Source of the DNA: an uncultured bacterium
Lineage (GTDB): Bacteria > Patescibacteriota > Minisyncoccia > SW-4-49-11
Assembly: GCA_937864235.1 (NCBI GenBank)
Contig: CALMJI010000006.1
Location: 113 to 64,112 of the forward strand
Length of the DNA: 64,000 nt
Direction of reading: 5' to 3'
This document shows, piece after piece, positions 1-64,000 of the stretch. The notes under the pieces are model-generated. The model searched no databases, had not been told where the DNA came from, and saw only the letters and a program-made list of their open reading frames with translations. The translations under genes and the position numbers were made by a program. Within the stretch, counting starts at the first letter, position 1. Each line of letters begins with the position of its first letter.

Positions 1-1090
1 ACGGAGTGGAAGCCCTCATATCAGCTACAAAATCAGCAATAGTAAAATCTCTTTCATGCCCAACAGCTGAGATAATGGGCTTAATAGAAGTATAAATGGC
101 TCTGGCTACCGACTCATCATTAAAAGCATGAAGATCATCCATCGCACCTCCACCTCGAGTCAATACAATCACCTCCACCTCTGGATATGTATTAAGATTA
201 TCAATTGCCTCAATAATACTATCCACCGCCCGCTCCCCCTGCACTTGAGCATGATGAAAATACAAATTCAATCCACCCATCCTAGCTCCTAGAACCTTCA
301 TAAAATCCTTATAAGCCGCCGCATCTTGCGAAGTAATAATCCCAATAGATTTTGGCATATAAGGAATTGCTCTCTTACGAGCCTCACTAAATAAGCCTTC
401 AGCCTCTAATTTTTGTCTTAAAAGCTCAAAAGCCTTAGCCAACTCTCCCTCCCCAGATACCGCCAAAGTCTCTACCATCACACTAAAAATACCAGATTTA
501 GGAGAAAGTCTTGGCTTACCAGTAATAATAATTCGCATCCCATCTACTGGGGAGATTCTAGATTTTCTCAAATTAGCAACCGTAGTAAAACATCTAATTT
601 TTGCTTCCTTCTGTTCATCTTTTAGATCAAAGAAAACCCATTGATTATTAGCAAAACTAGACATCTGAAAAGCCGACACCTCGCCCTCAATTTGTACCGT
701 TTGCTCCCCAATAATAGTATTGATTTGCTGGATAAAAGCCGACACACTCAGAACTTCTGAGCTAATAGCTGGAGTTTTGAGCTTCAGATCAGCATATTGA
801 GTTAAAGACTCCGGAATATATTGTTGGTTGGACTCTAGATATTGCTTACCTTCGGCAAAATGAGTAAGAGTACGAATAGCCTCTTTTTTGACCAATATAG
901 ATGAATCCTGCAATAAAGGGATAATCAAATCAGATACTCGCCCCCATTCAAAACTAATCAGGGCTCTCAGAGATGCCTGCCTATAAGATGGCTTAGTATG
1001 AGCCAAAAAAACCTGAATACTATACAAAGCCCGCTCCCCACGCTCTCTGATAATATCCTGAAAATAAGTGTCTAATTGCTTGCCCGTCAC
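1..1090 (-). CDS. xseA: Exodeoxyribonuclease VII large subunit, partial (C-terminus lies beyond the window start). The N-terminus is uncertain; the likely start is GTG at 1088-1090, about 30 nt downstream of a TGCTATAAT -10.
   Basis: Reverse-strand translation reads ...PAISSEVLSVSAFIQQINTIIGEQTVQIEGEVSAFQMSSFANNQWVFFDLKDEQKEAKIRCF...GIITSQDAAAYKDF...VLTRGGGAMDDLHAFNDESVARAI...ISAVGHERDFTIADFVADMRASTP. These are the XseA OB-fold and catalytic-domain motifs (GGGS-EDL, GHE-D-T-ADFVAD). The frame is open from an in-frame stop at 1226-1228 down to position 1. It is absent from the ORF track because it runs off the window edge. Confidence 0.8.
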   Translation of the reverse strand, partial: MTGKQLDTYFQDIIRERGERALYSIQVFLAHTKPSYRQASLRALISFEWGRVSDLIIPLLQDSSILVKKEAIRTLTHFAEGKQYLESNQQYIPESLTQYADLKLKTPAISSEVLSVSAFIQQINTIIGEQTVQIEGEVSAFQMSSFANNQWVFFDLKDEQKEAKIRCFTTVANLRKSRISPVDGMRIIITGKPRLSPKSGIFSVMVETLAVSGEGELAKAFELLRQKLEAEGLFSEARKRAIPYMPKSIGIITSQDAAAYKDFMKVLGARMGGLNLYFHHAQVQGERAVDSIIEAIDNLNTYPEVEVIVLTRGGGAMDDLHAFNDESVARAIYTSIKPIISAVGHERDFTIADFVADMRASTP

Positions 1091-1120
1091 AAATTTTATA
1101 ATTATTGAATTTATATATTT

Positions 1121-1129
1121 ATTATAGCA
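1121..1129 (-). promoter_or_regulatory. Extended -10 promoter (TGCTATAAT on the minus strand) upstream of xseA
   Basis: Plus-strand ATTATAGCA is the reverse complement of TGCTATAAT. The same 14-mer TTATTATAGCATAT recurs upstream of polA (7386) and rhuM (8949). Confidence 0.45.
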
Positions 1130-1235
1130 TATAAAAAAGAAAGCAGCTGTGAGGCCGCTTCTTGTGTTCTGATGTGGTGAGCTCCCAAAGCTGGGAGCTG
1201 AGGGGGGGGTATGGGTATTTGGTTGTTAGATAGGA

Positions 1236-1373
1236 TTATTTCTTATCTTTCTTTTTCTTTTTCCGTGTCACAGGATATTTACGGAAACTACCAGAGCTTG
1301 TAGCTTTGGCAATCAGTCCCTCAAGCGAAGCATGTGCCTCACCGAATTGATTCCTGCGTGGACTTTTGGACAT
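1236..1373 (-). CDS. Hypothetical small basic protein of 45 aa (MSKSPRRNQFGEAHASLEGLIAKATSSGSFRKYPVTRKKKKKDKK)
   Basis: ATG-to-TAA ORF below the ORF-track size cutoff. It has a lysine-rich C-terminus. No family was recognised and the call is speculative. Confidence 0.25.
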   Translation of the reverse strand: MSKSPRRNQFGEAHASLEGLIAKATSSGSFRKYPVTRKKKKKDKK

Positions 1374-1461
1374 GGATCAAATCCATGGACTACCAAATTA
1401 ACTTACACCTTTCCTCAAATTTTGTCAAGTCCTATTAACTTTTGTTAATTTTTAACAAAAG

Positions 1462-2655
1462 TTATGCTTGAGTTATAATCTCATCCAATTTTAATTTCTC
1501 TACTATCCATTTTCTAATTGTTCCCATATAAGCTGAGTCGCCGATTACTACTCCACCTATAATCTTACCATCAGCATTGGTATTAACCTGTACATATCTG
1601 TCCCCTTGCTCTATCACTATAGATTGCATAGTCTCAGGATTTAGCCGACATTGCCCCACAAAAGCAATGGCCAAACTAGTCTTTGGACAATAAGCAGGAA
1701 TTAGGCTAAATTCTTTCATCGCCTCTGTATGCACCATATTATACCCAGCTATCATACCTTGCAGTGAGGCCTGAGCCCAAGTCCCAGAACCTATATATTG
1801 CTCTTGTAAAATATCATAATACTCTACAATATCTCCAGCCCCAAAGATGTTCTCATCTCCACTTTGTAAATACTGATTTACTTTCAAACATCTATTACAA
1901 AGTTCAGAAGGCAAGAAATCTTTATTCAGCTCCAATCCAATTCCCACACACATAGCCTCAGTTGGGATAATTTCTCCTGAATTGAGTTCAATTTCACTAA
2001 TCTCTCCTATTTGATTGCCTCTAATTTCTTTAATCTCACTTTCATAATAAATTTTAGCTCTCTTAGCTAAGTATTCATTAATAATATTACCTCCAATTTG
2101 GTCAATCATACCCTGCCAATACCATTCATCTCGGATAATCAGAGTCACCTCCTTACCCAAATTAGACAATAATTCTACAAATTCAATTCCAATAAACCCT
2201 CCACCGACAATAGTAATTTTATTCTTATCCCTTATATAATCCCTCACTCCAATAGCATCATCCAAAGTCTGAAAAGCAAATACACCTTTCAAATCTGACC
2301 CCACTTGAGATAATCTTCTAGCTCTACCACCTGTAGCCACCAAAACCTTATCATAAGCTAGAATCTCTCCATTATCTAGAGTAATAGTCTTATTCTGAGA
2401 ATTTAAATTCTCAACTCTAGTAATAATTCGCTCAATATTCTGTGCCTGAAATTGCTCTTCAGTCTTTAATAACAAATCCTCTGGAGACTTAGCATCAGAA
2501 GCTACCTTACCAATATTAACCCTAGAATAAACCGGATATTGCTCCTCCCCAATCAAGACAATACTAGCCTCTGGAGCCTCTTTGCGAATAGATATCGCCC
2601 CATTAGTCCCTGCAATCCCCGCCCCAATGATAATGTAATTATAATGTTTCATCAA
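1462..2655 (-). CDS. FAD-dependent pyridine nucleotide-disulfide oxidoreductase (NADH oxidase / CoA-disulfide reductase-like family)
   Basis: Two Rossmann dinucleotide motifs (IIIGAGIAGTNGA at the N-terminus and ITIVGGGFIGIEF mid-protein) with the class I/II pyridine nucleotide-disulfide oxidoreductase layout. The reverse complement of 2682-2690 (TGTTATAAT) lies just upstream of the start. Confidence 0.7.
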   Translation of the reverse strand: MMKHYNYIIIGAGIAGTNGAISIRKEAPEASIVLIGEEQYPVYSRVNIGKVASDAKSPEDLLLKTEEQFQAQNIERIITRVENLNSQNKTITLDNGEILAYDKVLVATGGRARRLSQVGSDLKGVFAFQTLDDAIGVRDYIRDKNKITIVGGGFIGIEFVELLSNLGKEVTLIIRDEWYWQGMIDQIGGNIINEYLAKRAKIYYESEIKEIRGNQIGEISEIELNSGEIIPTEAMCVGIGLELNKDFLPSELCNRCLKVNQYLQSGDENIFGAGDIVEYYDILQEQYIGSGTWAQASLQGMIAGYNMVHTEAMKEFSLIPAYCPKTSLAIAFVGQCRLNPETMQSIVIEQGDRYVQVNTNADGKIIGGVVIGDSAYMGTIRKWIVEKLKLDEIITQA

Positions 2656-2681
2656 TTTTGAATTTATTAACTATTATTTTT

Positions 2682-2690
2682 ATTATAACA
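2682..2690 (-). promoter_or_regulatory. Extended -10 (TGTTATAAT on minus) for the oxidoreductase gene
   Basis: Motif read from the sequence, 27 nt upstream of the start codon. Confidence 0.4.
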
Positions 2691-3003
2691 TATCTTGATT
2701 TGAATTTCAGGATATGGTAAAATTTTTTAGTTGTTTTTCAGGAAACCTAAATAGATGGCAAAAGACAATCTTTTGGAAACATTGTCTGGCAGGTCAACAA
2801 GAAACAAAGAGCCCAGAGTATGCCCTACGGAAAACATACCTCTACCAGACACCCTCCCCACGAGATGTGGTAGGGGTACCCAACAATACCTCAAGACACT
2901 TGAACAAGGTCGTCCCGATGAGGGATAACCCCAATCAAAATACTCACACAAGGCCACCTCCCTCGAGCTGGTCTTTTTTCTTTACCTCCCTGTACTAGAG
3001 TAC

Positions 3004-3105
3004 ATTTCGTAGAGGCGACCTTTAAGTCGCCAGCTGTACTAAAATTCCACCTCCTATACTTCAGTTTGGGAGGGGACGGGGTGGAGTATTTTTACCCTCC
3101 TTCTA
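3004..3105. repeat. GC-rich mosaic hairpin repeat element, copy 1. Modules: ttcgtagaggcgacctttaagtcgcc, tacttcagtttgggagg, gacggggtggag.
   Basis: Roughly 50% GC in a roughly 30% GC background. It contains the hairpin ggcgac-ctttaa-gtcgcc and shares modules with copies at 3945, 8983, 42996, 61885 and others. Confidence 0.7.
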
Positions 3106-3122
3106 CACAAATAATCAAATTA

Positions 3123-3131
3123 TGCTATAAT
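3123..3131 (+). promoter_or_regulatory. Extended -10 TGCTATAAT for ORF 3164
   Basis: Motif lies 32 nt upstream of the ATG at 3164. Confidence 0.45.
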
Positions 3132-3163
3132 ATTACCGTCTAAGATGAATTAATTATCTCTGT

Positions 3164-3598
3164 ATGGATAGCCAAACTGCCCTACAAATTAATCAATGGA
3201 TAGATATAATTCATAATCCTAACTATTGGATTATTTTTTGGTTTATTGCCTTATATATTTTATTAGAGCCTAAACTTTTTTCAAATAAAAACACACTTTC
3301 AGATAATAAATCTACTAAAATTATAATTCATACTAAATTTTTAATTTTATTTTTTACCTTTAGTATAGCCCTATCTCAGAGCTTATTTGGAGGCTGTCTG
3401 ATTACCTCTATTCAGAATTACTTTGCTGTCAATTATCTAGGTCGTGAATATTGGTACCCTTATGGCTTAGTATTCCGCGAAAACTTTGACCCCCAATATT
3501 GGATTTATCTCAGATTATTTTATATAATACTGACAATATTATATGGAACTTGGATATATAAATATTATAGATTTGTGATGAAGAGCTGGGGGAAGTGA
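3164..3598 (+). CDS. Hypothetical integral membrane protein
   Basis: Several long hydrophobic/aromatic segments (IIFWFIALYILL, FLILFFTFSIAL, IYLRLFYIILTILYGTWIY). A promoter motif lies upstream. Confidence 0.5.
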   Translation: MDSQTALQINQWIDIIHNPNYWIIFWFIALYILLEPKLFSNKNTLSDNKSTKIIIHTKFLILFFTFSIALSQSLFGGCLITSIQNYFAVNYLGREYWYPYGLVFRENFDPQYWIYLRLFYIILTILYGTWIYKYYRFVMKSWGK

Positions 3599-3612
3599 AT
3601 TATATAAATTTA

Positions 3613-3621
3613 TGGTATAAT
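3613..3621 (+). promoter_or_regulatory. Extended -10 TGGTATAAT for ORF 3654
   Basis: Motif lies 32 nt upstream of the ATG at 3654. Confidence 0.45.
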
Positions 3622-3653
3622 TATATATATAAATAATTCAATAATTCTAATTT

Positions 3654-3914
3654 ATGTCAAATTTAAATCTAAAGCCTATCCCTATGTTATTATTTTGTCC
3701 AAATTGTGGAAAACAGCATATAGATGAACCAAATCTAGATATTGGGTGGACTAATCCAGATCATCGTAGTCATTTTTGTACTTTTTGTGGAACAATTTGG
3801 AGACCAGCTGATGTCCCAACAATGGGTGTAGCCAAAATCGAGACAAAAGGTAAAGCTGATACTTGGGATGTAAATTCTATAGACGAGACTATTGCTATTT
3901 CTAAGGGGAAATAA
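3654..3914 (+). CDS. Zinc-ribbon domain protein (hypothetical)
   Basis: Two CxxC pairs (CPNCGK ... CTFCG) typical of a zinc ribbon. Confidence 0.5.
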   Translation: MSNLNLKPIPMLLFCPNCGKQHIDEPNLDIGWTNPDHRSHFCTFCGTIWRPADVPTMGVAKIETKGKADTWDVNSIDETIAISKGK

Positions 3915-3944
3915 GTCATTCTATATAAATTTATTTTAGAGTAG

Positions 3945-4190
3945 ATGGGTGTGGGCATTCGTAGGGGCGCCCTTTCAGTCGCCCGATTGTCATCCTTTGG
4001 ACTAAAATTCCCCTCTTGAGGGGTGGCAGGTTTCCTGACGGGGTGGAGTGTTTTTAAACTTGAACTTCTGTCCTCCTCCGCCCCTGTGGGGCACCTCCCC
4101 CAAGGGAGGACAAAATACAATGCTCCTACCTGCCTTAGGTAGGCAAATGGAGACATAAAGCAGAGCCCTCCCCTTATTGCATTTTGACCC
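3945..4190. repeat. GC-rich mosaic hairpin repeat element, copy 2. Modules: cgtaggggcgccctttcagtcgcc, gacggggtggagtgttttt, cccccaagggaggacaaaatac, cctacctgccttaggtagg.
   Basis: Shares modules with copies 1, 4, 5, 8 and 11. It is made of several adjacent hairpins. Confidence 0.7.
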
Positions 4191-4230
4191 TACTTGGCAT
4201 ATAATATGAAAATTATATAAATATTATATT

Positions 4231-4797
4231 ATGCTTTCAATTTCAGATATTAAAAAAGGTAAAATTATCGTAGTGGATGATAGTCCATTTTTAGTTTTAT
4301 TTAGTCAATTATCCAAAAAAGGCCGAGCAGGGTCAGTACTGACGGTCAAGATGAAAAATCTCATCACCAACAATACTCAGGAGCGAAATTTCAAACAATC
4401 AGATATGTTCCCTGAGGCGGATATTGCGGAAGCCTATGCTGAGTATCTATACAGTGACGGGGAGCAATACCATTTTATGGATGAGAGAACTTTTGAGCAA
4501 TATGCTTTTGACCTTGAGACCTTAGGTGAGAATACAGTTGGCTATTTGCAAGAGGGAGCTAAAGTCAAAATTGTCACTTATAATGGGGAGCCGATTACTA
4601 TAAATTTACCACCTAAAGTGGTCTTAGAAGTGACTGAGGCCGCCCCTACTATCAAAGGTAATACCGTCGATGCAGCGATGAAAACTGTAAAAGTTGAGAC
4701 TGGAATTGAAGTTAAAGTCCCTATGTTTATTAATCAGGGTGATAAAATCCGTATCAATACTGAGACTGGTATTTATGAGGAAAAAGTGACAAATTAG
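4231..4797 (+). CDS. efp: Elongation factor P
   Basis: N-terminal KOW-like motif SKKGRAGSVLTVKMKNLITN (the EF-P loop carrying the modified Lys), 188 aa with three-domain length. Its TAG stop overlaps the polA stop (TTAG shared between convergent genes). Confidence 0.9.
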   Translation: MLSISDIKKGKIIVVDDSPFLVLFSQLSKKGRAGSVLTVKMKNLITNNTQERNFKQSDMFPEADIAEAYAEYLYSDGEQYHFMDERTFEQYAFDLETLGENTVGYLQEGAKVKIVTYNGEPITINLPPKVVLEVTEAAPTIKGNTVDAAMKTVKVETGIEVKVPMFINQGDKIRINTETGIYEEKVTN

Positions 4798-7379
4798 CCC
4801 CAATAGTCTTTGATCGCTGCTTCTACCTTAATCGGGATGGTGGCTTTATAAACCGATTCCATAATTTCTAGAATTTTATCTTTATATTGCTCAGCTTGTG
4901 TGGTTTTGACCTCAAAAACTAATTCATCGTGAACTTGTAAAATCATATAAATATCTTGTTTTTCTCCTAGATATTCATCGATTTTAATCATCGCTAATTT
5001 TATAATATCGGCTTGCAAGCCTTGAATTGGCATATTGACAGCTATTCTGTCCAATAAGGCCTGGTTGCGAGGGTTTCTAATATCTATGTTTGAAAGGTCT
5101 CTAATTCGTCCATATTCTGTCTGAGCATAACCATGCTTGCGAGCGAATTGCTTGAGAGATTCCATATAATCATTTAGCTCTGGATAGGCTTGACGATATT
5201 TATCTAAGAAAACTTGAGCTTCGGCTCTTTTAATTTTGAGATTTTGGGCTAGGCTAGTAGCACCCATCCCATAAAGAATTCCAAAATTTATTGTCTTAGC
5301 AAAGCTTCGCATTTCTTTGGTCACTTCTTCGGGGCTTACTCCATATACTCGCTGGGCTGTAGCGGTATGAAAGTCTATATTTTGTCTAAAAATCTCTAGC
5401 ATAGCCTGATCTTGAGATAAGTGAGCCGCTAGCCTCAACTCAATCTGAGAATAATCACAAATTAACAATGTCCAGTCCTCCCGTGCTACAAAACAATTTT
5501 TGATTTGCCTACCCAATTCACCTCTAGCAGGAATATTCTGTAAATTAGGATCCACTGAGGATAATCTACCGGTGGCGGCAATATTTTGCTGATAAGTGGT
5601 GTGTATTCTCCCCTGCTCATCCATCAGATTCGGCAGGCTATCTATATAGGTAGATTTGAGCTTAGCCACTTCTCGGTATTGTAAAATCAAGTCTACAATT
5701 TCGAATTCACCTCTCATAGATTCTAGAGCCTGAGCTGAAGTAGAGACTTGACCTCCATTGGTTTTCTTGACTCCTTTGACAGAAAGATTAAGTTTATTGA
5801 ATAAAATATCGGCCAATTGCTTCGGGGAATTGAGATTGAATTCCTCTCCCGCAATAGCATAAATATCTCTAGTCAAGGTAGTAATTTTATCCTCTACAAA
5901 AGTTTTAGTAGCTTGTAATTTTGACTCATCGAATAGCACTCCCATAGCTTCCATTTTGGCTAAAACTGGCAAAAGAGGCTTCTCGATTAAATTATAAACC
6001 TCCTCAATATGCAAAGCCTGCATTTTAGACAGAATCAACTGATATAATTGATGCAGAACCAATTCTGGCTGAGCAGAATTATAACCCACTCCATAGGCTC
6101 CACAGACCGCCTCCAGAGATAATTGCCTCTCTCCAGGGTTAATCAGATAAGCCATCAGAATCACATCTTGCAAATTAGCCCTGAGCTCAAAGGGATATAA
6201 TTTCCGTATAATTGGCTTAATATCAGCACAGATTATAGTCTGCTCGGAGCCTAGCAATGCTCTTAATTCCTTCTCGCTAACTTTAGACCTCTGACCCTTT
6301 GCATCAATGGCTATATAATCCTCATCTACCCCAGCCCAAATAGCTAGAGGGAAATTAGTTAATTGAGATAAATTATACAATTTACTCTCCTCAATAGCCT
6401 GTGTCTCTACAGCAGGAGTAGCAGGCTGTTGCCCCCAAAAACTAGTCTGGGACTTATGATTATTAGCTTTTTCTAATTGAGTATTAAGCTCTTTGACCAG
6501 GGAATAAAATTCAAAATGCTTAAAGATCTCCTTTGCCTTCTCAACTGGGAAAGTATAGTCGATAGAATCATTGACCACCTCCCCAATTGGAGCATCCGTG
6601 ATAATAGTAGCTAATTCCCGACTAAAGAAAGCTTGTTCTTTATTATTCTTGAGATTCTCAAATATAGATTTAGTCAGAGCATCTCTATCCTCTTTGGCAA
6701 TATCCTCAAACTTAGCATATTGATCTACAAATTTATAAATATTCTCCAGAGTTTCAAAACGATGCAATAAATTCACCGCTCGCAAATCTCCAATACCAGG
6801 AACCCCAGGAATATTATCTGAAGGATCCCCCTTTAACCCCTTAAAATCACAGACTTGATCTGGACGAATTTGATATTTGGCAATAACCGCTTCAGTATCA
6901 AAAATTACAGTGTCATTAATGCTTTTTCTCAATGTATAAACTGAAATCTGAGGTTTTACTAATTGCATAGTATCCATATCACCCGTCACAATAATCAGCT
7001 CATTGCTGGTCTTACTAGTCTGCTCAGCAATAGTACCAATAATATCATCAGCCTCATAGCCAGCTAATTCCAAAATCGGGATTTCAATAACTTCCAACAT
7101 TTCTTTGACCAAAGGTATCTGGTCATACAAATCCTGGTCCGCCGCCACTCGATTAGCCTTATAAGCCTCAAATTGATTATGCCGAAAAGTATCCCCCGCC
7201 ACATCAAAAGCCGCTAATACAATATCCGGCTTAATATCCTTAATAACTTTTAACAAAAGCTTAGCATAACCATACACTGCATTAACCATCACCCCATCAG
7301 CAGTAGTAAAAGGAGGCAAAGCATGATAAGCCCTGTGAATCACCGCATTACTATCTAGAATTACAATTTTTTTCTTCAT
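4794..7379 (-). CDS. polA: DNA polymerase I
   Basis: 5'-3' exonuclease N-terminal domain; polymerase motif A DYSQIELRLAAHLS, motif B RSFAKTINFGILYGMGATSLAQ, motif C VHDELVFE; 861 aa. Confidence 0.95.
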   Translation of the reverse strand: MKKKIVILDSNAVIHRAYHALPPFTTADGVMVNAVYGYAKLLLKVIKDIKPDIVLAAFDVAGDTFRHNQFEAYKANRVAADQDLYDQIPLVKEMLEVIEIPILELAGYEADDIIGTIAEQTSKTSNELIIVTGDMDTMQLVKPQISVYTLRKSINDTVIFDTEAVIAKYQIRPDQVCDFKGLKGDPSDNIPGVPGIGDLRAVNLLHRFETLENIYKFVDQYAKFEDIAKEDRDALTKSIFENLKNNKEQAFFSRELATIITDAPIGEVVNDSIDYTFPVEKAKEIFKHFEFYSLVKELNTQLEKANNHKSQTSFWGQQPATPAVETQAIEESKLYNLSQLTNFPLAIWAGVDEDYIAIDAKGQRSKVSEKELRALLGSEQTIICADIKPIIRKLYPFELRANLQDVILMAYLINPGERQLSLEAVCGAYGVGYNSAQPELVLHQLYQLILSKMQALHIEEVYNLIEKPLLPVLAKMEAMGVLFDESKLQATKTFVEDKITTLTRDIYAIAGEEFNLNSPKQLADILFNKLNLSVKGVKKTNGGQVSTSAQALESMRGEFEIVDLILQYREVAKLKSTYIDSLPNLMDEQGRIHTTYQQNIAATGRLSSVDPNLQNIPARGELGRQIKNCFVAREDWTLLICDYSQIELRLAAHLSQDQAMLEIFRQNIDFHTATAQRVYGVSPEEVTKEMRSFAKTINFGILYGMGATSLAQNLKIKRAEAQVFLDKYRQAYPELNDYMESLKQFARKHGYAQTEYGRIRDLSNIDIRNPRNQALLDRIAVNMPIQGLQADIIKLAMIKIDEYLGEKQDIYMILQVHDELVFEVKTTQAEQYKDKILEIMESVYKATIPIKVEAAIKDYWG

Positions 7380-7387
7380 ACTTTTTC

Positions 7388-7396
7388 ATTATAGCA
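7388..7396 (-). promoter_or_regulatory. Extended -10 (TGCTATAAT on minus) only 8 nt from the polA ATG, implying a leaderless polA mRNA
   Basis: The reverse complement reads tatgctataatgaaaaagtATG, with 8 nt between TATAAT and the start codon. Confidence 0.5.
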
Positions 7397-7412
7397 TATT
7401 TTGGGAGAAATA

Positions 7413-7441
7413 TAGACAAAATTCTTAAAATATGATATAAG
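7413..7441 (+). promoter_or_regulatory. Sigma70-like promoter (-35 TAGACA, 17-nt spacer, -10 TATAAG with upstream TGA) for ORF 7468. This is copy 1 of a duplicated ~46-bp promoter element.
   Basis: The 46 bp 7411-7456 and 9107-9153 are about 93% identical (atagacaaaatt[c/a]ttaaaatatgatataaggttattgt[c/t]ctata). Confidence 0.5.
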
Positions 7442-7467
7442 GTTATTGTCCTATACGGAGAACTTCC

Positions 7468-7854
7468 GTGAAAAACCCTTTCAACATTTTCTGCCTAATA
7501 ATCGCTTCAACATTAATTGGTGGCACTATATATGGAATTACAGAAATATTCAAGGAAGAAAAAACATACCTTCCAGTTGAATATGACCGCTTCATATACT
7601 TCCCATGGCATGCAGGGAAAGGATTGACACCTGACCCCACCAAAAAAGAAGCTTTTTTTACTGGCTCCAAAGAGAAATTTTTGGAGGATTGTAGTCGAAT
7701 ATGTACTTTAAGCCATCAAAATTATATCCCTGCAGGGACAACAAAGCCGGTTTACATTCAAAATCTCTATGAGCTTTTGAATGTAAACCCCTACAATCTA
7801 AAAATAACCCTTGATGGGTACTATATATACAATCCATTACCCCCAACCCATTGA
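7468..7854 (+). CDS. Hypothetical protein of 128 aa with an N-terminal signal/TM segment (GTG start per the ORF track)
   Basis: Hydrophobic N-terminus FNIFCLIIASTLIGGTIYGI. It is bracketed by a recognisable promoter and an intrinsic terminator. Confidence 0.45.
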   Translation: MKNPFNIFCLIIASTLIGGTIYGITEIFKEEKTYLPVEYDRFIYFPWHAGKGLTPDPTKKEAFFTGSKEKFLEDCSRICTLSHQNYIPAGTTKPVYIQNLYELLNVNPYNLKITLDGYYIYNPLPPTH

Positions 7855-7874
7855 CCACAGCCCCCATATCTCCA

Positions 7875-7906
7875 GACTCTGTATCACTGCAGAGTCTTTT
7901 CTTTAC
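7875..7906 (+). terminator. Rho-independent terminator (gactctg-tatcactg-cagagtc followed by TTTTCTTT), copy 1
   Basis: 7-bp GC-containing stem, 8-nt loop, T-run. It is near-identical to the copy at 9286-9318 and is followed by the shared tail ttactcaaaaatac. Confidence 0.6.
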
Positions 7907-7942
7907 TCAAAAATACTCTCAGAAATTTAATTTTATATATAC

Positions 7943-8929
7943 TTACTTTTTCTTAAATTTACTTTCTAGTTGATTTATAGTATCTAGATAAGATTGTTCC
8001 ACTGGGCTGAGGGTTTTTTGCTGATATTTTTTATATTCATCTTGAGCTTTTTGAATTGCTTCTTGATTACTAATTTTACCTGAATTTTGCAAGATTTCTT
8101 CCCCTGTAGCCAACAAAATACTATCTAAATGGTCTGCCCAATCTTGCATCTTCATTGGGACTTGTCTTTCTGCTTGTCTTTCAGCAAAGTCTAGATATCC
8201 TGAGACTATTTGACCCAATGCTCTTAATTCTTTTTCATCTAGATAATTTTTAGCTATTGAGATATCTTGTAATTGTGGTTTATTACCAGTAAAGGTAGTA
8301 AGTCCCATAAATTCTTTTTCAGCATCAGCTCGATTATAAATCACTTCAGCTGCAGTTTGTTTATGTACTGCATAATGTATTTTATTCTGGACTTTTTTGA
8401 AAAATTCAATTGAAGTTTTATTATTAGCATCATAATCTATACTTGTTGCATAGATATCTAATATCTGTCTATAAAAAACTTTCTCACTAGCTCGAATATC
8501 TCGTATACGGGTTAGCAATTCTTTCCAATAATTACCTCCGCCTAAATTTTTGAGCCTCTCATCATCCATCGTGAAGCCTTTGAGTATATATTCTTTTAAC
8601 CTTTGAGTTGCCCAAATTCTAAATTGAGTGGCTATTTTACTATTAACTCTATATCCTACAGCGATAATCATATCTAGATTATAATAACCTGTATTATACT
8701 TTTTACCGTCTCTAGCAGTTATCCGGAAATTCCGGAATACTTGATTTTTACTTAATTCCTGAGTTTTATACATATTTTGTATATGTTCACTAATAGTTCT
8801 GACATCAACTTCAAAAAGTTCTGCCATTAATTTTTGAGATAACCAAATCGTCTCATCCTCTATAAAAACATTCAATTTTACCGCTCCATTGGAATCTGTA
8901 TATAATATAAAATTGTTTTGCTCAGTCAT
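7943..8929 (-). CDS. rhuM: RhuM-family (virulence-protein RhuM-like) protein
   Basis: 328 aa. Conserved central region ...KIHYAVHKQTAAEVIYNRADAEKEFMGLTTF... matches the Virulence_RhuM family, which is often found on genomic islands. Confidence 0.7.
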   Translation of the reverse strand: MTEQNNFILYTDSNGAVKLNVFIEDETIWLSQKLMAELFEVDVRTISEHIQNMYKTQELSKNQVFRNFRITARDGKKYNTGYYNLDMIIAVGYRVNSKIATQFRIWATQRLKEYILKGFTMDDERLKNLGGGNYWKELLTRIRDIRASEKVFYRQILDIYATSIDYDANNKTSIEFFKKVQNKIHYAVHKQTAAEVIYNRADAEKEFMGLTTFTGNKPQLQDISIAKNYLDEKELRALGQIVSGYLDFAERQAERQVPMKMQDWADHLDSILLATGEEILQNSGKISNQEAIQKAQDEYKKYQQKTLSPVEQSYLDTINQLESKFKKK

Positions 8930-8952
8930 GTTTCTGATTATTATATATTTTT

Positions 8953-8961
8953 ATTATAGCA
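8953..8961 (-). promoter_or_regulatory. Extended -10 (TGCTATAAT on minus) for rhuM, 23 nt upstream of the ATG
   Basis: The reverse complement reads atatgctataataaaaatatataataatcagaaacATG. Confidence 0.45.
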
Positions 8962-8982
8962 TATTTTAGGAAAAATATGGAC

Positions 8983-9105
8983 TTTCGTAGCGGAGGCTTT
9001 AAGTCCCTCCATTTTATGTAGAGTCGGCGACCCCGCCGACATAGATTTTCGTAGAGGAGACCTTTCAGTTGCCCGTCCAGTGATATACTCAATTTTAGTT
9101 ATTTA
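8983..9105. repeat. GC-rich mosaic hairpin repeat element, copy 3, inserted within the duplicated promoter element and flanked by 8-bp direct repeats atatggac / atatagac
   Basis: Copy 1 of the promoter region (7401-7420) is continuous (gagaaatatagacaaaatt). In copy 2 the same sequence is interrupted after atatggac by 123 bp of GC-rich hairpin modules (tttcgtagcggaggctttaagtccctcc, gtcggcgaccccgccgac, ttcgtagaggagacctttcagttgcc) and resumes at atatagacaaaatt. Confidence 0.65.
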
Positions 9106-9108
9106 ATA

Positions 9109-9137
9109 TAGACAAAATTATTAAAATATGATATAAG
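9109..9137 (+). promoter_or_regulatory. Sigma70-like promoter, copy 2 (-35 TAGACA, 17-nt spacer, -10 TATAAG)
   Basis: Duplicate of the 7413-7441 element. Confidence 0.5.
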
Positions 9138-9162
9138 GTTATTGTTCTATATATGCTAGACC

Positions 9163-9276
9163 ATGACCATGTTTACTAGAAAGTTTGGAAAGTTTATACG
9201 ATATTGCGGTAATAAACCCCTTGCCCTAGGGGGGCCAATTATTGCTTTGTACGCATTGTATAATACAATATTTTGA
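9163..9276 (+). CDS. Hypothetical 37-aa peptide (MTMFTRKFGKFIRYCGNKPLALGGPIIALYALYNTIF), speculative
   Basis: ATG-to-TGA ORF positioned exactly between promoter copy 2 and terminator copy 2. It has a hydrophobic C-terminal half and is below the ORF-track cutoff. Confidence 0.25.
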   Translation: MTMFTRKFGKFIRYCGNKPLALGGPIIALYALYNTIF

Positions 9277-9285
9277 ATTTCTATC

Positions 9286-9318
9286 GACTCTGCATCACTG
9301 CAGAGTCTTTTATTTACT
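9286..9318 (+). terminator. Rho-independent terminator (gactctg-catcactg-cagagtc followed by TTTTATTT), copy 2
   Basis: Near-identical to 7875-7906. Confidence 0.6.
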
Positions 9319-9349
9319 CAAAAATACCCTTCCCCAATCAAACAATATA

Positions 9350-9450
9350 ACGGGTGACTGAGGGGTCGACCCTACGAGAGGGGCAACGAATCCACCCCCG
9401 CCTTTCAGGCACCCCCCTCCGAAGGGGGACAAATTAACTCCCCCATCCTT
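9350..9450. repeat. GC-rich mosaic hairpin repeat element, copy 4. Modules: gggtcgaccc, cccctccgaagggggacaaatta.
   Basis: Contains the palindromes ggggtcgacccc and cctccgaaggggg. It shares the ...aagg(g/a)ggacaa... module with 4100, 30326, 52122 and 62140. Confidence 0.65.
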
Positions 9451-9468
9451 GAAAATAAGCTAATTTTA

Positions 9469-9477
9469 TGTTATAAT
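9469..9477 (+). promoter_or_regulatory. Extended -10 TGTTATAAT for yebC
   Basis: Motif lies 27 nt upstream of the ATG at 9505. Confidence 0.45.
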
Positions 9478-9504
9478 TATTACTAATAAAGTAATTATAA
9501 AATT

Positions 9505-10038
9505 ATGGCTGGGCATAATAAATTCTCAAAAATCAAGCATAAAAAAGCTGCTACAGATAAGTTGAAGGCTCAGAATTTTTCTAAGGTGGTCAAGATGATT
9601 CAAATTGCAGCCCGTAAAGGTTCTATTGATCCTGCTATGAATCCCGAGTTAAGATTAGCTTTAGAGAAGGCTAAAGAGGTCAATATGCCTAAAGATAATA
9701 TTAATCGTATTTTGGAAAAAGCCTCTAATACCAGTGGGCAAGTGATTATGTATGAGGGTTTTGGACCTGAGGGGGTTGGTTTGCTCATCAAGACATATAC
9801 TGACAATCCAAATCGAACTGTAGCTGATTTGAGGCATATGTTATCCAAAAATGGAGGTACTCTAGGGGCTAGTGGTTCTGTAATTTGGATGTTTGAAGAG
9901 ATTACTAGAGAACAAGAATATAAAGTCAATATTCCGAACGAGATTACTGAAGAGGCTCAAGAAAAATTAGAGAATTTAGTAGAAATTCTAGAGGAATTGG
10001 ATGATGTAGAAGAAATCTGGACTAGTGCTACTATCTAA
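9505..10038 (+). CDS. yebC: YebC/PmpR-family probable transcriptional regulatory protein (short form, 177 aa)
   Basis: N-terminus MAGHNKFSKIKHKKAATDKLKAQNFSKV...NPELRLALEKAK...MYEGFGPEGV matches the YebC/TACO1 family. It is followed directly by ruvC, the canonical yebC-ruvC linkage. Confidence 0.85.
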   Translation: MAGHNKFSKIKHKKAATDKLKAQNFSKVVKMIQIAARKGSIDPAMNPELRLALEKAKEVNMPKDNINRILEKASNTSGQVIMYEGFGPEGVGLLIKTYTDNPNRTVADLRHMLSKNGGTLGASGSVIWMFEEITREQEYKVNIPNEITEEAQEKLENLVEILEELDDVEEIWTSATI

Positions 10039-10041
10039 AAT

Positions 10042-10548
10042 ATGGATAATAATTCTCCATATAGAATTTTAGGCATTGATCCTGGGACTGCTACGACTGG
10101 ATTTGGTATTATTGATACTAGTATTTCTAAAGTTTCTGGAGTGGTTGATTATGGAGTTATTACCACTGAGCCAACCCTAATAGATGCAAAGAGACTAGCC
10201 ATTATTGATGAGAGCCTCAAGCAACTCATCGCTACTTATAAGCCCAATATTATTGCTGTTGAGAAGTTGTTTTTCTTCCGTAATACCACTACTATTATCA
10301 CGGTGGCTCAAGCTCGGGGAGTAGTATTACTAAATGCTGAATTACATAATTTACAATTATTTGAATTCACTCCACTACAAATAAAACAAGCCATTACCGG
10401 TTATGGTAAGGCTCCAAAGTCTCAAATGCAACAAATGGTAGCTACAATTCTAGGTCTAAAATCTATCCCAAAACCAGACGACGCTGCGGATGGCCTCGCT
10501 GTAGCTTTATGTTGTCAATCTAGTCTTGGTTATTTACTTAAAACTTAG
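10042..10548 (+). CDS. ruvC: Crossover junction endodeoxyribonuclease RuvC
   Basis: ILGIDPGTATTGFGII (catalytic Asp), AVEKLFFFRN, and DAADGLAVAL near the C-terminus are RuvC catalytic motifs. Confidence 0.9.
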   Translation: MDNNSPYRILGIDPGTATTGFGIIDTSISKVSGVVDYGVITTEPTLIDAKRLAIIDESLKQLIATYKPNIIAVEKLFFFRNTTTIITVAQARGVVLLNAELHNLQLFEFTPLQIKQAITGYGKAPKSQMQQMVATILGLKSIPKPDDAADGLAVALCCQSSLGYLLKT

Positions 10549-10553
10549 AGATT

Positions 10554-10685
10554 TTAATATCCCATTTGATAAGCAACTACAATCATAGAAGTTGTATAAG
10601 CAAATGTAGATACTGCAATTATTCCAATTAAATCTAAAAGCAATTTATATTTTTGGTTTCCTATTTTTTTTGTTAATTTTGACAT
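10554..10685 (-). CDS. Hypothetical 43-aa single-pass membrane peptide (MSKLTKKIGNQKYKLLLDLIGIIAVSTFAYTTSMIVVAYQMGY), speculative
   Basis: ATG-to-TAA ORF in the zwf/ruvC intergenic gap. It has a basic N-terminus followed by one hydrophobic helix. Confidence 0.25.
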   Translation of the reverse strand: MSKLTKKIGNQKYKLLLDLIGIIAVSTFAYTTSMIVVAYQMGY

Positions 10686-10739
10686 ATTTTAGAATATTAA
10701 TTAATAATTCAAATTTATTATATCATAATTTTTAGAATT

Positions 10740-12116
10740 TTAATAAATGTTATCCACAATTTCTGAAATATTGGCTCCTGCTTTATATAAAATCAATTCT
10801 CTTTTTTCTATAATTTCAGGTTTTATCAAGGGATTAACATAATTCCAAGCAGCTTCAATCTCATCTGCTCGGATGAATAATGACTGATCTGAATCCAAAA
10901 TATCTTGAATTAATCTTGCATAAGCAGATTGGCTTTTTTGCCCAAAAGACTCCTCATAGGTAAAATGTAATTTTACAGGTTGAATACACATTCCTTTACC
11001 TGGAAATTTGGCATTAACTGTATAATAGACCTCTTCATTAGGTTGTATACTAATCACTAATTCATTTTGTTGTGGATTACACCCCTCATCAATATGGCTA
11101 AAATACTTAAATCTAGGCTTGAACGATATTTTTATTTCTGCTTTATTTTCTGATAATCTTTTGCCTGTAGAGATATAGATAGGTACATCTTCCCAACGAG
11201 GATTGTCTATATATGTTGTAAGTTTTACATATGTCTCGGTTTTAGAGTTTGGGTTAACTCCTTCTTCTTCCAAATATCCTCTACTTCCCTCCGCTGAGAT
11301 ATACTGTCCTAATATAACATTTTGTGGGTTAATTGGTCTTAAGGACTTGATTAATTTATGCTTTTCATCTCTGATATATTCTGCTTCCATTGCTACAGGA
11401 GCTTCCATTGCTATCAAAGCTAAAGTCTGCAAAATATGATTTTGTAGAATATCTTTGATTATTCCTGTTTTATCAAAATAATCAGCTCGCTTATCTATGC
11501 CTCGCTCTTCCCAGACCTCAATTGCAATTGACTCTACATAGTGATTATTCAATAATGGCTCAAACATACTATTCCCAAATCTCAATGCCAATATATTCTG
11601 CACCGTTTCTTTACCTAAATAGTGATCCACCCGATAAATTTCATCCTCATTAAAATTTTCAGCCAATTTGTGATTCAGGGCTTGAGCTGAACTTAAATCT
11701 GACCCAAAAGGCTTCTCAAAAACTAATTTATATTTTATATTTTGATGAATATTTTTGACTTCCGCTAAAGTGTCTACTACATCATTAAAAGCTTGAGGAG
11801 GTATTGCCATATACCAAATCACCTCATCCCCTGATTGAATATTATGTTGAGTAAAAAACTTATGTATTGTATCAATTTGTCCAAAATCTATTTGATTATA
11901 TTCTAATCTTTCAATAAAATCTAATTTACCTGTAAATTTAGATAGACTATTTTGTACTAACTCCCTATATTCTTCTTGATTATATTCTTTTCTACCAGCA
12001 CCTATAAATTTTATATCTGGCAAATAATAATTATAATTAAATATTTCTGCTAAAGCTGGGTATAATTTGGTAGTAGCTAAATCTCCAGTAGCTCCTGTAA
12101 TAATAAAATACTTCAT
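10740..12116 (-). CDS. zwf: Glucose-6-phosphate 1-dehydrogenase
   Basis: NAD(P)-binding N-terminus GATGDLA and the G6PD signature DHYLGKE; 458 aa. Confidence 0.85.
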   Translation of the reverse strand: MKYFIITGATGDLATTKLYPALAEIFNYNYYLPDIKFIGAGRKEYNQEEYRELVQNSLSKFTGKLDFIERLEYNQIDFGQIDTIHKFFTQHNIQSGDEVIWYMAIPPQAFNDVVDTLAEVKNIHQNIKYKLVFEKPFGSDLSSAQALNHKLAENFNEDEIYRVDHYLGKETVQNILALRFGNSMFEPLLNNHYVESIAIEVWEERGIDKRADYFDKTGIIKDILQNHILQTLALIAMEAPVAMEAEYIRDEKHKLIKSLRPINPQNVILGQYISAEGSRGYLEEEGVNPNSKTETYVKLTTYIDNPRWEDVPIYISTGKRLSENKAEIKISFKPRFKYFSHIDEGCNPQQNELVISIQPNEEVYYTVNAKFPGKGMCIQPVKLHFTYEESFGQKSQSAYARLIQDILDSDQSLFIRADEIEAAWNYVNPLIKPEIIEKRELILYKAGANISEIVDNIY

Positions 12117-12181
12117 CCTAATTCAATTTTAGATATTATATCAATAGACTACTTCAAACAAATTCTATTGTCAAATAAAAC

Positions 12182-12628
12182 TTATAAACCTAGAGATTCA
12201 TCTGAATAAATATCTTCTTCTAAATCTGAATCTATAGCCTGTATTTCAGATTCTATTAAATCAGCTTCCATATTAGTGTTATCACTTACTGGAATGGTTT
12301 CTAATATATCAGGTGTAACTACGGATGGCTCACTTGTATTAAGTGTATCAACTATAACTTCCTCAACCATATCTTCTGTCTGATACATACGATATACACT
12401 CACAGCCACAATGACTAGGGAGAAAAATACTAAAAACACAACAATTCCCCATAATAATGGTCTAGTGACAATATCTTTATTTACTATATTAGATACATTG
12501 TTACTGGAACGATCAGTATACTGACTTGATGGGCTAGAAGGAGTAGCTTGTTCTGGAGGAAAAGATGTCAAACCAGAATTAGAATTAATTTGCTGTGAGC
12601 TTTGATTATTATTGATATTATCTTCCAT
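12182..12628 (-). CDS. Hypothetical single-pass membrane protein with a Ser/Pro/Asn-rich N-terminal region
   Basis: Low-complexity N-terminus, one TM helix (LLWGIVVFLVFFSLVIVAVSV), acidic C-terminus. Confidence 0.45.
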   Translation of the reverse strand: MEDNINNNQSSQQINSNSGLTSFPPEQATPSSPSSQYTDRSSNNVSNIVNKDIVTRPLLWGIVVFLVFFSLVIVAVSVYRMYQTEDMVEEVIVDTLNTSEPSVVTPDILETIPVSDNTNMEADLIESEIQAIDSDLEEDIYSDESLGL

Positions 12629-12649
12629 ATTTATAAATATATATTAATA

Positions 12650-13438
12650 TTATTGAGGGATTACTTGAGGAATAGTACCACTTGGATTAGTAGCTGGCTC
12701 TGGAGATGTAGTTTCTTGAGGCCGTATACTTCTTAAATATGGAATGATTGTATCTTTGATGTATATTCTAATTTCTCTATCCTTAACTATTACTGATTGT
12801 AATTTTGATTTTCTAATATCAACTTCAGTAGCTAATTGTGTTTGGTTATTACAAAATTCACCTGTGTTGACCTTAGTTCCAAATAGTTGAATATATTCCT
12901 GGTTAGCAACATTCATAGTAGTGATTTTGTTTTTTAGCTCAGAAATATAAGAGTTATAAGTAGTTACATCTACTCCTCTTTCAACTAATTTGTTGGAAAC
13001 CTTCTCTAACCTCGTAGTGAATTTATTATATTTAGCTATTCTCACTTGAGATTTAGATGTGAAATTTCTTTGATGATTTAAAATTCTCATACCCACAGCT
13101 TCACATCTCTCTTTAATTTTCTGTTCTCTTTGCTCTGAAGTCAAAGTAGACTGTGGAGAAGTCCTATTTTCTTGGTTAGTTATTCTTTGAGCAGGAACTG
13201 ACTCTATAGTTTCTCTATTTGCACTCTGTGATTGGGGGGAAAGTCTTTGACTATCTTGTCTCTGATTGCTAGAGTCTTCTCTATTTCTCATAGGGGCTCT
13301 TCTATCTCTACCTTCAACTGGGGTTTCTTGAGTTTGATTATTGGTGTCATCTTGTGCCAAAACTATGCCACTAACAGAAATCACTCCACCTATGATTGAG
13401 AGGCTTGAGACAATAGCAATTTTAGATAATTTATTCAT
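12650..13438 (-). CDS. Hypothetical secreted/membrane-anchored protein
   Basis: N-terminal signal/anchor IAIVSSLSIIGGVISVSGIVLA followed by a polar, coiled-coil-like region. Confidence 0.45.
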   Translation of the reverse strand: MNKLSKIAIVSSLSIIGGVISVSGIVLAQDDTNNQTQETPVEGRDRRAPMRNREDSSNQRQDSQRLSPQSQSANRETIESVPAQRITNQENRTSPQSTLTSEQREQKIKERCEAVGMRILNHQRNFTSKSQVRIAKYNKFTTRLEKVSNKLVERGVDVTTYNSYISELKNKITTMNVANQEYIQLFGTKVNTGEFCNNQTQLATEVDIRKSKLQSVIVKDREIRIYIKDTIIPYLRSIRPQETTSPEPATNPSGTIPQVIPQ

Positions 13439-13500
13439 ATTAATATTATTTTATAATTATGTGTTAATTATATCACTACTAATAATTTTGTCAAATATAA

Positions 13501-13788
13501 TTATATTCCAAGAGCCTCTCTTAATTCATCACTCACTTTCCACGGTGGATTAAAAGTAAGTTCAATATTTATAGATTTTGGATTCAAAACTGATAAGGCA
13601 GTTTTTAATTCTTCTTGCATTTTTCCCCCAAAAGGACATAAAGGAGTAGTATAAGTCATCAAGATATTGATATCCTGCTTTTGCGTGATTTCTATATTAT
13701 AAATCAACCCTAAAGTATAAATATCCAGATTCACTTCTGGATCTAGAATAGTCTGACAAACTGCTATTACATCGTCTTTAGTAACCAT
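13501..13788 (-). CDS. sufT: Fe-S cluster assembly protein SufT (DUF59/MIP18 family)
   Basis: 95 aa. The DPE-containing N-terminus (ILDPEVNLDIYTLGLIY) and conserved Cys (TPLCPFGG) are typical of DUF59. It is the last gene of the sufS-sufU-sufC-sufT run. Confidence 0.65.
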   Translation of the reverse strand: MVTKDDVIAVCQTILDPEVNLDIYTLGLIYNIEITQKQDINILMTYTTPLCPFGGKMQEELKTALSVLNPKSINIELTFNPPWKVSDELREALGI

Positions 13789-13794
13789 TATAAT

Positions 13795-14502
13795 TTAATT
13801 ATTAAATCCTCTTTCTTGTAATCTAGCTAAAATTTTTACACCACCTTCTTCTACAATTTTTCCGTTTTTGATAATACTCACTCTATCTGGCTTACTAGAT
13901 AATTGAGCTAAATGAGTAATGATTAAGAATGTCATACCTTCTTTGGATAACTTTTCTAGTTCAGTTGACATTAGCTTAGTTGCGTCAATATCTAAGCCAG
14001 AATCTGGCTCATCAAGTATAGCTAATTTGGGCTTTAGGATTATAAGTTGCAATAATTCTAATCTCTTTCTTTCTCCACCTGAGAAGCCATCATTGACATA
14101 ACGAGATAAAGTATCAGCTCCTAGCCCCAATTTTGTAGCCTCATCCAAAACCTTTTTTCTAAACTCCAACACATTTACCTTGCCATAAATAGCCTGATAG
14201 GAGTTTTTGAGTAAGCTCAAAATTGTCACTCCCTTGATAGCTGGCGGATATTGCATAGATAAAAATAACCCAAGTTTAGCTCTTTTGTCTGGGGAGAGTC
14301 TCGTAATATCTTGTCCCTCAAAAATAATCTCACCCTCAACTTCATATTCTGGATAACCCATTATAGCCAGAGCCAAAGTGCTTTTACCGCTTCCATTAGG
14401 ACCCATTAGATAATGCATATTACCATTTTTAATCTCAAGACTGATATCAGAGATTATAGTTTTGTCGTCCTTAGTAATTGTAATATTTTGTAATTTTAGC
14501 AT
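13795..14502 (-). CDS. sufC: Fe-S cluster assembly ATPase SufC
   Basis: Walker A GPNGSGKST, ABC signature FSGGERKR, Walker B LAILDEPDSGLD; 235 aa. Confidence 0.9.
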   Translation of the reverse strand: MLKLQNITITKDDKTIISDISLEIKNGNMHYLMGPNGSGKSTLALAIMGYPEYEVEGEIIFEGQDITRLSPDKRAKLGLFLSMQYPPAIKGVTILSLLKNSYQAIYGKVNVLEFRKKVLDEATKLGLGADTLSRYVNDGFSGGERKRLELLQLIILKPKLAILDEPDSGLDIDATKLMSTELEKLSKEGMTFLIITHLAQLSSKPDRVSIIKNGKIVEEGGVKILARLQERGFNN

Positions 14503-14523
14503 AGATATTAGTGCAAATTTATG

Positions 14524-14883
14524 TTATTTTAACACTTCCTGAGCTGTTCGTAAAGCTAAAGACACACATTTAACTCTAGTTCCCTCCATTTCAAGACCCA
14601 ACCATTGATATAATTCCTCTATTGTAATCTTTAACAATTTATCTACTGTAAGGCCTTTTAATTTTTCTGTAGTAAGAGAGGCCCCAGCTATACAAAGTGC
14701 GCACCCCACTCCCTCAAAACTCACCTCCCGCACCTGATTATCTGTAATCTCAAGATATATCCAAATATCATCTCCACAATTAGCATTATGCCCATGTAAT
14801 TTATGAGTATAATGCTCTAAAACACCTTTATTCAAAGGACTACGGTATAAGTCTAAAATGTATTCCCGATAAATATCATCCAT
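14524..14883 (-). CDS. sufU: SufU/IscU-like Fe-S cluster scaffold / sulfur acceptor
   Basis: Conserved Cys triad (NANCGDD, GVGCALCIAGAS, VKCVSLA) characteristic of NifU-N/SufU. Confidence 0.8.
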   Translation of the reverse strand: MDDIYREYILDLYRSPLNKGVLEHYTHKLHGHNANCGDDIWIYLEITDNQVREVSFEGVGCALCIAGASLTTEKLKGLTVDKLLKITIEELYQWLGLEMEGTRVKCVSLALRTAQEVLK

Positions 14884-14885
14884 AA

Positions 14886-16091
14886 TTATTGAAATTTAGC
14901 ATAAATCTTATCCAAAGCCTGCATTAGTCTATCTATATCTTGCCTAGTATTATATATCCCAAAAGTAGCCCTAGTGCTACCAGAAATACCAAGAACCTGA
15001 GCAATGCCACTAGCACAATGCTGTCCTGCCCGCACACAAATATTCTCTTTGGCGAGTAAATAAGCCACATCATGAGTATGAATATTATCTATTATAAAGG
15101 CAAAACAAGCAATTCTCAACTGCTCTCTCCCACCACCTAAAACTTGTAGCCAAGGCCTGAGTGAAACTTGCTCCCAAATATACTGTACCAAATCTTGCTC
15201 ATGAAATTGAACATAGTTCCAACCTATCTCTTGAAGCCAATTAATGGCTCTCGCAAGTCCTATCACTTCAGCAATCGGTGGAGTTCCAGCCTCGAATCTT
15301 TGCGGGATAGGAGCATATTCTATATTTTCTAAATTTACATAATCCACCATATCTCCACCATTACGAGAAGGTGTCAATTGCTCTAAAAGATTATATTTAA
15401 CCCACAAAACCCCCACTCCAGTCGGAGCATATAATTTATGTCCTGAAAAAACATAAGCATCCACACCAAAATTTGAAACGGATATCGGGATATGAGATAC
15501 TGCTTGAGCCCCATCTACTATACATAGAGCTCCTTTTGTATGAGCCTTCTGAGCAACTTGCTTTATATTATGAATTGTCCCGAGCACATTAGAAATATGC
15601 CCAATTACCACAATAGAGGTATTATCATCAATAGCATCCAGCAAAGCCTGTTCATCTAATATCCCGTCTTTGAGGTAAATATATTTTATTTCTAGATTAC
15701 ATTTTCGTGCCAATTCACGCCAAGATAGCATATTGCTATGATGTTCGGTCACTGGTATTATAATATTCTGCCCAGTACTTACACGAGACCCCAACATCTC
15801 AGCCAACATATTTAGCCCATCTGTGGCTCCTCTAGTGAAAATAATTTCCTCAGCCCGATTCGCTCCTATGAATTCAGCAACTTTTACTCTCGCCCCCTCA
15901 TACTCAACCGTAGCCAGCTCTGAGAGATGATAAATACCCCTATGAATATTAGCCCTATAGCTCCTATAATAGATATTCATAGCCTCCAAAACCACCTCCG
16001 GAGTCAAGCTAGAAGCCCCCGAATCTAAATAAACCAAATCCTGACCTAAAATCGGGAATTGCTCTCTAATTGTAAATACTTTATCCTCCAT
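14886..16091 (-). CDS. sufS: Cysteine desulfurase SufS (class V aminotransferase)
   Basis: PLP-Lys motif SGHKLYAPTGVGVLWV and a C-terminal catalytic Cys region (RAGQHCA); 401 aa. Confidence 0.9.
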   Translation of the reverse strand: MEDKVFTIREQFPILGQDLVYLDSGASSLTPEVVLEAMNIYYRSYRANIHRGIYHLSELATVEYEGARVKVAEFIGANRAEEIIFTRGATDGLNMLAEMLGSRVSTGQNIIIPVTEHHSNMLSWRELARKCNLEIKYIYLKDGILDEQALLDAIDDNTSIVVIGHISNVLGTIHNIKQVAQKAHTKGALCIVDGAQAVSHIPISVSNFGVDAYVFSGHKLYAPTGVGVLWVKYNLLEQLTPSRNGGDMVDYVNLENIEYAPIPQRFEAGTPPIAEVIGLARAINWLQEIGWNYVQFHEQDLVQYIWEQVSLRPWLQVLGGGREQLRIACFAFIIDNIHTHDVAYLLAKENICVRAGQHCASGIAQVLGISGSTRATFGIYNTRQDIDRLMQALDKIYAKFQ

Positions 16092-16112
16092 ATAGATAAA
16101 GTATACTAGATA

Positions 16113-16121
16113 TGTTATAAT
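16113..16121 (+). promoter_or_regulatory. Extended -10 TGTTATAAT for ORF 16147
   Basis: Motif lies 25 nt upstream of the ATG. Confidence 0.4.
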
Positions 16122-16146
16122 ATGTGTATAGTTAATATAAAATTGT

Positions 16147-17205
16147 ATGGAAATACTTGCTACAGAATCACATCAAACATCCGAAACAGAGCTCCCACCC
16201 AATATTGAATCTGAAATTCTAAAAGCATTGAGTTCAGATATCAGATTAGATATTATATTTGATCCTAATAGTATATATCTTATATTAGAGAACCAAAAAC
16301 AAAGATATCCTGACTTAGAAAATTCAGCTTTAGTTAATGTAGCCTTAAAGGACATTGATAAAAAAATGGTAGAAAATAAATTAAGATTAACTCAACTTGA
16401 GGACATTGATGAAAAAGTTAAAAGATCGATAAAAAACTTTGAAGAAGCCAAAGCTAAGCTCTCAAAATTACAGCTTGAATACTCAATGCTAAGACAACAA
16501 TTAGAGTCTCAGTTAGATAATGGTTTAGACTTAGAAGGCACACCTATACAAAATGCTCTGGACCAATACAGAAGATTTAAGTCTAAACTTGAAGGTTTAT
16601 CAGAAGACTCTCCAGAGCAAGAAGATATAAGGCGAGTGCTTAATATTTATGCCAAATATATTAAGCAAGAATTCGAGCAAAGCCCAGAAAAATACTCCAT
16701 AGGAACATCTCAGCCTTTAAGAATTGATATAGGGGAAATTGTATATGAATTTATAGAACCTAATGATTTAACAAATGAACAAAAATCTCATCAAAGAAAT
16801 ATTGCAGAGGCCAGAAAAAATATTACACAAGAACTTAGTCAAACTCCAGGAGTTTTGGGAGTTATCCCTATGGCTGGAGAAGTTGAAGGATCTAAGAATT
16901 TTGATATTATAGCCATCACACTTAAGCCAGATAATAATAATCTATCCCCTGAGGAAATAAATATAGCTCTCAAATTATTATATTCCCAAATCCAAAACTC
17001 TGCTAATTCAAAACAAGGTTTGATAGAAGCCAATATATTAGATCCTAGTAATATAGAGATATATAGTGATGGGAAACCTCTAGCCGATTTTACAGAAGAT
17101 AATAAACCTGAGTCTGAATTAGATCCTTCTCAAATATTCCAATTACATACAATAAAAGTTGCCAAAAGATCAACAGACTTTAAATATAAAAAAAGAATAT
17201 ACTGA
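16147..17205 (+). CDS. Hypothetical protein (352 aa, acidic, coiled-coil-rich)
   Basis: No recognisable catalytic motif. It sits between the two halves of the split suf cluster. Confidence 0.45.
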   Translation: MEILATESHQTSETELPPNIESEILKALSSDIRLDIIFDPNSIYLILENQKQRYPDLENSALVNVALKDIDKKMVENKLRLTQLEDIDEKVKRSIKNFEEAKAKLSKLQLEYSMLRQQLESQLDNGLDLEGTPIQNALDQYRRFKSKLEGLSEDSPEQEDIRRVLNIYAKYIKQEFEQSPEKYSIGTSQPLRIDIGEIVYEFIEPNDLTNEQKSHQRNIAEARKNITQELSQTPGVLGVIPMAGEVEGSKNFDIIAITLKPDNNNLSPEEINIALKLLYSQIQNSANSKQGLIEANILDPSNIEIYSDGKPLADFTEDNKPESELDPSQIFQLHTIKVAKRSTDFKYKKRIY

Positions 17206-17393
17206 TCATGCTATGGCTATGGTAAGACCTTCTCAAAGTCTAGAGGATAATAATAATATACCTACTTTAACTAATTCTTATACTACTCAAGGAGAAAACG
17301 GTCTTACATATACTCCATTTAATCAAGCTATGTTCCAACTATCAGCTCAGCAAGCCTTAGGATTAGATTTAGCTTAAAATATAGACTTAACAC

Positions 17394-17720
17394 CTATGAC
17401 CGCTCGCTAATCTTTTTTTGGTCACTAGCTAACATATTATCCCAAGCGGAGTGTAGATCAATATCCAATTCATGAGCTATAAACAAAACTTCTGCCATAA
17501 TATCTGCCAATTCATCAGATAATTTAGCTTTGATTTGAGACTCATCCAAACCTTCTCTATATCTATAATTTTGTAATTGCAGAACACATTTAGACAAATT
17601 CCCCACCTGATATTGCAGATCATGCGAAGCTACATCATAAGACCAAGTCTTTGTACCCTGAGCATCATATTTTTTGAAAATCTCCACCACTTCTTGTTGC
17701 ATTTTATCTAAAGTATCCAT
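17394..17720 (-). CDS. MazG-like nucleotide pyrophosphohydrolase family protein (putative)
   Basis: 108 aa, all-alpha. The C-terminal motif SDELADIMAEVLFIAHELDIDLHSAWDNML resembles the MazG/NTP-PPase EExxE/D metal-binding helix pair. Confidence 0.45.
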   Translation of the reverse strand: MDTLDKMQQEVVEIFKKYDAQGTKTWSYDVASHDLQYQVGNLSKCVLQLQNYRYREGLDESQIKAKLSDELADIMAEVLFIAHELDIDLHSAWDNMLASDQKKISERS

Positions 17721-17932
17721 ATTTTAATTGATTTACATTAACTATGTATTACTATCTCCCACTATCCTCTATGTCTACGATGTATCTCATCTTATTCATT
17801 TGGAATTGGACATAAGGATAAGCTAAAAAGTCAGCTTATAGATGATTTACAAAACTTTAAAGAAGCTATCTCTAAATTTCAAAAAGAATTTTTAAGATAA
17901 TCAAAAAACTAAACCACTATCACTCTTAATAC

Positions 17933-18265
17933 TTAATGTAATTTACCTCCAATAGGAACATCTTTATCTGGAATTACTAATATTACCTCTCCTTTATCAT
18001 TTGGTAATCCTAAAGTCAAAACCTCAGATATAGCCTCTCCAATTTGTCTCGGTGGGAAATTAACTACACATAAAACCATTTTGCCCTTCAGATCTTCTAT
18101 TGAGTAGTTTTGTACTAACTGAGAGCATGACTTTTTGATACCAATTTCATCACCTAAGTCTATTTTTAATTTATATGTAGGTTTTCTTGCCTTTGGGAAA
18201 TTCTCAACTTCTATAATTTTACCAACTCTTATATCTACTTTTTCAAAATCTTCAAATGTAATCAT
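17933..18265 (-). CDS. csaA: tRNA-binding domain protein (CsaA / Myf-domain, MetG C-terminal-like)
   Basis: 110 aa. FEKVDIRVGKIIEVENFPKARK...LCVVNFPPRQIGE matches the OB-fold tRNA-binding (Myf) domain. Confidence 0.65.
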   Translation of the reverse strand: MITFEDFEKVDIRVGKIIEVENFPKARKPTYKLKIDLGDEIGIKKSCSQLVQNYSIEDLKGKMVLCVVNFPPRQIGEAISEVLTLGLPNDKGEVILVIPDKDVPIGGKLH

Positions 18266-18283
18266 AATTTTTTACTATCTTTT

Positions 18284-18353
18284 TACCCTCTCATTATACC
18301 ACACTCCCCCTTACCCTTCCAAAAAGCCGGTTTTGAGGAGGTGGAGGTCTTTG
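18284..18353 (-). promoter_or_regulatory. Promoter element (-35 TTGGAA, -10 TGGTATAAT on minus) upstream of csaA. This is copy A of a duplicated ~70-bp segment that also carries a remnant of the sufD 3' end (…HLLKTGFLEG*).
   Basis: Roughly 88% identical over about 70 bp to 21867-21934. Its reverse complement encodes YKDLHLLKTGFLEG-stop, matching the real sufD C-terminus HLLKNGFLEG-stop. Confidence 0.6.
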
Positions 18354-18408
18354 TACTTACACATACAAAAAATCTCTAATAGAATCCTTTATCAATTCTT
18401 TGATTTAT

Positions 18409-19476
18409 TTATTCACATTTAACATAGTGTAAATATTCTATTACTGAGCTTGCTTTATGATTTCTATTATCAGATTTGTCAGCCTTAAATCTATTATACT
18501 TTTTTTTGAAAACTCCATATTCACCTCTTTTTGACATAATTGTCCTTACCTCCTCCTCTGTCATTAAACCCTCATTATTATAACTTAAAAATATATACTT
18601 TACATTTGCTTTTTGTATAATATTTTCAAAAGATTGTAAAACTTCTTTTTTTTGTGAAAATTTTGACTTCTGATTTGAATAGTCTCTAAGACCAGTTTTG
18701 CCCTTGATTTTGGGATTATCATACTTAGCAATAGTTTCTAGTAGATGATAATTTGGAGCATATTGTCTTTGATTGTAAGGAGGATCAAGATACAAAACAT
18801 CTCCCTTGACTGTCGAGACTAATTCTTCAATATCTTCATTAAAAACACTATGTTCTTTGTCATTAAGTATAAAATTTGCTGGTTGCATTACAAAATCTTT
18901 TTGAGCTGATTTTTTTAGTTGTTTTAGAAATGCTCCATAAACTGATGCTGTATTTGCCACTTTATCTATATTTTCAATCAGAGTTGTAAGTAAAAAATAA
19001 TATTCATTATCATTGATTTTACTTTCTTCTTTCCAATTTTCAATTTTTTTTCTTATTGTATCAACTTTTTTACCATTTTTATCAGAAAAGTATTGTCTTT
19101 GATTTTTTTTACTCTTTGTACCCCCAAGACAATAATTATTGTATATGAAACCTTCTGTCAGCTCTAAATTATCTAAAAATTTGCATATAAAACTTGCTCT
19201 TTCTTTATAGCTATAAGATTTTAATTCAGATAACTCATCCTCCAATCCTAAAAATTTTAAAATTTTGTGATTTTCAATGTAGTTTTTATTTAATACAAAG
19301 CTATAATATTGCAAATCATTAGCTATAATTTTATGTCCTTTGCTCTTAAAATGCTGTCCTACAACTCCAGTTCCTGCAAATAAATCTAAAAAAATAAAAT
19401 CCCTTTTACCAACTACTTTGTAAATTGATTGTTCTAAAAATTCTAAAAGAGATTTTTTGGAGCCTATATAGTTCAT
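18409..19476 (-). CDS. Dam-class (D12) N6-adenine DNA methyltransferase
   Basis: N-terminal NYIGSKKSLL, AdoMet motif DLFAGTG, catalytic YLDPPY (motif IV); 355 aa. Confidence 0.85.
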   Translation of the reverse strand: MNYIGSKKSLLEFLEQSIYKVVGKRDFIFLDLFAGTGVVGQHFKSKGHKIIANDLQYYSFVLNKNYIENHKILKFLGLEDELSELKSYSYKERASFICKFLDNLELTEGFIYNNYCLGGTKSKKNQRQYFSDKNGKKVDTIRKKIENWKEESKINDNEYYFLLTTLIENIDKVANTASVYGAFLKQLKKSAQKDFVMQPANFILNDKEHSVFNEDIEELVSTVKGDVLYLDPPYNQRQYAPNYHLLETIAKYDNPKIKGKTGLRDYSNQKSKFSQKKEVLQSFENIIQKANVKYIFLSYNNEGLMTEEEVRTIMSKRGEYGVFKKKYNRFKADKSDNRNHKASSVIEYLHYVKCE

Positions 19477-19491
19477 ATTCTGTGATAGACC

Positions 19492-20274
19492 CTAAATTTT
19501 ATTATATTTGGCAAAGTAATCATCAATTTCATTTCTAAGCTCAATTCCTACTCTTTCAAAACAATCAAGCAAATCATTATAAGCTCCTTCTCCCCCTATA
19601 AAATCCCAAAACTCATTAGCTACTTTTAATTCTTGCTCTAGGTCTAGCATCCCTCTAATTGTCCAGCGATTATATGGCTCAGGATCATAAGGATTATATG
19701 GGATAGCAATCAGTGTATGTATTTTTGCATTTGGATTATTAGCTAAAGTTATGGCTGCCCATTCTAAGAGTGTTCGCTTAAATTCCTTGAACCCTCCCGC
19801 ATTTGGTTTTGCGGTTTTAATATCAAATAGAAATAATTCTCCTGTATAACTCTCTAATAAAATATCTACTTTTGTTGGTTTAACTGTTCTAAACTCACCT
19901 TTTTGAGCTATTTTTTGAATAATTTCTATTTCTTGTTTTTTATTTGGTGATGACTTAGCAGTTATTAGATCATCCATTATTTGCTGAATTTTAATTTGAG
20001 CTTGTGAGCTAATTTTATGCCCAGCTATTGCCTGAGATTCCGCTCTCTTGAATCTACTTTTAGCTAAAGATAGAGCTACTGGTTCAAAAATACTAGTTCC
20101 AAAGTTAGTATTTAGTGAATGAATAAAAGAAAACAAAGCCATCCTATCCTTACCTAATAATCTTGAGTGAAAAGGCATTGCTTTTGGCTCTGGTTTGTAA
20201 TTTTTAAATTTATTTCTAAGGGCTGTTCTTAAAACATTTTCTATATCTGTAATTTGTTGCTGATTTAGACTCAT
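19492..20274 (-). CDS. Putative type II restriction endonuclease (PD-(D/E)xK-like), the middle gene of an M-R-M cassette
   Basis: 260 aa. Candidate PD-(D/E)xK core ...ESYTGELFLFDIKTAKP.... It is co-oriented with and overlaps the upstream methyltransferase by 4 nt. No stronger family assignment is possible by eye. Confidence 0.45.
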   Translation of the reverse strand: MSLNQQQITDIENVLRTALRNKFKNYKPEPKAMPFHSRLLGKDRMALFSFIHSLNTNFGTSIFEPVALSLAKSRFKRAESQAIAGHKISSQAQIKIQQIMDDLITAKSSPNKKQEIEIIQKIAQKGEFRTVKPTKVDILLESYTGELFLFDIKTAKPNAGGFKEFKRTLLEWAAITLANNPNAKIHTLIAIPYNPYDPEPYNRWTIRGMLDLEQELKVANEFWDFIGGEGAYNDLLDCFERVGIELRNEIDDYFAKYNKI

Positions 20275-21866
20275 ATTTTTGACTTTAGATGAAAAATAAT
20301 TTCTGCATATGGATTTTTGTCCCTTTCTGTACGATTTAATACTGGTCTTTTGTACTGATTGACGATTTTCATCCCAGCTTTATCAGCTATTTCGGGATAT
20401 AAATTCCATTTATCATTAGCTACCAAGAAAATATCAAAATCTTTAGCGAGATACTTTTTGGCATTCAATAAAACTTTTGAGATTCCCTCTACATAAGAAT
20501 TTTTGGCTTCTTTCCCTTGTCCTTTATATAATGGTCCTATTTCTAACTCATCTTTTCTCTCAAAACCAAATAGATCATAGGCATAAGCATGTTGTTCATG
20601 ATAATCTATTTGTCCTACATAAGGTGGAGATGAAAAAATACCCTTAATTTTCTGCTTCTCAAAAATTGTAGCAAGATTTCTATTTCTAATTTTAATTTCT
20701 TTATATATATCTACTGTTCTAGAATCTCCTGTAATAGTTGTCCAGTATGATTTTCTCTTTAACTGATGAAATTCTTTAATCCTTGCAATGGTATCTTTAG
20801 CATAGCGATTAAACCAATATTTTATAGAAAATATTGGTTTACAAATTTTTTTATGCTTCCAACAATAATAAGTTGTAATTTGGGGTTCTTTCAATGTAGC
20901 CAAATCTGAGTGTGTGGTAGCTCTACAAGATCGAATTGTCCGACTTAATATCACTGATAGCACTCTTTTATTTTTACCATCTTGAACCTTTTTAATCTGT
21001 TCAAAAGCAAAGTCTATTTCTTTTCTAACATTTTGAATATACCATTTATCTAAAAATATTTTATTGTTTTTTTGCTTTAATTCGATTCCATATTTATCTA
21101 CTAATTTCTCATAGATTGCTAAAAATTCTTTCTCTTTTTTGCTAGCATAATTATTTTCATCAATTTCTTTTTTATAGACTTTTCTTTTGAAATTTGGTGA
21201 TGGAAAATTTTTATTATTAAATTTAGATAATTCTATATATAGCTCTTTTTCAAATTCTTGAATTTTTGCATCTACTTCAAATTTAGTAATAGCTAAGTTT
21301 ATATTTTTAATATCTTGCATCAAATCTTCCAGATCATAATCTAATAACTTTATATCTGTTATCATAGTATTAAATCTAGAAATATCTACTCCTACAGAAT
21401 GAATGCCCAATTCATTTGCTTGAACTAAGGTAGTACCAGAGCCAGAAAATGGGTCTAATATAATATCTCCCTGCTTGAAAAACACCTCTTGTTTGAAATT
21501 ATCTATATGTTCATCTATAAAATACTCCACCAGTTGAGGTATAAATTTACCTTTATATGGATGTAATCTATGCACATGCTTGGTAGTATCTTTTTCTCTC
21601 AAATTATCAAATGAGAGACTCCAGTTCAAATCATCTCCTAGCTTTTTCTTCCATTCAATTTCTCTCTTACCATTAAAAGATTGATAATAATTCTTAAGAT
21701 CATTGATATGAACTTGAGTGCTTCCATTGTCTCCATATTTTTTGACCTTCCCGTACTGAATTAAATAAGAAATATTAGTCTCACTAACTACTCTACCCAA
21801 CAATAAACTAGCCCATTCACAAGCTTCTTTTATAGTCAATAATGATTTTGATTCTATATTACTCAT
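20271..21866 (-). CDS. DNA methyltransferase (N6-adenine or N4-cytosine, amino-methyltransferase family)
   Basis: AdoMet-binding motif I ILDPFSGSGTT and catalytic motif IV SPPY, about 270 aa apart (alpha-like order with an intervening target-recognition region); 531 aa. Confidence 0.8.
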   Translation of the reverse strand: MSNIESKSLLTIKEACEWASLLLGRVVSETNISYLIQYGKVKKYGDNGSTQVHINDLKNYYQSFNGKREIEWKKKLGDDLNWSLSFDNLREKDTTKHVHRLHPYKGKFIPQLVEYFIDEHIDNFKQEVFFKQGDIILDPFSGSGTTLVQANELGIHSVGVDISRFNTMITDIKLLDYDLEDLMQDIKNINLAITKFEVDAKIQEFEKELYIELSKFNNKNFPSPNFKRKVYKKEIDENNYASKKEKEFLAIYEKLVDKYGIELKQKNNKIFLDKWYIQNVRKEIDFAFEQIKKVQDGKNKRVLSVILSRTIRSCRATTHSDLATLKEPQITTYYCWKHKKICKPIFSIKYWFNRYAKDTIARIKEFHQLKRKSYWTTITGDSRTVDIYKEIKIRNRNLATIFEKQKIKGIFSSPPYVGQIDYHEQHAYAYDLFGFERKDELEIGPLYKGQGKEAKNSYVEGISKVLLNAKKYLAKDFDIFLVANDKWNLYPEIADKAGMKIVNQYKRPVLNRTERDKNPYAEIIFHLKSKI

Positions 21867-21934
21867 ACCCTCTCATTATACCACACTCCCCCTACCCTTC
21901 CAAAAAACCATTTTTGAGTAGGTGGATGGCTTTG
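21867..21934 (-). promoter_or_regulatory. Promoter element copy B (-35 TTGGAA, 17-nt spacer, -10 TGGTATAAT on minus) lying 8 nt from the methyltransferase ATG (leaderless). It overlaps the genuine sufD 3' end.
   Basis: The reverse complement reads ttggaagggtagggggagtgtggtataatgagagggtATG. Segment 21895-21915 encodes the sufD C-terminus LKNGFLEG. Confidence 0.6.
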
Positions 21935-22548
21935 CTTTGGCTGAGACCTCTTGTCATTAAATAAAATATGTCTGTCTCTCGAACTGGATGTATTGAAACT
22001 CCGTGGCTGGCATTGCTATTGTCAGTGGCCACTCTGAGTTCAGGGATGATTTGAATTTGCGGGCGGGCGGTGAGTAATAAAACTTCCGCTGATTGAGTTG
22101 CTTCGCAATGAGTTATAGCCTCTGGGATTTGGATTATAGTGTGTTGGGTTAATTTATTCCTTGTGGTAAGACAATATCTAGAGTCAATCTGAGACTCTGT
22201 ATAGGCAGATTTATGATTGACTGTGATTATATTCTTGGAATCTGCTTGTATATCTAGTCTAGTGATATATTTAATTTTTGAATATGGCTCTATCAGGTCA
22301 ATAGTCCAGTTTATAGTCCCGCTCCAAGCTTCTTGTTCTAATATTTCTAATTTTGCTCCTTTGGTGAGTACTAAATGTATATTATGGTTATACTCCCCTG
22401 CTCCGATTGAGAGCTCTAGGGTCGCTTGTTCGGCTATATGAATCAGACTATTAGATTTTAATTCAGCTAAATTTAATTTTTCCTGATTTCTAGATTTTAT
22501 AATCAGATAATTATCAGCGAATGGAGTGGTTGTATTATATATTGCCAT
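21892..22548 (-). CDS. sufD: Fe-S cluster assembly protein SufD (short form)
   Basis: 218 aa. The C-terminal beta-helix region is homologous to the SufB C-terminus (compare the SufD end ...FYLMTRGLSQSKAIHLLKNGF with the SufB end ...FYLMSRGMTEGEARKMIVNGF). It lies immediately downstream of sufB. Confidence 0.7.
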   Translation of the reverse strand: MAIYNTTTPFADNYLIIKSRNQEKLNLAELKSNSLIHIAEQATLELSIGAGEYNHNIHLVLTKGAKLEILEQEAWSGTINWTIDLIEPYSKIKYITRLDIQADSKNIITVNHKSAYTESQIDSRYCLTTRNKLTQHTIIQIPEAITHCEATQSAEVLLLTARPQIQIIPELRVATDNSNASHGVSIHPVRETDIFYLMTRGLSQSKAIHLLKNGFLEG

Positions 22549-22551
22549 ATT

Positions 22552-23949
22552 CTAAGTTGCTGAGTCAGTAATTTCAAGTTCAATCAAACGATTGAGCTCA
22601 ATTGCATATTCTAGTGGCAGAGCTTTGACTACTGGCTCTATAAAACCATTGACTATCATTTTCCTAGCCTCTCCCTCAGTCATACCTCTACTCATCAAAT
22701 AAAAAACCTCTTCCTCCCCCACCTTACCCACTCTAGCCTCATGTCCAATCTGGGCATCGCTAGTCTCTACCTGCATTACGGGATAGGTATCAGATTTAGC
22801 TCCGTCATTCATCAGGAGAGCATCACAGACAATATGTGATTCACTACCAATAGCTTTGGGTGTAATTTTGACCAAACCGCGATAGGATGAAATTCCATTA
22901 TCTTGAGAAATACTTTTAGCACTGATGGTTGATTTGGTATAAGGAGCTACATGGATTACTTTGGAGCCTGTATCCTGCTCTTGTCCCTCTCCTGCAAAGG
23001 CTATTCCAAGACTATCCGAACGAGCATATTCTCCCCTCAGAATACTACAAGGATATAACATTGTCACCCCGCTACCCATATTCCCATTTAGCCATTCAAT
23101 AGTACCGTGGGCATCTACTAAAGCTCTTTTAGTATTGAGATTATAGGTATTTTTACTCCAGTTTTCTATGCTAATATATTTGACTTGAGCTCCTTTGTGG
23201 ACGAATATCTCCACTCCACCAGCATGCAAGGCCGAAGCATTCCATCTTGGAGCACTACAACCCTCAATATAAGTTAATTTTGAACCTTCATCGGCAATAA
23301 TTAAAGTATGTTCAAATTGTCCTCCAGCCTGCATATTCATCCGAAAATATGCTTGTAGCGGTAATTCGACTTCCACCCCTTTTGGAACATAAATAAATGT
23401 TCCTCCACTCCAAACTGAAGCATGCAACATAATAAATTTATGATCATTGATTGGGATACATTGAGTCATAAAATATTTCTGTACTAAATCTGGATATTCC
23501 TGCAAAGCTGTATCCATATTCTCAAAAATCACCCCTTTATCCTTCAAATCCTGCTTTAGATTATGATATACCATATCTGAGTCATATTGAGCTCCAACCC
23601 CTCCTAGAGCCTGTTTTTCGGCCTCAGGGATACCTAATTTATCAAAAGTATCCCGAATATCGTCTGGTACATTTTCCCAAGTTGTAGATTCATCAGCGTC
23701 TGGGCGACTAAAATAGATAATTTTCTCTAAATCAAGTCCATCTAGACTTGGACCCCAATTGGGAAGAGGAGTTTGCTTATATAATTCAAAAGCCCTAAGC
23801 CTCTTTGCTAACATCCAAGAGGGTTCGTTTTTTTGTTTGGATATCTCTTCAACCACCTCCCGATTAAGTCCCGGTTTGGTCTGAAATTTTCCCTTATGTA
23901 AGCTATGATTATCGTATACTGATCTATCCATAAATTTGCCTCTAGCCAA
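22552..23949 (-). CDS. sufB: Fe-S cluster assembly protein SufB
   Basis: 465 aa with conserved SufB core motifs. The track start is TTG; an in-frame ATG lies 6 codons downstream. Confidence 0.9.
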   Translation of the reverse strand: MARGKFMDRSVYDNHSLHKGKFQTKPGLNREVVEEISKQKNEPSWMLAKRLRAFELYKQTPLPNWGPSLDGLDLEKIIYFSRPDADESTTWENVPDDIRDTFDKLGIPEAEKQALGGVGAQYDSDMVYHNLKQDLKDKGVIFENMDTALQEYPDLVQKYFMTQCIPINDHKFIMLHASVWSGGTFIYVPKGVEVELPLQAYFRMNMQAGGQFEHTLIIADEGSKLTYIEGCSAPRWNASALHAGGVEIFVHKGAQVKYISIENWSKNTYNLNTKRALVDAHGTIEWLNGNMGSGVTMLYPCSILRGEYARSDSLGIAFAGEGQEQDTGSKVIHVAPYTKSTISAKSISQDNGISSYRGLVKITPKAIGSESHIVCDALLMNDGAKSDTYPVMQVETSDAQIGHEARVGKVGEEEVFYLMSRGMTEGEARKMIVNGFIEPVVKALPLEYAIELNRLIELEITDSAT

Positions 23950-23961
23950 AATATATTATTA

Positions 23962-23976
23962 TGTTATACTATAGCA
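23962..23976. promoter_or_regulatory. Divergent promoters: TGCTATAGT on minus for sufB, TGTTATACT on plus for the 7TM gene
   Basis: Overlapping extended -10-like motifs in the 64-bp intergenic gap. Confidence 0.35.
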
Positions 23977-24013
23977 AAATAATACAATTATCTCAATTAA
24001 TTTTAATAAGCTT

Positions 24014-24655
24014 ATGGATATCTTCTTTGATTACCTTATCCGAAATGATGTACCCAGAGAAACAATAGACATCTTGTTGATGTTTCCTATTATGGCTGGT
24101 TTCATCGTAGCAGCCAGACAAATCGTGGGAGTTAAGGCTTTTGGTATATATACACCACTGATTATCACATTTGCTCTGACTGAAATTGGGTTCAAATACG
24201 GAGTTAGTATTTTTATAGTCTCCCTTCTGGTAGCCTCAATAGTACGATTCCTACTTAGAAAAATTAGAATTTTGTATTTACCAAAAATGGCTTTGATACT
24301 ATCTATTACAGCCTTGTCTATGTTCTTTAGTCTAATCTGGGGCATATTCTCAGATAGCACAATGTTTGTACAAGCCTCAATTTACCAGATTTTAATTATT
24401 ATAACCTTAGTAGAGAAATTCATCAATGCTCAGATGGAAAAAGGTTATCGTACGGCGGTAATTCTATCTCTAGAAACTTTAATCCTAGCCTCATTTGGAA
24501 ACTTAATTATGACAACTACCAGACTTCGAGACTTGGTATTCTATAATCCTTGGGTTATTCTAATTGTCTTTGCTGGAATTATATTCTTAGGACGCTATGA
24601 AGGACTTAGACTTTCTGAATATATACGCTTTAGAAAAATTATTAGCAATCAATAA
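24014..24655 (+). CDS. 7-TM integral membrane protein (7TM module of the type that partners alpha-L-glutamate-ligase-like ATP-grasp enzymes)
   Basis: 213 aa with seven predicted hydrophobic helices. It lies 4 nt upstream of, and co-oriented with, an ATP-grasp ligase, which is the arrangement described for 7TM / inactive-transglutaminase partners of RimK-like ligases. Confidence 0.5.
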   Translation: MDIFFDYLIRNDVPRETIDILLMFPIMAGFIVAARQIVGVKAFGIYTPLIITFALTEIGFKYGVSIFIVSLLVASIVRFLLRKIRILYLPKMALILSITALSMFFSLIWGIFSDSTMFVQASIYQILIIITLVEKFINAQMEKGYRTAVILSLETLILASFGNLIMTTTRLRDLVFYNPWVILIVFAGIIFLGRYEGLRLSEYIRFRKIISNQ

Positions 24656-24658
24656 GCT

Positions 24659-26080
24659 ATGAATTGGCTAGAAGCATTCGTATTTAGTCAAAAAATACTC
24701 GGGATGAATGCCCGCAATCTTTCTTATATCAAACCCTACAATTACCGCAAATGGGTAAAGCTAGTAGACAATAAAATCAAGTTCAAAAAAGCCCTACAAC
24801 AAAATAATATCCCGACCCCAAAACTCTTAGCTTCTATCCGCTCCTATGAAAAGCTTAATGATTTTGATTATAATAAATTACCAAAAAGCTTTGTTCTAAA
24901 ACCAACATCTGGCTTTGGAGGAGAAGGAATTGTAGTGATTTTTGGAGAACACAAAAAAAGAACAGCCGACGGCGAGAGACAATGGGTCAAAACTAAAGGA
25001 GTCAAACTCAGTGAGACTATGATTCACAACCATATTAGTAATATTCTAGATGGAACATATTCTCGAACCAATAGCCCGGATGTAGCCTTCTTTGAAGAGA
25101 GAATCAAAATCAACAAATCATTCAAGCATTTAGCCTACAAAGGTATTCCTGATATTAGAGTTATCGTATTCAATCGCATTCCCGTAATGGCAATGATGAG
25201 AATCCCGACCAAAGAATCCGACGGCAAAGCTAATCTGCATCTTGGAGGAATTGGAGTCGGAATAGATATGGCTACCGGAGTTACTACCAATGCCATTATG
25301 CGAGAGAAATTTATCGATACTATCCCAGGGACAAAAATTAATTTAGCTGGGATTAGAATCCCATATTGGAATACAATTTTGGATATTGCAATTCGCACTG
25401 CTGATGTGACAAATCTAGGGCTCACTGGAGTAGATATAGCCATAGACCGAGATGCTGGACCGGTAGTATTAGAGGCCAATGCACGACCGGGACTAGCCAT
25501 CCAAATTGCCAATCTCGCCCCCCTAAAAGAAAGACTCCAAAAAGTCAAAGGTCTCAAAGTCAAAACTATCAAAAGAGCAATCCGACTAGCAAAAGATCTC
25601 TTCGGAGGAGAAATTGAAGAGGAAATTGAGGAAATCACCGGACGACAAGTGATAGGTTTGATTGAAGAAATCACCCTGTTTGGTAAAGACAGTCAAAAAC
25701 AAACTATTCTAGCTAAGGTAGATACAGGAGCAGGCAAAACATCTATTGATGAAAATTTAGCTATTGAATTAGGTTATGCTGGAGTGTTAGAGCATATGAA
25801 AAAGTTTAAAATAAAGCCAGTGCTAACCTTAGATGAAATTAATGAGCTATCTAAAAATAAAGTCTGGCAAAAAATAGAAGAGCACCCCGATATAGTGGGA
25901 GTCTCTAAAGTAAAAAGTAGTCACGGCTACTCTTATAGACCGATAATCTATATCAAACTTAAAGTTAGAGATGATATTTTTGGAACAAAAGCCAATATTA
26001 TAACTAGACAAGATTTGGAGTACCAAATGATATTAGGAGAAAACTCCCTCAAAAGATTTATCATAGATCCAAGGAAGTAA
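24659..26080 (+). CDS. ATP-grasp ligase (alpha-L-glutamate ligase-related) fused to a C-terminal retropepsin-like aspartyl-protease domain (DTGA)
   Basis: The N-terminal ~330 aa has the ATP-grasp fold (KPTSGFGGEGIVV, LHLGGIGVGIDMATG, VLEANARPGL). The C-terminal ~130 aa has KVDTGAGKTSIDENLA, resembling the RimK-associated retropepsin-like protease family (PF05618 type) that is usually a separate gene. Confidence 0.65.
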   Translation: MNWLEAFVFSQKILGMNARNLSYIKPYNYRKWVKLVDNKIKFKKALQQNNIPTPKLLASIRSYEKLNDFDYNKLPKSFVLKPTSGFGGEGIVVIFGEHKKRTADGERQWVKTKGVKLSETMIHNHISNILDGTYSRTNSPDVAFFEERIKINKSFKHLAYKGIPDIRVIVFNRIPVMAMMRIPTKESDGKANLHLGGIGVGIDMATGVTTNAIMREKFIDTIPGTKINLAGIRIPYWNTILDIAIRTADVTNLGLTGVDIAIDRDAGPVVLEANARPGLAIQIANLAPLKERLQKVKGLKVKTIKRAIRLAKDLFGGEIEEEIEEITGRQVIGLIEEITLFGKDSQKQTILAKVDTGAGKTSIDENLAIELGYAGVLEHMKKFKIKPVLTLDEINELSKNKVWQKIEEHPDIVGVSKVKSSHGYSYRPIIYIKLKVRDDIFGTKANIITRQDLEYQMILGENSLKRFIIDPRK

Positions 26081-26088
26081 AATATCAC

Positions 26089-26943
26089 ATGAAGACAATA
26101 CTATTTACAACACGTAATGAACCAAATACAAAAACAATTAGTAAGTTGATCGAAGCTGCCAAAAGATTAGACCTCAATATAGAAATAATTCATACTAAAT
26201 CTAGTATAAATAAACTCCATAAAAATAATAAATTAAAACATATAGACTTTGCAATACATAGAGACGTTGATTGTGCTCCATCCCAAAACTTTTATGTAAA
26301 TCAACTTCCATCATCAACGAGGCAACTAAATAAAGATTTTTTATTGAAATTTAATAAATATGACAAAGCTATACAATATTCATATTTATCCCAAACTAAT
26401 CACAGTATCCCTTTAATCCCTACCATATGGTCATTTGATACTTTAAGCTATGAATATATATGTAAATATTTTCAAGATAACAAGTTTTTAGTTAAACCTA
26501 GCTGGGGATCATTTGGAAATGGAATTCAAATCATAGACTCTCAGTCAAAGTTAGATGAATATTATAAAACAAATCGTCCTTACAATATTATATTTCAACA
26601 GTATATTCCGATTGAATGGGATATTAGGGTTTTAATAATAGGAAATAAAGTATTGGGAGGAATGAAAAGGAATAAGCCTCATGAGGATTCCATTGTAACC
26701 AATATATCCAAAGGTGGTATTGGGGAAAAATTTGTATTGTCACCTGAAGTAGAAAAAATAGCTTTGGATGTATCTAGAACGTTATCATTAGAATACGCTG
26801 GGGTAGATATTTTATTTGATTCTAAACATAATCCTTATGTGATTGAAGTGAATTCAAGCCCACAATTCTATGGTTTCAATAAGACCTTTAATATTCAAGT
26901 TGAAGATTTATTACTAGATTACTTGATATCATCTAAAGGTTAA
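26089..26943 (+). CDS. RimK-family ATP-grasp ligase (alpha-L-glutamate ligase-like), paralog 2
   Basis: EWDIRVLIIGNKVLGGMKRNK...ISKGG...AGVDILFD...YVIEVNSSP matches RimK central and C-terminal motifs. Confidence 0.75.
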   Translation: MKTILFTTRNEPNTKTISKLIEAAKRLDLNIEIIHTKSSINKLHKNNKLKHIDFAIHRDVDCAPSQNFYVNQLPSSTRQLNKDFLLKFNKYDKAIQYSYLSQTNHSIPLIPTIWSFDTLSYEYICKYFQDNKFLVKPSWGSFGNGIQIIDSQSKLDEYYKTNRPYNIIFQQYIPIEWDIRVLIIGNKVLGGMKRNKPHEDSIVTNISKGGIGEKFVLSPEVEKIALDVSRTLSLEYAGVDILFDSKHNPYVIEVNSSPQFYGFNKTFNIQVEDLLLDYLISSKG

Positions 26944-26947
26944 ATTT

Positions 26948-27808
26948 ATGAAAAAAATATTATTCATTAATTTTCGAACATCATTCCAAGTAGAGTTTAA
27001 AAAAAACATAGAATCTCATGGATATAATTTCTATCATATTAAATTTACTGAGCTATCTTTACTAAATAATCAGATACTTGTGAATGACTCAAAACTTGAA
27101 GAGTTTAGCTATGTATTTGTAGGACTAACTGAGAAACACAAACATATTAGCCCTATTTTGAAGCAATATCTAATTAATAAAAATATACCTTTTATATTTT
27201 ATGGACATAAACCTGATCATATTGACTCTAAATCATTTGAAATATATAATTTGAGTAGTAATAATATTCCAATTATACCTTCCTTAATTTCAAGAGATAA
27301 AAATACAATAGCTGACTTTATAAACCAATATACTAATCCTTTTATAACAAAACCTGTAAATGGTAGAAAGGGTAGAGAAATACTTCAACATTCCTCTTTA
27401 GAATCTACAATGGATGCCGTAAATAAATCTGAGACTCCTCTAATTATTCAGCCTATGATCCTTAATAACGGTGATTATAGAGTTTGGATATTAAAGGGGC
27501 GGGTCATAGGGGTAATCAAGAGAAGTCCTAATGCAGAGGGTGAGTTTAGGTCTAATATTTCTCTTGGTGGAACTGCTCAAGTAGCTAGCCTCCCTGATGA
27601 TGTATTAGATATGGCTATCAAGTCAGCTCAAATTCTAGATTTGGATATGGCTGGAGTAGATATTATTCAAGATATTAATACCAAGAAGTATTATATTATG
27701 GAAGTTAATGCAGCCCCCCAATTCACTGGCTTTATGGCAACAACGGGTATTAATTTGTTTGAAGTTATCACAAAATATATAATACAAGAAATTGAAGTTA
27801 AGAAATAA
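26948..27808 (+). CDS. RimK-family ATP-grasp ligase (alpha-L-glutamate ligase-like), paralog 3
   Basis: DYRVWILKGRVIGVIKRSPNAEGEFRSNISLGGTAQ...AGVDIIQD...YIMEVNAAPQF. Confidence 0.75.
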   Translation: MKKILFINFRTSFQVEFKKNIESHGYNFYHIKFTELSLLNNQILVNDSKLEEFSYVFVGLTEKHKHISPILKQYLINKNIPFIFYGHKPDHIDSKSFEIYNLSSNNIPIIPSLISRDKNTIADFINQYTNPFITKPVNGRKGREILQHSSLESTMDAVNKSETPLIIQPMILNNGDYRVWILKGRVIGVIKRSPNAEGEFRSNISLGGTAQVASLPDDVLDMAIKSAQILDLDMAGVDIIQDINTKKYYIMEVNAAPQFTGFMATTGINLFEVITKYIIQEIEVKK

Positions 27809-27828
27809 TTATAATCTTACATAAAATT

Positions 27829-28839
27829 ATGTCAATAGAAACCGATACTAGACCAATAGAACATAATGAAAGACAGCCAATCTTTTATCCTGAACGCCCC
27901 TCTTACTCAGCTCAAAGGCTTCTTCATGAAATATCAAAATATCAATATGGAGAAAAACAACAAGAACCATTGACCCCTGAAGAGTATCTTGAATCAATAA
28001 ATTTTGAAAATCCTTTTGTAGATGAGTTAGCTAAGCTATATTCTATAAGTTATGATAAAAAAACACTATACCCTGAATATTTTGATACCGTTATGGGACA
28101 AAAGGAGTTACAAGAAGTTATTTTATCACACTATTTAGCCAATAAAGGCCTGCCTGAAACTCAAATTATATTGGATAGATTATATAAAAATTCTAATCTG
28201 GAAAATAATAGTTCCCCGATTGACATTAGAGCAAGTATTTATATTTTAAGAAAATTAGACCCTGAATCCTTAGCTATATTAGGTGAGAAAAGTCTAAAAC
28301 ATCATACTAAGAAAATGTTGGAGACTCTATCTAAACATATTACAGAAGATGGGGCATTAAATATAGATGGTTTGGATAATCCAGAAAAAGTAATGTTTAT
28401 TGACCGTCCTGAAGAATTAGAGAAAAAAATTATAGGATTAAGAGAATTAAAGTTAAAATTAGAACAAGAAAGACTTAAGCTATCCCAGATAGAAGTAGGT
28501 ACCCCCGATAATAGTTCCACATTAATTCATTTCAAACTATCTAGAATCAGAGAGCTTATCAAAAAAATTAATGTTTTATTAGCTGAAACTTTAGAAGATA
28601 GAGCAATTCTGGATGCTGAAGCAGATTTGCCATCTCACAAACCAAAGTATAAATTAGATAAGTTTAGATATGGGGTTGGTCAGATGAGTTCTGAAGGTAA
28701 TTATGACCAAATAGACAGCAGATTATTACAACAAGCTGATGAAATAGCTGAAGAACATATTAAGTTAAATCAAGAAAAAGCATCTATCCTAGCAGAACAA
28801 GGATTAGACGTAAAAAAAAATGGAAGATGCAAGTATTGA
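27829..28839 (+). CDS. Hypothetical acidic coiled-coil protein. It is possibly the N-terminal part of the downstream QEGLA/HExxH protein, separated from it only by an A9 tract.
   Basis: It ends ...GLDVKKNGRCKY* and overlaps the next ORF at the 9-A run at 28812-28820. With 8 As the two ORFs fuse in frame (...GLDVKKMEDASIEPE...). Confidence 0.45.
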   Translation: MSIETDTRPIEHNERQPIFYPERPSYSAQRLLHEISKYQYGEKQQEPLTPEEYLESINFENPFVDELAKLYSISYDKKTLYPEYFDTVMGQKELQEVILSHYLANKGLPETQIILDRLYKNSNLENNSSPIDIRASIYILRKLDPESLAILGEKSLKHHTKKMLETLSKHITEDGALNIDGLDNPEKVMFIDRPEELEKKIIGLRELKLKLEQERLKLSQIEVGTPDNSSTLIHFKLSRIRELIKKINVLLAETLEDRAILDAEADLPSHKPKYKLDKFRYGVGQMSSEGNYDQIDSRLLQQADEIAEEHIKLNQEKASILAEQGLDVKKNGRCKY

Positions 28840-29761
28840 ACCTGAGGAAATAAAAATATACTTGGATAGGATTTTATCAGAATATGGATTGTTAAGCGAT
28901 TATCCTGCTGATCAAGAACAAGTAGATAATAATATTAAACCTACTGATAATAAGTGGAGATGTTATATAAAGCCTAATCAGTCCGTATTTGAAATTGATA
29001 GCAAAAGTAAAACTTTATTTATCCCAATTAAGAAGAGGTCTATTATAGATGTATTAACAAAAGGTGCTACTCATGAAATAATTCATATCCTTCAAAGAGA
29101 AAATACTGCTGAAATTGGACTACCCTTATACACTAACCCTCAACAAATGGGAGGGGATAGATCTGATCTATTTCAAGAGGGTGGAGCTATGTACTATCAA
29201 GATCAAGCTTCTCAAGAATTATTTGGATTTGCCAGTCCACCAGGGCCACATTATCTTAGAGCTATGGCCGTCAAACAAGCTGGAGGAGACTATCTAGCTT
29301 GTGTTAAGGCATATTATGAAAACACTATATCAGTCAACCCTAAAAAAGGAAAGTTGGCACCAAAAACCGCTATTAGTAGTGCTAGAAGATTGTTCCGTAA
29401 CTCAATAAACTTCAATAACAACGACCGCTCTATTCCTTCTACTAAAGATACTGTTTATCTAGAGCAAAAAGCGGTAGTAGAAGAAATTCTCAAATATTCT
29501 GAACTTCAAAATCTTATCTTAGTATCTGGAATTAACCTTGAGACGGCAAAAGAAATGATTCATTTTGGGTTATTAGATTTGAGTAAGCTAAGAACCCCAG
29601 ATTTATCTTATGTACAAAAAATTTGGGAGGAGGAAAAGCATAAATACACCCTAGACCCCCCAAACACAGAACCCGTCTCATCCCCCAATTCAGAGGAGAC
29701 TTCAGAACAAACTCCCCCATCCCCCACTACCCAAACAATAGACAAAAAATTAAAATTGTGA
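28820..29761 (+). CDS. DUF1704-like QEGLA-motif protein with an HExxH zincin motif (putative metallopeptidase partner of ATP-grasp ligases)
   Basis: GATHEIIHIL (HExxH) is followed about 35 aa later by DLFQEGGAMYYQD (a QEGLA-like motif whose Glu could be the third zinc ligand). Its gene neighbourhood contains alpha-L-glutamate-ligase-related ATP-grasp and 7TM genes, as described for this family. Confidence 0.55.
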   Translation: MEDASIEPEEIKIYLDRILSEYGLLSDYPADQEQVDNNIKPTDNKWRCYIKPNQSVFEIDSKSKTLFIPIKKRSIIDVLTKGATHEIIHILQRENTAEIGLPLYTNPQQMGGDRSDLFQEGGAMYYQDQASQELFGFASPPGPHYLRAMAVKQAGGDYLACVKAYYENTISVNPKKGKLAPKTAISSARRLFRNSINFNNNDRSIPSTKDTVYLEQKAVVEEILKYSELQNLILVSGINLETAKEMIHFGLLDLSKLRTPDLSYVQKIWEEEKHKYTLDPPNTEPVSSPNSEETSEQTPPSPTTQTIDKKLKL

Positions 29762-29766
29762 TATAT

Positions 29767-29794
29767 TTGATAAAGTGCATTATACAATTATAAC
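29767..29794 (+). promoter_or_regulatory. Promoter for tRNA-Thr (-35 TTGATA, 16-nt spacer, -10 TATAAC)
   Basis: Read from sequence. The tRNA 5' end lies 6 nt downstream of the -10. Confidence 0.4.
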
Positions 29795-29800
29795 TTTATA

Positions 29801-29876
29801 GCCGAAATAGCTCAGCTGGTAGAGCAACCGCCTTGTAAGCGGTAGGTCGGGGGTTCAAGTCCTCTTTTCGGCTCCA
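29801..29876 (+). tRNA. tRNA-Thr (anticodon TGT), CCA encoded
   Basis: Hand-folded cloverleaf. The 7-bp acceptor stem GCCGAAA pairs with TTTCGGC, the D arm is GCTCAGCTGGTAGAGC, the anticodon loop is CTTGTAA and the T loop is TTCAAGT. Confidence 0.9.
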
Positions 29877-29888
29877 TAGATATTTCTA

Positions 29889-29897
29889 TGGTATAAT
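29889..29897 (+). promoter_or_regulatory. Extended -10 TGGTATAAT for tRNA-Tyr
   Basis: Lies 14 nt upstream of the tRNA 5' end. Confidence 0.4.
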
Positions 29898-29911
29898 GTA
29901 TGTACATTTTT

Positions 29912-29999
29912 GGGCAGATGGCGGAGCAGTCAAACGCATCGGTCTGTAAAACCGACGCCTTTTCAGGCTACGTAGGTGCGAGTCCTACTCTGCCCACCA
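29912..29999 (+). tRNA. tRNA-Tyr (anticodon GTA), long variable arm, CCA encoded. The T-loop has G instead of the near-universal U at position 55.
   Basis: Acceptor GGGCAGA pairs with TCTGCCC; the anticodon stem TCGGT pairs with ACCGA around loop CTGTAAA; the variable arm is GCC-ttttca-GGC; the T arm is GTAGG-TGCGAGT-CCTAC. Confidence 0.75.
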
Positions 30000-30069
30000 A
30001 ACATTTACCAAAATAGTTGCAAAATATTTTATTTTGTGTATACTATGTTGGTATTTATCTTATTATTAA

Positions 30070-30142
30070 GGGTGCATAGCTCAGTTGGTAGAGCAGAGGC
30101 CTTTTAAGCCTTTGGTCGGTGGTTCGAGCCCACCTGCACCCA
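30070..30142 (+). tRNA. tRNA-Lys (anticodon TTT), no encoded CCA
   Basis: Acceptor GGGTGCA pairs with TGCACCC; the anticodon loop is CTTTTAA; the T arm is GGTGG-TTCGAGC-CCACC. Confidence 0.9.
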
Positions 30143-30242
30143 CATTTATAAAAAATTCATAATCTTACTCTATAATTACTTATACATCATATACTTTTGC
30201 ATTAGATTACTGAAGAAAAATTATAAAAAAGAGTGCTTAATT

Positions 30243-30350
30243 TTGTCTCCCTTAGGAGGGGGAAGCCTGAAAGGCGGGGGTGGATAAAACATAAACTAGA
30301 ACTCTATCCACCTCCGGCACTCCGTGCCACCTCCTCCAAAGGAGGACAAT
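30243..30350. repeat. GC-rich mosaic hairpin repeat element, copy 5. Modules: cccttaggaggg, ccacctccggcactccgtgccacctcc, cctccaaaggaggacaatta.
   Basis: Nested palindromes. It shares the ggcac..gtgccggaggtgga module with copy 8 (52060) and copy 11 (62040), and the ctatccacc module with copy 11 (62110). Confidence 0.7.
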
Positions 30351-30448
30351 TACTATCCAATTTATGATATTAGTCTAGTAATGTATACAATCCCTTTTGT
30401 CGATGATTACCTCATCTCGTACACCCTATACACAAAAACTAAAATATA

Positions 30449-30457
30449 TGTTATAAT
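30449..30457 (+). promoter_or_regulatory. Extended -10 TGTTATAAT for rnhA
   Basis: Lies 21 nt upstream of the ATG at 30479. Confidence 0.45.
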
Positions 30458-30478
30458 TATTTTAATATATATTTTAAT

Positions 30479-30892
30479 ATGATAATCAAAATACATACAG
30501 ATGGAGCCTCTAGAGGCAATCCCGGACCAGCTTCAATAGGAGTAGTTATAGAATTACCAGATGGGACAATCAAAACCTATCATCAAGCTCTTGGTATTGC
30601 TACTAATAACTATGCTGAATATCAGGCTATTATAGTGGCTTTAGAAAAAGTAAAATCTATAGTTGGCAAGACTAATACCAAAAAATATTCTATAAAATTA
30701 TATCTTGACTCCGAACTTGCTCAAAAACAATTAACAGGGATATATGAATTAAAAGATGAAGCTATTCAAAAAGCTTTTATCAAAATTTGGAATCTTAGAA
30801 TCAAATTTGGCTCAGTAGACTTTATTCACATTCGCCGTGAACTCAATAAACAAGCTGATGCCCTAGCCAATAAGGCTCTAGATCAAAATTAA
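30479..30892 (+). CDS. rnhA: Ribonuclease HI
   Basis: Catalytic motifs TDGASRGNPGPA (Asp1), NNYAEYQAI (Glu), HIRRELNKQADALA (His/Asp); 137 aa. Confidence 0.85.
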   Translation: MIIKIHTDGASRGNPGPASIGVVIELPDGTIKTYHQALGIATNNYAEYQAIIVALEKVKSIVGKTNTKKYSIKLYLDSELAQKQLTGIYELKDEAIQKAFIKIWNLRIKFGSVDFIHIRRELNKQADALANKALDQN

Positions 30893-30908
30893 CATAAATA
30901 ATAAATCT

Positions 30909-32357
30909 ATGAATAGAACCATACAAAAAATCTTCGCTTGGACACTTATATTCTTATTCCTTATTATAGCTCCTGCTATTGTACTATATAGTATGGGATA
31001 TCGTCTCAGTAAAGATAATACCGATGGCTCTATTCTAACTAGTACAGGAGGAATTAGGATTAACACTAGAATTCCTTATGAAATTGCAATTAATGATAAA
31101 TTTGAATCCAAAAGTCCACTTCTCAAAGTAGGGCTAGCCCCGCAAGATTTGGATGTAGTTTTGTCTCTATCTGGTTATCAGTCATGGGCAAAAAAAATAT
31201 CTATAAAACCATCTTTAGTACAATTAATTAGCGAAGTTACTCTTTTCCCAGAGAAGCCTAATTTAGAAAAATTCACCGATTTATCCCTAGCTCGTGATAT
31301 CAGTCGTGTGCCTGATGCTTCATCTCTGCTTTATACTTCTTATACACCTCAAGAATCTGGGCTTTGGTTATTGAACCTAGATACCAAACTTCGTAAAAGG
31401 ATTACCGATAGCGTAGCTCTTGGAGGAACTGATAATCAGGACTATTCAGACTTTGTTTGGGATGCTGCTGGGACTACTTTAGCTTTTAAAACCTCTATTA
31501 ATAATGTTTTCCAATATTTTGTAGTTATCAATGTAGATACTAATCCTATAATCTTTAATTTTACCAGCCTTATTCCTATTGCTGATGTCATTGCAAATCC
31601 TGTTAAAGTTGTAAGTTTAGATACAGATAGATTATTCTTCACCCAAGCCGGGGCATTATATGAAATCAAACAACAGTTTAGCAATCGCTCTGAACCACTT
31701 GTAGGAGATATGGATCAGTATAGCTTTATTAGTAATACTATTTATTATACCTCTAGCAAAGATATATCCAAGAATTTAATTCGTATTTATAATATCGACA
31801 CTAAACAAAATACTGTCATTAATACTCCAGATATGAGTATAAGTAAATTATTTGTAAGTCCAAGCCAGGGGCATATTATACTCTTAGATGATAACCAACA
31901 AGCTTGGCTCAAATCTCTTGGCCTAAAGACCCCAGAATTCAACCAAATTTCTGAACTTAAAATTAAAGATATACAATTTAGCCTAGATTCCAAAAAAGCT
32001 CTCCTAAAGGGCGAAAATACCATTTCTAAGCTATATCTAGATACAATAGAGGGTTATAAATCTAGACTTGAAGGAGATTTTGATACTTTATATACCTCTA
32101 ATGAGACTATTACCAAGTCAGAATTTTGGGAGCCAAATTCTGAATATATAATATTTGTAGAGAATAATATTCTTAAAGCAGTAGAATCAGATACTCGTGG
32201 TAATATTAATAGCTATACTCTATTAGATAATGCCAAAAACTTTATTTCTATTAGAATTGGAAATGATGCTAGGACTTTAATTAGCAATCCGGAAGATGAA
32301 ATTCAATATTTCCAATTCCCTATTCGAACCCCTTTGATTAATTTTAATAATAATTAA
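30909..32357 (+). CDS. Hypothetical membrane-anchored protein (482 aa) with an N-terminal TM segment
   Basis: N-terminal WTLIFLFLIIAPAIVLYSMG followed by a large, probably extracytoplasmic, domain with no recognised motifs. Confidence 0.45.
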   Translation: MNRTIQKIFAWTLIFLFLIIAPAIVLYSMGYRLSKDNTDGSILTSTGGIRINTRIPYEIAINDKFESKSPLLKVGLAPQDLDVVLSLSGYQSWAKKISIKPSLVQLISEVTLFPEKPNLEKFTDLSLARDISRVPDASSLLYTSYTPQESGLWLLNLDTKLRKRITDSVALGGTDNQDYSDFVWDAAGTTLAFKTSINNVFQYFVVINVDTNPIIFNFTSLIPIADVIANPVKVVSLDTDRLFFTQAGALYEIKQQFSNRSEPLVGDMDQYSFISNTIYYTSSKDISKNLIRIYNIDTKQNTVINTPDMSISKLFVSPSQGHIILLDDNQQAWLKSLGLKTPEFNQISELKIKDIQFSLDSKKALLKGENTISKLYLDTIEGYKSRLEGDFDTLYTSNETITKSEFWEPNSEYIIFVENNILKAVESDTRGNINSYTLLDNAKNFISIRIGNDARTLISNPEDEIQYFQFPIRTPLINFNNN

Positions 32358-32412
32358 AATCTTAAATATCTATTTATAATTTAGAGATTACTATTTTATA
32401 TAAATTTAGCAA

Positions 32413-32443
32413 AAACAAAAAGAGGGTTTTCCCCTCTTTTGCT
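32413..32443. terminator. Bidirectional intrinsic terminator (aagaggg-ttttc-ccctctt flanked by A-run and T-run) shared by the convergent ORF 30909-32357 and rpsI
   Basis: Perfect 7-bp stem with an A tract 5' and a T tract 3'. Confidence 0.55.
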
Positions 32444-32465
32444 AATATTTGTATATTATAATTTT

Positions 32466-32885
32466 TTATCTCTTTGCCCACTGTGGAGACTTTCTTGCTT
32501 TTTTGAGTCCTGGTTTCTTTCTTTCTTTTCCTCTAGGATCACGAGTTAGATAATTATTATCTTTAAGTTGCTTTTTTAGACTTTCATCATATTTTACAAG
32601 AGCTCTGGCCAAACCTAATTGAATAGCATCAGCTTGTCCAGTTACTCCTCCTCCTGTAACTTTAACAGTGATGTCAAAATTCTCAACTCCTAATACTGAT
32701 AAAGGTTTGATTACATTATTCTGATGATCAGATAGGTCAAAATATTCTTGAAGAGATTTATCATTAACTATAATACTATGCTCTTTTTTACGAGATAAAG
32801 TAACTCTTACTCTAGCAGTAGCAGCTTTTCTTCGTCCTACTCCTTCATAATAATGACTTGATTTGTTTGTAGTAGTTGTAGCCAT
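32466..32885 (-). CDS. rpsI: 30S ribosomal protein S9
   Basis: GVGRRKAATARV...GGGVTGQADAIQLGLARAL...KKARKSPQWAKR. Confidence 0.95.
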   Translation of the reverse strand: MATTTTNKSSHYYEGVGRRKAATARVRVTLSRKKEHSIIVNDKSLQEYFDLSDHQNNVIKPLSVLGVENFDITVKVTGGGVTGQADAIQLGLARALVKYDESLKKQLKDNNYLTRDPRGKERKKPGLKKARKSPQWAKR

Positions 32886-32888
32886 AAA

Positions 32889-33254
32889 TTATTTCGTTAT
32901 ATCATTCTTATGTAATACCAATCTAGCTAACATTTTAGCTCTTAGTCTATTTTTTGGAAGCATACCATATATAGCTTTTCTTAATACTTCTCTTGAATCT
33001 TTAGCCATTTGTTTATCTGCGGTGATAGATTTGATTCCTCCTGGATATCCAGTATGTCTATAATATGTCTTAGAAGCTAGTTTATTAGGATGAATAGATA
33101 ATTTATTAGTATTATATACTATAACTTTAGCTCCCCCATCTATATGATATTCAAAATTAGCTGAGTTTTTACCCATCAAAAGGGTAGCAACTTCAGTCGC
33201 TAAGGCTCCTAACCTCTTATTATCTGCATCAATGGTAATAATTTCTCTCTGCAT
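32889..33254 (-). CDS. rplM: 50S ribosomal protein L13
   Basis: 121 aa. Conserved L13 segments ...KRLGALATEVATLLMGKN..., ...YYRHTGYPGGIKS..., ...AIYGMLPKNRLRAKMLARLVLHKN. Confidence 0.9.
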   Translation of the reverse strand: MQREIITIDADNKRLGALATEVATLLMGKNSANFEYHIDGGAKVIVYNTNKLSIHPNKLASKTYYRHTGYPGGIKSITADKQMAKDSREVLRKAIYGMLPKNRLRAKMLARLVLHKNDITK

Positions 33255-33260
33255 ATTATA

Positions 33261-33611
33261 TTACTTAACTAATTCAATGATAGCCATTTTACTAACATCA
33301 CTTGTTCTTACTGGGGCTTTGATAATTCTAGTATACCCACCAACTCGATCTGCATAGCTAGGAGCAATTTCATCAAATAATTTATGGGTAGCTCCTTGAG
33401 TCAAAAATCTAAGAACATATCTTCTAGAAGCTAGAGATCCTTTTTTAGCATGAGTTACCATTCTCTCTACAAACGGCTTTAGAGCTTTAGCTTTAGCCTC
33501 TGTAGTAGTGATAGCTCCACGAGTAATCAAATCATTAGAAAGACTTCGCAAAAGTGCTTTCCTTTGCTCTCTATTTCTTCCAATCTTATGTAACTTATTT
33601 CCCTTATTCAT
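33261..33611 (-). CDS. rplQ: 50S ribosomal protein L17
   Basis: MNKGNKLHKIGRNREQRKALLRSLSNDLI..., 116 aa, immediately downstream of rpoA. Confidence 0.9.
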   Translation of the reverse strand: MNKGNKLHKIGRNREQRKALLRSLSNDLITRGAITTTEAKAKALKPFVERMVTHAKKGSLASRRYVLRFLTQGATHKLFDEIAPSYADRVGGYTRIIKAPVRTSDVSKMAIIELVK

Positions 33612-33659
33612 AATCGTGTGATCCTGTTAATGTTTTGCATTGTACCTTATTTTTGGTTT

Positions 33660-34589
33660 TTATGCAAGAGTAATATCATATTTAGCTATTTGGTCAGCTA
33701 ATTTTTTGAGTGCACTAGCTGATACACCTTTTATAGCTAACAAATCTTCTTGTGTGAATTGAGCTAACTGAGCAATATTTTTAATTCCAGAAGTCTCTAG
33801 AGCTTTGATAGTTCTCTGAGATAAGTCTAGAGTTGAAATTTTTATACTAGAGGTTTCAATATCTAAAGCAGGTTTCTCTTCCTTTACCTCTTCTACCTGA
33901 GCTCCATCAACTGTTAGAGCATTGAATTGTTCTACTAGAATACTAGCAGATTTATTGATAACTTCTAGTGGGCTAATTGTACCATCAGTCTTGATATTGA
34001 ATACAACTCGATTATAGTTGGTCTTATCTCCTACTCGAGTATCTTCTACATCATAAGAAACTCTAATTACTGGGGTAAAAATTGAATCAACAGCAATAAT
34101 CCCTACCTCTTCCTGTACATCTTGTTCTATATCTTTTCTAAATCCAAACCCTTTCTCAATAATTAATTCCATTTCAATTTTGGCATCTTTACTAGTTAAT
34201 GTCAAAATTGGAGCTTCTGGATTAACTATAGTAACTCCTCCAGGTAATTTTAAATCTGCTCCAGTCACAACTTTAGCTCCTTGAGCTTTAAGTGTCAATA
34301 TAGTTGGAGAATCTATAATAGCATCAAACCTTAAAGCCTTAATATTAAGAGTAATATCCAAAATATCTTCTAAAACATTAGGAATAGTTGTAAATTCATG
34401 ACTTACTCCTTTAATACTATACCTAGTTACTGCAACTCCTTCTAATGAAGATAACATAACTCGTCTTAATGAGTTAGCTATAGTAACTCCATAACCTGGG
34501 TTTAATGGCTCAATAGCATAGATAGCTTGAGACGAACTAATTTCTTGTACTAGTACAGGTGCTTTTGGAAGAATGATATGATTAGACAT
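33660..34589 (-). CDS. rpoA: DNA-directed RNA polymerase subunit alpha
   Basis: N-terminal dimerisation domain plus a C-terminal alpha-CTD helix-hairpin-helix (…IKNIAQLAQFTQEDLLAIKGVSASALKKL); classic position between rpsD and rplQ. Confidence 0.95.
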   Translation of the reverse strand: MSNHIILPKAPVLVQEISSSQAIYAIEPLNPGYGVTIANSLRRVMLSSLEGVAVTRYSIKGVSHEFTTIPNVLEDILDITLNIKALRFDAIIDSPTILTLKAQGAKVVTGADLKLPGGVTIVNPEAPILTLTSKDAKIEMELIIEKGFGFRKDIEQDVQEEVGIIAVDSIFTPVIRVSYDVEDTRVGDKTNYNRVVFNIKTDGTISPLEVINKSASILVEQFNALTVDGAQVEEVKEEKPALDIETSSIKISTLDLSQRTIKALETSGIKNIAQLAQFTQEDLLAIKGVSASALKKLADQIAKYDITLA

Positions 34590-34607
34590 AAGAGTATTTG
34601 ATTATTA

Positions 34608-35207
34608 TTATCGGGAATAATACTGAATCACAAGAGCAATATCGAAGTTCTGGCTCAATTCCTCCACTCCTGGGGTATGAGCGACTTCAACAATTTGATT
34701 TTTCTTGTCCAAAGTCAACCAAGATGGAAGATCTGAATCTTTTAACTTATCTTTATATTCAGCAACCAACTTAGATTTGGTAGCAGAATAAGTAATTTGA
34801 TCTCCTGTTTTAACCATAAAACTAGGAATAGTCACTTTTTTACCATTAACCAAAATATGACCATGGGAAATCATTTGTCTAGCTTGATCTCTAGTATATG
34901 CCATATTAGCTCTATATACAACATTATCTAGTCTAGTTTCTAAAATTCTTAGTAAAGCAGTAGGTGTAGGCTCAGCATCTGCTAGAGCTTTTTCATAAAA
35001 TCTACGGAATTGTTTTTCACGAAGTCCATATACATATTTTACTTTCTGCTTTTCTTGAAGCTGTTTTCCAAATTCAGAGGCAGATCTACGCCTTTTAGCA
35101 CCATGCACTCCCGGAGCTTTAGCTAATCTCTCATCGGTAATCTTTACCTCAGGGAAGATTCTCTCTCCAAATTTTCTACAAATTTTAACTTTCTTACGAC
35201 TATACAT
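34608..35207 (-). CDS. rpsD: 30S ribosomal protein S4
   Basis: 199 aa with an S4 RNA-binding domain (…VHGHILVNGKKVTIPSF…). Confidence 0.95.
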   Translation of the reverse strand: MYSRKKVKICRKFGERIFPEVKITDERLAKAPGVHGAKRRRSASEFGKQLQEKQKVKYVYGLREKQFRRFYEKALADAEPTPTALLRILETRLDNVVYRANMAYTRDQARQMISHGHILVNGKKVTIPSFMVKTGDQITYSATKSKLVAEYKDKLKDSDLPSWLTLDKKNQIVEVAHTPGVEELSQNFDIALVIQYYSR

Positions 35208-35225
35208 ATGCTCTTATAAAATCTA

Positions 35226-35654
35226 TTATACTCTTCTTGGTTTACTAGGACGAGTTCCATTATGAGGTACTGGGGTCAAATCTTTGATAGACATAATATT
35301 AAGCCCAGCTCCTGCCAAACCTCTAATAGAAGCCTCTCTTCCTGGACCAACACCTTTAACAATCACCTTAATATCCTGTAGACCAGTTTTTTTTACTTTT
35401 TCTACAACAGTTTTCGCTACCATAGTTGCAGCATAAGGAGTGGCCTTTTTAGCTCCTTTGAATCCCAAAGCTCCAGAAGATGACCAAGCTAGAATATTCC
35501 CAGACAAATCAGCCAAAGACACCATTGTATTATTATACGTAGAGACAATATAAGCAGTACCTCTTGAAACTTTCTTTTTTGACGAAGTTTCTTTTACTCC
35601 CATTTTTAATGAAGATACCGAATCTCCCTTTTGTGCTACACGCTTCTTTCCCAT
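35226..35654 (-). CDS. rpsK: 30S ribosomal protein S11
   Basis: ...AYIVSTYNNTMVSLADLSGNILAWSSSGALGFKGAKKATPYAA...VKGVGPGREASIRGL...PHNGTRPSKPRRV. Confidence 0.95.
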   Translation of the reverse strand: MGKKRVAQKGDSVSSLKMGVKETSSKKKVSRGTAYIVSTYNNTMVSLADLSGNILAWSSSGALGFKGAKKATPYAATMVAKTVVEKVKKTGLQDIKVIVKGVGPGREASIRGLAGAGLNIMSIKDLTPVPHNGTRPSKPRRV

Positions 35655-35673
35655 ATAAAAACTTACTTAATGA

Positions 35674-36057
35674 TTATGTCTTCTCAACTTTTCGTCGTCC
35701 ACTACCCATAGTACGAACTACGTTACCACGAATAGTTCTAGAGTTAGTTTTGGTTCTACCTTTGATTGGTAGTTTTTTGGTATGCCTACTTCCTCGATAT
35801 GAATTAATATCTTTGAGTCGCTTGATATTATTAGCAACCTCTCTTCTCAGATCTCCCTCGATTTTATAATTTTTCTCAATACATTCTTTTAATAAAGCTA
35901 TTTCTTTTTCATCCAACTCTTTCGCTTTTTTATAAGGATCAATTCCTGTAATAGCTAATACTTTTTGAGAACGAGTAAGACCAACACCATAAATATAGGT
36001 CAAAGCTATTTCGACATTCTTATAATCTGGGATGACAACTCCTGCAATTCTTACCAT
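35674..36057 (-). CDS. rpsM: 30S ribosomal protein S13
   Basis: MVRIAGVVIP...ALTYIYGVG...SYRGSRH. Confidence 0.95.
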   Translation of the reverse strand: MVRIAGVVIPDYKNVEIALTYIYGVGLTRSQKVLAITGIDPYKKAKELDEKEIALLKECIEKNYKIEGDLRREVANNIKRLKDINSYRGSRHTKKLPIKGRTKTNSRTIRGNVVRTMGSGRRKVEKT

Positions 36058-36075
36058 AATTTAATAAATCTTATA

Positions 36076-36192
36076 TTATCCTTGTCTTTGCTTGTGGCGA
36101 GGATTGGCCTCACAAATAACACGAATTACTCGCCTTCGCTTAATAACCTTACACTTAATACATCTTTTCTTGACTGAAGCTTGAACTTTCAT
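36076..36192 (-). CDS. rpmJ: 50S ribosomal protein L36
   Basis: [38 protein letters not shown], 38 aa with the zinc-ribbon Cys pattern. It lies between infA and rpsM and is below the ORF-track cutoff. Confidence 0.85.
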
Positions 36193-36200
36193 ATAGTATC

Positions 36201-36434
36201 TTAATTTCTCCTAGTAATTCTACCTTGTGTCAAGTTATAAGCACTTAACTCAACCGTCACCCTATCTCCTGGCAAAACTTTAATGTAATGCATTCGCATT
36301 TTACCAGAGAGATGTGCCAAAACCTCAGAATTGTTTTCTAATATAACACGAAAGGTTGTATTTGGCAAGACTTCACTAACGGTACCTTCTTGAATTAGGA
36401 GGTTTTTTGAGTTCAAATCTTGACTTTCGGGCAT
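36201..36434 (-). CDS. infA: Translation initiation factor IF-1
   Basis: S1-like OB fold ...[50 protein letters not shown].... Confidence 0.95.
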
Positions 36435-36789
36435 AAATTATACAACTCTATATAAATGATATACATTTAATTATATTATATTCTGATTATTTTGTCAAGT
36501 CTTTGGTTTAGAAACAAGTTTTTACTCAAAAATAAAATACCCTTCCTTCTCCTTCTTAACTCTGTTAGTGTAAAGGGGGGTAAGAGTATCTTATTTGTCT
36601 CTATTTCCGACAACCTCTTTATATATTTCGAGATTGCCAGAAAGTAGATATTCTTATCTAATCTTTGGCTAACGCCTTTTTATTTTTACCAAAGGTGCAA
36701 ATTTGTGAGTGTTGCTTTGTTTATATTTTACTTAAACGATTATTGGTGTGAGTTTATATTTATGATTGTAAAGATTAGAGCAAGAATTC

Positions 36790-36836
36790 AATCACAAGTA
36801 CTTTTATAACTATATTTAAATTTTATACTTGTGATT
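36790..36836. promoter_or_regulatory. 11-bp-stem inverted repeat (aatcacaagta ... tacttgtgatt, 25-nt AT loop) within the 476-bp non-coding region upstream of the infA-led ribosomal operon
   Basis: Perfect 11-bp inverted repeat. The surrounding ~470 bp has no ORF, which is unusually long for this compact genome. Confidence 0.35.
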
Positions 36837-36910
36837 GTATGATTACTCTAGCACCTTACTCTTATATTTTATCAGAGTAAACAAATGTATACTAGAGAAG
36901 TTATCCACAA

Positions 36911-38176
36911 TTACCTAATTTGATTTAAAACATATTTCATTGAGTCCTGAGAAGAAGCTATCAGAACATAATTTTCATAATTTGACACATCCACAGAATC
37001 AGACGGAGAAGTATAATTATAATAATAATTTTCAAACACTTTACCTGAATTATTAGTAATAATAGATTTTTTAATTTCTGGAGTGTTGACTATTCTGGAA
37101 GGCAAATTGATCGAAAATCCAGCTAAATCACGAGGAATAGAATTAGACCAATTATCTACAAAAACTTTTGCATCTTGCCCTTCTGCCAAACCTAATACTG
37201 CTACTAATTTATACACTCCCTGTTGATTATAGGCGTAAAATCTATGATCACTAATAGTTCCTACGGAAGGTATAGTAATACCAAATACATCAGCAGTATC
37301 TATCAAATTAACTGGCGTATTATCTTTGGTTAGATTTAACTGTATTAAAGTATCTTTTTTGTCTGTCAATACGGTTGCAATAGTTCTTCGAATTGGCTCT
37401 GAGTCCACAAAAGCTATATCTACTGCAGAATCTTGAGTTAATGGCGAGATAAACTCTTGACTTGGCTCCTCAGGTCCAGCGTCAATAGTGGTGTCTGTAG
37501 GGTTATTATCTGTATTAGTATCGGTATTATCTGCTACATCTGTAGTAGTATTGCTTGATATATTAAAATAAAAGTACAAACCTCCACCAATAAGACCCAA
37601 TAACATTACAACTATTAAAGCTGAAAATAATCCTTTACTTGATTTTTTTGTACTTGGAGCTGGAGCATCATCTTGCAAATTCAAACTATTGATATCAAAG
37701 GCTGGAGCTTGATTGCTAGGCTCTACTTTAGGTGGGAGTTCGGTAGTCTGATTACTAGTAGGAGTGTTAGTATTATCTAATGGTAAATCTATGCTATCAT
37801 CTAAAACAGAAAATCCTGATTTACTCTCGACAGGAGTTTGAGTGGTTGGTTTAAATTCGGTCTTATTAACGGGAGTATTACTGGTACTCATATTACTCCA
37901 GGAGTAGTTAGGTTGTGATTTTGAAACAACAGGCACTTCTGGGATATCTTTTTTTGTAGCTTCAGGCTTTATATCTGAATCAATATTAAGTGCTGAGACT
38001 GTAGAAGTTGAGACATTATTGGGTTGAGTATTAATAGGTTCTGGTCTTGCCTGCACAAAATTACCAGCTTGTTGCAATCTGTCTTGAGGATTAGATTTAG
38101 TCATTTCCAAGTCAGTCTTAAGTGTTCTTAGTTGTCCTGGAATTTGGTTTTGTGAGTTTTGATTTTGATCTGCCAT
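36911..38176 (-). CDS. Hypothetical membrane protein with a Q/N/T/P-rich N-terminal low-complexity region and one TM helix
   Basis: TM LFSALIVVMLLGLIGGGLYFYF followed by a ~200-aa C-terminal domain without recognised motifs. Confidence 0.45.
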   Translation of the reverse strand: MADQNQNSQNQIPGQLRTLKTDLEMTKSNPQDRLQQAGNFVQARPEPINTQPNNVSTSTVSALNIDSDIKPEATKKDIPEVPVVSKSQPNYSWSNMSTSNTPVNKTEFKPTTQTPVESKSGFSVLDDSIDLPLDNTNTPTSNQTTELPPKVEPSNQAPAFDINSLNLQDDAPAPSTKKSSKGLFSALIVVMLLGLIGGGLYFYFNISSNTTTDVADNTDTNTDNNPTDTTIDAGPEEPSQEFISPLTQDSAVDIAFVDSEPIRRTIATVLTDKKDTLIQLNLTKDNTPVNLIDTADVFGITIPSVGTISDHRFYAYNQQGVYKLVAVLGLAEGQDAKVFVDNWSNSIPRDLAGFSINLPSRIVNTPEIKKSIITNNSGKVFENYYYNYTSPSDSVDVSNYENYVLIASSQDSMKYVLNQIR

Positions 38177-38202
38177 ATTATTATAATTTATATCTTTAGT
38201 AA

Positions 38203-40263
38203 TTATTCAAGATAGGGTACTAAGCTTATCTTACCATCTATATCTACTTTTTTAATTTTAACCCTTATACTTTGATTTAATTGTATCACATCTTCGACAT
38301 TATTGATATGTTTGTCTGAAAGTTCAGAAATATGAATAAGACCATCTATATTTCCTTTTATATTTACAAAGGCTCCAAATGGCATAATTTTGACTACTTT
38401 TCCATCAAATATATCACCTTCTTTTGGTTCATAGACTAATTCTAAGATTTTATCTGTAGCTTGCTTTACTTTAACTAAATCTTCTCCTGTTACAAAAACT
38501 TGTCCATTATCTTCTATATCTATCTTGACACCTGTATCATCTATGATTGCATTAATTGTTTTACCTCCTGCTCCAATTACGTCTCTGATTTTATTAGGGT
38601 TAATCATAAATGCTTCAATTTTAGGAGCATGTTTAGAAACTTCTTTTCTAGGTTCATTGATAGTCTGTGTTAAAGTATCAAGAATAGCGAATCTAGCTAT
38701 TCTAGCGGCTTCTAAGGCTTCAGCAAACATCTCTGAGGACATACCTTTTCCTTTGATGTCCATTTGAATTGCATTCACTCCATTTCTAGTTCCTGCTACT
38801 TTGAAGTCCATTTCACCAAAATGATCTTCTAATCCCTGGATATCAGTTAAAATTTTATATTTACCATCTTGCTCTACAATACCCATAGCAATTCCTGCCA
38901 CTGGGGCTATAATAGGAACACCCGCTGCTAGCAAAGCTAATGTCGATGAACATACACTAGCCATAGAAGAAGAGCCATTAGAACCTAACACTTCAGTTAC
39001 TATTCTAATTGTATAAGGAAAATCTTCTATCGATGGGAGAACCCCTTCCAGAGCTTTTTCTGCTAGAGCTCCATGACCAATCTCTCTTCTCCCAGGTCCT
39101 CTCAATTGACCTACTTCTCCTACTGAAAATGGAGGAAAATTATAATGATGCATAAATCTTTTTTTGATTTCATCTTTCATTTCATCTATAATCTGAGCCT
39201 CTCCTGGCGAACCTAGAGTTAATATAGACAAAGTTTGAGTAGCACCTCTATTAAATAAGGCGGAACCATGTACTCGTGGTAAAATATCTATTTCCGCACT
39301 CAATTCACGAATTTGATTAAGAGATCTACCATCTGGCCTTAATTCTTGATTTAATATTCCCTCTTTAAACACTCGATTTAATTCTTGATCTAAGATATAT
39401 TCTACCAAATCTCTATGCTCAGGATAAGTTTGGTTTAGCTCTGATAATAATTGATAATGTGCTTGTTTAGTAGAAATAGAGTCTCCATATACCGCCGGTT
39501 CTAATCTACCATTGAGAATATTTTTGATTCCATCTATAATTTCTGAGTTTGATTCTGATTTAATAAAATCTCGCTTAGCAACTCCAACTTCAGAGACAAT
39601 AGTATTTTGGAATTGAATCATTTTATTAATCTCAGAGCTAACAGTATTAAAGGCTTCTAGTACACCAGTCTCTGGAATTTGCTTACCTCCAAACTCCATC
39701 ATTACCAGCCGATTTTCGGAATTAAGAGTAATAATAGTATCAAAATCCCCAACTTCTCTTTGTTCAAAAGATGGGTTTATAATTATCTGACCATTAACAG
39801 AGGCTACCCTAAGTGCTGATACTGGACCATTCCAAGGAATATCCGATATAGACAAAGCTAAAGAAGCTCCAAATAAAGCTATTGCATCAGGATCATTACT
39901 ATCATCCATCGATAGAGTAGTAACTACTACTTGAATTTCATTACGAAGAGAGTGATCAAAAAATGGTCTTATAGCTCTATCTACCAGCCTACCTGTTAGA
40001 ATAGCTTCATCACTTGGCCTACCCTCTCTTTTTACAAAACGACTACCTTTAATTTTATTATTAGCATAAAATTTTTCTTGATAGTCTACAAATAGCGGTA
40101 GATAATTGGAGCTAACTGGTTTATCCGACATTACAGCCGTAACCAAAACTGTGGTCTCCCCTAGAGATACCATAACTGACCCATTAGCCTGCTTAGCTAA
40201 TTTACCAATCTCTACTTTTAGATTTTGTCCGGCTATTTGTGTTTGATATGTTTTGAAGTTCAT
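38203..40263 (-). CDS. pnp: Polynucleotide phosphorylase
   Basis: Two RNase PH-like domains plus KH (…GAGGKTI…) and a C-terminal S1 domain; 686 aa. Confidence 0.95.
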   Translation of the reverse strand: MNFKTYQTQIAGQNLKVEIGKLAKQANGSVMVSLGETTVLVTAVMSDKPVSSNYLPLFVDYQEKFYANNKIKGSRFVKREGRPSDEAILTGRLVDRAIRPFFDHSLRNEIQVVVTTLSMDDSNDPDAIALFGASLALSISDIPWNGPVSALRVASVNGQIIINPSFEQREVGDFDTIITLNSENRLVMMEFGGKQIPETGVLEAFNTVSSEINKMIQFQNTIVSEVGVAKRDFIKSESNSEIIDGIKNILNGRLEPAVYGDSISTKQAHYQLLSELNQTYPEHRDLVEYILDQELNRVFKEGILNQELRPDGRSLNQIRELSAEIDILPRVHGSALFNRGATQTLSILTLGSPGEAQIIDEMKDEIKKRFMHHYNFPPFSVGEVGQLRGPGRREIGHGALAEKALEGVLPSIEDFPYTIRIVTEVLGSNGSSSMASVCSSTLALLAAGVPIIAPVAGIAMGIVEQDGKYKILTDIQGLEDHFGEMDFKVAGTRNGVNAIQMDIKGKGMSSEMFAEALEAARIARFAILDTLTQTINEPRKEVSKHAPKIEAFMINPNKIRDVIGAGGKTINAIIDDTGVKIDIEDNGQVFVTGEDLVKVKQATDKILELVYEPKEGDIFDGKVVKIMPFGAFVNIKGNIDGLIHISELSDKHINNVEDVIQLNQSIRVKIKKVDIDGKISLVPYLE

Positions 40264-40278
40264 ATAAATAGGGTGAGT

Positions 40279-40545
40279 CTAGGCTCTAATCCCAAGTTCT
40301 TTTACAGTTTTCTCAAATAAATTTAAGTCTGTTTTTTTGAGATAAGCTAAAAGTTTTTTTCTTTGGGAAACTAATTGAATCAAACCTTTACGAGAGTGGA
40401 AGTCTTTGCGATTCTGTTTTAAGTGTTCGGTTAAATATGTAATTCTCTCAGTAATCAAAGCAATTTGTACTGGAGCGGAACCATTGTCTCCTTCGTGGGT
40501 TTGAAATTTACTTATAATTTGCTCTTTGGAGTCTGAATTTAACAT
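40279..40545 (-). CDS. rpsO: 30S ribosomal protein S15
   Basis: 88 aa, ...LTEHLKQNRKDFHSRKGLIQLVSQRKKLLAYL..., the classic rpsO-pnp pair. Confidence 0.95.
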   Translation of the reverse strand: MLNSDSKEQIISKFQTHEGDNGSAPVQIALITERITYLTEHLKQNRKDFHSRKGLIQLVSQRKKLLAYLKKTDLNLFEKTVKELGIRA

Positions 40546-40659
40546 AAATTAAAAATATATTACCTTAGTAGTTGTAATAACTATATCATAGCTTGGATTA
40601 TATTGCAAGAGGTTGAGGTGATTATGAATTTGTAGGGTTGACCTTATGTCTCTTGTATT

Positions 40660-40770
40660 CTGTCCTCCTTAGGAGGAGCTTTAAGTCCCTCCTATATTTA
40701 TTTAGGAGGGGGTGGCAGTCAGGCCGGAGGTGGATAGAGTTTTAGTTTTTATTCTATCTACCTTCCCAAA
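40660..40770. repeat. GC-rich mosaic hairpin repeat element, copy 6. Modules: ctgtcctccttaggaggagctttaagtccctcc, ggagggggtggcagtcaggccggaggtggatagag.
   Basis: Shares the gctttaagtccctcc module with 8998 and 61928, and ggaggtggata with 52065 and 62050. Confidence 0.7.
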
Positions 40771-40821
40771 AAAACCAAAAAGCCCTCCATCTAAGGAGAG
40801 CTTTTGGTAGTGGCTAAAAGA

Positions 40822-41394
40822 TTATTTAGACCACTTAGATTTACTAGCATTCCAAGCTCCAATACCTCCACGAGAGATTTTGAAAGCCATCGCCTCAACA
40901 TTAGTTTTGGCATCAAACGGAGTTACCCACTCTCTACCCATTTGTCTCAATGTTCCAGCCCAAGTACCTCGAATAAATTGTCCACAACCAGAAGCGGTAG
41001 AGTTTTTATTCTTAGCTAGAGCATTACCTCCAGACTCGGCCTTGATAATTCTAGTCATCAAATCAGCATCAACACCGTATTTAGCAGCCATCTCAGGCAC
41101 ATAATCAAAACATGAACCTTGTGCTGGGATATTGCTTAACTCGGCTTCTACTGAAGCATAAAAGGACTGTTTGGTCTGTGGTGTCACTTGTTTTGCCTGA
41201 ACTTGCTTAGGTTTTGCTAACTCAGGTTTAGGGGTAATGATAGTTTCAACTGGATTAACTCCATTGATAACTGAAGTGGTAGCCTCAACATCAAATGAAC
41301 TAGCAACCACCGGCTCGACATTGGCAGGAATAACTCCTGTAATACCAATAATCATAGCCATCATAATATATAATATATCCATTAAATAGGACAA
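40822..41394 (-). CDS. Secreted/membrane-anchored transglycosylase-like (Rpf/SLT-like lysozyme-fold) domain protein
   Basis: N-terminal TM/signal segment. The C-terminal IIKAESGGNALAKNKNSTASGCGQFIRGTWAG is the transglycosylase-like signature. Confidence 0.6.
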   Translation of the reverse strand: MSYLMDILYIMMAMIIGITGVIPANVEPVVASSFDVEATTSVINGVNPVETIITPKPELAKPKQVQAKQVTPQTKQSFYASVEAELSNIPAQGSCFDYVPEMAAKYGVDADLMTRIIKAESGGNALAKNKNSTASGCGQFIRGTWAGTLRQMGREWVTPFDAKTNVEAMAFKISRGGIGAWNASKSKWSK

Positions 41395-41487
41395 ATAATA
41401 ACTTCTCTCAAACTTCAGTCAGAAACAGCGTAGACTAAGATAAAAATAGTCTTATATTCAAGAGACGGACAAAAGTATATCATAAAA

Positions 41488-41515
41488 TTGACAAAATGTC
41501 AATATATAGTACAAT
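41488..41515 (+). promoter_or_regulatory. Promoter for tRNA-Leu (-35 TTGACA, 16-nt spacer, -10 TACAAT). The -35 is embedded in the palindrome ttgacaaaatgtcaa.
   Basis: Near-consensus sigma70 hexamers. The tRNA 5' end lies 12 nt downstream of the -10. Confidence 0.5.
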
Positions 41516-41526
41516 ATATCTCATAA

Positions 41527-41608
41527 GCCGAGGTGGTGGAATTGGTAGACACGCATGCCTTAGGAGCATGTATCTTATGATGTGGAGGTTCGAGTCCTCT
41601 CCTCGGCA
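41527..41608 (+). tRNA. tRNA-Leu (anticodon TAG), type II with a long variable arm
   Basis: Acceptor GCCGAGG pairs with CCTCGGC; the anticodon stem CATGC pairs with GCATG around loop CTTAGGA; the T arm is GGAGG-TTCGAGT-CCTCT. Confidence 0.85.
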
Positions 41609-41622
41609 CTAAGGAGAAAGAA

Positions 41623-41652
41623 GGAAGTTTTATAACTTCTTTTTTGTTTTTT
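41623..41652 (+). terminator. Intrinsic terminator after tRNA-Leu (gaagtt-ttat-aacttc followed by TTTTTTGTTTTTT)
   Basis: Stem plus long T-run. A second hairpin at 41655-41683 (ccccag-tcgag-ctgggg, A-run 5') would terminate the convergent minus-strand gene. Confidence 0.55.
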
Positions 41653-41732
41653 AGGAAAGAAAAAACCCCAGTCGAGCTGGGGTTTGCTAAGAATATACTT
41701 GTTTGTGGAGTTTATTTAATATTTTACATCTA

Positions 41733-42896
41733 CTATCTCTTGGCGAACAGATAGCCAAAGTCTAAGACATCACCCAAATTTAACCTTTCTTCTTCTAGTT
41801 CCAGAAGTCTTCGCTCAACACATAGTGCTATTATTCTGGATATATCTGATTTATAGTCATATTCTGTATCTGGAAGACCAAGATCACATCCAGCCTTGAT
41901 AAGTATCCTGTTATAGCTTCTGTGATTCTGACCTTTTCCACTATTAGCAAAGATTATTGCATTTGGATATATTTTACTCAAAGTGGGAATTAAAACTTGA
42001 GTATTACAATAATCTCCATCTACAAACATACTTCCATCTAACAAAACTATTCCCACTGATTCTCTGAATTTTATATCTTTATTTGTAACTTCAACTTTGT
42101 CACCCCTGGAATTATATCCAGATCCTAGGAATATTCGTCCTTTATTTATAGCTTGTACTTTATCATTCCCATTAATACTTTGTAAGGAACTAACATATCT
42201 ATAATTTAGTTGCCAGACTTGTAAATATTTTGCCATACCTGCTTTTACTGCAGACTTTTCCACTTTCTCAACCTCATCATAATCATCAACCACAACTACT
42301 GTTCCTCTGTAAAATTTTCTAATCATTTGACTTTTTGGAGGCATTTCAAATGGATAATCATAAGTATTACTAAGTTTACTGGTATGAATTCTTATTTCTT
42401 CTAAATCTCGCTTCCAATAGATTATAATTTCCTCTCCTTCCATAGTAATTTTATCAATTTTAGAACCTCTCATCTTGGCATTTCTATCATATAAATTTAT
42501 TCTACCTAGATATTTAAACCCTGCACGAGTAGCAATAATTATATTTTCCCATGCTTGAGATTCAGCTCCATAATTTCCAGTTCTGCTTTGATAACTATAA
42601 TTATCAGTTGACTCAATGAAAGCACATAAACAAATCCCTGTATTCTCATATACAAGAGAATATGAGGGTATAAAGTCAGGATTACAGTTTTCATCTCTTT
42701 TTTTGAGAGTCTTAATTAAAGCCGTCTCTAGCTCCAACAGTAAAATCTCTGGGGATTTTTGTTTTGGAGTGGTTGTAGTGGTTGGAGTGGTTGGGAAAAA
42801 CTTTCTGAGGGCTCTTTTGAATAGAATCAAGGACTTCAAGAAGAGAAAAATAGCTAAGAGAAGTATGAGTTCGAACAGACTGAAGAGTAGATTCAC
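41733..42896 (-). CDS. Hypothetical membrane-anchored protein (N-terminal TM, Thr/Pro linker, ~320-aa extracytoplasmic domain)
   Basis: N-terminal LLFSLFELILLLAIFLFL followed by the TTPTTTTTPKQ linker. No catalytic motif was recognised. Confidence 0.45.
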   Translation of the reverse strand: MNLLFSLFELILLLAIFLFLKSLILFKRALRKFFPTTPTTTTTPKQKSPEILLLELETALIKTLKKRDENCNPDFIPSYSLVYENTGICLCAFIESTDNYSYQSRTGNYGAESQAWENIIIATRAGFKYLGRINLYDRNAKMRGSKIDKITMEGEEIIIYWKRDLEEIRIHTSKLSNTYDYPFEMPPKSQMIRKFYRGTVVVVDDYDEVEKVEKSAVKAGMAKYLQVWQLNYRYVSSLQSINGNDKVQAINKGRIFLGSGYNSRGDKVEVTNKDIKFRESVGIVLLDGSMFVDGDYCNTQVLIPTLSKIYPNAIIFANSGKGQNHRSYNRILIKAGCDLGLPDTEYDYKSDISRIIALCVERRLLELEEERLNLGDVLDFGYLFAKR

Positions 42897-42995
42897 TTTT
42901 AAATGAGCGAGTGGACAGTAGCTTTATAGCATATATATATATTAGTCAAATTATTGTATAAAATTATGAAGGGATAAATATAGGAGGATATAAAA

Positions 42996-43125
42996 CACAC
43001 TCCACCCCGTCAGTCAAGCCTACCACCCCCTCTCAAACTAAAGTATGAGAGGGACTTAAAGCCCTCAATTTATCTCCCGTAGGGAGAGAGGTGAATTTTA
43101 AACCACTACCGCTCCTTGCTTTTTT
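42996..43125. repeat. GC-rich mosaic hairpin repeat element, copy 7 (inverted orientation of the gacggggtggag, tacttcagtttgggagg and gggctttaagtccc modules)
   Basis: cactccaccccgtc, cctctcaaactaaagtatgagagg and gggacttaaagccctc are reverse complements of modules in copies 1 and 11. Confidence 0.7.
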
Positions 43126-43172
43126 AGATAAAATTCTTTATAATAAGTTTAATATCTTATACAATAATTAAT

Positions 43173-43901
43173 ATGGCTACAAAAAAACTAATTCAGGTAG
43201 ATAGTGTTTCCAAATATTTCAACTTACAGAGTAAGAATAATAGTCGCTCTGGTGGGCAGATGGATGGGTTTCAATCTTTTAAAACTACTACTAATCCTGT
43301 GCTAAAAGATATTACTTTGGATATTGAACAAGGGGAATGGATTGGAGTTGTTGGTAAAAATGGTAGTGGTAAAAGTACTTTTTTGAAGCTTTTAGCGGGA
43401 ATTCATGCCCCAGATCAAGGAGAAGTTAGGGTTGAAGGATCTGTATTACCTTTTTTTGGACCTGATGAAATGCTACATCCGGAGGGAAGAGCTGAGGATG
43501 CAGTTTTAGTTAAAGCTTTGCAAGTTGGTTTGCCTCGCGAAGATATTAATAAAATTTATAATAATATTATCAATTTCTCAGAATTACATGATTTTACCTC
43601 TCAGAAAATAAAATTCCTCTCTACAGGGATGAAAACTAGACTTATCTTGGGGTTAATTCTCAATATCAATGCTGATATTTACCTTTTTGATGAAATCCCT
43701 GCTACTACTGATGCTAATTTCCAAGCCAAAGTCAATAATCGCCTCCAGAGATTAAAACAAATGGGCAAAACTGCTATTATTGTCAGCCATAATATGGATG
43801 AAATTCAGCAACATTGTAATAAATGTATTCTGCTACACAAAGGTGAATTGGTAGCTTATGATAATACTGATACTATTTTGAGATTGTATAATCAAATGTA
43901 A
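43173..43901 (+). CDS. ABC transporter ATP-binding protein (polysaccharide/teichoic-acid exporter TagH/Wzt-like)
   Basis: Walker A GKNGSGKST, signature LSTGMKTR, Walker B IYLFDE. No adjacent permease gene. Confidence 0.75.
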   Translation: MATKKLIQVDSVSKYFNLQSKNNSRSGGQMDGFQSFKTTTNPVLKDITLDIEQGEWIGVVGKNGSGKSTFLKLLAGIHAPDQGEVRVEGSVLPFFGPDEMLHPEGRAEDAVLVKALQVGLPREDINKIYNNIINFSELHDFTSQKIKFLSTGMKTRLILGLILNINADIYLFDEIPATTDANFQAKVNNRLQRLKQMGKTAIIVSHNMDEIQQHCNKCILLHKGELVAYDNTDTILRLYNQM

Positions 43902-43919
43902 TTGAGAGTTGTTTTAGCT

Positions 43920-44372
43920 CTAATCTTGTAATAATTTGTCAATTTCGTGACGAAATCCTTTGATGGTACGAAAGTCCCGATAAATAGAAGCAAACCTAAT
44001 ATAGGCTACTTCATCAAACATTTTCAAATGCTTCAAAACCGTGTCTCCAATTTGTTTGGTGGAGATTTCTTTAGGGTCTTTTTTGAATAAATCTACTTCA
44101 ATTTTGAGTATAAAGTCTCGGATTTTATCTTGGGTAAATGGTCTTTTGTGTAGGGAGATTGAGACTGCTTTCAAAAGTTTTTCGGTACTATATCTCTCTT
44201 TAATTCCTGATTTTTTGACCACCATTACATCTAAAACTTCTCTGGTTTCAGCTGTAGTAAAGCGATAATGGCATTTTTCACAAATTCTCCTTCGTCTCAC
44301 AAGCATATAATCCCGAGACAATCTAGAATCGGTAATACGGGTGTCTATATGTGAGCATTGTGGGCATTTCAT
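43920..44372 (-). CDS. nrdR: Transcriptional repressor NrdR
   Basis: N-terminal zinc ribbon MKCPQCSHIDTRITDSR...CEKCHYRFTTAE plus an ATP-cone domain; 150 aa. Confidence 0.9.
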   Translation of the reverse strand: MKCPQCSHIDTRITDSRLSRDYMLVRRRRICEKCHYRFTTAETREVLDVMVVKKSGIKERYSTEKLLKAVSISLHKRPFTQDKIRDFILKIEVDLFKKDPKEISTKQIGDTVLKHLKMFDEVAYIRFASIYRDFRTIKGFRHEIDKLLQD

Positions 44373-44890
44373 TTGGATTTGGAGCTAGATTTTTTGGCTG
44401 GAGATTTTAATAATGGAATAAATAGTAGCGGGGATATTGTCCAAAAAACTTGAAAAGATTCATTACTAAATAGTGACTGCTCAATTATGTTTAAAATTGA
44501 TTTGTCTTGAGTTTTGATTACGCTTAAGATATTGACAAGTAGTAGACCGACTACTGAGACCCCAAATAGCATATTTCGCCATAGTGGTTTTTTAGCAATT
44601 GTAAGACTAGTAGCCAAAGCTGAAGATTGTATCCCCCAATTGATGATTAAAGTAATCACTAAGAATAATACTGCATCTCCTGGAAGATTTCCAATTTTAG
44701 TAATTTCCCAAGGATATACTGTTGAGACCACTTGAGCTATATATAAGGCAATTGCAAATATAAAAATATCCTTAACTCCTTTTTTATAGATATAAAAAGA
44801 TAATCCTAAAATCAATATTATACTGATCAATAGGTCTCCAGAGATGGAGGTTGGAGTGACTTTACCAAATAGAGGTTCTAATGCATCCAT
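44369..44890 (-). CDS. Hypothetical integral membrane protein (4-5 TM)
   Basis: Hydrophobic helices throughout. It overlaps the nrdR start by 4 nt (co-transcribed). Confidence 0.45.
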   Translation of the reverse strand: MDALEPLFGKVTPTSISGDLLISIILILGLSFYIYKKGVKDIFIFAIALYIAQVVSTVYPWEITKIGNLPGDAVLFLVITLIINWGIQSSALATSLTIAKKPLWRNMLFGVSVVGLLLVNILSVIKTQDKSILNIIEQSLFSNESFQVFWTISPLLFIPLLKSPAKKSSSKSK

Positions 44891-44921
44891 ATTTTTATAT
44901 TTAAGTTATATTTTTATTATA

Positions 44922-46025
44922 TCACATTCCTTCAGATTGCAAATCTTTTAATAATTGTTGGGCTCGGCGAGAAATATGTCTTGGGGTTGTAATTCTGATT
45001 GTCACATACATATCTCCATATCCTCGACTTTGTAAATGTGGCATTCCCTTTTCTCGAAGCCTGAAAACTTCTCCCGATTGGGTGTGTCTTGGAATTTTTA
45101 AATTCAATTCTCCAGCTAAAGTCTCTACATCTACATCTCCACCTAATACAGCTGTGGTATAAACTATATCTTGGGTAAGATATATATCATCACCTCGTCT
45201 CTCGAACTTTTTATTAGGTTTGACAGAGATATGAATGTAAATATTTCCCTTAGCACCACCATAAGGAGCTGCCTCGCCCTCGCCTCGCATCTCTAAGGTC
45301 TGACCATTGGCAATACCTTTTGGAATCTCGATTTTGATAGATTTCTTTTGTCTCTTGACACCGGTACCTTGACAGCTTTTACAATTAGATTCTGGAATTG
45401 TACCCTTACCCTGACAAGTACTACAAGTGACTCGTTGATTAAAAGTTCCTAGCATAGTCCGTACCTGTTGCTCTACATAACCGTTCCCTCTACAAGTCGG
45501 GCATTGTTTAGTCTTTTTACCTTCAGCTCCAGTCCCATCACAAGCCTCACAAGTGGTATTAAGATCCAAATCTATAGACTTAGAAATTCCAGTATAGGCC
45601 TCTTCTAGGCTAATATCTACGGCAAGTTCAATGTCTCTTCCCCGAGTCTGTCTCCTAGAACCACCTCTGCTACCTCCAGCTCCGAATACATCTGAGAAAA
45701 CATCCTCAAATCCACCTCCACCAAAAGAAAACCCAGTCTGCCCAAAAATATCATCAAAAGAAAATCCTTGAGCTCCACCGAAGCCAGAGAATCCACCCGC
45801 TCCTCCTGTTGCTTGCTGATAATTAGAGCCAAATTGATTATATTGTTGGCGCTTTTGTGGGTCACTAAGAGTCTGATAAGCCTCATTAACCTCTTTGAAC
45901 TTAGCCTCATCGCCACCTTTTTTATCTGGGTGATAAGTATGAGCTAATTTACGATAAGCTTTCTTTATCTCTGCTTCACTGGCATCTTTGGATACCCCTA
46001 GTATTTCATAATAATCTCTTGCCAT
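44922..46025 (-). CDS. dnaJ: Chaperone DnaJ
   Basis: J domain with HPD (YHPDK), a G/F-rich linker, and four CxxCxGxG zinc-finger repeats ([32 protein letters not shown]). Confidence 0.95.
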
Positions 46026-46105
46026 TGCACTTAATATTTAATCATTTTATACAAAATATTATACAATATTAGCACTAATCTGTACAGAGTGCTATTTTCT
46101 ATAAC

Positions 46106-47044
46106 CTACCAACTCAAATTTTCTTTGTCTGCTGACTTAATACTTAATTTTACTAAATTAGATTTGAAGCTATAATATTTGATAAGATTAGTGATAATTC
46201 TAATTCCAAATTGAAAAATTCCTATAAATGGCAAAAAGCTCAAAAATACTATTAGAGAGACTACTATACCCCAAAGTGGGCCACTCATCCAAGGGGTTAA
46301 AAATTTATTAATATAAGTGATAAAAGCTTGAATTATTGGAGTATCTCTATTGATAGAGATTTGAAATCTGTCTGATAAATTGTTGATTTGCTGTTGTATT
46401 GCTACATCTTTATTAACCAATCTTGAATCTATATTTTGGGATTGAAGTTGAGATTCTAATTGGTCTGAGACATAGTTTCCAACTGAAATATTAGGATCAA
46501 AGTCTGGAGCTATTTGATTTATTACTGGAAGCCATGATTCTAACTGATTATTGAGAAAAGCTTCATCTAGAAAAATACCATTTGGGTTGGTTCTAAGAGT
46601 GTTTCCATAAATAAAAACCGAAGCTAATAACATTAACCAGACTATAATTCCTTTAGTATGAGGTAGTATTACAGTTTTGACTCGGAATTTGATATGATCT
46701 GCCATACTTTCATTGATATCTTTAATGGCTTTGAATAAAGTTTGTATGCCTAGGATAAGAGTAAATACTATAATCAGAGCGGTGATGGTATCAAAAAAAG
46801 CCACTCCTATCAAAGCTAAAGGTAAAATTTGAATTAGTATAAATTTAGTAATTTGTGGTGGCATTTTATCTATACAAGTATACCAGCTGAGTGTCGCAAT
46901 ATAAAGCATGCCTAAAAAACCAGAAATAATCCCTCCTATCCAAATTGATATATGCCCCAAAACAGACAAGGCTATAGTTGATACAGTTACCCAAAGTAAA
47001 ACTATAGTGATACTCTCTACTATAATTATTTTTTTATTCTGCAT
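46106..47044 (-). CDS. Hypothetical integral membrane protein (312 aa)
   Basis: Multiple TM helices at both ends with a polar Q/N-rich central region. Confidence 0.45.
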   Translation of the reverse strand: MQNKKIIIVESITIVLLWVTVSTIALSVLGHISIWIGGIISGFLGMLYIATLSWYTCIDKMPPQITKFILIQILPLALIGVAFFDTITALIIVFTLILGIQTLFKAIKDINESMADHIKFRVKTVILPHTKGIIVWLMLLASVFIYGNTLRTNPNGIFLDEAFLNNQLESWLPVINQIAPDFDPNISVGNYVSDQLESQLQSQNIDSRLVNKDVAIQQQINNLSDRFQISINRDTPIIQAFITYINKFLTPWMSGPLWGIVVSLIVFLSFLPFIGIFQFGIRIITNLIKYYSFKSNLVKLSIKSADKENLSW

Positions 47045-47053
47045 ATATTTTAT

Positions 47054-48829
47054 TTATCGTGAAAATTGTTTTTCAAACCAGTCTCTATCTAATTGTACCA
47101 TAGTTGGCCGCCCATGACAGCAGGCAAATCCAAAATCCGTCTTGGCTGCAGCTTGAATTAATGCTTCTATTTCTGATTGTGTCATACTGTATCCGGCTTT
47201 TATAGCTGATTTACAAGCTATAGTCTTCAATAACTCTACTCTCAACTCAGATAATTCCATAGTCTGTCCTCGGTCTTGAATTTGGGCGATTAGAGTTTTT
47301 ATATGTTCTTCAGACTTTTGAGTTTTGGAAAGGAAAGCTGGTACAGCTCTAATTATAATCTCACTAGCCCCAAAATCATCTACTTCAAATCCCGGAAGTT
47401 GGGCTAAAACTTCTATAGTTATATCTTTCTCGGATTGTGGTACACTGATGGCAATTGGGAATAATAGGGCTTGCGACTTGACCGGCTCGTCTTGATTCAT
47501 CAATTGCTCTAAAATTACCTTCTCATGCACCGCATGTTGGTCTAAAATCATTATCCCATTTTGATTAGGATAGACTATATATGTGTCAAAAATATGTAAA
47601 TAATCCGGTTTAATGGTTTCAGCCTCTAATAATTCTCGAAAATTTGGTTGTATATTATGAAAATTATATTGCGCCTTAGGGATTTGTCTGTGAGAATATT
47701 GAGCAAAATTACTCTCAGCCACTTGAGGCTTCTGATAGCTCTTGACAGAGTCATTATAGAACTTAAAATTATAGTTTTGAGTCTGATTAGATTTTGGGCT
47801 TGAATTGTCTAGATTTGGATTAGATTGCGTGGATTGTGGTTTTAGAATAATATCAAAGGCTGACTTCTGCAAAGTATCTCTGATTAGATATTTGACCGTC
47901 TGGAATACGGCTCTATCATCAGTGAATTTGACTTCGGTTTTCCTTGGATGCACATTAACATCTAATTCTTGAGGCGGGATAAATATAGACACAAAGGCAA
48001 AAGGATAATACCCAACTTCTAACATAGTGTCAAAACCTTGTTGTATTGCTTTGTTAATAAGTGGTTGTATGACAGGGCGATTATTGATAAAAATATGATA
48101 TTGAGCTGATTTTTTGGAAATTCTAGGATGCCCGATATATCCGATGGCTTTGAAATTATGTTTTTGGGAATCTACTAATAATAAATATTCTGAATCTTGA
48201 ACCTTGAGTATATTTATTGTTCTCGTTAATAAATCACTGGCTTTGACATTGATTAGCTCCCGATTTTGAGATTTATAGATAAAAGCTACTTCTGGATGAA
48301 CTAAAGCTATTTCTTCTATAATTTTGGTAATATGAGATAATTCAGTGGCATTGGTCTTGAGGAATTTTTTCCGGGCAGGGACATTGTAGAATAAATTTCT
48401 GATTGTAAGAGTAGTGCCGGTATTAGCTTTGGCTACTACTTTGATCTCAGATGTGTGCGGATTATAAAAATATCCAGTTTTATCTGAGTTAGTTTTGGTT
48501 ACTAATTCCACTTGTGACACCGCTTGAATACTAGACAAAGCCTCCCCTCTAAATCCCATAGTAGATAGGGCTTGTAAATCCTCAATTTTCTCAATTTTGC
48601 TGGTAGCATGTCTTTTGAATAAATTCTCAAAATCATCTTTAGCAATACCAGAGCCATTATCTTTTATAATAATTTCAGTCAAACCAGCATCAAGAACCTC
48701 AATTTGTATCTCGGTAGCACCAGCATCTAGAGAATTCTCAACTAACTCCTTGACAATTGAAGCTGGTCGCTCGACAACTTCTCCGGCGGCAATTTGATTG
48801 ATTATATTTTTTGGTAATAAATTTATCAT
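47054..48829 (-). CDS. mutL: DNA mismatch repair protein MutL
   Basis: GHKL ATPase N-terminus (LPKNIINQIAAGEVVERPASIVKELVENSLDAGA, DNGSGI) plus a C-terminal dimerisation domain. It overlaps mutS by 4 nt. Confidence 0.9.
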   Translation of the reverse strand: MINLLPKNIINQIAAGEVVERPASIVKELVENSLDAGATEIQIEVLDAGLTEIIIKDNGSGIAKDDFENLFKRHATSKIEKIEDLQALSTMGFRGEALSSIQAVSQVELVTKTNSDKTGYFYNPHTSEIKVVAKANTGTTLTIRNLFYNVPARKKFLKTNATELSHITKIIEEIALVHPEVAFIYKSQNRELINVKASDLLTRTINILKVQDSEYLLLVDSQKHNFKAIGYIGHPRISKKSAQYHIFINNRPVIQPLINKAIQQGFDTMLEVGYYPFAFVSIFIPPQELDVNVHPRKTEVKFTDDRAVFQTVKYLIRDTLQKSAFDIILKPQSTQSNPNLDNSSPKSNQTQNYNFKFYNDSVKSYQKPQVAESNFAQYSHRQIPKAQYNFHNIQPNFRELLEAETIKPDYLHIFDTYIVYPNQNGIMILDQHAVHEKVILEQLMNQDEPVKSQALLFPIAISVPQSEKDITIEVLAQLPGFEVDDFGASEIIIRAVPAFLSKTQKSEEHIKTLIAQIQDRGQTMELSELRVELLKTIACKSAIKAGYSMTQSEIEALIQAAAKTDFGFACCHGRPTMVQLDRDWFEKQFSR

Positions 48830-51381
48830 AGCGGATTGTTTTTTTGTAATTCATCTAATATAGCCATAGCCTGAAGCGGAGTTATATCATTGAGATTATG
48901 GGAGTGTAAATCTTGTAAGAGATTATTGTATTGCTCGGTCTCGGGACTAACTTCTTGTATTTGATTATTATTCTGACTTAAAATTTCTAAGAATGATAAT
49001 TGAGATTTTTTCTGCTCATATTGTATAAGAGCCCTCTTAGCTAATTCTAACACATCCGGAGGGAATCCCGCTAATTTGGCAATGGCAATACCATAGCTTT
49101 TATCCGCGCCACCTTGTTCTATACGATGCAAGAATATAATATCCTCTGTACTATCTTGGATTATCACCTGATAATTCACCACTCCTGCTAACTCAGCTTC
49201 TAGACTTAATAATTCGTGATAGTGAGTAGCAAAGAGAGTTCTAGCCCTAATCGTATTATGAATATACTCAATCAAAGCTTTAGCTATGCTCATACCATCA
49301 TAAGTAGATGTACCTCGCCCCACTTCATCCAAAATAATCAAACTGGACTTACTAGCATTATGTAGAATATTAGCAACTTCCAACATCTCCACCATAAAAG
49401 TACTATGCCCCTCACTCATATTATCCGAAGCTCCAACTCGGGTGAAAATTCTATCTACCACCCCAATCTCGGCACTATTAGCTGGGACAAAATACCCAAT
49501 TTGAGCCAATAGTACTATCAAAGCCACCTGTCTAATATAAGTAGATTTACCCCCCATATTCGGACCCGTGATTAACATCAAAGAGTGATCTGGCTCAGCT
49601 AATTTACAGTCATTAGACACATATTCGGTTATTAACTGCTCTAGCACTGGATGCCTACCAGACTCTATATATAGATTTTGGTTTTTACTGATTTTAGGAC
49701 GTGTATAATTCCAATCTAGTGCTAATTTAGCTCCGGCTTGAATACAATCAATATATGCAATGGTTTTGGAAATAGTATAAATCTGCTCTGCCTCAGCTAT
49801 AATAGCCTGTCTTAATTCCTCAAAAACAATTTGCTCTAAATTAAGTAATTCCGCTTCTGAACTTAGAATTTTCTCTTCAAAATCTTTTAGTTCTGGAGTA
49901 ATATATCGCTCTGCATTAGCTAAAGTCTGCTTTTTGATATAATTGTCTGGTAAAATTTGATTTTTATAAGCATTACTAATTTCTATATAATACCCAAAGA
50001 CTTTATTATATTTAACCTTGAGAGAATTAATTCCTGTCCGTGCCTGCTCCTGAGCCTGCAATTCCAAGAGATAATCCTTGCCACCTTGACTTAAATTTAA
50101 TAATTCGTCTATATCTTGCCTATAGCCTAAGGCTACAAATCCTCCATCCCGAGCCAAAATTGGCACATTTTCTTGCAAGGCTTTTTGCAATTCTTGCCGT
50201 AAAGATTCTAATTTTAATAAAGATTTTTGAGCCGGTTTAACATAAGAGCCTTGGTCTAATTCTAGAATTGAAGCAATATGATCGAAGCTTTTAGATAATA
50301 ATAACATATCCCGAGGACCACCCACATTGCTAGAAAGCCTAGCTAAAATCCGCTCAATATCTGCAATTTGGGGCAATAACTCTCTGATTGAAGTGATTAA
50401 GTTGGGATTGTCTAGATAATTTTGTATATGCTCTTGACGAGTATTAATGGGCTTGATATCTAGGAGTGGAGACAATATCCAAGACCTTAGCATCCTAGAA
50501 CCTAGAGGATTTTTGGTATAATTAATAGACTGATAAAAAGTCTTGCCCTTTTGACTGGCTCTTGGTAGTTGGAATAATTCCAAATTCTGAATAGTTTGGC
50601 TATCTAATCGCATATATTGAGCTAGAGAAATTGGCTTTAATGTAGTGATATGTTTCAAATCCTCCTGTTGAGTATAAGTAAGATAAGTAAGCAAAGCCCC
50701 AGCCGGACATAGCCTCATATCATCAATCTCAAAGCCAAAACCTGTCATACTACTAATACCAAAATGCTTAGTCAGCACTTCAATTGCCCGCTCCAATTGA
50801 AAATTCCATTTAGACTCAGTTACAGTTCTGATATTGAGTTGCTGAAGTTTTTCTAAAAGTGAGCTATTCTCTGGAACAATAATCTCTTTGACTTGTTTGG
50901 ATTGCAATATATCTTTGAGTTCAGCCTCCATAAACTCACCCACCTCAAAAAGCCCAGTTCCTAAATCAGCTAAAGCTAAATATACTAACCCTTTATAAGT
51001 ACTAATACTAGCTATATACCTTGATTCGGTAGCCTCTATATCCAAAAGAGCCGTCCCCGGAGTGATGACTTTGACCACTTTTCGAGTCACCAAACCCTTG
51101 GTGTCCTGAGCCGAGCCTTGTTGCTCACATAAAGCCACTGAATATCCAGCCTTGATCAGCTTCTGAATATATTGAGTTGAGGAATGATAAGGTACTCCAC
51201 ACATCGGAATTACTCCGTCCACCGTGTTCTTCCGTGCAGTCAAAACAAGATCTAGAATTGGAGCTGCCAATTTTGCATCCTCTGCAAACATTTCATAAAA
51301 ATCCCCCAGCCGAAAGAATAAAATATCATTGGGATAATCTTTTTTGATTTCATAAAACTGACTCATCATCGGCGAGGGCAT
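48826..51381 (-). CDS. mutS: DNA mismatch repair protein MutS
   Basis: Mismatch-binding N-terminus (FYEMFAEDA), Walker A GPNMGGKSTYIRQ, and ST-HYHEL; 851 aa. Confidence 0.95.
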   Translation of the reverse strand: MPSPMMSQFYEIKKDYPNDILFFRLGDFYEMFAEDAKLAAPILDLVLTARKNTVDGVIPMCGVPYHSSTQYIQKLIKAGYSVALCEQQGSAQDTKGLVTRKVVKVITPGTALLDIEATESRYIASISTYKGLVYLALADLGTGLFEVGEFMEAELKDILQSKQVKEIIVPENSSLLEKLQQLNIRTVTESKWNFQLERAIEVLTKHFGISSMTGFGFEIDDMRLCPAGALLTYLTYTQQEDLKHITTLKPISLAQYMRLDSQTIQNLELFQLPRASQKGKTFYQSINYTKNPLGSRMLRSWILSPLLDIKPINTRQEHIQNYLDNPNLITSIRELLPQIADIERILARLSSNVGGPRDMLLLSKSFDHIASILELDQGSYVKPAQKSLLKLESLRQELQKALQENVPILARDGGFVALGYRQDIDELLNLSQGGKDYLLELQAQEQARTGINSLKVKYNKVFGYYIEISNAYKNQILPDNYIKKQTLANAERYITPELKDFEEKILSSEAELLNLEQIVFEELRQAIIAEAEQIYTISKTIAYIDCIQAGAKLALDWNYTRPKISKNQNLYIESGRHPVLEQLITEYVSNDCKLAEPDHSLMLITGPNMGGKSTYIRQVALIVLLAQIGYFVPANSAEIGVVDRIFTRVGASDNMSEGHSTFMVEMLEVANILHNASKSSLIILDEVGRGTSTYDGMSIAKALIEYIHNTIRARTLFATHYHELLSLEAELAGVVNYQVIIQDSTEDIIFLHRIEQGGADKSYGIAIAKLAGFPPDVLELAKRALIQYEQKKSQLSFLEILSQNNNQIQEVSPETEQYNNLLQDLHSHNLNDITPLQAMAILDELQKNNPL

Positions 51382-51445
51382 ATCGACACATCCTTAAAAT
51401 ACATACTATTTTGTATTTATTATATCAAATTTACGATAATTAGTC

Positions 51446-51478
51446 GAAAAAAAATCCCCCGCATCGCACGCGGGGGGA
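51446..51478 (-). terminator. Intrinsic terminator on the minus strand (ccccgc-atcgcac-gcgggg with an 8-A tract on plus, giving a U-run on minus)
   Basis: 6-bp GC stem immediately downstream of the pseudogene stop at 51492. The A8 tract supplies the U-tail on the minus strand. Confidence 0.5.
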
Positions 51479-51491
51479 GGGGCTGGGTGGT

Positions 51492-51826
51492 TTATTCTTG
51501 AACTACTTCTACATTTAACACTCTTAATTCTCTATCAACTATGATAAAGCCAATTTGAAATATACTATTATTTTTCACACCCTCAAACCAATCTATACTT
51601 ATGAATCTAGGCAAAGATGAGGGCTCATTTTCAATAAGTAAAAGATCTATTTTTCTTCTTCCATGAGCATTTTGTTTAATAAATACATATTTACCGGTAA
51701 TACTTGGGGTTGCTTCTATAACTACAGACTTAATCCGCGGGTTGCTTCTATAACTACAGACTTAATCCGCAAAGGCCATGCAGCAACTAATTTCAAATCT
51801 TCAAAAGAAAAAGTTTGTTCAGCCAT
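51492..51826 (-). pseudogene. Disrupted ~100-aa ORF (MAEQTFSFEDLKLVAAWPLRIKSVVIEATPSITGKYVFIKQNAHGRRKIDLLLIENEPSSLPRFISIDWFEGVKNNSIFQIGFIIVDRELRVLNVEVVQE) interrupted by a perfect 32-bp tandem duplication (51707-51738 duplicated at 51739-51770)
   Basis: Deleting one 32-bp copy restores a single continuous ATG-to-TAA frame. With both copies the frame hits a stop inside copy 1. Protein family not recognised. Confidence 0.5.
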
Positions 51827-51994
51827 ACCAAATACCTCAGGATAAAAATTTAGCCCTAGATCTCTCTAGAGCCTGGACAAACAAAAACATATCATATTTT
51901 ACCGCTTTCGTCTATATCTGTGTAAGTATAAACCCTCTACTAAAAACATACCCACATCGTAGGGCTTTTATCACCTGTACTTTATAAAGACTAT

Positions 51995-52140
51995 TTATTG
52001 CGGGCGACAAAAGGTCGCCCATACAAGAAAGCACTGTCCTCCTTTGGAGGAGGTGGCACGAAGTGCCGGAGGTGGATTAAATTTAATACTACATCTTATC
52101 CAACCTCTCCCTACGGGTACTCCCTCCAAAGGGAGACAAA
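51995..52140. repeat. GC-rich mosaic hairpin repeat element, copy 8. Modules: gggcgacaaaaggtcgccc, ctgtcctcctttggaggaggtggcacgaagtgccggaggtggatt, ctccctccaaagggagacaaa.
   Basis: Shares modules with copies 5, 9 and 11. Confidence 0.7.
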
Positions 52141-52185
52141 AACACAATTTCGCACAAACTCACACATCGCTCCGACCTTCAAGTC

Positions 52186-52216
52186 CCAAAAACAGTCCAA
52201 ACGGACTGTTGATTTT
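52186..52216. terminator. Bidirectional hairpin (cagtcc-aaac-ggactg followed by TTGATTTTTT) downstream of tRNA-Leu(TAA)
   Basis: 6-bp stem with a T-run on plus and a U-run (tttttggg) on the minus strand. Confidence 0.45.
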
Positions 52217-52228
52217 TTAATTTATTCT

Positions 52229-52317
52229 TGGTACTAGGAGAGGGACTTGAACCCTCACAGTGTTTAATCACCAACGGATTTTAAGTCCGTCGCGTCTACC
52301 ATTCCGCCACCCTAGCT
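52229..52317 (-). tRNA. tRNA-Leu (anticodon TAA), type II, CCA encoded
   Basis: Minus-strand fold: acceptor GCTAGGG pairs with TCCTAGT (2 G-U pairs); the anticodon stem ACGGA pairs with TCCGT around loop CTTAAAA; the T arm is GAGGG-TTCAAGT-CCCTC. Confidence 0.85.
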
Positions 52318-52417
52318 ATAAGGTAAACCTATTGTACCCTATTTTGGAGAATTTAGCAAGACAAAATAATCATAAATTTATTTTTATATATTACCCCAAT
52401 GTTCCACGTAGAACATT

Positions 52418-52804
52418 TTAGTCAAGACCTTCTAGAATATTAGGGTAAAACTTTATCCAACTTTTTTTACAACAATTATCCACAATACAGGTGATCGCAT
52501 CGATAGTAATATCCATATCGGTGTATTTCTGCTTCTGGACATATAATTGAGCTCCTAGCTTGAGATGACTAACTTTCCTCGGTGTAATATTATATATCGG
52601 AAAATCCAAGTTATCCCCAAGTTTTCCACATTTATACACAGTCTTTACCTCTATAATGTGAATAACTCTATCCTTAGTAGCCACAATATCCAATTCTGAT
52701 AGCTTACCCAGTCTCACATTTTGATCTATAATTTCAAAGCCTTTAGATATTAAAAGTTTAGCCGCCAACCTCTCGCCCAAACTACCTTTATTTTTTGTAT
52801 CCAT
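52418..52804 (-). CDS. yraN: YraN-family (UPF0102) endonuclease-like protein
   Basis: GSLGERLAAKLLISKGFEIIDQN...GELDIVA...IHIIEVKT is the UPF0102 PD-(D/E)xK pattern. Confidence 0.7.
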   Translation of the reverse strand: MDTKNKGSLGERLAAKLLISKGFEIIDQNVRLGKLSELDIVATKDRVIHIIEVKTVYKCGKLGDNLDFPIYNITPRKVSHLKLGAQLYVQKQKYTDMDITIDAITCIVDNCCKKSWIKFYPNILEGLD

Positions 52805-54044
52805 ATCTTTTAGTATAGCATTCTATAGAAAAAATTACTACCAATATAAAAACCCCTATGGCTCCGATTTCACTTAATAACAAAAGAAATATATTATGTA
52901 CTGGCTCATACTGCCATATTTCTCTATTATCTGACAAATTACCAACATATTGCCCCAACCCAACGCCAAGCCATAAATTAGCATATATCATATTGGCTGC
53001 ATCTTGTATATAAACCCCTCTTTTTACAATAGTTTCTAAAATTTGCTTATATGGCAAAATCCATAAAAACAAAATTCCAGCTATGGCAATAGAATTTATT
53101 ATCAATCTTGGTAAAGATTTTAATTTATTTTGAAATTGTTCCACGTGGAACATTGATTTTTTATATACTATTGTCAAATAAATAAAATCTAGGAATAAAA
53201 GTAGTGCCAGAGCTATTTTTGAGAAACTAAGTATTATTATAATATGGAGAATAAAAATAAAAATTTGACGAAGAATTTGGGAAAATTCTATATTTTTACT
53301 AGATATTAACTGGAGTCCGGTAAATAAACTCAATACAAGAGCCTGTATAGAAGTCAAAATATAGTGATCCACAAACCCTAAAAACACAAGCGACACAATG
53401 TATACCCAGATAGCTAGCTTTTTCTTAAATTCTTTAGCATATAGTAATATCAAGGCTAAAACTCCAGCAAAAGCCAAGATATTTGGATGCGGAAAGGTGC
53501 CATATCCTCGAATGATCACATTGTCCAATATACTAACTTTTGCGACTCCAGCAATCTCAGGAGATAAAGTAGGCTCTACTACTACTGGTAAGCCTGTATT
53601 GCTTTGGAACCATACTTGCGTTATCACAATTAGAGCCTGCCCCAGCATACCAATAATAAATCCTTTAGCAATATAGCTAATTTCTTTTTGGAAGGGTTTA
53701 AAACTCCTTATATACCAAGTTATCCCCACCAACAAATATACTCTCAAACCCCAAAACCAACTTATCAAAGGATATTTAGCCCATATCAACTGAAAAAATA
53801 TCCAAAGAAGCAAAGTTATCCATAACTTATCCACAATTTTTTGACTGCTAAGTGGAAATCTTTTGGTTTGCCAGAATAGATGAGCAAATATCAAAAATAA
53901 AACCAGATCTAGACTATGTAGATATATAGTCGTATAAGGCAAATTTATATTTCTAATTGTATAACTAAAGAGAGTAGTTCTTATTAAAAAAGGAAAGCCT
54001 ACCCCTATTATGATATATATAAATAATTTAATCTTATTCCACAT
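52788..54044 (-). CDS. O-antigen ligase / Wzy_C-family polytopic membrane protein (putative)
   Basis: About 10-12 TM helices with a large periplasmic-type loop, typical of O-antigen ligase-like glycan polymerases/ligases. The assignment rests on topology only. Confidence 0.45.
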   Translation of the reverse strand: MWNKIKLFIYIIIGVGFPFLIRTTLFSYTIRNINLPYTTIYLHSLDLVLFLIFAHLFWQTKRFPLSSQKIVDKLWITLLLWIFFQLIWAKYPLISWFWGLRVYLLVGITWYIRSFKPFQKEISYIAKGFIIGMLGQALIVITQVWFQSNTGLPVVVEPTLSPEIAGVAKVSILDNVIIRGYGTFPHPNILAFAGVLALILLYAKEFKKKLAIWVYIVSLVFLGFVDHYILTSIQALVLSLFTGLQLISSKNIEFSQILRQIFIFILHIIIILSFSKIALALLLFLDFIYLTIVYKKSMFHVEQFQNKLKSLPRLIINSIAIAGILFLWILPYKQILETIVKRGVYIQDAANMIYANLWLGVGLGQYVGNLSDNREIWQYEPVHNIFLLLLSEIGAIGVFILVVIFSIECYTKRYGYKK

Positions 54045-54212
54045 TTCTTTTCTTTGTATATATTCAGTCCTTGCCAGTAATCAGAGAATAATATATATTT
54101 ATATATATGTGTGTGTATTTAATATAATCATATCATATTACATTTTGTGGATAACTTGTGTAAAAACTCTATTTATCCCCAAGTTTTCCACAATTATTAT
54201 TAAGTTTTATTT

Positions 54213-55199
54213 ATGTCTAATAAAAATATAGTCGTTATTGGTGGGGGCACAGGATCTTTTACCGTTTTATCTGGATTAAAATTATTTAACAATCTAAACC
54301 TTACGGCCATAGTAAATATGGTAGATAATGGAGGCTCTACCGGTAAATTAAGAGATGAGCTCGGAGTATTGCCTCCAGGAGATATCAGGCAATGTTTAGT
54401 AGCCTTAGCTGAATCACCTGAAATTCTAAGACAATTATTTAATTATAGATTTGACTGTGGAGAATTAACTGGACATAATTTTGGAAATTTATTTTTATCA
54501 GCATTAGAAAAGATTACAGGCAATTTTGAAGAAGGGATCAAAACTGCTAGCGACATATTGTCTATTAAGGGGGAGGTCATACCCGTCACTACAGACAATA
54601 TTAATCTATCTATAATCTTACAAAATGGGACAAAGTTATTAGGTGAAGCTAGAATTCATGATTCTCAAGAATATTTACAATATCCAGTCAAAGAATTGCA
54701 ATTAATACCCAAAGCTAAACTCAATCCTAGAGCAAAAGAAGCTATTATGGAAGCTGATAGTGTAATTATCGGGCCAGGATTGTTTTATGGCAGTTTATTA
54801 CCCAATTTAATAGTCCCAGGGATGAGTGAAGTATTAGCCAAAACTGAGGCTCAGATTATTTATAATGTAAACCTGATGTCTAAAGTGGCTGGACACAAAC
54901 AATGGTCAGTAGAAGAACATATTAGACAGCTCAATAAATTTATAGGAGCTGAAGTCATAGATATAGCCTTATACAATACTACTAAACCTGATCCAAAATT
55001 GGTAGAAAAGTATAAAGAAGAGGGAGAACCCGTTGTCAAGGCCAATAAATCTAATAAAGTGGGCAAAACCACTCTAATCGGAGATGATTTGATAGCTGAT
55101 GGTATATTTGTAAATCCTAACAAAAAAGACCCTCTCAGAAGAACTCTTATACGCCATGACCCTCTCAAATTAGCCGAAGCCTTGTATAGGTTAATTTGA
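54213..55199 (+). CDS. yvcK: Gluconeogenesis factor YvcK / CofD-like UPF0052 family protein
   Basis: IVVIGGGTGSFTVLSGL...LRDELGVLPPGDIRQCLVAL matches the UPF0052 signature. Confidence 0.85.
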   Translation: MSNKNIVVIGGGTGSFTVLSGLKLFNNLNLTAIVNMVDNGGSTGKLRDELGVLPPGDIRQCLVALAESPEILRQLFNYRFDCGELTGHNFGNLFLSALEKITGNFEEGIKTASDILSIKGEVIPVTTDNINLSIILQNGTKLLGEARIHDSQEYLQYPVKELQLIPKAKLNPRAKEAIMEADSVIIGPGLFYGSLLPNLIVPGMSEVLAKTEAQIIYNVNLMSKVAGHKQWSVEEHIRQLNKFIGAEVIDIALYNTTKPDPKLVEKYKEEGEPVVKANKSNKVGKTTLIGDDLIADGIFVNPNKKDPLRRTLIRHDPLKLAEALYRLI

Positions 55200-55249
55200 T
55201 TATAAATTATAAATTATAAATTGAGAATTAAGAATTCTGTAGCTTGCAT

Positions 55250-55455
55250 TTTGTCTCCCTTTGGAGGGAGTACCCGTAATATACTGAAAGTCTGGAAAAG
55301 AGGTAGGGAAAACGGGAGTTTTCCCGTGGAGGAAGGTTGGGAAACCGTGAGTTTTCACAGGAGCAAATCCTATTTGAGACCGGGGGAGTGTGGATAGAAG
55401 GTAGATTGAGAGGACATATTACTGCTCGTAGTAGCGACCTTTCAGTCGCCTGCGT
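55250..55455. repeat. GC-rich mosaic hairpin repeat element, copy 9. Modules: ttgtctccctttggagggag, gggaaaacgggagttttcccg, cgtagtagcgacctttcagtcgcc. It is preceded by a (tataaat)x3 tandem repeat.
   Basis: Shares ggcgacctttcagtcgcc with copies 1, 2 and 3, and the (gtctcc)ctttggaggga module with copy 8. Confidence 0.7.
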
Positions 55456-55533
55456 CTTTATACCTAAATTTTTACACCCTATACAAACAACGTCTCAAAA
55501 GACTTGCAATTTAATCCATAATCTGTTATTTTA

Positions 55534-55794
55534 ATGCCGATGTGTACTGTTCTTTTTATGAAAAATTCATTTCTAAACATTACCTCGGTAACACAAAGCT
55601 GGATTAACGCTACTTTATCTGAGTTATATGTAATTCCAATATTGGCAATAGTTCACGATGAATTAAGAGAACAGCTAGAGAGTAAAATTCCATATAAAAC
55701 TTTCATAAGGTTAAGAAGGTTGAAATATTCATTATTAGGAAATCTAGATACAATGAGACCTTACATTTTAACTACAAGATCTCAACCACTATGA
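55534..55794 (+). CDS. Hypothetical 86-aa protein with one TM segment (speculative)
   Basis: ORF flanked by a CATAAT -10-like hexamer 9 nt upstream and a strong intrinsic terminator downstream. Confidence 0.3.
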   Translation: MPMCTVLFMKNSFLNITSVTQSWINATLSELYVIPILAIVHDELREQLESKIPYKTFIRLRRLKYSLLGNLDTMRPYILTTRSQPL

Positions 55795-55819
55795 TAGTTT
55801 CGGTATAATCATCTGTAAT

Positions 55820-55880
55820 ATAAGTAGCGGAGAGTTTATCCCTCCGCTACAAAAAATTCATCTCCCACACAATGTGGGTT
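55820..55880. terminator. Terminator region between the convergent ORF 55534-55794 and typA: hairpin gtagcgga-gagtttatccc-tccgctac, then cccaca-caa-tgtggg followed by TTTTTTATTATTT
   Basis: Two stem-loops. The second has a classic T-run on the plus strand. Confidence 0.5.
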
Positions 55881-55889
55881 TTTTATTAT

Positions 55890-57698
55890 TTATTTTCTAT
55901 TAGACCTTTTTCGTTCATTAGAATCTAGGATTCTCTTACGAATTCTAAGGCTAAGTGGAGTAACTTCCAATAATTCATCATCCGCTAAATACTCAATACA
56001 GGCCTCTAGAGACATATCTTTTGGTGGAGCGATAAATATACCGTCATCTGAACCAGAAGCCCTCATATTGGTCAATTTTTTAGCTTTGACGGGATTTATT
56101 TCTACATCCTGCTCCCGATTAGACTCTCCCAAGACCATTCCTGGGTAAACTTCTGTACCATCAGGCACAAAGAATACCCCTCGATCAGAAGCCCCATCTA
56201 GTGCATATTTGGTGATTTTACCAAGTTCTAGAGACACAATAGACCCTGTAGATCTACCCTTACCGCTAGACATTCTTGGACCATATTCTAAGAAGGAACT
56301 ATTCATAATCACTGTACCCTTAGATAAAGTCAATAAAACACTTCTTAATCCAATCAAATTCTGAGTAGTAATCTTATATTCAATATGAGATTCATTATGC
56401 TCATTAATCTCCATATTTACTAGCTCTCCTTGTCTTTTATTGACAGCTTCGATGATTTTACCGCTATATTCTTCTGGCACATCTAAACTTAATAACTCAT
56501 AAGGCTCTTCTACTGTACCATTATACTCTCTCAAAATAACCTGAGGTCTACCTACTGAGAATTCATAACCCTCTCGGCGCATAGTCTCAATCAAAACCGC
56601 CAAATGAAGTTCTCCACGACCAGCCACCAAAAATTTATCTGGACTATCCGTATCCTCAATTCTCAAGCTAATATTAGTCTCTTGCTCTTTGTATAATCTA
56701 TCCCTTATCATTCTAGAGGTAGAATATTTACCTTCTTTTCCTGAAAAAGGACTATCGTTAATTGCAAACATCATCTGCAAAGTAGGGCTTTCCACCTCTA
56801 CTGGAGGGATTTGTACCGGGTTCTGAGCATCTGCGATAGTATCTCCAATCTCAATATCGGCAATTCCAGCAATAACCGCTATATCTCCAGCCACAATTTC
56901 TGTAGCTTCAACTAACTCCATACCATTGTATTTGAGTAAGCTAGTAATAGTATTTTTAGTCTGATTTCCAGCCTTATCTATTCTCACTACTGACATACCT
57001 TTGACTATTTTCCCAGCATCAATTCTACCTACAGCCATAGTCCCTTTGAACTTATCAAATTGTAAATTCAAAGTAAGCATACGGAAAGATTCTTCAATCG
57101 GAGAAGTAGGAGCTGGAATTTCGTTGATAATAACCTCGAATAATTCAGTCAAATCTTTACCAGTTTGATCCATCTCCAGAGAAGCTGAACCATTAATAGC
57201 AGAAGCATATACAATCGGGAAGTCTAATTGCTTGTCATTCGCATTCAAAGTCACGAATAAATCGAAAGTTTTATCCACTACAGCATCTGGAGTTGCATCA
57301 GGTCGGTCAATTTTATTAATAACTACAACAACGCGAAGACCCAGAGCCAGAGCTTTTTTGAGCACAAATTTAGTCTGAGGCATTGGACCTTCTTTGGAAT
57401 CTACCAATAACAGAGCCCCATCAGCCATTTTGAGCACTCTCTCTACCTCACCACCAAAATCAGCATGGCCAGGAGTATCAATCAAGTTAATAGTATAATC
57501 CTTATAAGTAACCGAAGCATTCTTAGCTCTAATGGTAATCCCTTTTTCTCGCTCCAAATCCATAGAATCCATCACCCTCTCCTGCACCGCCTGATTCTCT
57601 CTAAAAATCTGAGTTTGATGTAAAATAGCATCCATCAAAGTAGTTTTCCCATGATCAACATGGGCAATAATAGCCAGATTACGGATATGTGAATTCAT
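55890..57698 (-). CDS. typA: Translational GTPase TypA/BipA
   Basis: G1 [10 protein letters not shown]3 DTPGHADF, G4 NKID, plus EF-G-like domains; 602 aa. Confidence 0.95.
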
Positions 57699-57814
57699 AT
57701 AATTGTATAGTTAAAATATAAGTAGATTTGTATAATTGAATTATTGTACCTGAATATTGATAAAAAAGCAAATATATAAAGCAAAATAACCTTTTTTATA
57801 AAAAATGTCAATTA

Positions 57815-57915
57815 TTGACAAGTATAGAAATGTATTGTAAAATAATATTCTGCTTAAGCAAGTAAAGACAAATTATACGTATATCTAAAAGGGAGCGCTT
57901 AGCTCCTTTTGTATT
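57815..57915 (+). ncRNA. Candidate small non-coding transcript: consensus promoter (-35 TTGACA 57815-57820, 17-nt spacer, -10 TAAAAT 57838-57843), about 60 nt with no ORF, then an intrinsic terminator (ggagc-gctta-gctcc plus T-run, 57891-57915)
   Basis: Promoter and terminator are read directly from the sequence. No start codon or ORF lies between them. This is an inference only. Confidence 0.3.
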
Positions 57916-58058
57916 TATTCAATGTTCCACGTGGAACATTTTTTAATCCGCCTACCAGCAATTAAACATTGGGTGGAGAGGAATTTAGCTAGCACCCCCA
58001 TCTTAGACAAAAAACCTAAAATACTCTATACTAAATCTAAACTTATAATCTTAAATTT

Positions 58059-58646
58059 ATGAAAACTTTACACAAAATCATTATTTGGCTCACTTATAGT
58101 AGTCCTGTGCTATTCTTACCGTTATTTTTCCTCAATATATCTGAGCGAAGAGATTATGGTAAATTAGCAGGAACTTTAGCTTTAATTCTTTTTATAATTA
58201 CTCTTATTCCTAGTATGATTAGACGCTTTGGTTTGGCTAAAGAATTCAACCTGCTAATCAAGCTAATTTTACCAGTTAGGAGACAATTTGGAATTTTGAT
58301 GTTTGTAGCTGCTTTTACACATTATCTAGCTATGAAAGTAATCCCTACTTTGCAATTTAGCCTACCTCCATCTCTACCACCTTATCAGGCCTTTGGGCTA
58401 GTGGCTCTAATATTCTCTTTTGCCTTATTTATAACCTCCAATAATTGGGCTACCCGTAAGCTCAAGTCCAATTGGAAAAGACTACATCGCCTCACTTATG
58501 TAATTGGCTGGCTGATTTTTGGGCATGTTTTATTAGGTGGACTCAGATCCGAAAGCGAAATCTCCCTACAAGCTATTGTAATCGGAGTAGTTATGGTCTT
58601 AGAAGTCGCTTCTCTTATCAAAGCCAGGGTGAATGTGTTGGGTTAA
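58059..58646 (+). CDS. Ferric-reductase-like transmembrane-domain protein (MsrQ/YedZ-like heme-binding membrane subunit), putative
   Basis: Six TM helices with conserved His residues in helices (…FGILMFVAAFTHYLAM…, …HRLTYVIGWLIFGHVLLGG…) as in the YedZ/MsrQ family. Confidence 0.5.
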   Translation: MKTLHKIIIWLTYSSPVLFLPLFFLNISERRDYGKLAGTLALILFIITLIPSMIRRFGLAKEFNLLIKLILPVRRQFGILMFVAAFTHYLAMKVIPTLQFSLPPSLPPYQAFGLVALIFSFALFITSNNWATRKLKSNWKRLHRLTYVIGWLIFGHVLLGGLRSESEISLQAIVIGVVMVLEVASLIKARVNVLG

Positions 58647-58927
58647 AGTTTTCGTAAATATCTTAACTTTAAAGCCCAAACAAGAAGGTTAGCAATAAAT
58701 ATAATTGATGATATAAACATAAATAGAATATCTTTTAATATAAAAACTCCATATAAAAATGAAACACCTGAAGACAATGTCCATAATGTGTATGACATCA
58801 AATTAGCAGTATCTTCTTTATCAAGTGATAAATCTTTTATTGTTGGCCAATATGCAATAATATTAATAACAGCAGTAGCTCCATAGCAAATTATTAGTAT
58901 TTTTATAAATATCTGATATAAATCCAT
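58643..58927 (-). CDS. Hypothetical small membrane protein (94 aa, 3 TM)
   Basis: Entirely hydrophobic helices. It overlaps the upstream gene's stop by 4 nt. Confidence 0.35.
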   Translation of the reverse strand: MDLYQIFIKILIICYGATAVINIIAYWPTIKDLSLDKEDTANLMSYTLWTLSSGVSFLYGVFILKDILFMFISSIIFIANLLVWALKLRYLRKL

Positions 58928-58979
58928 TTTATTTGGGTTAAGTTATATGTCTTATTATATAATATATTTACCTAAAACT

Positions 58980-59611
58980 CTACCCTAGATGAGAATGGTC
59001 ATTCCAAGTGACTATTTTCCAAAAGTTATTAATTTCATCATATTCCATCCAAACTATTCCTGTATTACTCAGAATAAAGTTATTTTCAACAATAATAGCT
59101 TCTCTTGGCGTCACCTCAAATCCAAAAAGGCAATACCATAGCAGACAATGTAAGAAGTTTTTATGTGTCACCACCACAATATTATCCTCTGTCATATTTT
59201 CCAAAAATTCAAAACACTCCTTAGCTCTCTGCCTCAAGTCTGTAAAATTTTCTTCATCTGAGTATTTCCATTCTACCCCCCCCCCCAATTATCTTTAATC
59301 TCCTTATCTATGGCCATTAATTCTGGTATTGCTTTACTTTGATTTTCTTGAATTGAGGGTCTTTTTCTCTCTCTGAACAGTTGACTTTCTATAATATCTT
59401 TCCCCGTTACTTCTGAGATATATTTAGCGGTTTGCTTAGCCCGGATATAATTACTACTGATAATAGTGTCAACTTCAATATTATTAAATCTATCAGCGAT
59501 CAACTCAGCTTGTTGTAGACCATTTTCAGATAATAAAGTTTGAGCAGATTGATAAACTCTCTCTTTATTACCTTCTGACTCACCATGCCTTACAAAATAT
59601 ATATTTTTCAT
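58980..59611 (-). pseudogene. Histidine phosphatase (phosphoglycerate mutase-family) gene split into two ORFs by an 11-nt poly-C/G tract (59276-59286)
   Basis: The upstream ORF (59273-59611) has the catalytic N-terminus YFVRHGESEGN and ends ...NWGGG. The downstream ORF (58980-59288) starts MGGGVEW and contains the second catalytic His (VVTHKNF). Together they form one histidine-phosphatase fold interrupted at the G11 run. Confidence 0.65.
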
Positions 59612-59701
59612 TATATAAACTATTATTCTAATTTATTGTATCAAATTGATTCTTAAAATTAAAGTGATTATACCACTAATAACAAAACTGGTTTTTGAAA
59701 A

Positions 59702-60757
59702 TTAGTCTTCTTTTAACTCATTTAATAATCTTTTGATATTCTTTTTAATATATCTATTTAGATTTTCCATACCAATGTCAAAATTGTCATCACTAACAAT
59801 AGCTTGTATTCGTTCTAATTTTTGAACTAATTCCTCTATATTTACTTCTTTTTCTTTTACCTCATCTGTGCCACGATTATATACCTTATAACCTTGAGCC
59901 CTTTTGACATCTCCAGCAAGAGATCTTATAAGATTCATAACTTCAGTTTCAATTGTAGATTCTACTAAATTTCCTATAATTTCTCTGGTATCTACTCCTG
60001 AAGCAATAAAATTATCTTTATTTTTAGATATAATTTGAGCAATTGAGTCTACAAAAGACTCTATGTCTACTTTCTCTACAGCCTCTATCTTTAATTTAAG
60101 TTCAGTTAATAAATTTCCTAAATCTTCTGTCGGGACTACACTCATCAAAATATTTTCTTGAGGTAAAAGAACTTCTGGCTCTGCAAGCTTTCTTTTTGCT
60201 TTCATTTGATCATATATATTTTCGCCTTCTCTTCTTATATTTACTTTTTGTGAAGATTCCAAACTATTAGTAGCTCTCCAAAAATCATCTCTTGTCTGAA
60301 TTAAAGTATAATCAATATTATATCTTTCACATAAATTTCGAATTTGCGATTGAAGTTCTGCTAATTCAGTTTTATATTGCTCAATATTTCTTCTCCTGTT
60401 TACAATGTCGCTCTCTTCATAAATTGCAAACTGTTTTCTGCCCGACACATATTTTGAAGAATATCCTGAGATACTTTTAGTTTCATCATCAATTTCAACA
60501 TCAGTATGTACCGCATAACCTATATGTTGCTCCTCTGGTACAGACATAATAATCATTCGTCCAGTCTCTCCGTCTTCAATTTCAGTTTTACTTTTACTAC
60601 CTTTTCTTTTAGATTCATCTGTAGCCCATTCAAAAGAATATATCAAGTCAGCTGATACAGTAGCTCTGCCTTCTTCGGCTTTAAAACCCTCATTTTGAAT
60701 TTTTTCAGCATCTTGTACTGAGCTAGTACCATGAGTGATGAACTCTGGAGACTTCAT
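59702..60757 (-). CDS. Hypothetical protein (351 aa) with a globular N-terminus followed by a coiled-coil/acidic region
   Basis: No motif was recognised with confidence. N-terminus: FITHGTSSVQDAEKIQNEGF...YSFEWATDE. Confidence 0.4.
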   Translation of the reverse strand: MKSPEFITHGTSSVQDAEKIQNEGFKAEEGRATVSADLIYSFEWATDESKRKGSKSKTEIEDGETGRMIIMSVPEEQHIGYAVHTDVEIDDETKSISGYSSKYVSGRKQFAIYEESDIVNRRRNIEQYKTELAELQSQIRNLCERYNIDYTLIQTRDDFWRATNSLESSQKVNIRREGENIYDQMKAKRKLAEPEVLLPQENILMSVVPTEDLGNLLTELKLKIEAVEKVDIESFVDSIAQIISKNKDNFIASGVDTREIIGNLVESTIETEVMNLIRSLAGDVKRAQGYKVYNRGTDEVKEKEVNIEELVQKLERIQAIVSDDNFDIGMENLNRYIKKNIKRLLNELKED

Positions 60758-60791
60758 ATCAAATTAAAAATTAAATTTTGTTCATTTACTG

Positions 60792-60864
60792 TGGACCTGA
60801 CTGGGATCGAACCAGCCACCTCCTCGGTGCAAACGAGGCGCTCTACCATATGAGCTACAGGCCC
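60792..60864 (-). tRNA. tRNA-Ala (anticodon TGC), with the G3:U70 identity pair
   Basis: Minus-strand fold: acceptor GGGCCTG pairs with CAGGTCC (G3-U70); the anticodon stem CCTCG pairs with CGAGG around loop TTTGCAC; the T arm is CTGG-TTCGATC-CCAG. Confidence 0.9.
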
Positions 60865-60909
60865 TTGTGTAATTACAGAGTAGAGTATATCAAATTTGGT
60901 TTATTTATG

Positions 60910-61015
60910 CAAGGGGAGTGTAAATTGTAGGGTGAAAGGGTGTTTTCGTAGTAGAGGGTTTATCCCTCCAATTCCATAGATAAAACCTTTCAGTCGCCCC
61001 TACAAATACACGGCA
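60910..61015. repeat. GC-rich mosaic hairpin repeat element, copy 10. Modules: ttcgtagtagagggtttatccctcc, cctttcagtcgcccc.
   Basis: Shares ttcgtag-N-gg and cctttcagtcgcc with copies 1, 2, 3 and 9. Confidence 0.65.
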
Positions 61016-61051
61016 TCCCTACTTGCTCTATAAGACACTTCTTTTTACACC

Positions 61052-61471
61052 TTATTCTTCGTGCTCTGTCTCATCAGCCTCGGCTTTGGTCAAATGCACA
61101 GTGCCAAAAGGGTGTTCTGGTTCTGCATAAATAGAATATAATTGCAAAGGCTCAGAGCCGATATTAATTATATTATGATACATCTCAGCAGGGACATGCA
61201 CAGAATACCCATCTTCAATATCTTTTACAAAATTCAAATCATCCTTTTTTTGCCCCATATAGACCTTTCCTTGCCCTCGGTCTACTCTTATGAACTGTTC
61301 TATATTATGATGGGCCTCAAGCCCAATTTCTCCACCCACAGGGATAGACATCACTGTCACTTGCATCTTATCTCCCGTCCAAATAGTCTGGCGATAGGAT
61401 TGATTCTCGATTACCAACTCTTCTAGATTAAATACAGCTGGTTGTTTTCCCTTATCTTCAATCATTTTCAT
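61052..61471 (-). CDS. Cupin-domain protein
   Basis: Cupin motifs G(X)5HXH-like (GLEAHHNIEQFIRVDRGQG) and a second motif ...SVHVPAEMYHNIINIG; 139 aa. Confidence 0.65.
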   Translation of the reverse strand: MKMIEDKGKQPAVFNLEELVIENQSYRQTIWTGDKMQVTVMSIPVGGEIGLEAHHNIEQFIRVDRGQGKVYMGQKKDDLNFVKDIEDGYSVHVPAEMYHNIINIGSEPLQLYSIYAEPEHPFGTVHLTKAEADETEHEE

Positions 61472-61884
61472 AGTAGTAATGATTAATATTACACTTGCAT
61501 TATATACCTTGAGAGGGTATTTTGTCTATGTGGGGGTAATTCTTATTGACATTTTAATTATGCTTTGGCATACTATTAATATTCACTTGCACCTTCAGTT
61601 ATGATCTTTGATGAAGAGTATGTTATCAGTGTTTTCAGAGATTTATTTGAAAGATGTTATATACTCGAAATGGAACCTCGCAAAATTGAATATTCGTCAG
61701 AAAAAACATATCTAGAAGCATATGAAGCTTGGTATCATAGCGTCTATTTACCAAGTATGGGGTGAATGCCACAATCAAATCTCAGACCAGCCCAGTGGCT
61801 GGTTTTTTCATTGATAGGGATATAATTTTTAAAATAGGAGACTTCGCTGATATTAGTTTTTTAGTAAAAGATTTACATCTACCT

Positions 61885-62185
61885 TTCGCAGGGGCGGCGA
61901 CCTTTGTTCTAAAAATTCCCCTCGTTGAGGGCTTTAAGTCCCTCCCATACTTCAGTTTGGGAGGTGGTGGATTCCTGCTATGTTTATATAGCGGGAAGAC
62001 GGGGTGGAGGTGTTTTTGTCCTCCTTTGGAGGAGGTGGTCACTTTCGTATTTATACGGGAGTGACCGGAGGTGGATAATAAGCAGTTTATATTTCGCTTA
62101 AAAATTAAAACTCTATCCACCCTCCCCCTGCGGGTACTCCCTCCAAAGGGAGACAAATATAGGTGGTAAAAGCTCGCCCCCTATA
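61885..62185. repeat. GC-rich mosaic hairpin repeat element, copy 11, the largest array at about 300 bp. It contains essentially every module: ggcggcgaccttt, gggctttaagtccctccc, tacttcagtttgggagg, gacggggtggagg, gtcctcctttggaggaggtgg, gaccggaggtggata, ctctatccacc, ctccctccaaagggagacaaat.
   Basis: Concatenation of modules seen singly or in pairs at the other ten sites. Confidence 0.75.
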
Positions 62186-62220
62186 CCAATAAAAAAACGG
62201 GATAAACCCGTTTCTTTTAT

Positions 62221-62297
62221 TGGCGGGGACGGCCGGGCTCGAACCGGTGACCTTCTGCGTGACAGGCAGACGCTCTAACCAACTGAGCTACGCCCCC
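62221..62297 (-). tRNA. tRNA-Asp (anticodon GTC), CCA encoded
   Basis: Acceptor GGGGGCG pairs with CGTCCCC; the anticodon stem TCTGC pairs with GCAGA around loop CTGTCAC; the T arm is ACCGG-TTCGAGC-CCGGC. Confidence 0.9.
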
Positions 62298-62348
62298 ATA
62301 ATTGTTGTATTATACCAGTAATCTGATGCTTATGCAAGAGCAACACTC

Positions 62349-62423
62349 TGGGGTGGCCAACGGGAATTGAACCCGTAATGTCGGAACCACAACCCGAAGT
62401 TTTACCATTAAACTATGGCCACC
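62349..62423 (-). tRNA. tRNA-His (anticodon GTG) with an encoded G-1 and CCA
   Basis: G-1 plus acceptor GTGGCCA pairs with TGGCCAC, discriminator C; the anticodon stem TCGGG pairs with TCCGA around loop TTGTGGT; the T arm is ACGGG-TTCAATT-CCCGT. Confidence 0.85.
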
Positions 62424-62526
62424 ACACAATGCTCCTCTTAGCTACTAAAGTTCAACAATCCATATTTTACCAAAAACCTCCCTAAATTGCAAATGGAGGG
62501 GTTATAAAAGAAGATGTCTCTCAAAA

Positions 62527-63870
62527 TTACCTCCCCACTCGACTATTCTCAATAATTGTCGCCACCACTTCAGCTTGGCTAGATGTAACTTGGAAAAGAT
62601 TCAAATCTGCTGGACTAATTGTCCTATATTTTTGGTCTAAAGTTTCTTTGATATAGTCAACCAGTGGTGCCCAAAATTTATCATCATATAAAATCAAAGG
62701 GGTGGGGTCGACTTTATGAGTTTGAACTAAAGTTAACACCTCGAATAATTGATGCAATGTCCCCATACCTCCTGGGCAGAATAAATATTGATTAGTAGGT
62801 CCGGTTAAAATAAATTGTCTGGTAAATGGGAATTTGAAATGAATAGAATCTGTTACATATTCATTCATAGTCTTACCTGCCTGATTGAGTAGGGTAGCAT
62901 AGGCTGGCTTTCCCGCCTCAGCAGAGGCTTTATTAGCGGCTTCCGCAATTCCAAAACCTCCTCCAGTTAATATACTAAAATCCTGTTTGATAGCCTCCTT
63001 AGCTATCTCATACACATCCTGATAATAATGGCTATCCCTAGAGACTTTATTACTCCCCAAAATTGTTACATTTTTGGGCAAAGACTGCAAAAAGTCCAAA
63101 CCTTCCACTAACTCAGCCATAATCCTAAATATTCTCCAGTTCACACTAGATATATTATTGGTGTTAGAAATATTATCTAAAAAGTTAGGATGGTCTTTAG
63201 TGTTTTTGATAATTTCATAAGCCTCCTCAGTGGTCTCTACTATATGTATCATTTCCAAATCCTCAGATTTAATAGCACCTAGAATTTGATGACAAGTATC
63301 TTGTAAAAAGTTGACTAGAGGTGTCCAGAATTCAACTCCAACCAAAATAACTGGGACTCTTTGGGTAAATCCTAAAGCTATTTCATTCAAAACTTGGAAT
63401 AATTCATCCAAAGTCCCATAACCTCCTGGGAAATATACAAAAGCCTGCGAAGGGGTAGTAAGCATCACTTTTCGAGTAAAAAAGTAGCTAAAATCTACTG
63501 AATCAGTGACGTAGGGGTTGATTTTTTGCTCCATTGGTAGCTCAATCCCTAACCCAATAGAATTCCCCTTAACTTGAAAGGCTCCTCTATTGGCTGCCTC
63601 CATAATCCCTGGACCGCCTCCTGTAATTACGGTAAAATTATTCAACCCTAGAATCTCTCCTAATTTCCTTGCTTTAATATAATATTCATCTCCTTCATGA
63701 GTCCGTGCTGAACCAAAAATTGTCACTTCATTTTTGTATTTTGACATCAGGTCATAACCTTCCACAAATTCTGCCATAACCTTGAATAATTTCCAAGAGT
63801 CGGTCTGAGCTAAGTTATATGGGGTTTTAGCTACATCTTGGATGGTTTTGAGTCTGTCATTGTATGGCAT
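62527..63870 (-). CDS. Tandem-duplicated LOG-family protein (two cytokinin riboside 5'-monophosphate phosphoribohydrolase-like / TIGR00730 domains)
   Basis: Each half has GGGPGIMEAANRGA / GGGFGIAEAANKAS and PGGYGTLDELFQVL / PGGMGTLHQLFEVL, the LOG Rossmann signatures; 447 aa. Confidence 0.8.
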   Translation of the reverse strand: MPYNDRLKTIQDVAKTPYNLAQTDSWKLFKVMAEFVEGYDLMSKYKNEVTIFGSARTHEGDEYYIKARKLGEILGLNNFTVITGGGPGIMEAANRGAFQVKGNSIGLGIELPMEQKINPYVTDSVDFSYFFTRKVMLTTPSQAFVYFPGGYGTLDELFQVLNEIALGFTQRVPVILVGVEFWTPLVNFLQDTCHQILGAIKSEDLEMIHIVETTEEAYEIIKNTKDHPNFLDNISNTNNISSVNWRIFRIMAELVEGLDFLQSLPKNVTILGSNKVSRDSHYYQDVYEIAKEAIKQDFSILTGGGFGIAEAANKASAEAGKPAYATLLNQAGKTMNEYVTDSIHFKFPFTRQFILTGPTNQYLFCPGGMGTLHQLFEVLTLVQTHKVDPTPLILYDDKFWAPLVDYIKETLDQKYRTISPADLNLFQVTSSQAEVVATIIENSRVGR

Positions 63871-64000
63871 AGTATTATTTTATTGATTTGGGCTTGTAGT
63901 ATCGAAAATTAAATGTATTTTTCTAGTTCGATCCTTTAACTGGTTACTTTTAATTAATATTTCGATTTCTGGTTTTCTAGTTGTTTACGGGGGTGTCTCC

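Follow-up and report, generated by a model that had tools for sequence, protein, structure and literature searches.

GC-rich hairpin islands of a Paceibacteria contig and their probable origin from IS481-mobilised repeat elements

Hairpin islands of the window

The window considered here, a stretch of 64,000 nucleotides from contig CALMJI010000006.1 of an uncultured bacterium, carries eleven islands (A to K) located between terminators and promoters. The initial annotation had described a dispersed family of recurring elements, and indeed all 11 sites on its list have short palindromic GC-rich modules in common, which occur in both orientations and far above chance. Each of the modules that it named is reproduced, again in both orientations, by pairwise matches among the islands. 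The basic building block is a hairpin unit in which TTTTGTC is followed by a 6-bp pyrimidine/purine hairpin (Y6-TNGG-R6), a variable hairpin and the tail GGRGGTGGAT, and most units are joined tail to tail in inverted doublets of 104-143 nt. The islands and associated features are as follows.

2995-3110, + strand: island A, preceded by a T-run terminator and followed by the promoter of the gene starting at 3164; TTCGTAG-head hairpin (3005-3031), linker ACTAAAATTCC (3038-3048), hairpin CCTCCTATACTTCAGTTTGGGAGG (3050-3073), GACGGGGTGGAG (3075-3086)
3940-4200, + strand: island B, upstream of the EF-P promoter, module order as in island A; first part with TTCGTAG hairpin (3957-3985), linker, CCCCTCTTGAGGGG and GACGGGGTGGAG (4037-4048), second part with a reverse-oriented hairpin unit (4066-4120), then a CCTACCTGCC/GGTAGG hairpin
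8974-8982, no strand: direct repeat to the left of island C, AATATGGAC
8983-9104, + strand: island C, two TTTCGTAG-head hairpins in tandem (8983-9010 and 9047-9073) with a GTCGGCG/CGCCGAC hairpin between them
9105-9113, no strand: direct repeat to the right of island C, AATATAGAC
9325-9460, - strand: island D, reverse TTCGTAG-type hairpin (9352-9381) and reverse hairpin unit (9390-9433)
17769-17798, - strand: solo terminal inverted repeat of the TGAA end type, TGAATAAGATGAGATACATCGTAGACATAG (nhmmer terminal-repeat profile, E = 8e-9)
30218-30423, + strand: island E, type-B MITE with its left end missing (profile positions 68-270 of 270; nhmmer E = 5e-63); inverted doublet (30240-30350), AT-rich arm, TGTA-type terminal repeat (30396-30423, tip 30423)
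30424-30457, + strand: promoter abutted by island E; CCCTA (30424-30428), -35 TACACA (30429-30434), 17-nt spacer, -10 TATAAT (30452-30457)
40625-40800, + strand: island F, between the upstream gene's terminator and the S15 promoter; hairpin unit from 40661 with inserted GCTTTAAGTCCCTCC and TTAGGAGGGGG hairpins, tail GGAGGTGGATAG (40726-40737), spacer, truncated reverse partner
42970-43125, - strand: island G, between divergent genes, A/K-type module order reversed; GACGGGGTGGAG (43000-43011), hairpins (43023-43068)
51990-52145, + strand: island H, downstream of the tRNA-Leu terminator; GGGCGAC/GTCGCCC hairpin (52000-52020), inverted doublet (52035-52141)
55240-55470, + strand: island I, long-form unit (55248-55400), then a TTCGTAG-type hairpin (55424-55450)
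55824-55850, no strand: small GTAG-head hairpin, GTAGCGGAG...CTCCGCTAC, adjoining the BipA terminator
60900-61020, + strand: island J, adjoining tRNA-Ala; TTCGTAG/CCATAG-head hairpins (60945-60970 and 60972-60999)
61885-62180, + strand: island K, the largest array, between convergent genes; degenerate TTCGCAG head, linker, GAGGGCTTTAAGTCCCTC, CCTCCCATACTTCAGTTTGGGAGG, CCTGCTAT/ATAGCGGG hairpin, GACGGGGTGGAG (61998-62009), inverted doublet (62012-62160)

The reality of the family is manifested in a blastn-short comparison of the 11 islands with the window, where 96 of 125 matches (77%) fall inside the islands, which represent ~3% of its sequence, and the other 29 are at chance level (E ~0.1-1). 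Relative to dinucleotide shuffles of the window, GACGGGGTGGAG occurs 4 times against 0.06 expected, GCTTTAAGTCCCTC has 4 exact copies against 0.5 expected even at 2 mismatches, the 26-nt TTCGTAG-hairpin module appears 4 times against 0, and GGRGGTGGAT appears 7 times, 6 of them inside islands, against 0.11. Besides, the doublets fold into branched hairpins with z between -3.8 and -7.4. The view of island K as the array holding nearly all modules is confirmed. At the level of composition, the window has 34.5% GC rather than the ~30% first attributed to the genome, and the islands, first given as ~50%, range from 32 to 51% overall, with 60-nt peaks of 0.47-0.70. The ORF at 2714-2998, previously assigned to an island, sits outside the repeats, in a GC-rich segment of unique sequence with conservation in one relative. 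Two pieces of the family had not been listed, namely the solo terminal repeat at 17769-17798 and the hairpin at 55824-55850.

Hairpin units and their turnover in relatives

Hairpin units are found 136 times versus 7 expected. Their stem displays compensatory variation, with five fully complementary variants (CTCCCT/AGGGAG, CCTCCT/AGGAGG, CCTCCC/GGGAGG, CCCCCT/AGGGGG and CCCTCT/AGAGGG), and on the TGTC strand there are 15 G.T pairs to 5 C.A pairs. The two units of a pair usually face each other across an AT-rich spacer, the tail-to-tail arrangement being observed 28 times and the other three 5, 3 and 8 times. In a long-form unit a multi-hairpin insert enlarges the variable hairpin by ~105 nt; the long form of island I has at least 15 copies in relatives with 82-93% identity. 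The enrichment of GGRGGTGGAT inside the islands might also be read as the signature of a DNA-level protein-binding site, formed by the purine-rich tail GGRGGTGGATA and its inverted partner TATCCACC, with the islands as clusters of sites for DnaA (a DnaA-box-like site, TTATCCACA), a nucleoid protein or a recombinase. In fact, both TTATCCACC and GGTGGATAA agree with the DnaA box at 8/9 positions, and they point towards each other over an AT-rich spacer of 17-37 nt. This proposal, which is one of resemblance, is nevertheless highly improbable: the perfect DnaA boxes of the window are located elsewhere, pairing of the motif with its inverted copy in the doublet stem is enough for its conservation, and the terminal repeats and target duplications described below would be left unexplained.

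The modules are not confined to the window. Members of the family populate the intergenic spaces of these small-genome bacteria, with at least nine Paceibacteria/Parcubacteria genomes represented besides freshwater metagenomes. A single 19-nt module identifies ~55 loci in nine Paceibacteria/Parcubacteria MAGs, with ~12 chance matches elsewhere and none among viruses. The comparison of orthologous sites that had been suggested reveals that content differs in close relatives at islands A, B, D, F, G and I, and that H is conserved. At the site of island A, L006 has only an AT-rich stretch of ~60 nt; it lacks island B at the corresponding site, and it carries a different array of three units at that of island D. 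In L007, unrelated AT-rich DNA occupies the site of island F, and a different array including a long-form unit that of island G. In L009, an E-type element replaces island I, and island H is kept at ~91%. Gain and loss of units take place between ATCCACC motifs.

Conservation and covariation raise the question of whether the units might be functional structured RNAs, or cis-acting RNA/DNA structures, repeated owing to their function rather than to mobility, such as whalefall-1-type sRNAs, transcription insulators or terminators, or stabilisers of mRNA 3' ends. The compensatory stem variants and the G.T excess would fit with this idea, as would the position of the islands between terminators and promoters, the near-invariant single-stranded stretches of the ~105-nt long-form insert between species, and island H, whose conservation between two species exceeds that of the adjoining intergenic DNA. 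Positions 4070-4113 of island B give a weak match to the Rfam family whalefall-1, which has the same layout of hairpin, variable part and tail and was judged an RNA by its authors (PMC2864571). However, neither the window nor 144 kb of relatives' DNA contains a match to any Rfam family at its curated score cut-off, and for the long-form alignment the covariation term of the fold is close to zero. The hairpins are without T-runs, and the neighbouring genes already have ordinary intrinsic terminators of their own. Units are co-oriented with flanking genes in 34 cases and anti-oriented in 30 (19 versus 17 for solo units), and this absence of orientation bias argues against a strand-specific cis-RNA role. 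Together with the turnover at orthologous sites and the embedding of units in elements that have terminal repeats and are flanked by target duplications, these observations make selection for function quite an improbable source of the repetition.

Terminal repeats and an IS481-like partner

Alignment of paralogous copies in relatives demonstrates that the modules are the cores of elements of 230-505 bp bounded by terminal inverted repeats of ~30 bp (TGWAYRAGATGAG...TCGTMGACAA, with TG...CA tips). A profile of these repeats recovers 154 ends in the loci. Direct repeats of 5 bp, identical at 5/5 positions, abut 12 of 23 unique end pairs, a situation found in 0.4% of mismatched control pairs and in none of the shifted registers. 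The same ends delimit an autonomous element of 1157 bp (L087, 146-1302; from a 2-kb metagenome contig without taxon) with the target duplication TTAAT. This element codes for a protein of 342 aa (HTH + rve) with IS481 as its top-scoring NCBIfam family (E = 1e-52). Transposase fragments adjoin the TGTA-type end in the Paceibacterota genome L029 and at six metagenome loci; apart from the L029 fragment, no transposase gene is found in the window or in 408 kb of relatives' genome loci.

Within the window, sequence in common with the interiors of 28 terminal-repeat-bounded elements covers 22-89% of each island, compared to 0% of control segments. The terminal-repeat profile recognises only two ends there, those of island E and the solo repeat at 17769-17798, the latter being a remnant of an element. 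Similarity between island E and its L065 copy breaks off exactly at ...CTCATCTCGTACA, and further copies occupy non-orthologous sites in L009 and L125. Islands A, B and J have heads that look like terminal repeats by eye, a likeness that the profile does not support. Island C had been proposed as an insertion, and the second copy of a duplicated promoter segment is indeed interrupted by it (7378-7455 versus 8943-8982 plus 9105-9151). The flanking direct repeat is of 9 bp with one mismatch (AATATGGAC/AATATAGAC) instead of the 8 bp initially described, and the uninterrupted copy holds a single AATATAGAC at 7409-7417. Island C, with its 9-bp repeat and without terminal inverted repeats, thus differs from the family hallmark of 5 bp and TG...CA ends. 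Like the hairpins of island J, it is similar to the subterminal arm of type-C elements in relatives.

An alternative considered unlikely is that units and doublets form an independent REP/REPIN-like family, copied by a separate enzyme (e.g., a RAYT-type tyrosine transposase) or by hairpin-templated recombination, and that they colonised the IS481-derived MITEs only secondarily because both share the intergenic niche. Inverted doublets, with their 28 tail-to-tail pairs, resemble REPINs. Their sharp TGTC...GACA boundaries are identical in three contexts (type-A arms, type-B arms and no arms) and at sites without terminal repeats, the doublet of island H having copies with the same boundaries at no fewer than seven other loci; because of this constancy, doublets may spread on their own by some other route. 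Furthermore, 64% of the units in the genome loci of relatives lie more than 450 nt from any terminal repeat, and small hairpins occur as insertions within the loops of other hairpins. REPs consist of GTAG followed by a palindrome, a layout that the TTCGTAG head and its hairpin recall. In type-C elements, however, TTCGTAG hairpins are the subterminal repeats directly inside the IS481-type terminal repeats, with TCGTAGA common to both, and this position and shared motif tie them to the IS481-type transposon rather than to RAYT. Against the alternative also stand the phmmer query with E. coli RayT, which gave no match with E < 0.1 among the six-frame ORFs of ~470 kb, and the searches for multi-copy ORFs near elements and for a bare-doublet insertion with a clean empty site, neither of which were found.

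Promoter phasing and a proposed route to mosaic islands

Insertions are phased relative to promoters. Of 39 unique flanks of the TGTA-type end in relatives, 25 carry a promoter-like site with its sigma-70 -35 hexamer at exactly 5 nt from that end, other offsets being represented 0-2 times each and the TGAA-type end reaching at most 3 at any offset. With a looser end filter 29 flanks qualify, and 21 of these have a co-oriented ORF start within 200 nt. Island E exhibits the same geometry, its tip being 5 nt from the -35 box of the promoter of the RNase H gene, which starts at 30479. Islands D, F and G leave a gap of 0-1 nt to the -35 box, not 5, and island D ends directly at the TTGAAA box (9449) of the yebC promoter.

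The reading of the islands as a dispersed family of MITE/REP-like hairpin elements that are or were mobile is supported by the terminal repeats, the 5-bp duplications, the IS481-like partner and the turnover. The islands are probably copies, fragments and recombinant mosaics of a lineage-specific, non-coding selfish family of Paceibacteria (Candidate Phyla Radiation) moved by an IS481-type transposase. Doublets and TTCGTAG-head hairpins form the interior of the MITEs of 230-505 bp in relatives, and an IS481-type DDE transposase supplied in trans would move these MITEs through their ~30-bp terminal repeats, making 5-bp target duplications and leaving exactly 5 bp between the TGTA-type end and a -35 hexamer downstream. 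The transposase might find the -35/A-tract (TTGACAAAA) through its mimicry of the element's subterminal motif TTTTGTCGA. Such a placement would make the stretch from the upstream terminator to the next promoter a safe landing site. Elements would pile up at these sites and be stripped of their ends, and recombination at motifs that they have in common, GGTGGAT among them, would swap modules between them, a process that would give rise to the mosaic islands of the window. All islands but E, being devoid of ends, would then descend from elements with terminal repeats, as relics, fragments or recombinant mosaics. An effect of the hairpins on the host is a candidate consequence. What sets this family apart from known MITE/REP-like repeats is its insertion abutting promoters.

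Modular hairpin islands between the genes of the window

A dispersed family of GC-rich, mosaic hairpin elements had been described by the initial annotation in a genome of about 30% GC. The measured GC content of the window is 34.5%, and all of its long intergenic regions but two carry a GC-rich patch. The genes of the window include several with housekeeping functions (PolA, EF-P, RuvC, YebC, G6PD, MutS, S15, BipA and RNase H) and eight tRNA genes detected by ARAGORN. Eleven intergenic islands were delimited:

GC-rich intergenic hairpin islands
Island A, 2995-3110
Island B, 3940-4200
Island C, 8983-9104
Island D, 9325-9460
Island E, 30218-30423
Island F, 40625-40800
Island G, 42970-43125
Island H, 51990-52145
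Island I, 55240-55470
Island J, 60900-61020
Island K, 61885-62180

The islands are 116-296 bp long and have no coding capacity, their internal ORFs being spurious calls that the repeat family explains. Comparison of the eleven islands with the whole window produced 125 short matches, 96 of which fall inside the islands, that is, within about 3% of the sequence; the 29 matches outside them are what chance would give. Pairwise matches between islands recover, in both orientations, every module that had been named. When counted against shuffled sequences, GACGGGGTGGAG is present four times in the window (0.06 expected), the 26-nt TTCGTAG-hairpin module four times (0 expected) and GGRGGTGGAT seven times (0.11 expected), while GCTTTAAGTCCCTC, with four exact copies, also belongs to a module far above the shuffled expectation. 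With two mismatches allowed, the search for GCTTTAAGTCCCTC also picks up the T-arm of tRNA-Leu. Since the matches are concentrated in the islands and the module counts greatly exceed those of the shuffles, the existence of a GC-rich mosaic island family is confirmed, with small corrections.

One of these corrections concerns an ORF that had been placed in an island (2714-2998) and actually lies in a non-repeated segment of about 50% GC (2700-2990) that adjoins island A and is C/A-rich on the plus strand; being unique, this segment is ruled out as a member of the family. It is 82% identical to its counterpart in a relative, as part of the block at 1081-2682 of a JBEAQD locus (L006), and looks non-coding because its best reading frame reaches only 62% conservation at the amino-acid level. 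The plus strand has a promoter-like site (2695-2723), a T-run lies at about 2975-2990, and the segment might constitute a candidate sRNA of about 260 nt, with no Rfam match and a weak fold signal (z = -1.5).

The building block of the islands, referred to as the unit, opens with TTTTGTC and closes with the tail GGRGGTGGAT; between them lie, in this order, a 6-bp pyrimidine/purine hairpin whose loop is TNGG and another hairpin that varies in both sequence and length. In the window and 55 loci of relatives 136 first hairpins were found, versus 7 in shuffles, and 122 of them belong to five fully complementary variants, which are compensatory changes at the level of the predicted stem:

Stem variants of the first hairpin of the unit and number of hairpins
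CTCCCT/AGGGAG, 64
CCTCCT/AGGAGG, 37
CCTCCC/GGGAGG, 13
CCCCCT/AGGGGG, 7
CCCTCT/AGAGGG, 1

In its smallest form the variable hairpin is CCCGTAGGG, and in a long-form unit (e.g. island I, 55248-55400) it is enlarged by a multi-hairpin insert of about 105 nt; at least 15 copies of the long form, 82-93% identical, exist in relatives. A structured RNA in this long form was rejected, its alignment fold giving 33 pairs with a nearly invariant sequence and a covariation term of +0.42. Adjacent units are found as tail-to-tail inverted pairs around an AT-rich spacer in 28 cases, versus 5, 3 and 8 for the other arrangements. These doublets are 104-143 nt long, fold as branched hairpins (z = -3.8 to -7.4) and lie within islands E, H and K, with a partial one in F. 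A further module, the head hairpin, has the form TTCGTAG-R-stem-CTTTMAGT-stem' and is found together with CTAAAATTCC as a linker, with a CCCCTC-TTGA-GAGGGG hairpin and a further variable hairpin, and with GACGGGGTGGAGTRTTTT. Islands A, B and K, island G in reverse, and seven related genomes all have these head modules in the same order.

At the RNA level, a strand-specific role of the units is unlikely because their orientation relative to the flanking genes is random (34 versus 30), and a function as strand-specific cis-RNA was discarded for this lack of bias. Intrinsic terminators were also rejected, given that the island hairpins mostly lack T-runs, that the flanking genes have separate canonical terminators and that no orientation bias exists. 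It had been contemplated that the modules might turn out to be parts of structured RNA genes; Rfam at curated cut-offs yields only tRNAs for this DNA, and known RNA families were set aside after the complete searches (window, curated cut-offs and E <= 5; 144 kb of relatives' DNA, curated cut-offs) returned tRNAs, rRNA and sub-threshold whalefall-1. Hairpins with the CTTTAAGT loop resemble a T-arm and a D/anticodon arm, a tRNA-like origin that was abandoned as ARAGORN finds no tRNA in the islands. The likeness of the GGAGGTGGAT tail to a Shine-Dalgarno or anti-Shine-Dalgarno sequence, to the 16S 3' end or to a DnaA box was dismissed as resemblance alone.

Other features were seen in the part of the window around islands H and I. 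At 51707-51770 a 32-nt unit (GGGTTGCTTCTATAACTACAGACTTAATCCGC) is repeated exactly in tandem, as two copies, and this stretch is unmatched in the aligned region of JBEAQD (L009). A near-perfect palindrome of about 20 bp (AATGTTCCACGTGGAACATT) occurs in three intergenic copies (52384-52419, 53121-53156 and 57907-57942), one of which reads CACGTAG, and looks like a candidate operator for a dimeric regulator. A cluster of DnaA-box-like sites extends over 52476-54184, with perfect boxes (TTATCCACA) at 52476, 53827 and 54146 (minus strand) and relaxed ones at 52622, 52632, 52657 (minus strand), 54157 (minus strand) and 54184; it is probably not a replication origin, because the GC skew does not switch there.

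Terminal repeats, target duplications and an IS481-like partner

Paralogous doublets of one related genome (JBIKVS) were aligned together with 170-nt flanks. On either side the similarity runs past the doublet and stops in inverted repeats roughly 30 nt long (TGTAYTAGATGAGATGATCGTAGACAA ... TTGTCTACGATGTTTCTCATCTTTTTCA). A profile of these ends revealed inward-facing end pairs throughout the related genomes and in 66 further metagenome loci, the latter retrieved by the terminal-repeat pattern. Exact pentamers abut both tips in 12 of 23 unique end pairs, and three more match at four of five positions, versus 0.4% in mismatched pairs and none in shifted registers. The elements of the relatives are therefore delimited by TG...CA tips and flanked by 5-bp target-site duplications. 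Twenty-eight elements bounded by terminal repeats, 232-505 bp in length, were collected in relatives. Interiors of types A and B differ in the AT-rich arms around the doublet, and in type C hairpins with the TTCGTAG head form subterminal repeats just inward of the terminal repeat, with which they share the core TCGTAGA; hence, every kind of module present in the window occurs within bounded elements. Like MITEs, these elements are below about 600 bp and non-coding, generate a target-site duplication of fixed length (5 bp in relatives) and share their ends with an autonomous element.

This autonomous element was found in the metagenome locus L087 (146-1302), where an end pair 1157 bp apart, comprising both end types and flanked by the duplication TTAAT, encloses a 342-aa ORF with HTH, rve (DDE) and rve_3 domains (Pfam). 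The best NCBIfam match of the ORF is IS481 (E = 1e-52; 179 bits, below the curated cut-off of 224), followed by IS3 (1e-32). Members of the IS481 family were expected to encode one DDE (rve) transposase of about 330-400 aa and to have TGT-type termini with a short direct repeat; the L087 element has TGTA and TGAA tips and a direct repeat of 5 bp. At 146-1311 of this locus the transposase ORF crosses the right terminal repeat and stops at a TGA outside the element, to which the 5-bp duplication contributes its final base and the abutted -35-like TTGAAC its first two, so the stop codon is supplied by the target site. A partial transposase copy (residues 1-201, 89% identity) is present in L095, and C-terminal fragments of 27-69 residues adjoin the TGTA-type end in a Paceibacterota MAG (L029) and in six metagenome loci (L072, L075, L077, L110 and L129; weaker in L102 and L131). 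The deletion derivatives retain the 3' end of the transposase gene, and such partial copies are the pattern that would be expected of deletion derivatives becoming MITEs. At about 540-600 of L110, two elements lie end to end and 5 nt apart (TGAA-type tip, GATTT, TGTA-type tip), an arrangement that looks like insertion beside an existing element end. The autonomous element was not found in the source genome, of which the 64-kb window is the part covered. A transposase adjoining the islands was rejected, as the relatives' loci contain no multi-copy ORFs and the island-flanking genes are housekeeping genes.

Two terminal repeats were significant in the profile search of the window:

Terminal repeats of the window
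30396-30423, TGTA-type terminal repeat, right end of island E
17769-17798, solo TGAA-type end

Island E matches a type-B element over profile positions 68-270 (window 30218-30423, E = 5e-63), its left end being missing, and its similarity to other copies halts exactly at ...CTCATCTCGTACA (30423). Downstream of this tip come CCCTA, TACACA (-35 box), 17 nt, TATAAT and then the RNase H gene. The remaining ten islands have no significant terminal repeat in the profile search of the window, which also leaves unsupported a likeness seen by eye at islands A, B and J (TGTACTAGAG...TTCGTAGAG). The element profiles match islands B, D, F, H and K over the doublet core only, and islands C and J are similar to the type-C subterminal arm. 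Every island has 22-89% of its length in common with the interiors of the 28 bounded elements, versus 0% for control segments.

No target duplications were seen around bare doublets. The direct repeat reported to flank island C is indeed present, its length being 9 bp with one mismatch (8974-8982 and 9105-9113) and not 8 bp; it is atypical, and element ends are absent there. This island belongs to a region (7378-9330) in which a RhuM-family gene (7943-8929) is located between two copies of a duplicated segment, the first (7378-7919) with a promoter, a small ORF and a terminator, and the second (8943-9330) with an internal deletion and island C. The gene is missing at the orthologous site of L006, and the region thus looks like a recent insertion or rearrangement.

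Insertion at a fixed distance from promoters

The two ends of the elements differ, one starting with TGTAYGAG and the other with TGAAWAAG. Outside the TGTA-type end, NNNNN-TTGAC(A/T)AAA is followed by about 17 nt and TATAAT, directed away from the element. The -35 hexamer of a sigma-70-like promoter is placed exactly at offset 5 in 25 of 39 unique TGTA-type flanks, versus 0-2 at other offsets, and at most 3 at any offset for the TGAA-type end. With a looser end filter 29 flanks carry the promoter, and a co-oriented ORF starts within 200 nt in 21 of them. This 5-nt phasing is seen in relatives and at one site of the window. Spacer sequences vary among copies and the 5-bp duplication sits between the tip and the -35 box; the promoters are therefore host sequences rather than part of the element. 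The searchable literature contains no report that we could find of -35-abutting insertion.

Read towards the tip, the target consensus is TTTTGTCAA. Its resemblance to the subterminal motif of the element, TTTTGTCGA, suggests that the transposase may recognise a target similar to its own end. In the mechanism proposed, an IS481-type transposase would integrate the IS and its MITEs 5 bp, one duplication length, upstream of sigma-70 -35 hexamers and in fixed orientation, possibly since the -35/A-tract (TTGACAAAA) mimics the subterminal putative binding motif; alternatively, the transposase might contact promoter-bound RNA polymerase. The GC-rich hairpin doublets would persist as putative insulators of the promoter from upstream read-through.

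A published precedent for an insertion geometry in which the distance equals the direct-repeat length is the ISAba32 subgroup of the IS1202 family, with a transposase distantly related to IS481/IS3, TGT termini and direct repeats of 5-6 bp, whose members insert abutting XerCD sites at that same distance of 5-6 bp; tandem IS insertions at the same kind of site have also been reported (bioRxiv 10.1101/2022.12.17.520857). The target there is the XerCD recombination site, whereas here it is the promoter -35 hexamer, and the IS1202 polypeptide is about 54 kDa (bioRxiv 10.1101/2022.12.17.520857), unlike the transposase of 342 aa described here. MITE derivatives whose core is a hairpin doublet have not been described in the ISAba32 group.

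Two copies of a promoter/leader repeat, each about 70 nt long (18284-18353 and 21866-21934, 85-88% identity), are also found in the window, upstream of two different genes. The repeat includes GGAGGTGGAGG as well as a minus-strand extended -10 box and is conserved in a close metagenome relative (L125, 5978-6036).

Turnover of the elements and relation to known repeat families

The window's own genome is absent from the species representatives, the nearest of which is JBEAQD (88-94% identity across genes). In this collection the 19-nt module CCCTCCWAAGGGAGACAAA has 67 loci, of which about 55 come from nine Paceibacteria/Parcubacteria MAGs, several of them from freshwater samples, and the remaining 12 or so are scattered single matches in line with about 9 estimated by chance. 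The modules are thus not confined to the window, and the proposed dispersal holds. Across at least nine species there is roughly one hairpin unit in every 3-7 kb. Neither of two modules compared with viral contigs has a match there, and a phage origin was rejected on these grounds.

Presence/absence differences at orthologous sites, which the initial annotation had pointed to as a check, exist between the window and its relatives JBEAQD and CAZYEN. Islands A and B are missing or replaced in JBEAQD (L006), and at the island upstream of yebC nothing but the promoter-proximal edge is common to the two genomes, whose units behind it differ. The CAZYEN locus (L007) has unrelated AT-rich DNA at the site of island F and a different array, including a long-form unit, at that of island G. 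In JBEAQD (L009) the site of island I is occupied by an E-type element, and island H is about 91% conserved, above the neighbouring intergenic DNA. At L125 the neighbouring gene is 97% identical, yet gene content at that site differs. For a complete element, no clean filled-versus-empty orthologous site was found among the relatives compared. A close relative of island E carries one additional unit between two ATCCACC motifs, which points to recombination at the shared tail motif. Besides, the right flank of island I (55465-55485, TTTTTACACCCTATACAAAC) repeats the island E junction (30416-30436) including its host-side bases (CGTACACCCTATACACAAA), suggesting that segments larger than the element are copied between sites by recombination rather than by transposition.

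Units may also spread by another route, whether an enzyme other than the IS481-type one, recombination, or gene conversion between dispersed copies, since about two thirds of the units at genome loci of the relatives lack a terminal repeat within 450 nt, doublet boundaries stay sharp in three different contexts and the repeat of island C comes without element ends. Short palindromic units arranged as inverted doublets, here the 28 tail-to-tail pairs, are also a property of REP/REPIN families, the genomes of which carry a cognate RAYT (Y1/HUH transposase) gene, usually with REPs on either side. A separate enzyme is opposed by the lack of a RayT homologue in 470 kb: phmmer with E. coli RayT as single query against six-frame ORFs of the window and the 55 relatives' loci, which cover part of each genome, gave a best E of 0.16, and a RAYT/REP system was rejected on this result. 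The simplest account of the islands is that IS481-derived MITEs would land beside promoters, accumulate at those few intergenic sites that a compact genome leaves open to them, and then decay and recombine into mosaics; the three observations given above for another route do not sit easily with it.

Like the bacterial MITEs Correia/NEMIS of Neisseria and MITEAba12 of Acinetobacter, the elements are short, non-coding, multi-copy and intergenic, form stable hairpins, have target-site duplications and terminal inverted repeats, and share their ends with an autonomous IS that supplies transposase in trans. They differ in an IS481-like parent with TG...CA tips and a 5-bp duplication, in insertion phased 5 bp from the -35 hexamer in fixed orientation, in an interior made of a GC-rich inverted doublet of two-hairpin units that is found also without terminal repeats, and in a CPR host. 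REP, REPIN and BIME sequences of Proteobacteria are short GC-rich extragenic palindromes with recurrent inverted doublets and a GTAG-containing head beside the hairpin, clustered between genes as mosaics of modules in alternating orientation. All these traits are shared by the islands; unlike in REP/REPIN, no RAYT was found, the hairpins with a GTAG head occur as subterminal repeats within a DDE-transposon end, the units bear a conserved single-stranded tail and the sequences are not similar. BOX elements of Streptococcus pneumoniae and the mobile GC clusters of yeast mitochondrial genomes are also modular, hairpin-forming, GC-richer intergenic repeats of AT-rich genomes with varying module content. 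The islands resemble them in these respects and are unrelated in sequence and host; to our knowledge, neither has been linked to an IS481-type transposase or to promoter-phased insertion.

Whalefall-1 (RF01762), found so far only in uncultivated bacteria, was taken to be a free-standing RNA (Weinberg et al. 2010, PMC2864571). Its pyrimidine/purine hairpin with a UUGG-type loop, variable insert and purine-rich tail such as AGGGUGAGGAC are like those of the units, and two minus-strand sites score 22.4 bits (62119-62156) and 18.7 bits (4070-4113), the curated cut-off being 37; at that cut-off none is present in the window or in 144 kb of relatives' DNA. In contrast to a free-standing RNA, the units occur in inverted pairs inside transposon-like elements. 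The resemblance is a lead which suggests that the motif, if the relationship is real, would be repeat DNA of the unit/doublet kind. A joint reading, in which a promoter-'reading' transposon lineage of Paceibacteria has predicted insulator doublets and whalefall-1 is the element core and not an sRNA, is advanced tentatively, with the chances lying rather against it.

No described repeat or MITE family was found in the searchable literature for this CPR lineage, and the islands constitute a new MITE/REP-like intergenic repeat family whose unusual property is the -35-phased insertion. CPR bacteria have very small, streamlined genomes that are usually considered poor in mobile DNA; here one repeat family occupies nearly every long intergenic region of a CPR genome, about 3% of the window, and at least one orphan Rfam motif, whalefall-1, may be repeat DNA. 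The phasing exemplifies how a simple DDE transposase can, in nature, target safe sites beside promoters; it also offers a candidate tool for promoter-proximal insertion, and the element ends can serve as an annotation aid that marks real promoters in unculturable organisms.

Follow-up and report, generated by a model that had tools for sequence, protein, structure and literature searches.

How did a set of restriction-modification (R-M) genes come to lie directly past sufD in the genome of a Paceibacteria bacterium, a member of a candidate phylum, and do the genes of this set belong together? The stretch of DNA that we analyzed, referred to as the window, is 64,000 nucleotides long and holds three ORFs (M1, R, and M2), all co-oriented on the minus strand between two 70-bp repeats. 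The original prediction was accurate as to the number, strand, and sizes of these genes, as well as to their neighborhood, with sufB and sufD on one side and csaA, a MazG-like gene, and sufS-U-C-T on the other. The end of M1 and the start of R share 4 nt (ATGA), and a gap of 15 nt separates R from M2. The features of the locus are the following:

21892 to 22548, minus strand: sufD, 218 aa (PF01458, 1.3e-22; TIGR01981); its 3′ end is the source of the repeated element.
21866 to 21934, minus strand: element copy B, the last ~40 nt of sufD including the stop, plus a promoter-like site; precedes M1.
20271 to 21866, minus strand: M1, 531-aa amino-methyltransferase (PF01555, PADLOC MTase_II).
19480 to 21854, minus strand: M1-R module, 2.4 kb without nucleotide homology to L035, L041, and L049 (blastn breakpoints).
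19492 to 20274, minus strand: R, 260-aa type II restriction endonuclease of the TdeIII/HinfI family, with a predicted PD-(D/E)XK fold.
18409 to 19476, minus strand: M2, 355-aa D12-class N6-adenine methyltransferase of the FokI-N-domain type.
18294 to 19479, minus strand: M2 module, made up of M2 and the left portion of copy A (blastn breakpoints).
18284 to 18353, minus strand: element copy A, a sufD-tail remnant plus a promoter-like site, with a leader of ~27 nt to the csaA ATG at 18265.
17933 to 18265, minus strand: csaA, tRNA-binding protein (NCBIfam tRNA-binding/CsaA, 2.9e-46), apparently an inserted cassette.
17394 to 17720, minus strand: MazG-like gene, 108 aa, in the most distal part of the variable region.

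Both Pfam and a fold model agree with the earlier description of a type II R-M locus encoding two amino-methyltransferases and a PD-(D/E)XK endonuclease. The sole Pfam match of R is PF09520 (RE_TdeIII; 4.8e-93, 311.7 bits, with a cut-off of 27.2), which it covers from profile position 2 to 242 of 242, and NCBI names the close homologs of R as members of the TdeIII family. The AF2 model of R (pLDDT 85.8) has restriction enzymes and other PD-(D/E)XK nucleases as its top structural matches, and residues VD137...D151-I-K153 are invariant in 30 close homologs; across 56 diverse representatives, D137 and K156 reach a conservation of 90% or more. As modeled, R has the PD-(D/E)XK nuclease fold. The predicted fold is nearest to that of EcoO109I, which cleaves RG^GNCCY (PMC7337904), at 11-14% sequence identity and a TM of about 0.44, a likeness of fold and not of family membership; AvaII (G^GWCC) is a weak structural match, at rank 33.

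M1 gave a partial match to PF01555 (N6_N4_Mtase, 2.1e-12) and a full-length match to MTase_II, the PADLOC model for a single type II methylase (PDLC03249, 5.7e-237). Its motif I (ILDPFSGSGTT, around residue 140) precedes motif IV (SSPPY, around residue 415), with an insert of ~250 aa between the two, and both the AdoMet-binding motif I (DPFSGSGTT) and the catalytic motif IV (SSPPY) are kept in all four orthologs, which are 58-79% identical. The sequence SPPY is an m4C-type motif IV, as opposed to the DPPY of CcrM (PMC10406627). With a motif IV of the form SPP(Y/F) and not D/NPPY, M1 is likely an N4-cytosine methyltransferase. In the window M1 begins with MSNI, while its orthologs begin with MNTV.. 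or MGIA.., and MSNI is how the resident hydrolase gene begins in L012 and L035; the first four codons of M1 (ATGAGTAATATA) appear to come from the resident locus.

The M1-R pair (M1 ortholog of 530/531 aa, 4-nt overlap) is found with no D12 gene in unrelated contexts (L017-L024), and in L050, at 95% nucleotide identity, M1-R is directly followed by the leader of the mazG-like gene. Because M1-R lacks a D12 gene in several lineages, including L050, M1 would be sufficient, which argues against a three-gene unit. M1 is the probable cognate methylase of R, and the two would make up a self-contained, orthodox type II R-M pair with the methylase gene first. The same two-gene M + R organization is known from the TdeIII systems (TdeIII of Treponema denticola and its homolog in Helicobacter pylori PeCan4), to whose family R is a full-length match, and the unit of this family is reported to move horizontally in H. 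pylori (PMC3467074). Unlike in those systems, the start codon and promoter of the pair in the window come from the resident locus.

M2 has a different set of companions. It belongs to the D12 class (PF02086, 5e-45; motifs DLFAGTG and LDPPY) and matches PDLC03257 of PADLOC (9.5e-113). In a two-domain type II methylase model of 646 aa (PDLC03287), the match of M2 falls on the N-terminal half, although M2 itself is single-domain. The nearest models are FokI-like. One M2 homolog carries an M.FokI annotation, and a comparison with the solved structures of Dam, DpnM, and T4 Dam returned no sequence match at E-values up to 10. From its sequence, M2 seems nearest to the FokI-type D12 methylases and not to Dam or DpnM. 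In other Paceibacteria (L041-L043, where M2 is 98% identical in amino acids, and L049) the sufD locus carries a trio formed by a 260-aa PF01555 methylase (Mb), a 301-aa protein (X), and the 355-aa D12 methylase. This trio is also present in Bacteroidota (L044-L047) at 82% identity, and L039 holds X-M2. No family was detectable for X, which by its gene position alone is a putative endonuclease. The M2 module of the window is 95-97% identical to L041, L039, and L049, with flanks at 84-90%. M2 is, as far as synteny indicates, a leftover of the Mb-X-M2 unit, now without its native partners. It resembles orphan methylases in having lost its native neighbors, but differs from them in that an endonuclease gene of unrelated origin ends 15 nt ahead of it.

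These modular contexts bear on the original prediction, which took the three genes for a single M-R-M unit of the MboI/DpnII type, specific for GATC and inserted once between sufD and csaA with duplication of a 70-bp target. The gene order and the combination of one PF01555-type with one D12-type methylase are indeed those of MboI/DpnII systems, but the Mb-X-M2 trio of the relatives matches that layout too, R lies outside the DpnII/MboI family, and M2 is FokI-like and not Dam-like. The trio in the window is flanked exactly by direct repeats, 90% identical and each other's best match, and the locus shows three of the published hallmarks of a long target duplication (PMC2853133). Nevertheless, M1-R and M2 are found apart in other genomes, the M2 module is shared with relatives that have different upstream genes, and at least 12 copies of the element bound other cassettes in other lineages. 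The observed/expected ratio of GATC is 0.50, which would suit a GATC system, but GATC is equally depleted (0.38-0.54) in relatives without these genes, and nothing supports this specificity. The three genes would stem from two systems; a single inserted MboI-like unit is very improbable and largely refuted by synteny.

A chimeric origin would still allow the three genes to work as one system at present, with M2 kept because it helps to shield the DNA from R or is needed for some other reason (one case would be HinfI-like methylation of adenine in the site of R, GANTC). The short gap between R and M2, on the same strand and with no promoter in between, is consistent with this idea, as is the constancy of the gene arrangement across 17-19 contigs that stem from different samples; the conserved partners of M2 are, however, Mb and X, and the M1-R pairs described above have no D12 gene. 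A newer Pfam release labels PF09520 as “HinfI” (GANTC), whose site contains adenine, and the observed/expected ratio of GANTC is 0.69-0.83 in three M1-R hosts vs. 0.90-0.98 in relatives. Against an adenine target stand the cytosine-N4-type motif of M1 and the best structural neighbor of R, which recognizes only G and C around a central N. We consider this joint system unlikely. The most likely target of M1-R, and our best guess, is GGNCC or a subset of it, with m4C as the modification; GGNCC is the specificity ascribed to TdeIII in its Pfam/REBASE description. K-mer depletion does not discriminate between the candidate sites.

The repeats, previously put at ~70 bp and ~88% identity, share 63 of 70 aligned columns, with six substitutions and one indel (BLAST E about 1e-18 against the window). 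The 38-nt core of the element has no other match with up to three mismatches in the 64 kb, and none of 100 shuffled sequences gave a match. As predicted, each copy contains a promoter-like site, formed by TTGGAA, a spacer of 17 nt (B) or 18 nt (A), and TG-n-TATAAT. Copy B covers the real sufD stop (..GFLEG*) and leaves 8 nt from the -10 to the ATG of M1, which it would drive through the predicted promoter, and copy A reads as the out-of-context remnant of the sufD C-terminus that had been noted earlier (..HLLKTGFLEG*). Copy B is orthologous to the sufD-proximal copies of L035, L041, L049, and L012. Copy A is composite: on its left it is orthologous to the element copy that follows M2 in L041, L039, and L049, and on its right, leader included, it matches the csaA cassette of L028. 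In total, we aligned 12 copies (three from L041, two each from L035, L012, and the window, and one each from L039, L011, and L028), and L049 holds two more. The element is present in at least 12 copies across seven lineages, with as many as three at one locus. Every copy stands at the head of a cassette that lies past sufD on the same strand, and about nine distinct gene sets lie behind a copy. It does not seem specific to the M1-R insertion but common to the cassettes of the variable region. The window copies are 86-90% alike, compared with 69-81% against their positional counterparts in other lineages, as would be expected if they were duplicated locally at a later date or were homogenized by gene conversion.

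The breakpoints also involve the element. When the window is compared with L049, homology extends from sufD to 21867, restarts at 19479, 3 nt before the ATG of M2, runs to 18295, and restarts again at 17735. In L035, L041, and L049 the place of the M1-R module is occupied by Mb-X or by hydrolase-NUDIX genes, and the breakpoints between lineages lie inside the element. Together with the presence of a copy at the 5′ boundary of most cassettes, the variety of gene sets behind it, and an imperfect palindrome within it (CCTCCTCAAA..TTTTTGGAGGGG), this could point to a dedicated site-specific recombination site and an integron-like cassette array. However, precomputed Pfam annotation, covering about 10 kb to each side of every locus, contained no recombinase domain, and the hairpins formed by the element were not clearly more stable than those of shuffled controls (z from +0.01 to -2.7). 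Moreover, every copy holds sufD coding sequence, as a target duplication predicts; the cassettes, in contrast to those of integrons, come with a promoter each; and the junctions of csaA and of M1-R in L050 lack a full element copy. An array of this kind has a low probability. The features that define integrons, namely a linked integrase, promoterless cassettes, and attC hairpins, were not found at the sufD locus.

The earlier proposal that the gene on the other side of copy A was an ancestral neighbor of sufD is not supported: no relative shows sufD followed by csaA, and csaA is missing from the sufD locus in all eight GTDB relatives. Compared with L049, the csaA segment (18294 to 17736) is a 559-bp insertion, and among the relatives examined csaA occupies this locus only in the short contigs L028 and L029, behind an element copy; both contigs end before the region upstream of that copy. 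In the window csaA would itself be an inserted cassette. No new element copy was formed on its entry, so not every insertion duplicates the target. The MazG-like gene had been suggested as a defense partner. Its Pfam match is weak (E 0.005, under the cut-off), and a PADLOC search returned no match. It is resident with or without the R-M genes: the protein is identical in four differing upstream contexts and 92.6-98% identical in L012 and L049. We regard the MazG-like gene as a conserved resident, outside the R-M unit.

All the evidence gathered points to the array of the window being a chimera of an M1-R pair and a leftover M2, lodged in a variable cassette region whose cassettes are headed by a promoter, a reading to which we assign a probability of about 0.72. 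Since M1-R-M2 is absent from the sufD position in all eight GTDB relatives, the R-M genes were acquired. The insertion originally proposed holds in this respect, and in that the genes are bounded by duplicated segments, but not as a one-off target duplication, given the number of copies across lineages. An empty site (sufD, one copy, csaA) was not seen in the eight GTDB relatives or in L035, L039, L041, L049, and L050, nor did we recover any locus where one lone copy of the element has the MazG-like gene or csaA immediately behind it; the nearest arrangement is that of L049, with two copies around a different trio. For want of such an empty site, what the ancestral locus looked like and in which order the events took place is inferred, as are the promoter activity, the specificities, and the nuclease role of X; the gene families, modular contexts, breakpoints, and the family of element copies are observed directly.

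The predicted resident promoter (TTGGAA, 17 nt, TG-TATAAT) overlaps the sufD stop codon, and a 50-75-bp copy of the sufD tail and promoter precedes most same-strand cassettes. In the history we propose, each copy is probably a long target duplication generated at cassette insertion, and the copies may later have served as short homology patches for the swapping of cassettes between strains. M1-R would have displaced Mb and X of the older trio, turning M2 into a stand-alone N6-adenine methylase, and would have taken over, in frame, the initial four codons of the gene that was resident downstream. Transcription of the pair would start at the sufD-tail promoter, leaving hardly any leader, and read-through from sufBD would probably add to it. 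The csaA gene would be a further cassette, lying past the second copy of the element, and the MazG-like gene an ancestral resident. M1 would methylate the target of R, which would cut unmodified DNA, and M2 would act separately, methylating adenine in another site, probably asymmetric and FokI-like, with no cognate nuclease left.

Both R-M insertion with long target duplication and the substitution of R-M systems are documented (PMC2853133). The insertions described by Furuta, Abe and Kobayashi (2010; PMC2853133) comprise R and M genes in less than 20 kb with direct repeats longer than 30 bp; here, a 3.5-kb insert lies between 70-bp repeats. As in those cases, the repeats stem from a resident gene, namely its 3′ end, no transposase or integrase is nearby, and one R-M system would have given way to another in one and the same place. 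Unlike in those cases, the duplicated target contains a promoter, duplication took place repeatedly (up to three copies per locus), the element also bounds cassettes other than R-M, and a single-copy empty site was not found for the arrangement of the window. The R-M genes are in themselves ordinary, and it is the promoter-headed cassette hot spot that is mildly interesting. A strict-pattern scan of JGI metagenomes retrieved two contigs only, both of them sufD loci. Finally, in lineages without same-strand cassettes, a terminator hairpin replaces the promoter after sufD.

Between sufD and csaA lie three minus-strand genes of the sizes that the original prediction had given them, with the neighbours it had named and with two repeat copies carrying promoter-like sites:

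23949..22552, minus strand, sufB
22548..21892, minus strand, sufD
21866..20271, minus strand, M1, amino-methyltransferase of 531 aa (Pfam PF01555, partial, motif I region only)
20274..19492, minus strand, R, endonuclease of 260 aa (Pfam PF09520 RE_TdeIII, 4.8e-93, full length)
19476..18409, minus strand, M2, D12 methyltransferase of 355 aa (Pfam PF02086 D12, 5e-45)
18265..17933, minus strand, csaA
17720..17394, minus strand, MazG-like gene

Beyond the MazG-like gene come a divergent gene of unknown identity and then sufS-U-C-T. Several metagenomes, freshwater ones among them, contain 17-19 contigs that encode identical proteins; the identity of these contigs to the window is never below 99.5%, and the arrangement is unchanged. 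When GTDB species representatives were scanned with sufD, eight Parcubacteria/Paceibacteria genomes came up (sufD 56-88% identical). All eight lack M1, R, M2 and csaA in the interval from sufD to sufS, which agrees with the proposal of an acquired type II R-M locus. Downstream of sufD, six of them carry a terminator hairpin and two convergent genes of unknown identity, and the other two (L011 and L012) a promoter-like sequence and other same-strand genes. The GC content of the R-M cassette is 26-32% against 37-40% for the suf genes, a difference that we rejected as a sign of foreign origin, other native genes of the window being equally AT-rich.

The three genes had been taken for a single unit, and this part of the prediction did not hold. 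Close homologs of R (70-85% identical) number in the thousands across Patescibacteria, Bacteroidota and archaea, and in every context examined outside this species R is preceded by an M1 ortholog of 530/531 or 566 aa, usually with the 4-nt overlap of the two genes kept, and is not followed by a D12 gene. The M1 orthologs are 58-79% identical and retain DPFSGSGTT and SSPPY, and one PADLOC type II methylase model covers M1 itself from end to end (5.7e-237). L050, one of the sufD loci compared, shares 95% identity with the window across M1-R; there the sufD tail, M1 and R come in this order and run straight into the conserved MazG-like leader, M2 and csaA both being absent. Close homologs of M2, for their part, belong to a conserved trio formed by a 260-aa PF01555 methylase (Mb), a 301-aa protein (X) and the 355-aa D12 methylase, which is present in Bacteroidota (L044-L047, M2 82% identical) and in Paceibacteria relatives at this same sufD locus (L041-L043 and L049, M2 98% identical); L039, another sufD locus, likewise has X-M2. 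Because M1-R recurs without the D12 gene, stands alone in L050, and M2 is native to Mb-X-M2, the arrangement in the window is a chimera of a complete M1-R pair and the surviving third gene of another system. Sequence searches of solved structures gave nothing meaningful for R, M2 or X and, for M1, a match only via the motif I segment; a plasmid collection yielded only distant TdeIII-family matches (31-34% identity) and nothing for X, which has no detectable family. Mb (L049 2094-2876) has motif I ahead of an unusual HPPY motif IV, and a large insert of M1 holds a conserved Cys/His cluster at residues ~310-345 (CRATTH..YYCWKHKKICKP), possibly a metal site.

The proposed bounding of the cassette by duplicated sufD-tail promoters was borne out. 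The two copies (18284-18353, copy A, and 21866-21934, copy B) are identical in 63/70 aligned columns (BLAST E ~1e-18) and share TTGGAA, a 17- or 18-nt spacer and TG-n-TATAAT; copy B holds the true sufD stop, and copy A reads ..HLLKTGFLEG* out of frame context. The alignment of 12 copies, that of L050 being left out, gave the consensus CCTCCTCAAAnCCGGyTTTTTGGArrGGTAGGGGG(AG/TT)TGTGGTATAAT. L041 has three copies (one between sufD and NUDIX, one between NUDIX and Mb-X-M2, one between M2 and a 230-aa membrane protein), the window, L035 and L012 have two each, and L039 and L011 one each; in addition to the aligned set, L049 has two. A copy precedes each of about nine different gene sets. The contig of L050 also breaks off inside one, as do, exactly, those of L028 and L029, the only close csaA relatives; a search for an empty site via close csaA homologs was uninformative (csaA is ~75% identical across phyla). 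The idea of a dispersed promoter was rejected, as the core occurs nowhere else in the 64-kb window, with no match in shuffled sequences either, and a metagenome scan returned only sufD loci. The sufD portion of every copy comprises the stop codon and about 30-40 nt of coding sequence, so copying proceeded outward from sufD, as expected if an insertion target was duplicated repeatedly. We found no recombinase within about 10 kb in the precomputed Pfam annotation and rejected a hairpin or attC-like structure in the element, since the predictions were not clearly better than for shuffled sequence. Copy A is composite, its left part being orthologous to the copy that follows M2 in relatives and its -10 and leader matching the csaA cassette of L028. 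The window copies are closer to each other (86-90%) than to their positional counterparts in other lineages (69-81%), suggesting either gene conversion or that a local duplication happened more recently. A different repeat of ~200 nt, GC-rich and internally complementary, lies at 30221-30423, with weaker copies at 52035-52141 and 9390-9437; the two longer copies are just downstream of tRNA genes (29801-30142 and 52232-52316), a 91%-identical copy lies in the sufD cassette region of L041 (8326-8529), with the third element copy on one side and the 230-aa gene on the other, and no Rfam family matched it at gathering threshold.

Comparison with L049, whose flanks are 89% identical to the window, placed the breakpoints. 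Homology extends through sufB, sufD and copy B up to 21867, is absent across M1-R, resumes from 19479 (3 nt before the M2 start) to 18295, inside the copy A -10, is absent again across 18294..17736, that is csaA and its 3′ flank, and returns at 17735, 15 nt before the MazG-like start. Together with the eight GTDB relatives, this speaks against csaA as the ancestral neighbour of sufD. L035, L039 and L041 have the same right-hand junctions as L049, and left-hand junctions at 21855-21875. Identity to L039, L041 and L049 is 95-97% for the M2 module and only 84-90% for the suf genes on its flanks, which points to a recent exchange of the module. The first four codons of M1 (ATGAGTAATATA, MSNI) are those of a resident hydrolase gene in L012 and L035, and M1 orthologs elsewhere start differently, so M1 was fused in frame with a start codon and promoter already present at the locus.

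It is well established that R-M genes can insert with a long duplication of their target and that one R-M system can take the place of another (PMC2853133), and in H. pylori a TdeIII-type pair is reported to have moved horizontally (PMC3467074); the window fits these patterns. The twist here is that the duplicated target includes a promoter and has served several times over, giving a small promoter-headed cassette array. We put at roughly 0.25 the probability that the sufD tail and its embedded promoter act as a self-propagating landing pad, duplicated by each downstream capture of foreign DNA, in an integrase-free promoter-supplying cassette system. If so, each new cassette would arrive with a strong promoter, the array would gain a further homology patch for exchange between strains, and a reduced-genome candidate-phylum bacterium would turn over R-M systems and orphan methylases at one fixed site in its essential Fe-S assembly cluster. 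The genes themselves, a TdeIII-family type II R-M pair and a D12 methylase, are routine; the locus shows one R-M system replacing another with the old methylase surviving as an orphan, one route to solitary methylases. Paceibacteria, with tiny genomes and few recognisable mobile elements, can still keep a cassette-swapping hot spot, its junction being a duplicated gene tail with a promoter.

The analogy with MboI was not sustained, R being of the RE_TdeIII family and M2 nearest to FokI-type D12 methylases, and M-R-M gene order is by itself no sign of an MboI-like system. The AlphaFold model of R (pLDDT 85.8, pTM 0.83) has a PD-(D/E)XK core; close homologs show no variation in the motif VD137...D151-I-K153, and most of 56 diverse representatives retain D137 and K156. 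We take the TdeIII site to be GGNCC, after its Pfam/REBASE description; the literature that we located naming the enzyme, in a search of limited reach, does not give the site. M1 carries SPPY, a motif of cytosine-N4 type (PMC10406627). On these lines, among others, we favour GGNCC-type recognition with m4C for M1-R at about even odds, and the newer Pfam label "HinfI" keeps GANTC alive as an outside chance. For GGNCC, observed/expected ratios are 0.47-0.59 among the hosts of M1-R and 0.76 for relatives taken together, but two small relatives without M1-R also give 0.45-0.55, and many palindromes are depleted; k-mer depletion, rejected as a guide to specificity, does not decide between GGNCC and GANTC. 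For M2, nothing supports the GATC site that had been guessed, GATC being low everywhere, with or without R-M genes; the two methylases of the native trio suggest an asymmetric target. Across the clade (window and relatives L010-L016), GCGC (0.28), ACGT (0.49), GATC (0.50), CATG (0.56) and CCNGG (0.52) are strongly depleted whether or not the R-M genes are present.

The MazG-like gene, which had been proposed as a defence partner, is a conserved resident irrespective of the R-M genes and matches no defence model. Its 108-aa product (17394-17720) is identical or 92-98% identical across lineages with sufD only 67-86% identical, and its leader (TATACTCAATAAGTAATCAACTTAAAT), conserved in five relatives, was lost in the window to the csaA insertion. 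sufD (21892-22548) is far more divergent among relatives L009-L016 (56-88% aa) than the adjacent sufB (22552-23949; 90-98%), and L041 combines a 96% sufB with a 59% sufD, which suggests that sufD, the gene adjoining the hot spot, is itself mosaic. In L007, a strain variant (598-642, 4569-4945), the sufD stop TAG has become TGG, extending sufD into the M1 start region; directly past the csaA stop codon L007 diverges completely from the window, perhaps through a rearrangement in the strain or because the assembly is chimeric. The suf cluster also holds a convergent pair kept in the clade (16147-17377, plus strand; L010, L014, L015, L049 and others), encoding proteins of ~417 aa (352 aa in the window) and ~95 aa, neither with a Pfam, NCBIfam or PADLOC match; in place of the small ORF the window has an overlapping one of 72 aa. 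Divergent from sufB, a 7TM_transglut membrane protein gene followed by three RimK/ATP-grasp ligase paralogs (24014-27808) is kept in all relatives.

Follow-up and report, generated by a model that had tools for sequence, protein, structure and literature searches.

A conserved five-gene CPR operon joining two putative ligase/peptidase modules for acidic tails or polymers

The closest described systems pair an ATP-grasp ligase with a retropepsin-like peptidase. In P. aeruginosa, rloABC encodes a retropepsin, a 7TM/inactive-transglutaminase protein and an ATP-grasp enzyme, for which genetic and structural data were reported in 2025 (PMC12239564). Deletion of rloB or rloC suppresses the rloA1-3 defect, and therefore the Rlo ligase and 7TM protein make what the protease removes; in genetic terms, the peptidase opposes their product. 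It may be noted that 96% of the reported RloB matches are from Proteobacteria and that the same authors consider free polyglutamate and glutamate-pool homeostasis (PMC12239564). In the Rim system, likewise, a RimK-family ATP-grasp ligase is paired with a retropepsin-like endopeptidase, which takes off poly-Glu, and a natural ligase-protease fusion (the RimBK hybrid) exists and is active (PMC11957791, PMC7343187). RimK polyglutamylates RpsF and makes poly-alpha-Glu, while RimB and RloA cleave polyGlu (PMC11957791, PMC12239564). MATCAP, with an atypical HExxxH motif and an EEG third ligand, is a C-terminal tail carboxypeptidase and deglutamylase (PMC10499314), which trims tubulin by taking Tyr/Glu off the C-terminal end of its tails. 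Low salinity raises the expression of a QEGLA gene, the ATP-grasp gene beside it and rimK 27- to 52-fold in Photobacterium (PMC10308900). A first-pass annotation of the DNA analysed here had called the trio of 7TM protein, ATP-grasp ligase and QEGLA protein experimentally uncharacterised, a statement that no longer wholly holds in view of the rloABC genetics and structure (PMC12239564) and of the RimB/RimK biochemistry, which includes the active retropepsin-ligase hybrid (PMC11957791).

The locus described here lies at positions 24014-29761 of the window (the whole 64,000-nucleotide stretch that was analysed), in a metagenome-assembled genome of the Parcubacteria/Minisyncoccia (CPR). As the host belongs to this group the genome is a reduced one, as had been supposed. 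Six co-oriented open reading frames were found on the + strand exactly at the coordinates first given; the gaps between them measure 3, 8, 4 and 20 nt, and ORF6 overlaps ORF5 by 20 nt (Table 1). The tight packing thus stands, but the gene number does not: ORF5 and ORF6 are fragments of one gene, leaving five genes instead of six. The locus encodes one membrane protein, three ATP-dependent ligases and two peptidases, one of them fused to a ligase. The overall reading as a peptide-modification locus is supported, including the three ATP-grasp ligases, the fusion of a retropepsin-like protease and the HExxH...E peptidase of gluzincin type. All parts are under purifying selection (dN/dS 0.02-0.36).

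Table 1. Positions of the genes, domains and motifs of the locus within the window
Feature	Position	Strand	Basis or remark
ORF1, 213 aa, 7-TM membrane protein	24014-24655	+	PF14402, RloB model NF052267, hydrophobic segments
ORF2 N-terminal part, aa 1-327, ATP-grasp amidoligase, 'alpha-L-glutamate ligase-like'	24659-25639	+	PF14397, TIGR02291
ORF2 C-terminal domain, aa 328-473, putative retropepsin-like (RimB/RloA/PF05618 type)	25640-26080	+	profiles, 2pma alignment, DTGA
DTGA motif, ORF2 aa 355-358	25721-25732	+	
ORF3, 284 aa, RimK-family ATP-grasp ligase	26089-26943	+	TIGR00768, PF08443
ORF4, 286 aa, second RimK-family ATP-grasp ligase	26948-27808	+	TIGR00768, PF08443
ORF5, 336 aa, N-terminal helical domain of metallopeptidase gene	27829-28839	+	collinear with intact homologues
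YPER motif, family-conserved, in ORF5	27886-27900	+	
DKFxxG motif, family-conserved, in ORF5	28657-28674	+	
A9 homopolymer, +1 frameshift site	28812-28820	+	A8 in intact close relatives
ORF6, 313 aa, putative catalytic domain, MATCAP/DUF1704-like gluzincin	28820-29761	+	
HEIIH, ORF6 aa 85-89	29072-29086	+	
QEGGA, ORF6 aa 119-123, putative third zinc ligand	29174-29188	+	

The first two genes resemble rloABC in encoding together a 7TM protein (PF14402/RloB), an ATP-grasp ligase and a DTG peptidase of the retropepsin-like PF05618 family. The assignment of ORF1 as a 7-TM protein is borne out by PF14402 7TM_transglut (E 4.3e-24, 85.8 bits against a cut-off of 25, profile positions 56-247 of 248) and by seven hydrophobic segments. 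The full-length NCBIfam RloB model NF052267 (5.6e-20, 71.5 bits against a cut-off of 900) is matched only at positions 312-506 of 508, and the N-terminal periplasmic inactive-transglutaminase domain of RloB is absent from the 213 residues of ORF1. ORF1 (dN/dS 0.02-0.04) is thus the equivalent of the membrane part of RloB without its transglutaminase domain. ORF2 proved, as proposed, to be an ATP-grasp enzyme with a retropepsin-like DTGA domain fused to it. Its N-terminal part (dN/dS 0.02) matches PF14397 ATPgrasp_ST (3.8e-71, 240 bits against a cut-off of 31.4, positions 2-277 of 278); of the other two profiles expected for the ligases, TIGR02291 is significant but below its cut-off (1.3e-84, 283.9 bits against 314.2), and PF14401 was not found in the profile searches. 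The expected match of PF05618 to the C-terminus was obtained at 1e-5, yet its 25.9 bits fall just under the cut-off of 27, and the scores of the RloA3 model (1.4e-5, 24.9 bits against 210) and the RimB model (16.7 bits against 200) are lower than their cut-offs. The domain aligns over its full length to PDB 2pma (phmmer, E 0.0024) with AKVDTGA opposite AKLDTGA, and DTGA...SID is kept in all 11 of 11 fusion proteins from distant lineages, although in the window allele the C-terminal hydrophobic-hydrophobic-Gly-Arg motif, IIGRK in most family members, reads ILGEN. We regard it as a putative retropepsin-like aspartic peptidase domain. No signal peptide was found on it, which would make it cytoplasmic, whereas the Rlo peptidase is secreted. 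The locus departs from rloABC further in the fusion of the peptidase to the ligase C-terminus, in having two RimK ligases and a MATCAP-like metallopeptidase in addition, and in its CPR host. It also differs from the RimBK hybrid, where the protease is N-terminal to a true RimK and not C-terminal to a PF14397/TIGR02291-type ligase; the RimK-like genes here are separate, and there is no RimA.

That two further RimK-type ligases follow is supported by full-length matches to TIGR00768 for ORF3 (2.4e-39, 135.3 bits) and ORF4 (4e-36, 124.8 bits), both short of the cut-off of 143.4, and by PF08443, which lies well above its cut-off (1.6e-29 and 3.1e-30, respectively). The two are 34% identical (BLASTP), ORF4 being an old paralogue of ORF3. 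All three ligases score under the equivalog cut-offs for S6-Glu ligase, MptN, CofF and LysX. The match to the RimK family, together with a RimB-like retropepsin domain, the known active RimB-RimK hybrid and a ribosomal-protein gene cluster that adjoins the locus, is what classical polyglutamylation of S6 (RpsF) would lead one to expect, in which ORF3 and/or ORF4 would extend the S6 C-terminus with Glu, both peptidases would take it off again, and translation would be tuned as in Pseudomonas. Yet ORF3 and ORF4 reach only 60.6 and 75.6 bits with the S6-Glu ligase equivalog NF007764, far under its cut-off of 331, the retropepsin is joined to a PF14397-type ligase and not to RimK, and the 7TM protein and the MATCAP-like peptidase are foreign to Rim systems. 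Also, rpsF is absent from the window, and the ligase cassette is swapped among close relatives (see below), which is unexpected for a fixed housekeeping substrate. We therefore hold S6 modification to be improbable.

The last gene of the operon is broken here by one additional A within a poly-A tract. Removing one A from the A9 tract gives a 643-aa open reading frame collinear with intact homologues of 638-641 aa, and in close relatives the tract is A8 and the protein, of 641 aa, is intact. ORF5 aligns collinearly with residues 1-330 of the intact homologues and stops six codons past the frameshift; it has no Pfam, NCBIfam or PDB sequence match. Its description as a separate acidic coiled-coil protein was rejected, and the suggestion that this 336-aa protein is the substrate falls too, because ORF5 and ORF6 form one frameshifted gene and ORF5 is the N-terminal domain of the peptidase. 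Independent lesions in the same gene were mapped in three relatives: in L004 codon 81 is a TAA stop, in L005 there is an A8 frameshift near aa 203, and in L007 a hairpin-rich stretch of 140 nt is inserted near aa 341. In a further lineage (P0010) the gene ends out of frame at the same ORF5/ORF6 junction. As the gene is broken in the window and in three relatives, this clade may be able to do without the eraser or be losing it; in the latter case ORF5 and ORF6 would be the non-functional remnants of a pseudogene. But none of the four mapped lesions (window, L004, L005 and L007) touches the catalytic domain: all are upstream of it, and its reading frame remains open with a dN/dS of 0.075-0.30; the split falls at the predicted boundary between the N-terminal and catalytic domains, and ORF6 has its own ATG, an arrangement that with the overlap suits coupled translation. 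The A9 allele is also stable, being present on 17 contigs of independent origin (ENA, Logan and JGI samples), and the gene is intact in the close relatives L028, L029 and L026 and in all distant lineages. A9 tracts can support transcriptional slippage that restores the frame. Decay is thus a real but somewhat unlikely explanation. Since the A9 tract splits the gene at a domain boundary, the eraser here may be inactive or produced in two parts, or slippage of the polymerase may restore it in some of the transcripts.

The catalytic domain had been annotated as a DUF1704-like HEIIH/QEGGA gluzincin-type peptidase, of which the motifs and a remote kinship to MATCAP stand, while its status as a separate gene and the expected PF08014 and TIGR02421 matches do not. 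HEIIH and QEGGA are invariant in close relatives, and H414, E415, H418 and E449 are invariant in 84 family members. The metallopeptidase thus carries the HExx(x)H motif and the downstream Glu within (E/Q)EG that mark MATCAP. The profiles of MATCAP/TMCP (KIAA0895L; PF08014, formerly DUF1704) and of TIGR02421 QEGLA do not detect the window family: there was no match to ORF5, ORF6, ten diverse intact members, P0197, P0012 or P0013, with a threshold of E<=1 in the Pfam scan of the ten members and of E<=10 in the other searches. The positive control L009:7986-9305 matches PF08014 at 3.7e-14 and TIGR02421 at 1.9e-12. Profile A2, built for the peptidase family, likewise had no match among PDB MATCAP sequences. 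When A2 was compared with a bona fide MATCAP protein by hhalign, however, 206 columns aligned with 93.3% probability (E 2.8e-7), lining up the HExxxH, EEGLA, RLFRG and YLE motifs, and the catalytic domain falls with the MATCAP-like fold. The M32 carboxypeptidases and DUF885 helical gluzincins are more distant, with lower identity (11%), scores below those of MATCAP and no sequence-level signal. The family differs from MATCAP in its length of ~640 aa, which includes an additional helical domain of some 320 aa at the N-terminus. The window clade also has HExxH where MATCAP has HExxxH; among 149 family representatives the zinc motif is HExxxH in 60 and HExxH in 77. In two loci (L009 and L019) a bona fide MATCAP is present as a separate gene in the neighbourhood of a family member, and the two are therefore distinct paralogous families. 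The catalytic domain of this ~640-aa zinc metallopeptidase is accordingly a distant homologue of MATCAP/DUF1704, previously unclassified.

The proposal that these genes are conserved together is upheld across distant lineages, as the peptidase adjoins an ATP-grasp ligase in 21 of 25 informative loci. Of these, 12 share one gene order of fusion, one or two RimK-like ligases and peptidase, together with the 7TM gene wherever the contig permits it, 8 have a RimK-like ligase beside the peptidase and 1 has MATCAP, ATP-grasp_4 and the peptidase; the remaining 4 loci have the peptidase without a ligase. The loci come from Paceibacterota, Moranbacteria, Microgenomates, Saccharibacteria, Peribacteria, Abawacabacteria and Bdellovibrionales, with the operon order kept from Microgenomates to Bdellovibrionales. 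What had been read as an expansion is therefore not peculiar to this genome but a conserved operon type. Within it, relatives form a mosaic: identity is 97-98% in the 7TM gene and ligase core but falls to 50% in the retropepsin domain and to 41-67% in the peptidase, and in close relatives the ligases between fusion and peptidase are replaced by different ATP-grasp types. Loci for variable surface or secreted products typically show such a pattern. Near the locus no gene encodes a protein with an acidic C-terminal tail, and in distant loci the operon has no additional conserved neighbour. With no substrate gene in cis, and with RimK making free poly-alpha-Glu and the Rlo authors considering free polyglutamate and glutamate-pool homeostasis, the product may instead be a free acidic peptide or polymer or an envelope decoration, with no protein modified. 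The ligases would then make poly-alpha-Glu or a short non-ribosomal peptide, the 7TM protein would export or anchor it, the peptidases would recycle or mature it, and cassette exchange would alter it from strain to strain. Against this, the nearest characterised peptidase relatives (MATCAP and RimB/RloA) act on protein tails, and apart from the 7TM protein the locus has no gene resembling a dedicated transporter. A pathway confined to such products is in our judgement unlikely. It overlaps with a writer/eraser system, and the two are hard to tell apart by sequence alone.

With modest confidence we favour a conserved five-gene CPR operon that joins two writer/eraser modules for putative acidic tails or polymers, and which probably builds and trims acidic (glutamate-type) peptide tails. 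The first, Rlo-like module would consist of the 7-TM protein and the PF14397/TIGR02291 ligase with its C-terminal RimB/RloA-type retropepsin domain, and the second of the two diverged RimK-family alpha-L-glutamate-type ligases and the ~640-aa zinc metallopeptidase. For the chemistry, substrate, membrane role and physiological purpose we infer the following. Working at the cytoplasmic face of the membrane, the ligases would attach glutamate or other acidic residues, at the expense of ATP, either to the C-terminus of some protein or to a free poly-alpha-glutamate-type peptide. The retropepsin domain would cut the acidic tail internally and the MATCAP-like enzyme would trim it from the C-terminus, so that tail length or the polymer pool would be under dynamic control. 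On the analogy of Rlo and of the induction at low salinity in Photobacterium, the operon may have a role in osmotic or envelope homeostasis.

The six co-oriented, closely packed ORFs that the first-pass annotation described in the window are present with exact coordinates, but the true gene count is five, as ORF5 and ORF6 are a single gene for a metallopeptidase of about 640 aa. The intergenic gaps from ORF1 to ORF5 are 3, 8, 4 and 20 nt, and ORF5 and ORF6 overlap by 20 nt as per the ORF listing. A divergent sufBD pair flanks the locus on one side and a tRNA cluster on the other, and it is at this tRNA-Thr/Tyr/Lys cluster, which occupies most of the 717-nt gap behind the operon, that the operon ends. 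The cluster is variably present, because in the related locus L004 the distance from the peptidase gene to RNase H is only about 50 nt. After RNase H lies a 482-aa protein with an N-terminal TM segment, kept in all relatives (dN/dS about 0.06-0.07), for which a Pfam search gave no match. The restriction-modification cluster just upstream of sufBD is missing from the corresponding position in L004, L005 and L026. MAGs with proteins identical to those of the window carry the labels Candidatus Parcubacteria, Minisyncoccia or Paceibacterota, so the earlier mention of a minimal genome is fair.

Features of the window and of related loci (coordinates without a prefix are those of the window)
Feature	Coordinates	Strand	Description
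ORF1	24014-24655	+	7TM protein, PF14402
ORF2	24659-26080	+	PF14397/TIGR02291 ATP-grasp ligase fused to retropepsin-like domain
ORF3	26089-26943	+	RimK-family, TIGR00768
ORF4	26948-27808	+	RimK-family, TIGR00768
ORF5	27829-28839	+	336 aa; N-terminal part of metallopeptidase gene
ORF6	28820-29761	+	catalytic part of metallopeptidase gene
ORF5/ORF6 junction	28812-28820		run of nine A's
tRNA cluster	29801-30143		tRNA-Thr(tgt)/Tyr(gta)/Lys(ttt)
482-aa protein	30909-32357	+	N-terminal TM segment
Restriction-modification cluster	18300-21866	-	upstream of sufBD
HinfI-like endonuclease	19492-20274	-	PF09520
N6/N4 methyltransferase	20271-21866	-	restriction-modification cluster
D12-class methyltransferase, additional	within 18300-21866	-	restriction-modification cluster
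Ligase cassette	L005:8044-9402	-	single 452-aa ATP-grasp_3 gene
Ligase cassette	L026:7257-9947	-	two RimK-like genes and a 265-266-aa protein
Ligase cassette	L007:1421-3134	-	one RimK-like gene and a 265-266-aa protein
Insertion	L007:4170-4300		~140 nt, at peptidase domain boundary
MATCAP/DUF1704-type gene	L009:7986-9305		PF08014/TIGR02421
MATCAP/DUF1704 gene	L019:3243-4526		near a peptidase-family member
DUF3541 gene	L024:6715-7728		PF12060, 7e-39

The homologous proteins P0002-P0004, of about 470 aa, span the C-terminal half of ORF5 and the whole of ORF6, and the 90%-identity cluster of ORF6 includes intact 641-aa proteins. On removing one A from the run at the junction, a 643-aa ORF is obtained that reads ...GLDVKKMEDASIEPE..., and the loci of the intact 641-aa proteins, L028 and L029, have an A8 tract and a five-gene operon encoding proteins of 213, 475, 284, 287 and 641 aa. 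The A9 allele is real, because an identical 336-aa ORF5 recurs across independent ENA, Logan and JGI samples (17 contigs). P0010, a homologue from another lineage, has an out-of-frame end at the same junction (...GLDVKKWKPKVLSLSK), a candidate second frameshift at the poly-A site. Taken together, this end, the A8 of intact relatives and the A9 of the window suggest a hypermutable, possibly phase-variable site. ORF5 had earlier been taken for an acidic coiled-coil protein and a candidate substrate, which its identity as the N-terminal domain of the peptidase rules out.

Besides the A9 frameshift of the window at aa ~330 of the peptidase, lesions were mapped at codon 81 in L004 (TAA in place of Tyr), at aa ~203 in L005 (frameshift at an A8 run) and at aa ~341 in L007 (a hairpin-rich insertion). 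All of these lie upstream of the catalytic domain, which stays open and has a dN/dS of 0.075-0.30 (0.16-0.36 for the N-terminal part). As per the AF2 model, the split in the window coincides with the border of the N-terminal helical and catalytic domains; an earlier AF2 model of P0002 (474 aa, nine-sequence alignment) had a pLDDT of 49 and was not used. The split gene of the window may reflect recent inactivation, a functional two-piece enzyme or restoration of the frame by slippage along the nine A's. An eraser decaying in this lineage is a rival reading, for which the lesions speak and against which the open, constrained catalytic domain may be set. An alternative genetic code was considered for the in-frame stop of L004 and rejected: the codon concerned is TAA, and frameshifts and an insertion make up the other lesions. 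The L007 insertion carries two GC-rich hairpins, CCCCGCCTTAAAAGGCAGGG... and CCCCGCCCTTAAAAGGGCGGGG, and in appearance is MITE-like, resembling a small mobile element or a terminator.

An exhaustive HMMER search gave 364 clusters of the peptidase family at 50% identity, mostly intact and 600-640 aa long, almost all from CPR bacteria with some from predatory Bdellovibrionales. When ORF5, ORF6 and intact members were searched against Pfam, NCBIfam and PDB sequences (E<=10; E<=1 for a ten-member Pfam scan; single sequences and two profiles as PDB queries), no match was found beyond chance-level hits far below cut-off, such as the single PDB match of ORF5 at E 0.26. By database criteria the peptidase is therefore not a DUF1704/QEGLA member. 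Residues H414, E415, H418 and E449, along with G281 and Y547, are invariant in 84 diverse members, and the zinc motif is followed by (A/S/Q)EGGA. Among 149 representatives this motif is HExxxH in 60 and HExxH in 77, an alternation within one family that corresponds to a one-residue indel inside the metal-binding helix. MATCAP/TMCP, the characterised DUF1704 gluzincins, have the unusual HExxxH with the third ligand in an EEG motif, and they trim Tyr/Glu off tubulin C-termini (PMC10499314). Kinship with MATCAP is indicated by a bona fide PF08014/TIGR02421 protein encoded directly downstream of a family member in L009, and followed in turn by an ATP-grasp_4 ligase. It is also indicated by the hhalign comparison of the family profile with this protein (93.3% probability, E 2.8e-7, 206 columns), in which the HExxxH, EEGLA/EGGAM, RLFRG and YLE(Q) motifs are aligned, and by three bridging proteins (from L025, L045 and L046) with plain phmmer matches to both families. 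We conclude that the family is sister to MATCAP/DUF1704, from which it differs by an additional helical domain of ~320 aa at the N-terminus; the DUF1704-like QEGLA peptidase proposed earlier was right in kind, but not in its membership of PF08014/TIGR02421. As L019 also has a bona fide MATCAP/DUF1704 gene near a family member, both related peptidases can coexist in one locus.

ORF1 matches PF14402 (7TM_transglut, 4e-24 in Pfam) and has seven hydrophobic segments, in agreement with the 7-TM protein read from the sequence earlier. It aligns with only the C-terminal 7-TM portion (positions 312-506 of 508) of the NCBIfam RloB model and is without a transglutaminase domain. For ORF2 the expected PF14397 was recovered over residues 1-300 (4e-71), but TIGR02291 (1e-84) scores 284 bits, under its cut-off of 314. 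The retropepsin-like C-terminus holds by its DTGA motif and by full-length alignment to the PF05618-type structure 2pma (E 0.0024, AKVDTGA facing AKLDTGA), but residues 328-473 score 25.9 bits against a PF05618 cut-off of 27, and the RloA and RimB models are also sub-threshold. All 11 of the fusion proteins compared, which range from Parcubacteria to Bdellovibrionales, keep DTGA...SID and the C-terminal hhG(R/K) motif; the window allele has ILGEN where most fusions have IIGRK. That ORF3 and ORF4 are two further RimK-type ligases is borne out by TIGR00768 matches over their full length (2e-39 and 4e-36), and since they are only 34% identical they are old paralogues; PF14401, also anticipated in the ligases, was not found by profile searches. 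A rival reading is an S6-specific Rim system, with which the RimK-family matches agree; against it, both proteins score far under the cut-offs of the equivalog models for S6-Glu ligase, MptN, CofF and LysX. A search near the locus for rpsF and for acidic-tailed ORFs found neither.

Conservation of the neighbourhood, raised as a question by the first-pass annotation, was assessed in 34 loci from HEIEGHVL-subfamily scans of genome and metagenome contigs, a census biased to the HExxxH subfamily. Neighbours were mapped by phmmer and Pfam, and 25 loci (L008 among them) were informative. The window order, in which the fusion (accompanied by 7TM on contigs that extend far enough) is followed by one or two RimK-like ligases and the peptidase, was seen in 12 of the 25, a RimK-like ligase directly beside the peptidase without a 7TM or fusion gene in 8, MATCAP plus ATP-grasp_4 beside the peptidase in 1, and no ligase near the peptidase in 4. 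These counts make a RimK-type ligase the primary partner of the peptidase. The loci come from distant lineages, including Paceibacterota, Moranbacteria, Microgenomates, Saccharibacteria, Peribacteria, Abawacabacteria and uncultured Bdellovibrionales, and the joining of RimK/peptidase to the Rlo-like pair is old and has recurred. As no additional conserved gene was found at the operon borders in the census loci, the operon has no substrate gene in cis. L024, a Microgenomates version, has a DUF3541 gene between its fusion gene and its RimK-like ligase.

Identity among close relatives is 97-98% for the 7TM gene and the ORF2 ligase core, and falls to 50% for the ORF2 retropepsin domain (window vs L004) and to 41-67% for the peptidase (window vs L005). 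Between fusion and peptidase, the window, L004 and L028 have two RimK genes on the plus strand, and other relatives carry the different cassettes listed in the table; the 265-266-aa protein of L026 and L007 has no Pfam, NCBIfam or PADLOC match. Ligase sets that differ entirely within flanks 97-98% identical look like the outcome of cassette exchange, and this hints at strain-to-strain differences in the product. Anti-phage defence was considered for this variable cassette and set aside; PADLOC gave no hits.

Iyer et al. in 2009 are said to have given the original computational description of such associations, noting neighbourhoods of ATP-grasp, 7TM-transglutaminase and peptidase genes. The 7TM / ATP-grasp / retropepsin trio of the window has its counterpart in rloABC of P. 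aeruginosa, where the RloA proteases are secreted and cut runs of eight or more Glu, and where loss of these proteases leads to hypo-osmotic lethality that is suppressed by deleting rloB or rloC (PMC12239564). RimK carries out S6 polyglutamylation and poly-alpha-Glu synthesis and RimB takes Glu off again; a hybrid with RimB N-terminal to RimK is active (PMC11957791). Low salinity in Photobacterium raises expression 27- to 52-fold for a QEGLA gene, its ATP-grasp neighbour and rimK (PMC10308900). The system of the window departs from these in five respects: its 7TM protein lacks the transglutaminase domain, its protease is a cytoplasmic one joined to the C-terminus of a PF14397-type ligase, Rlo-like and RimK-like modules are united, its metallopeptidase is from a family without classification, and its host is a CPR bacterium.

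On the best-supported reading, the locus would write and erase acidic peptide tails or polymers in association with the membrane. The three ligases would add residues to either a free peptide or the C-terminus of a protein, the retropepsin would cut the acidic tail or polymer internally, and the MATCAP-like enzyme would trim it from the C-terminus; for the residue, the acceptor, the role of the 7TM protein and any link to osmotic homeostasis we are guided by homologues. A free-polymer or envelope pathway is a rival with which poly-alpha-Glu synthesis by RimK is compatible, and against which the C-terminal trimming of tubulin by MATCAP may be set. The earlier interpretation of the locus is supported in part, its observation being largely confirmed. 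That the family is an unrecognised bacterial MATCAP branch forming a dedicated ligase/eraser pair with RimK-type ligases is a tentative proposal, which we consider rather less probable than its opposite.

Eukaryotic tubulin (TTL/TTLL vs MATCAP/CCP) is a well-understood case of reversible amino-acid tailing at the C-terminus; the bacterial form of such tailing is, to our knowledge, understood for ribosomal protein S6 only. Bacteria with very small genomes retain a five-gene system of three ligases and two unrelated peptidases. Many lineages physically join Rlo-type and RimK-type modules, which in Pseudomonas have been studied separately. This linkage suggests that the two share a substrate or pathway, and the operon offers a compact set of soluble enzymes for seeking the elusive Rlo product. 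A sizeable protein family missed by current libraries is now defined and tied to MATCAP, which improves annotation of CPR genomes. If the MATCAP-branch reading is true, the operon would be a prokaryotic counterpart of the tubulin tyrosination/glutamylation cycle, with a protein or polymer at the membrane as its target, and the variable ligase cassette together with the hypermutable poly-A of the eraser would let populations vary or switch their modification state.
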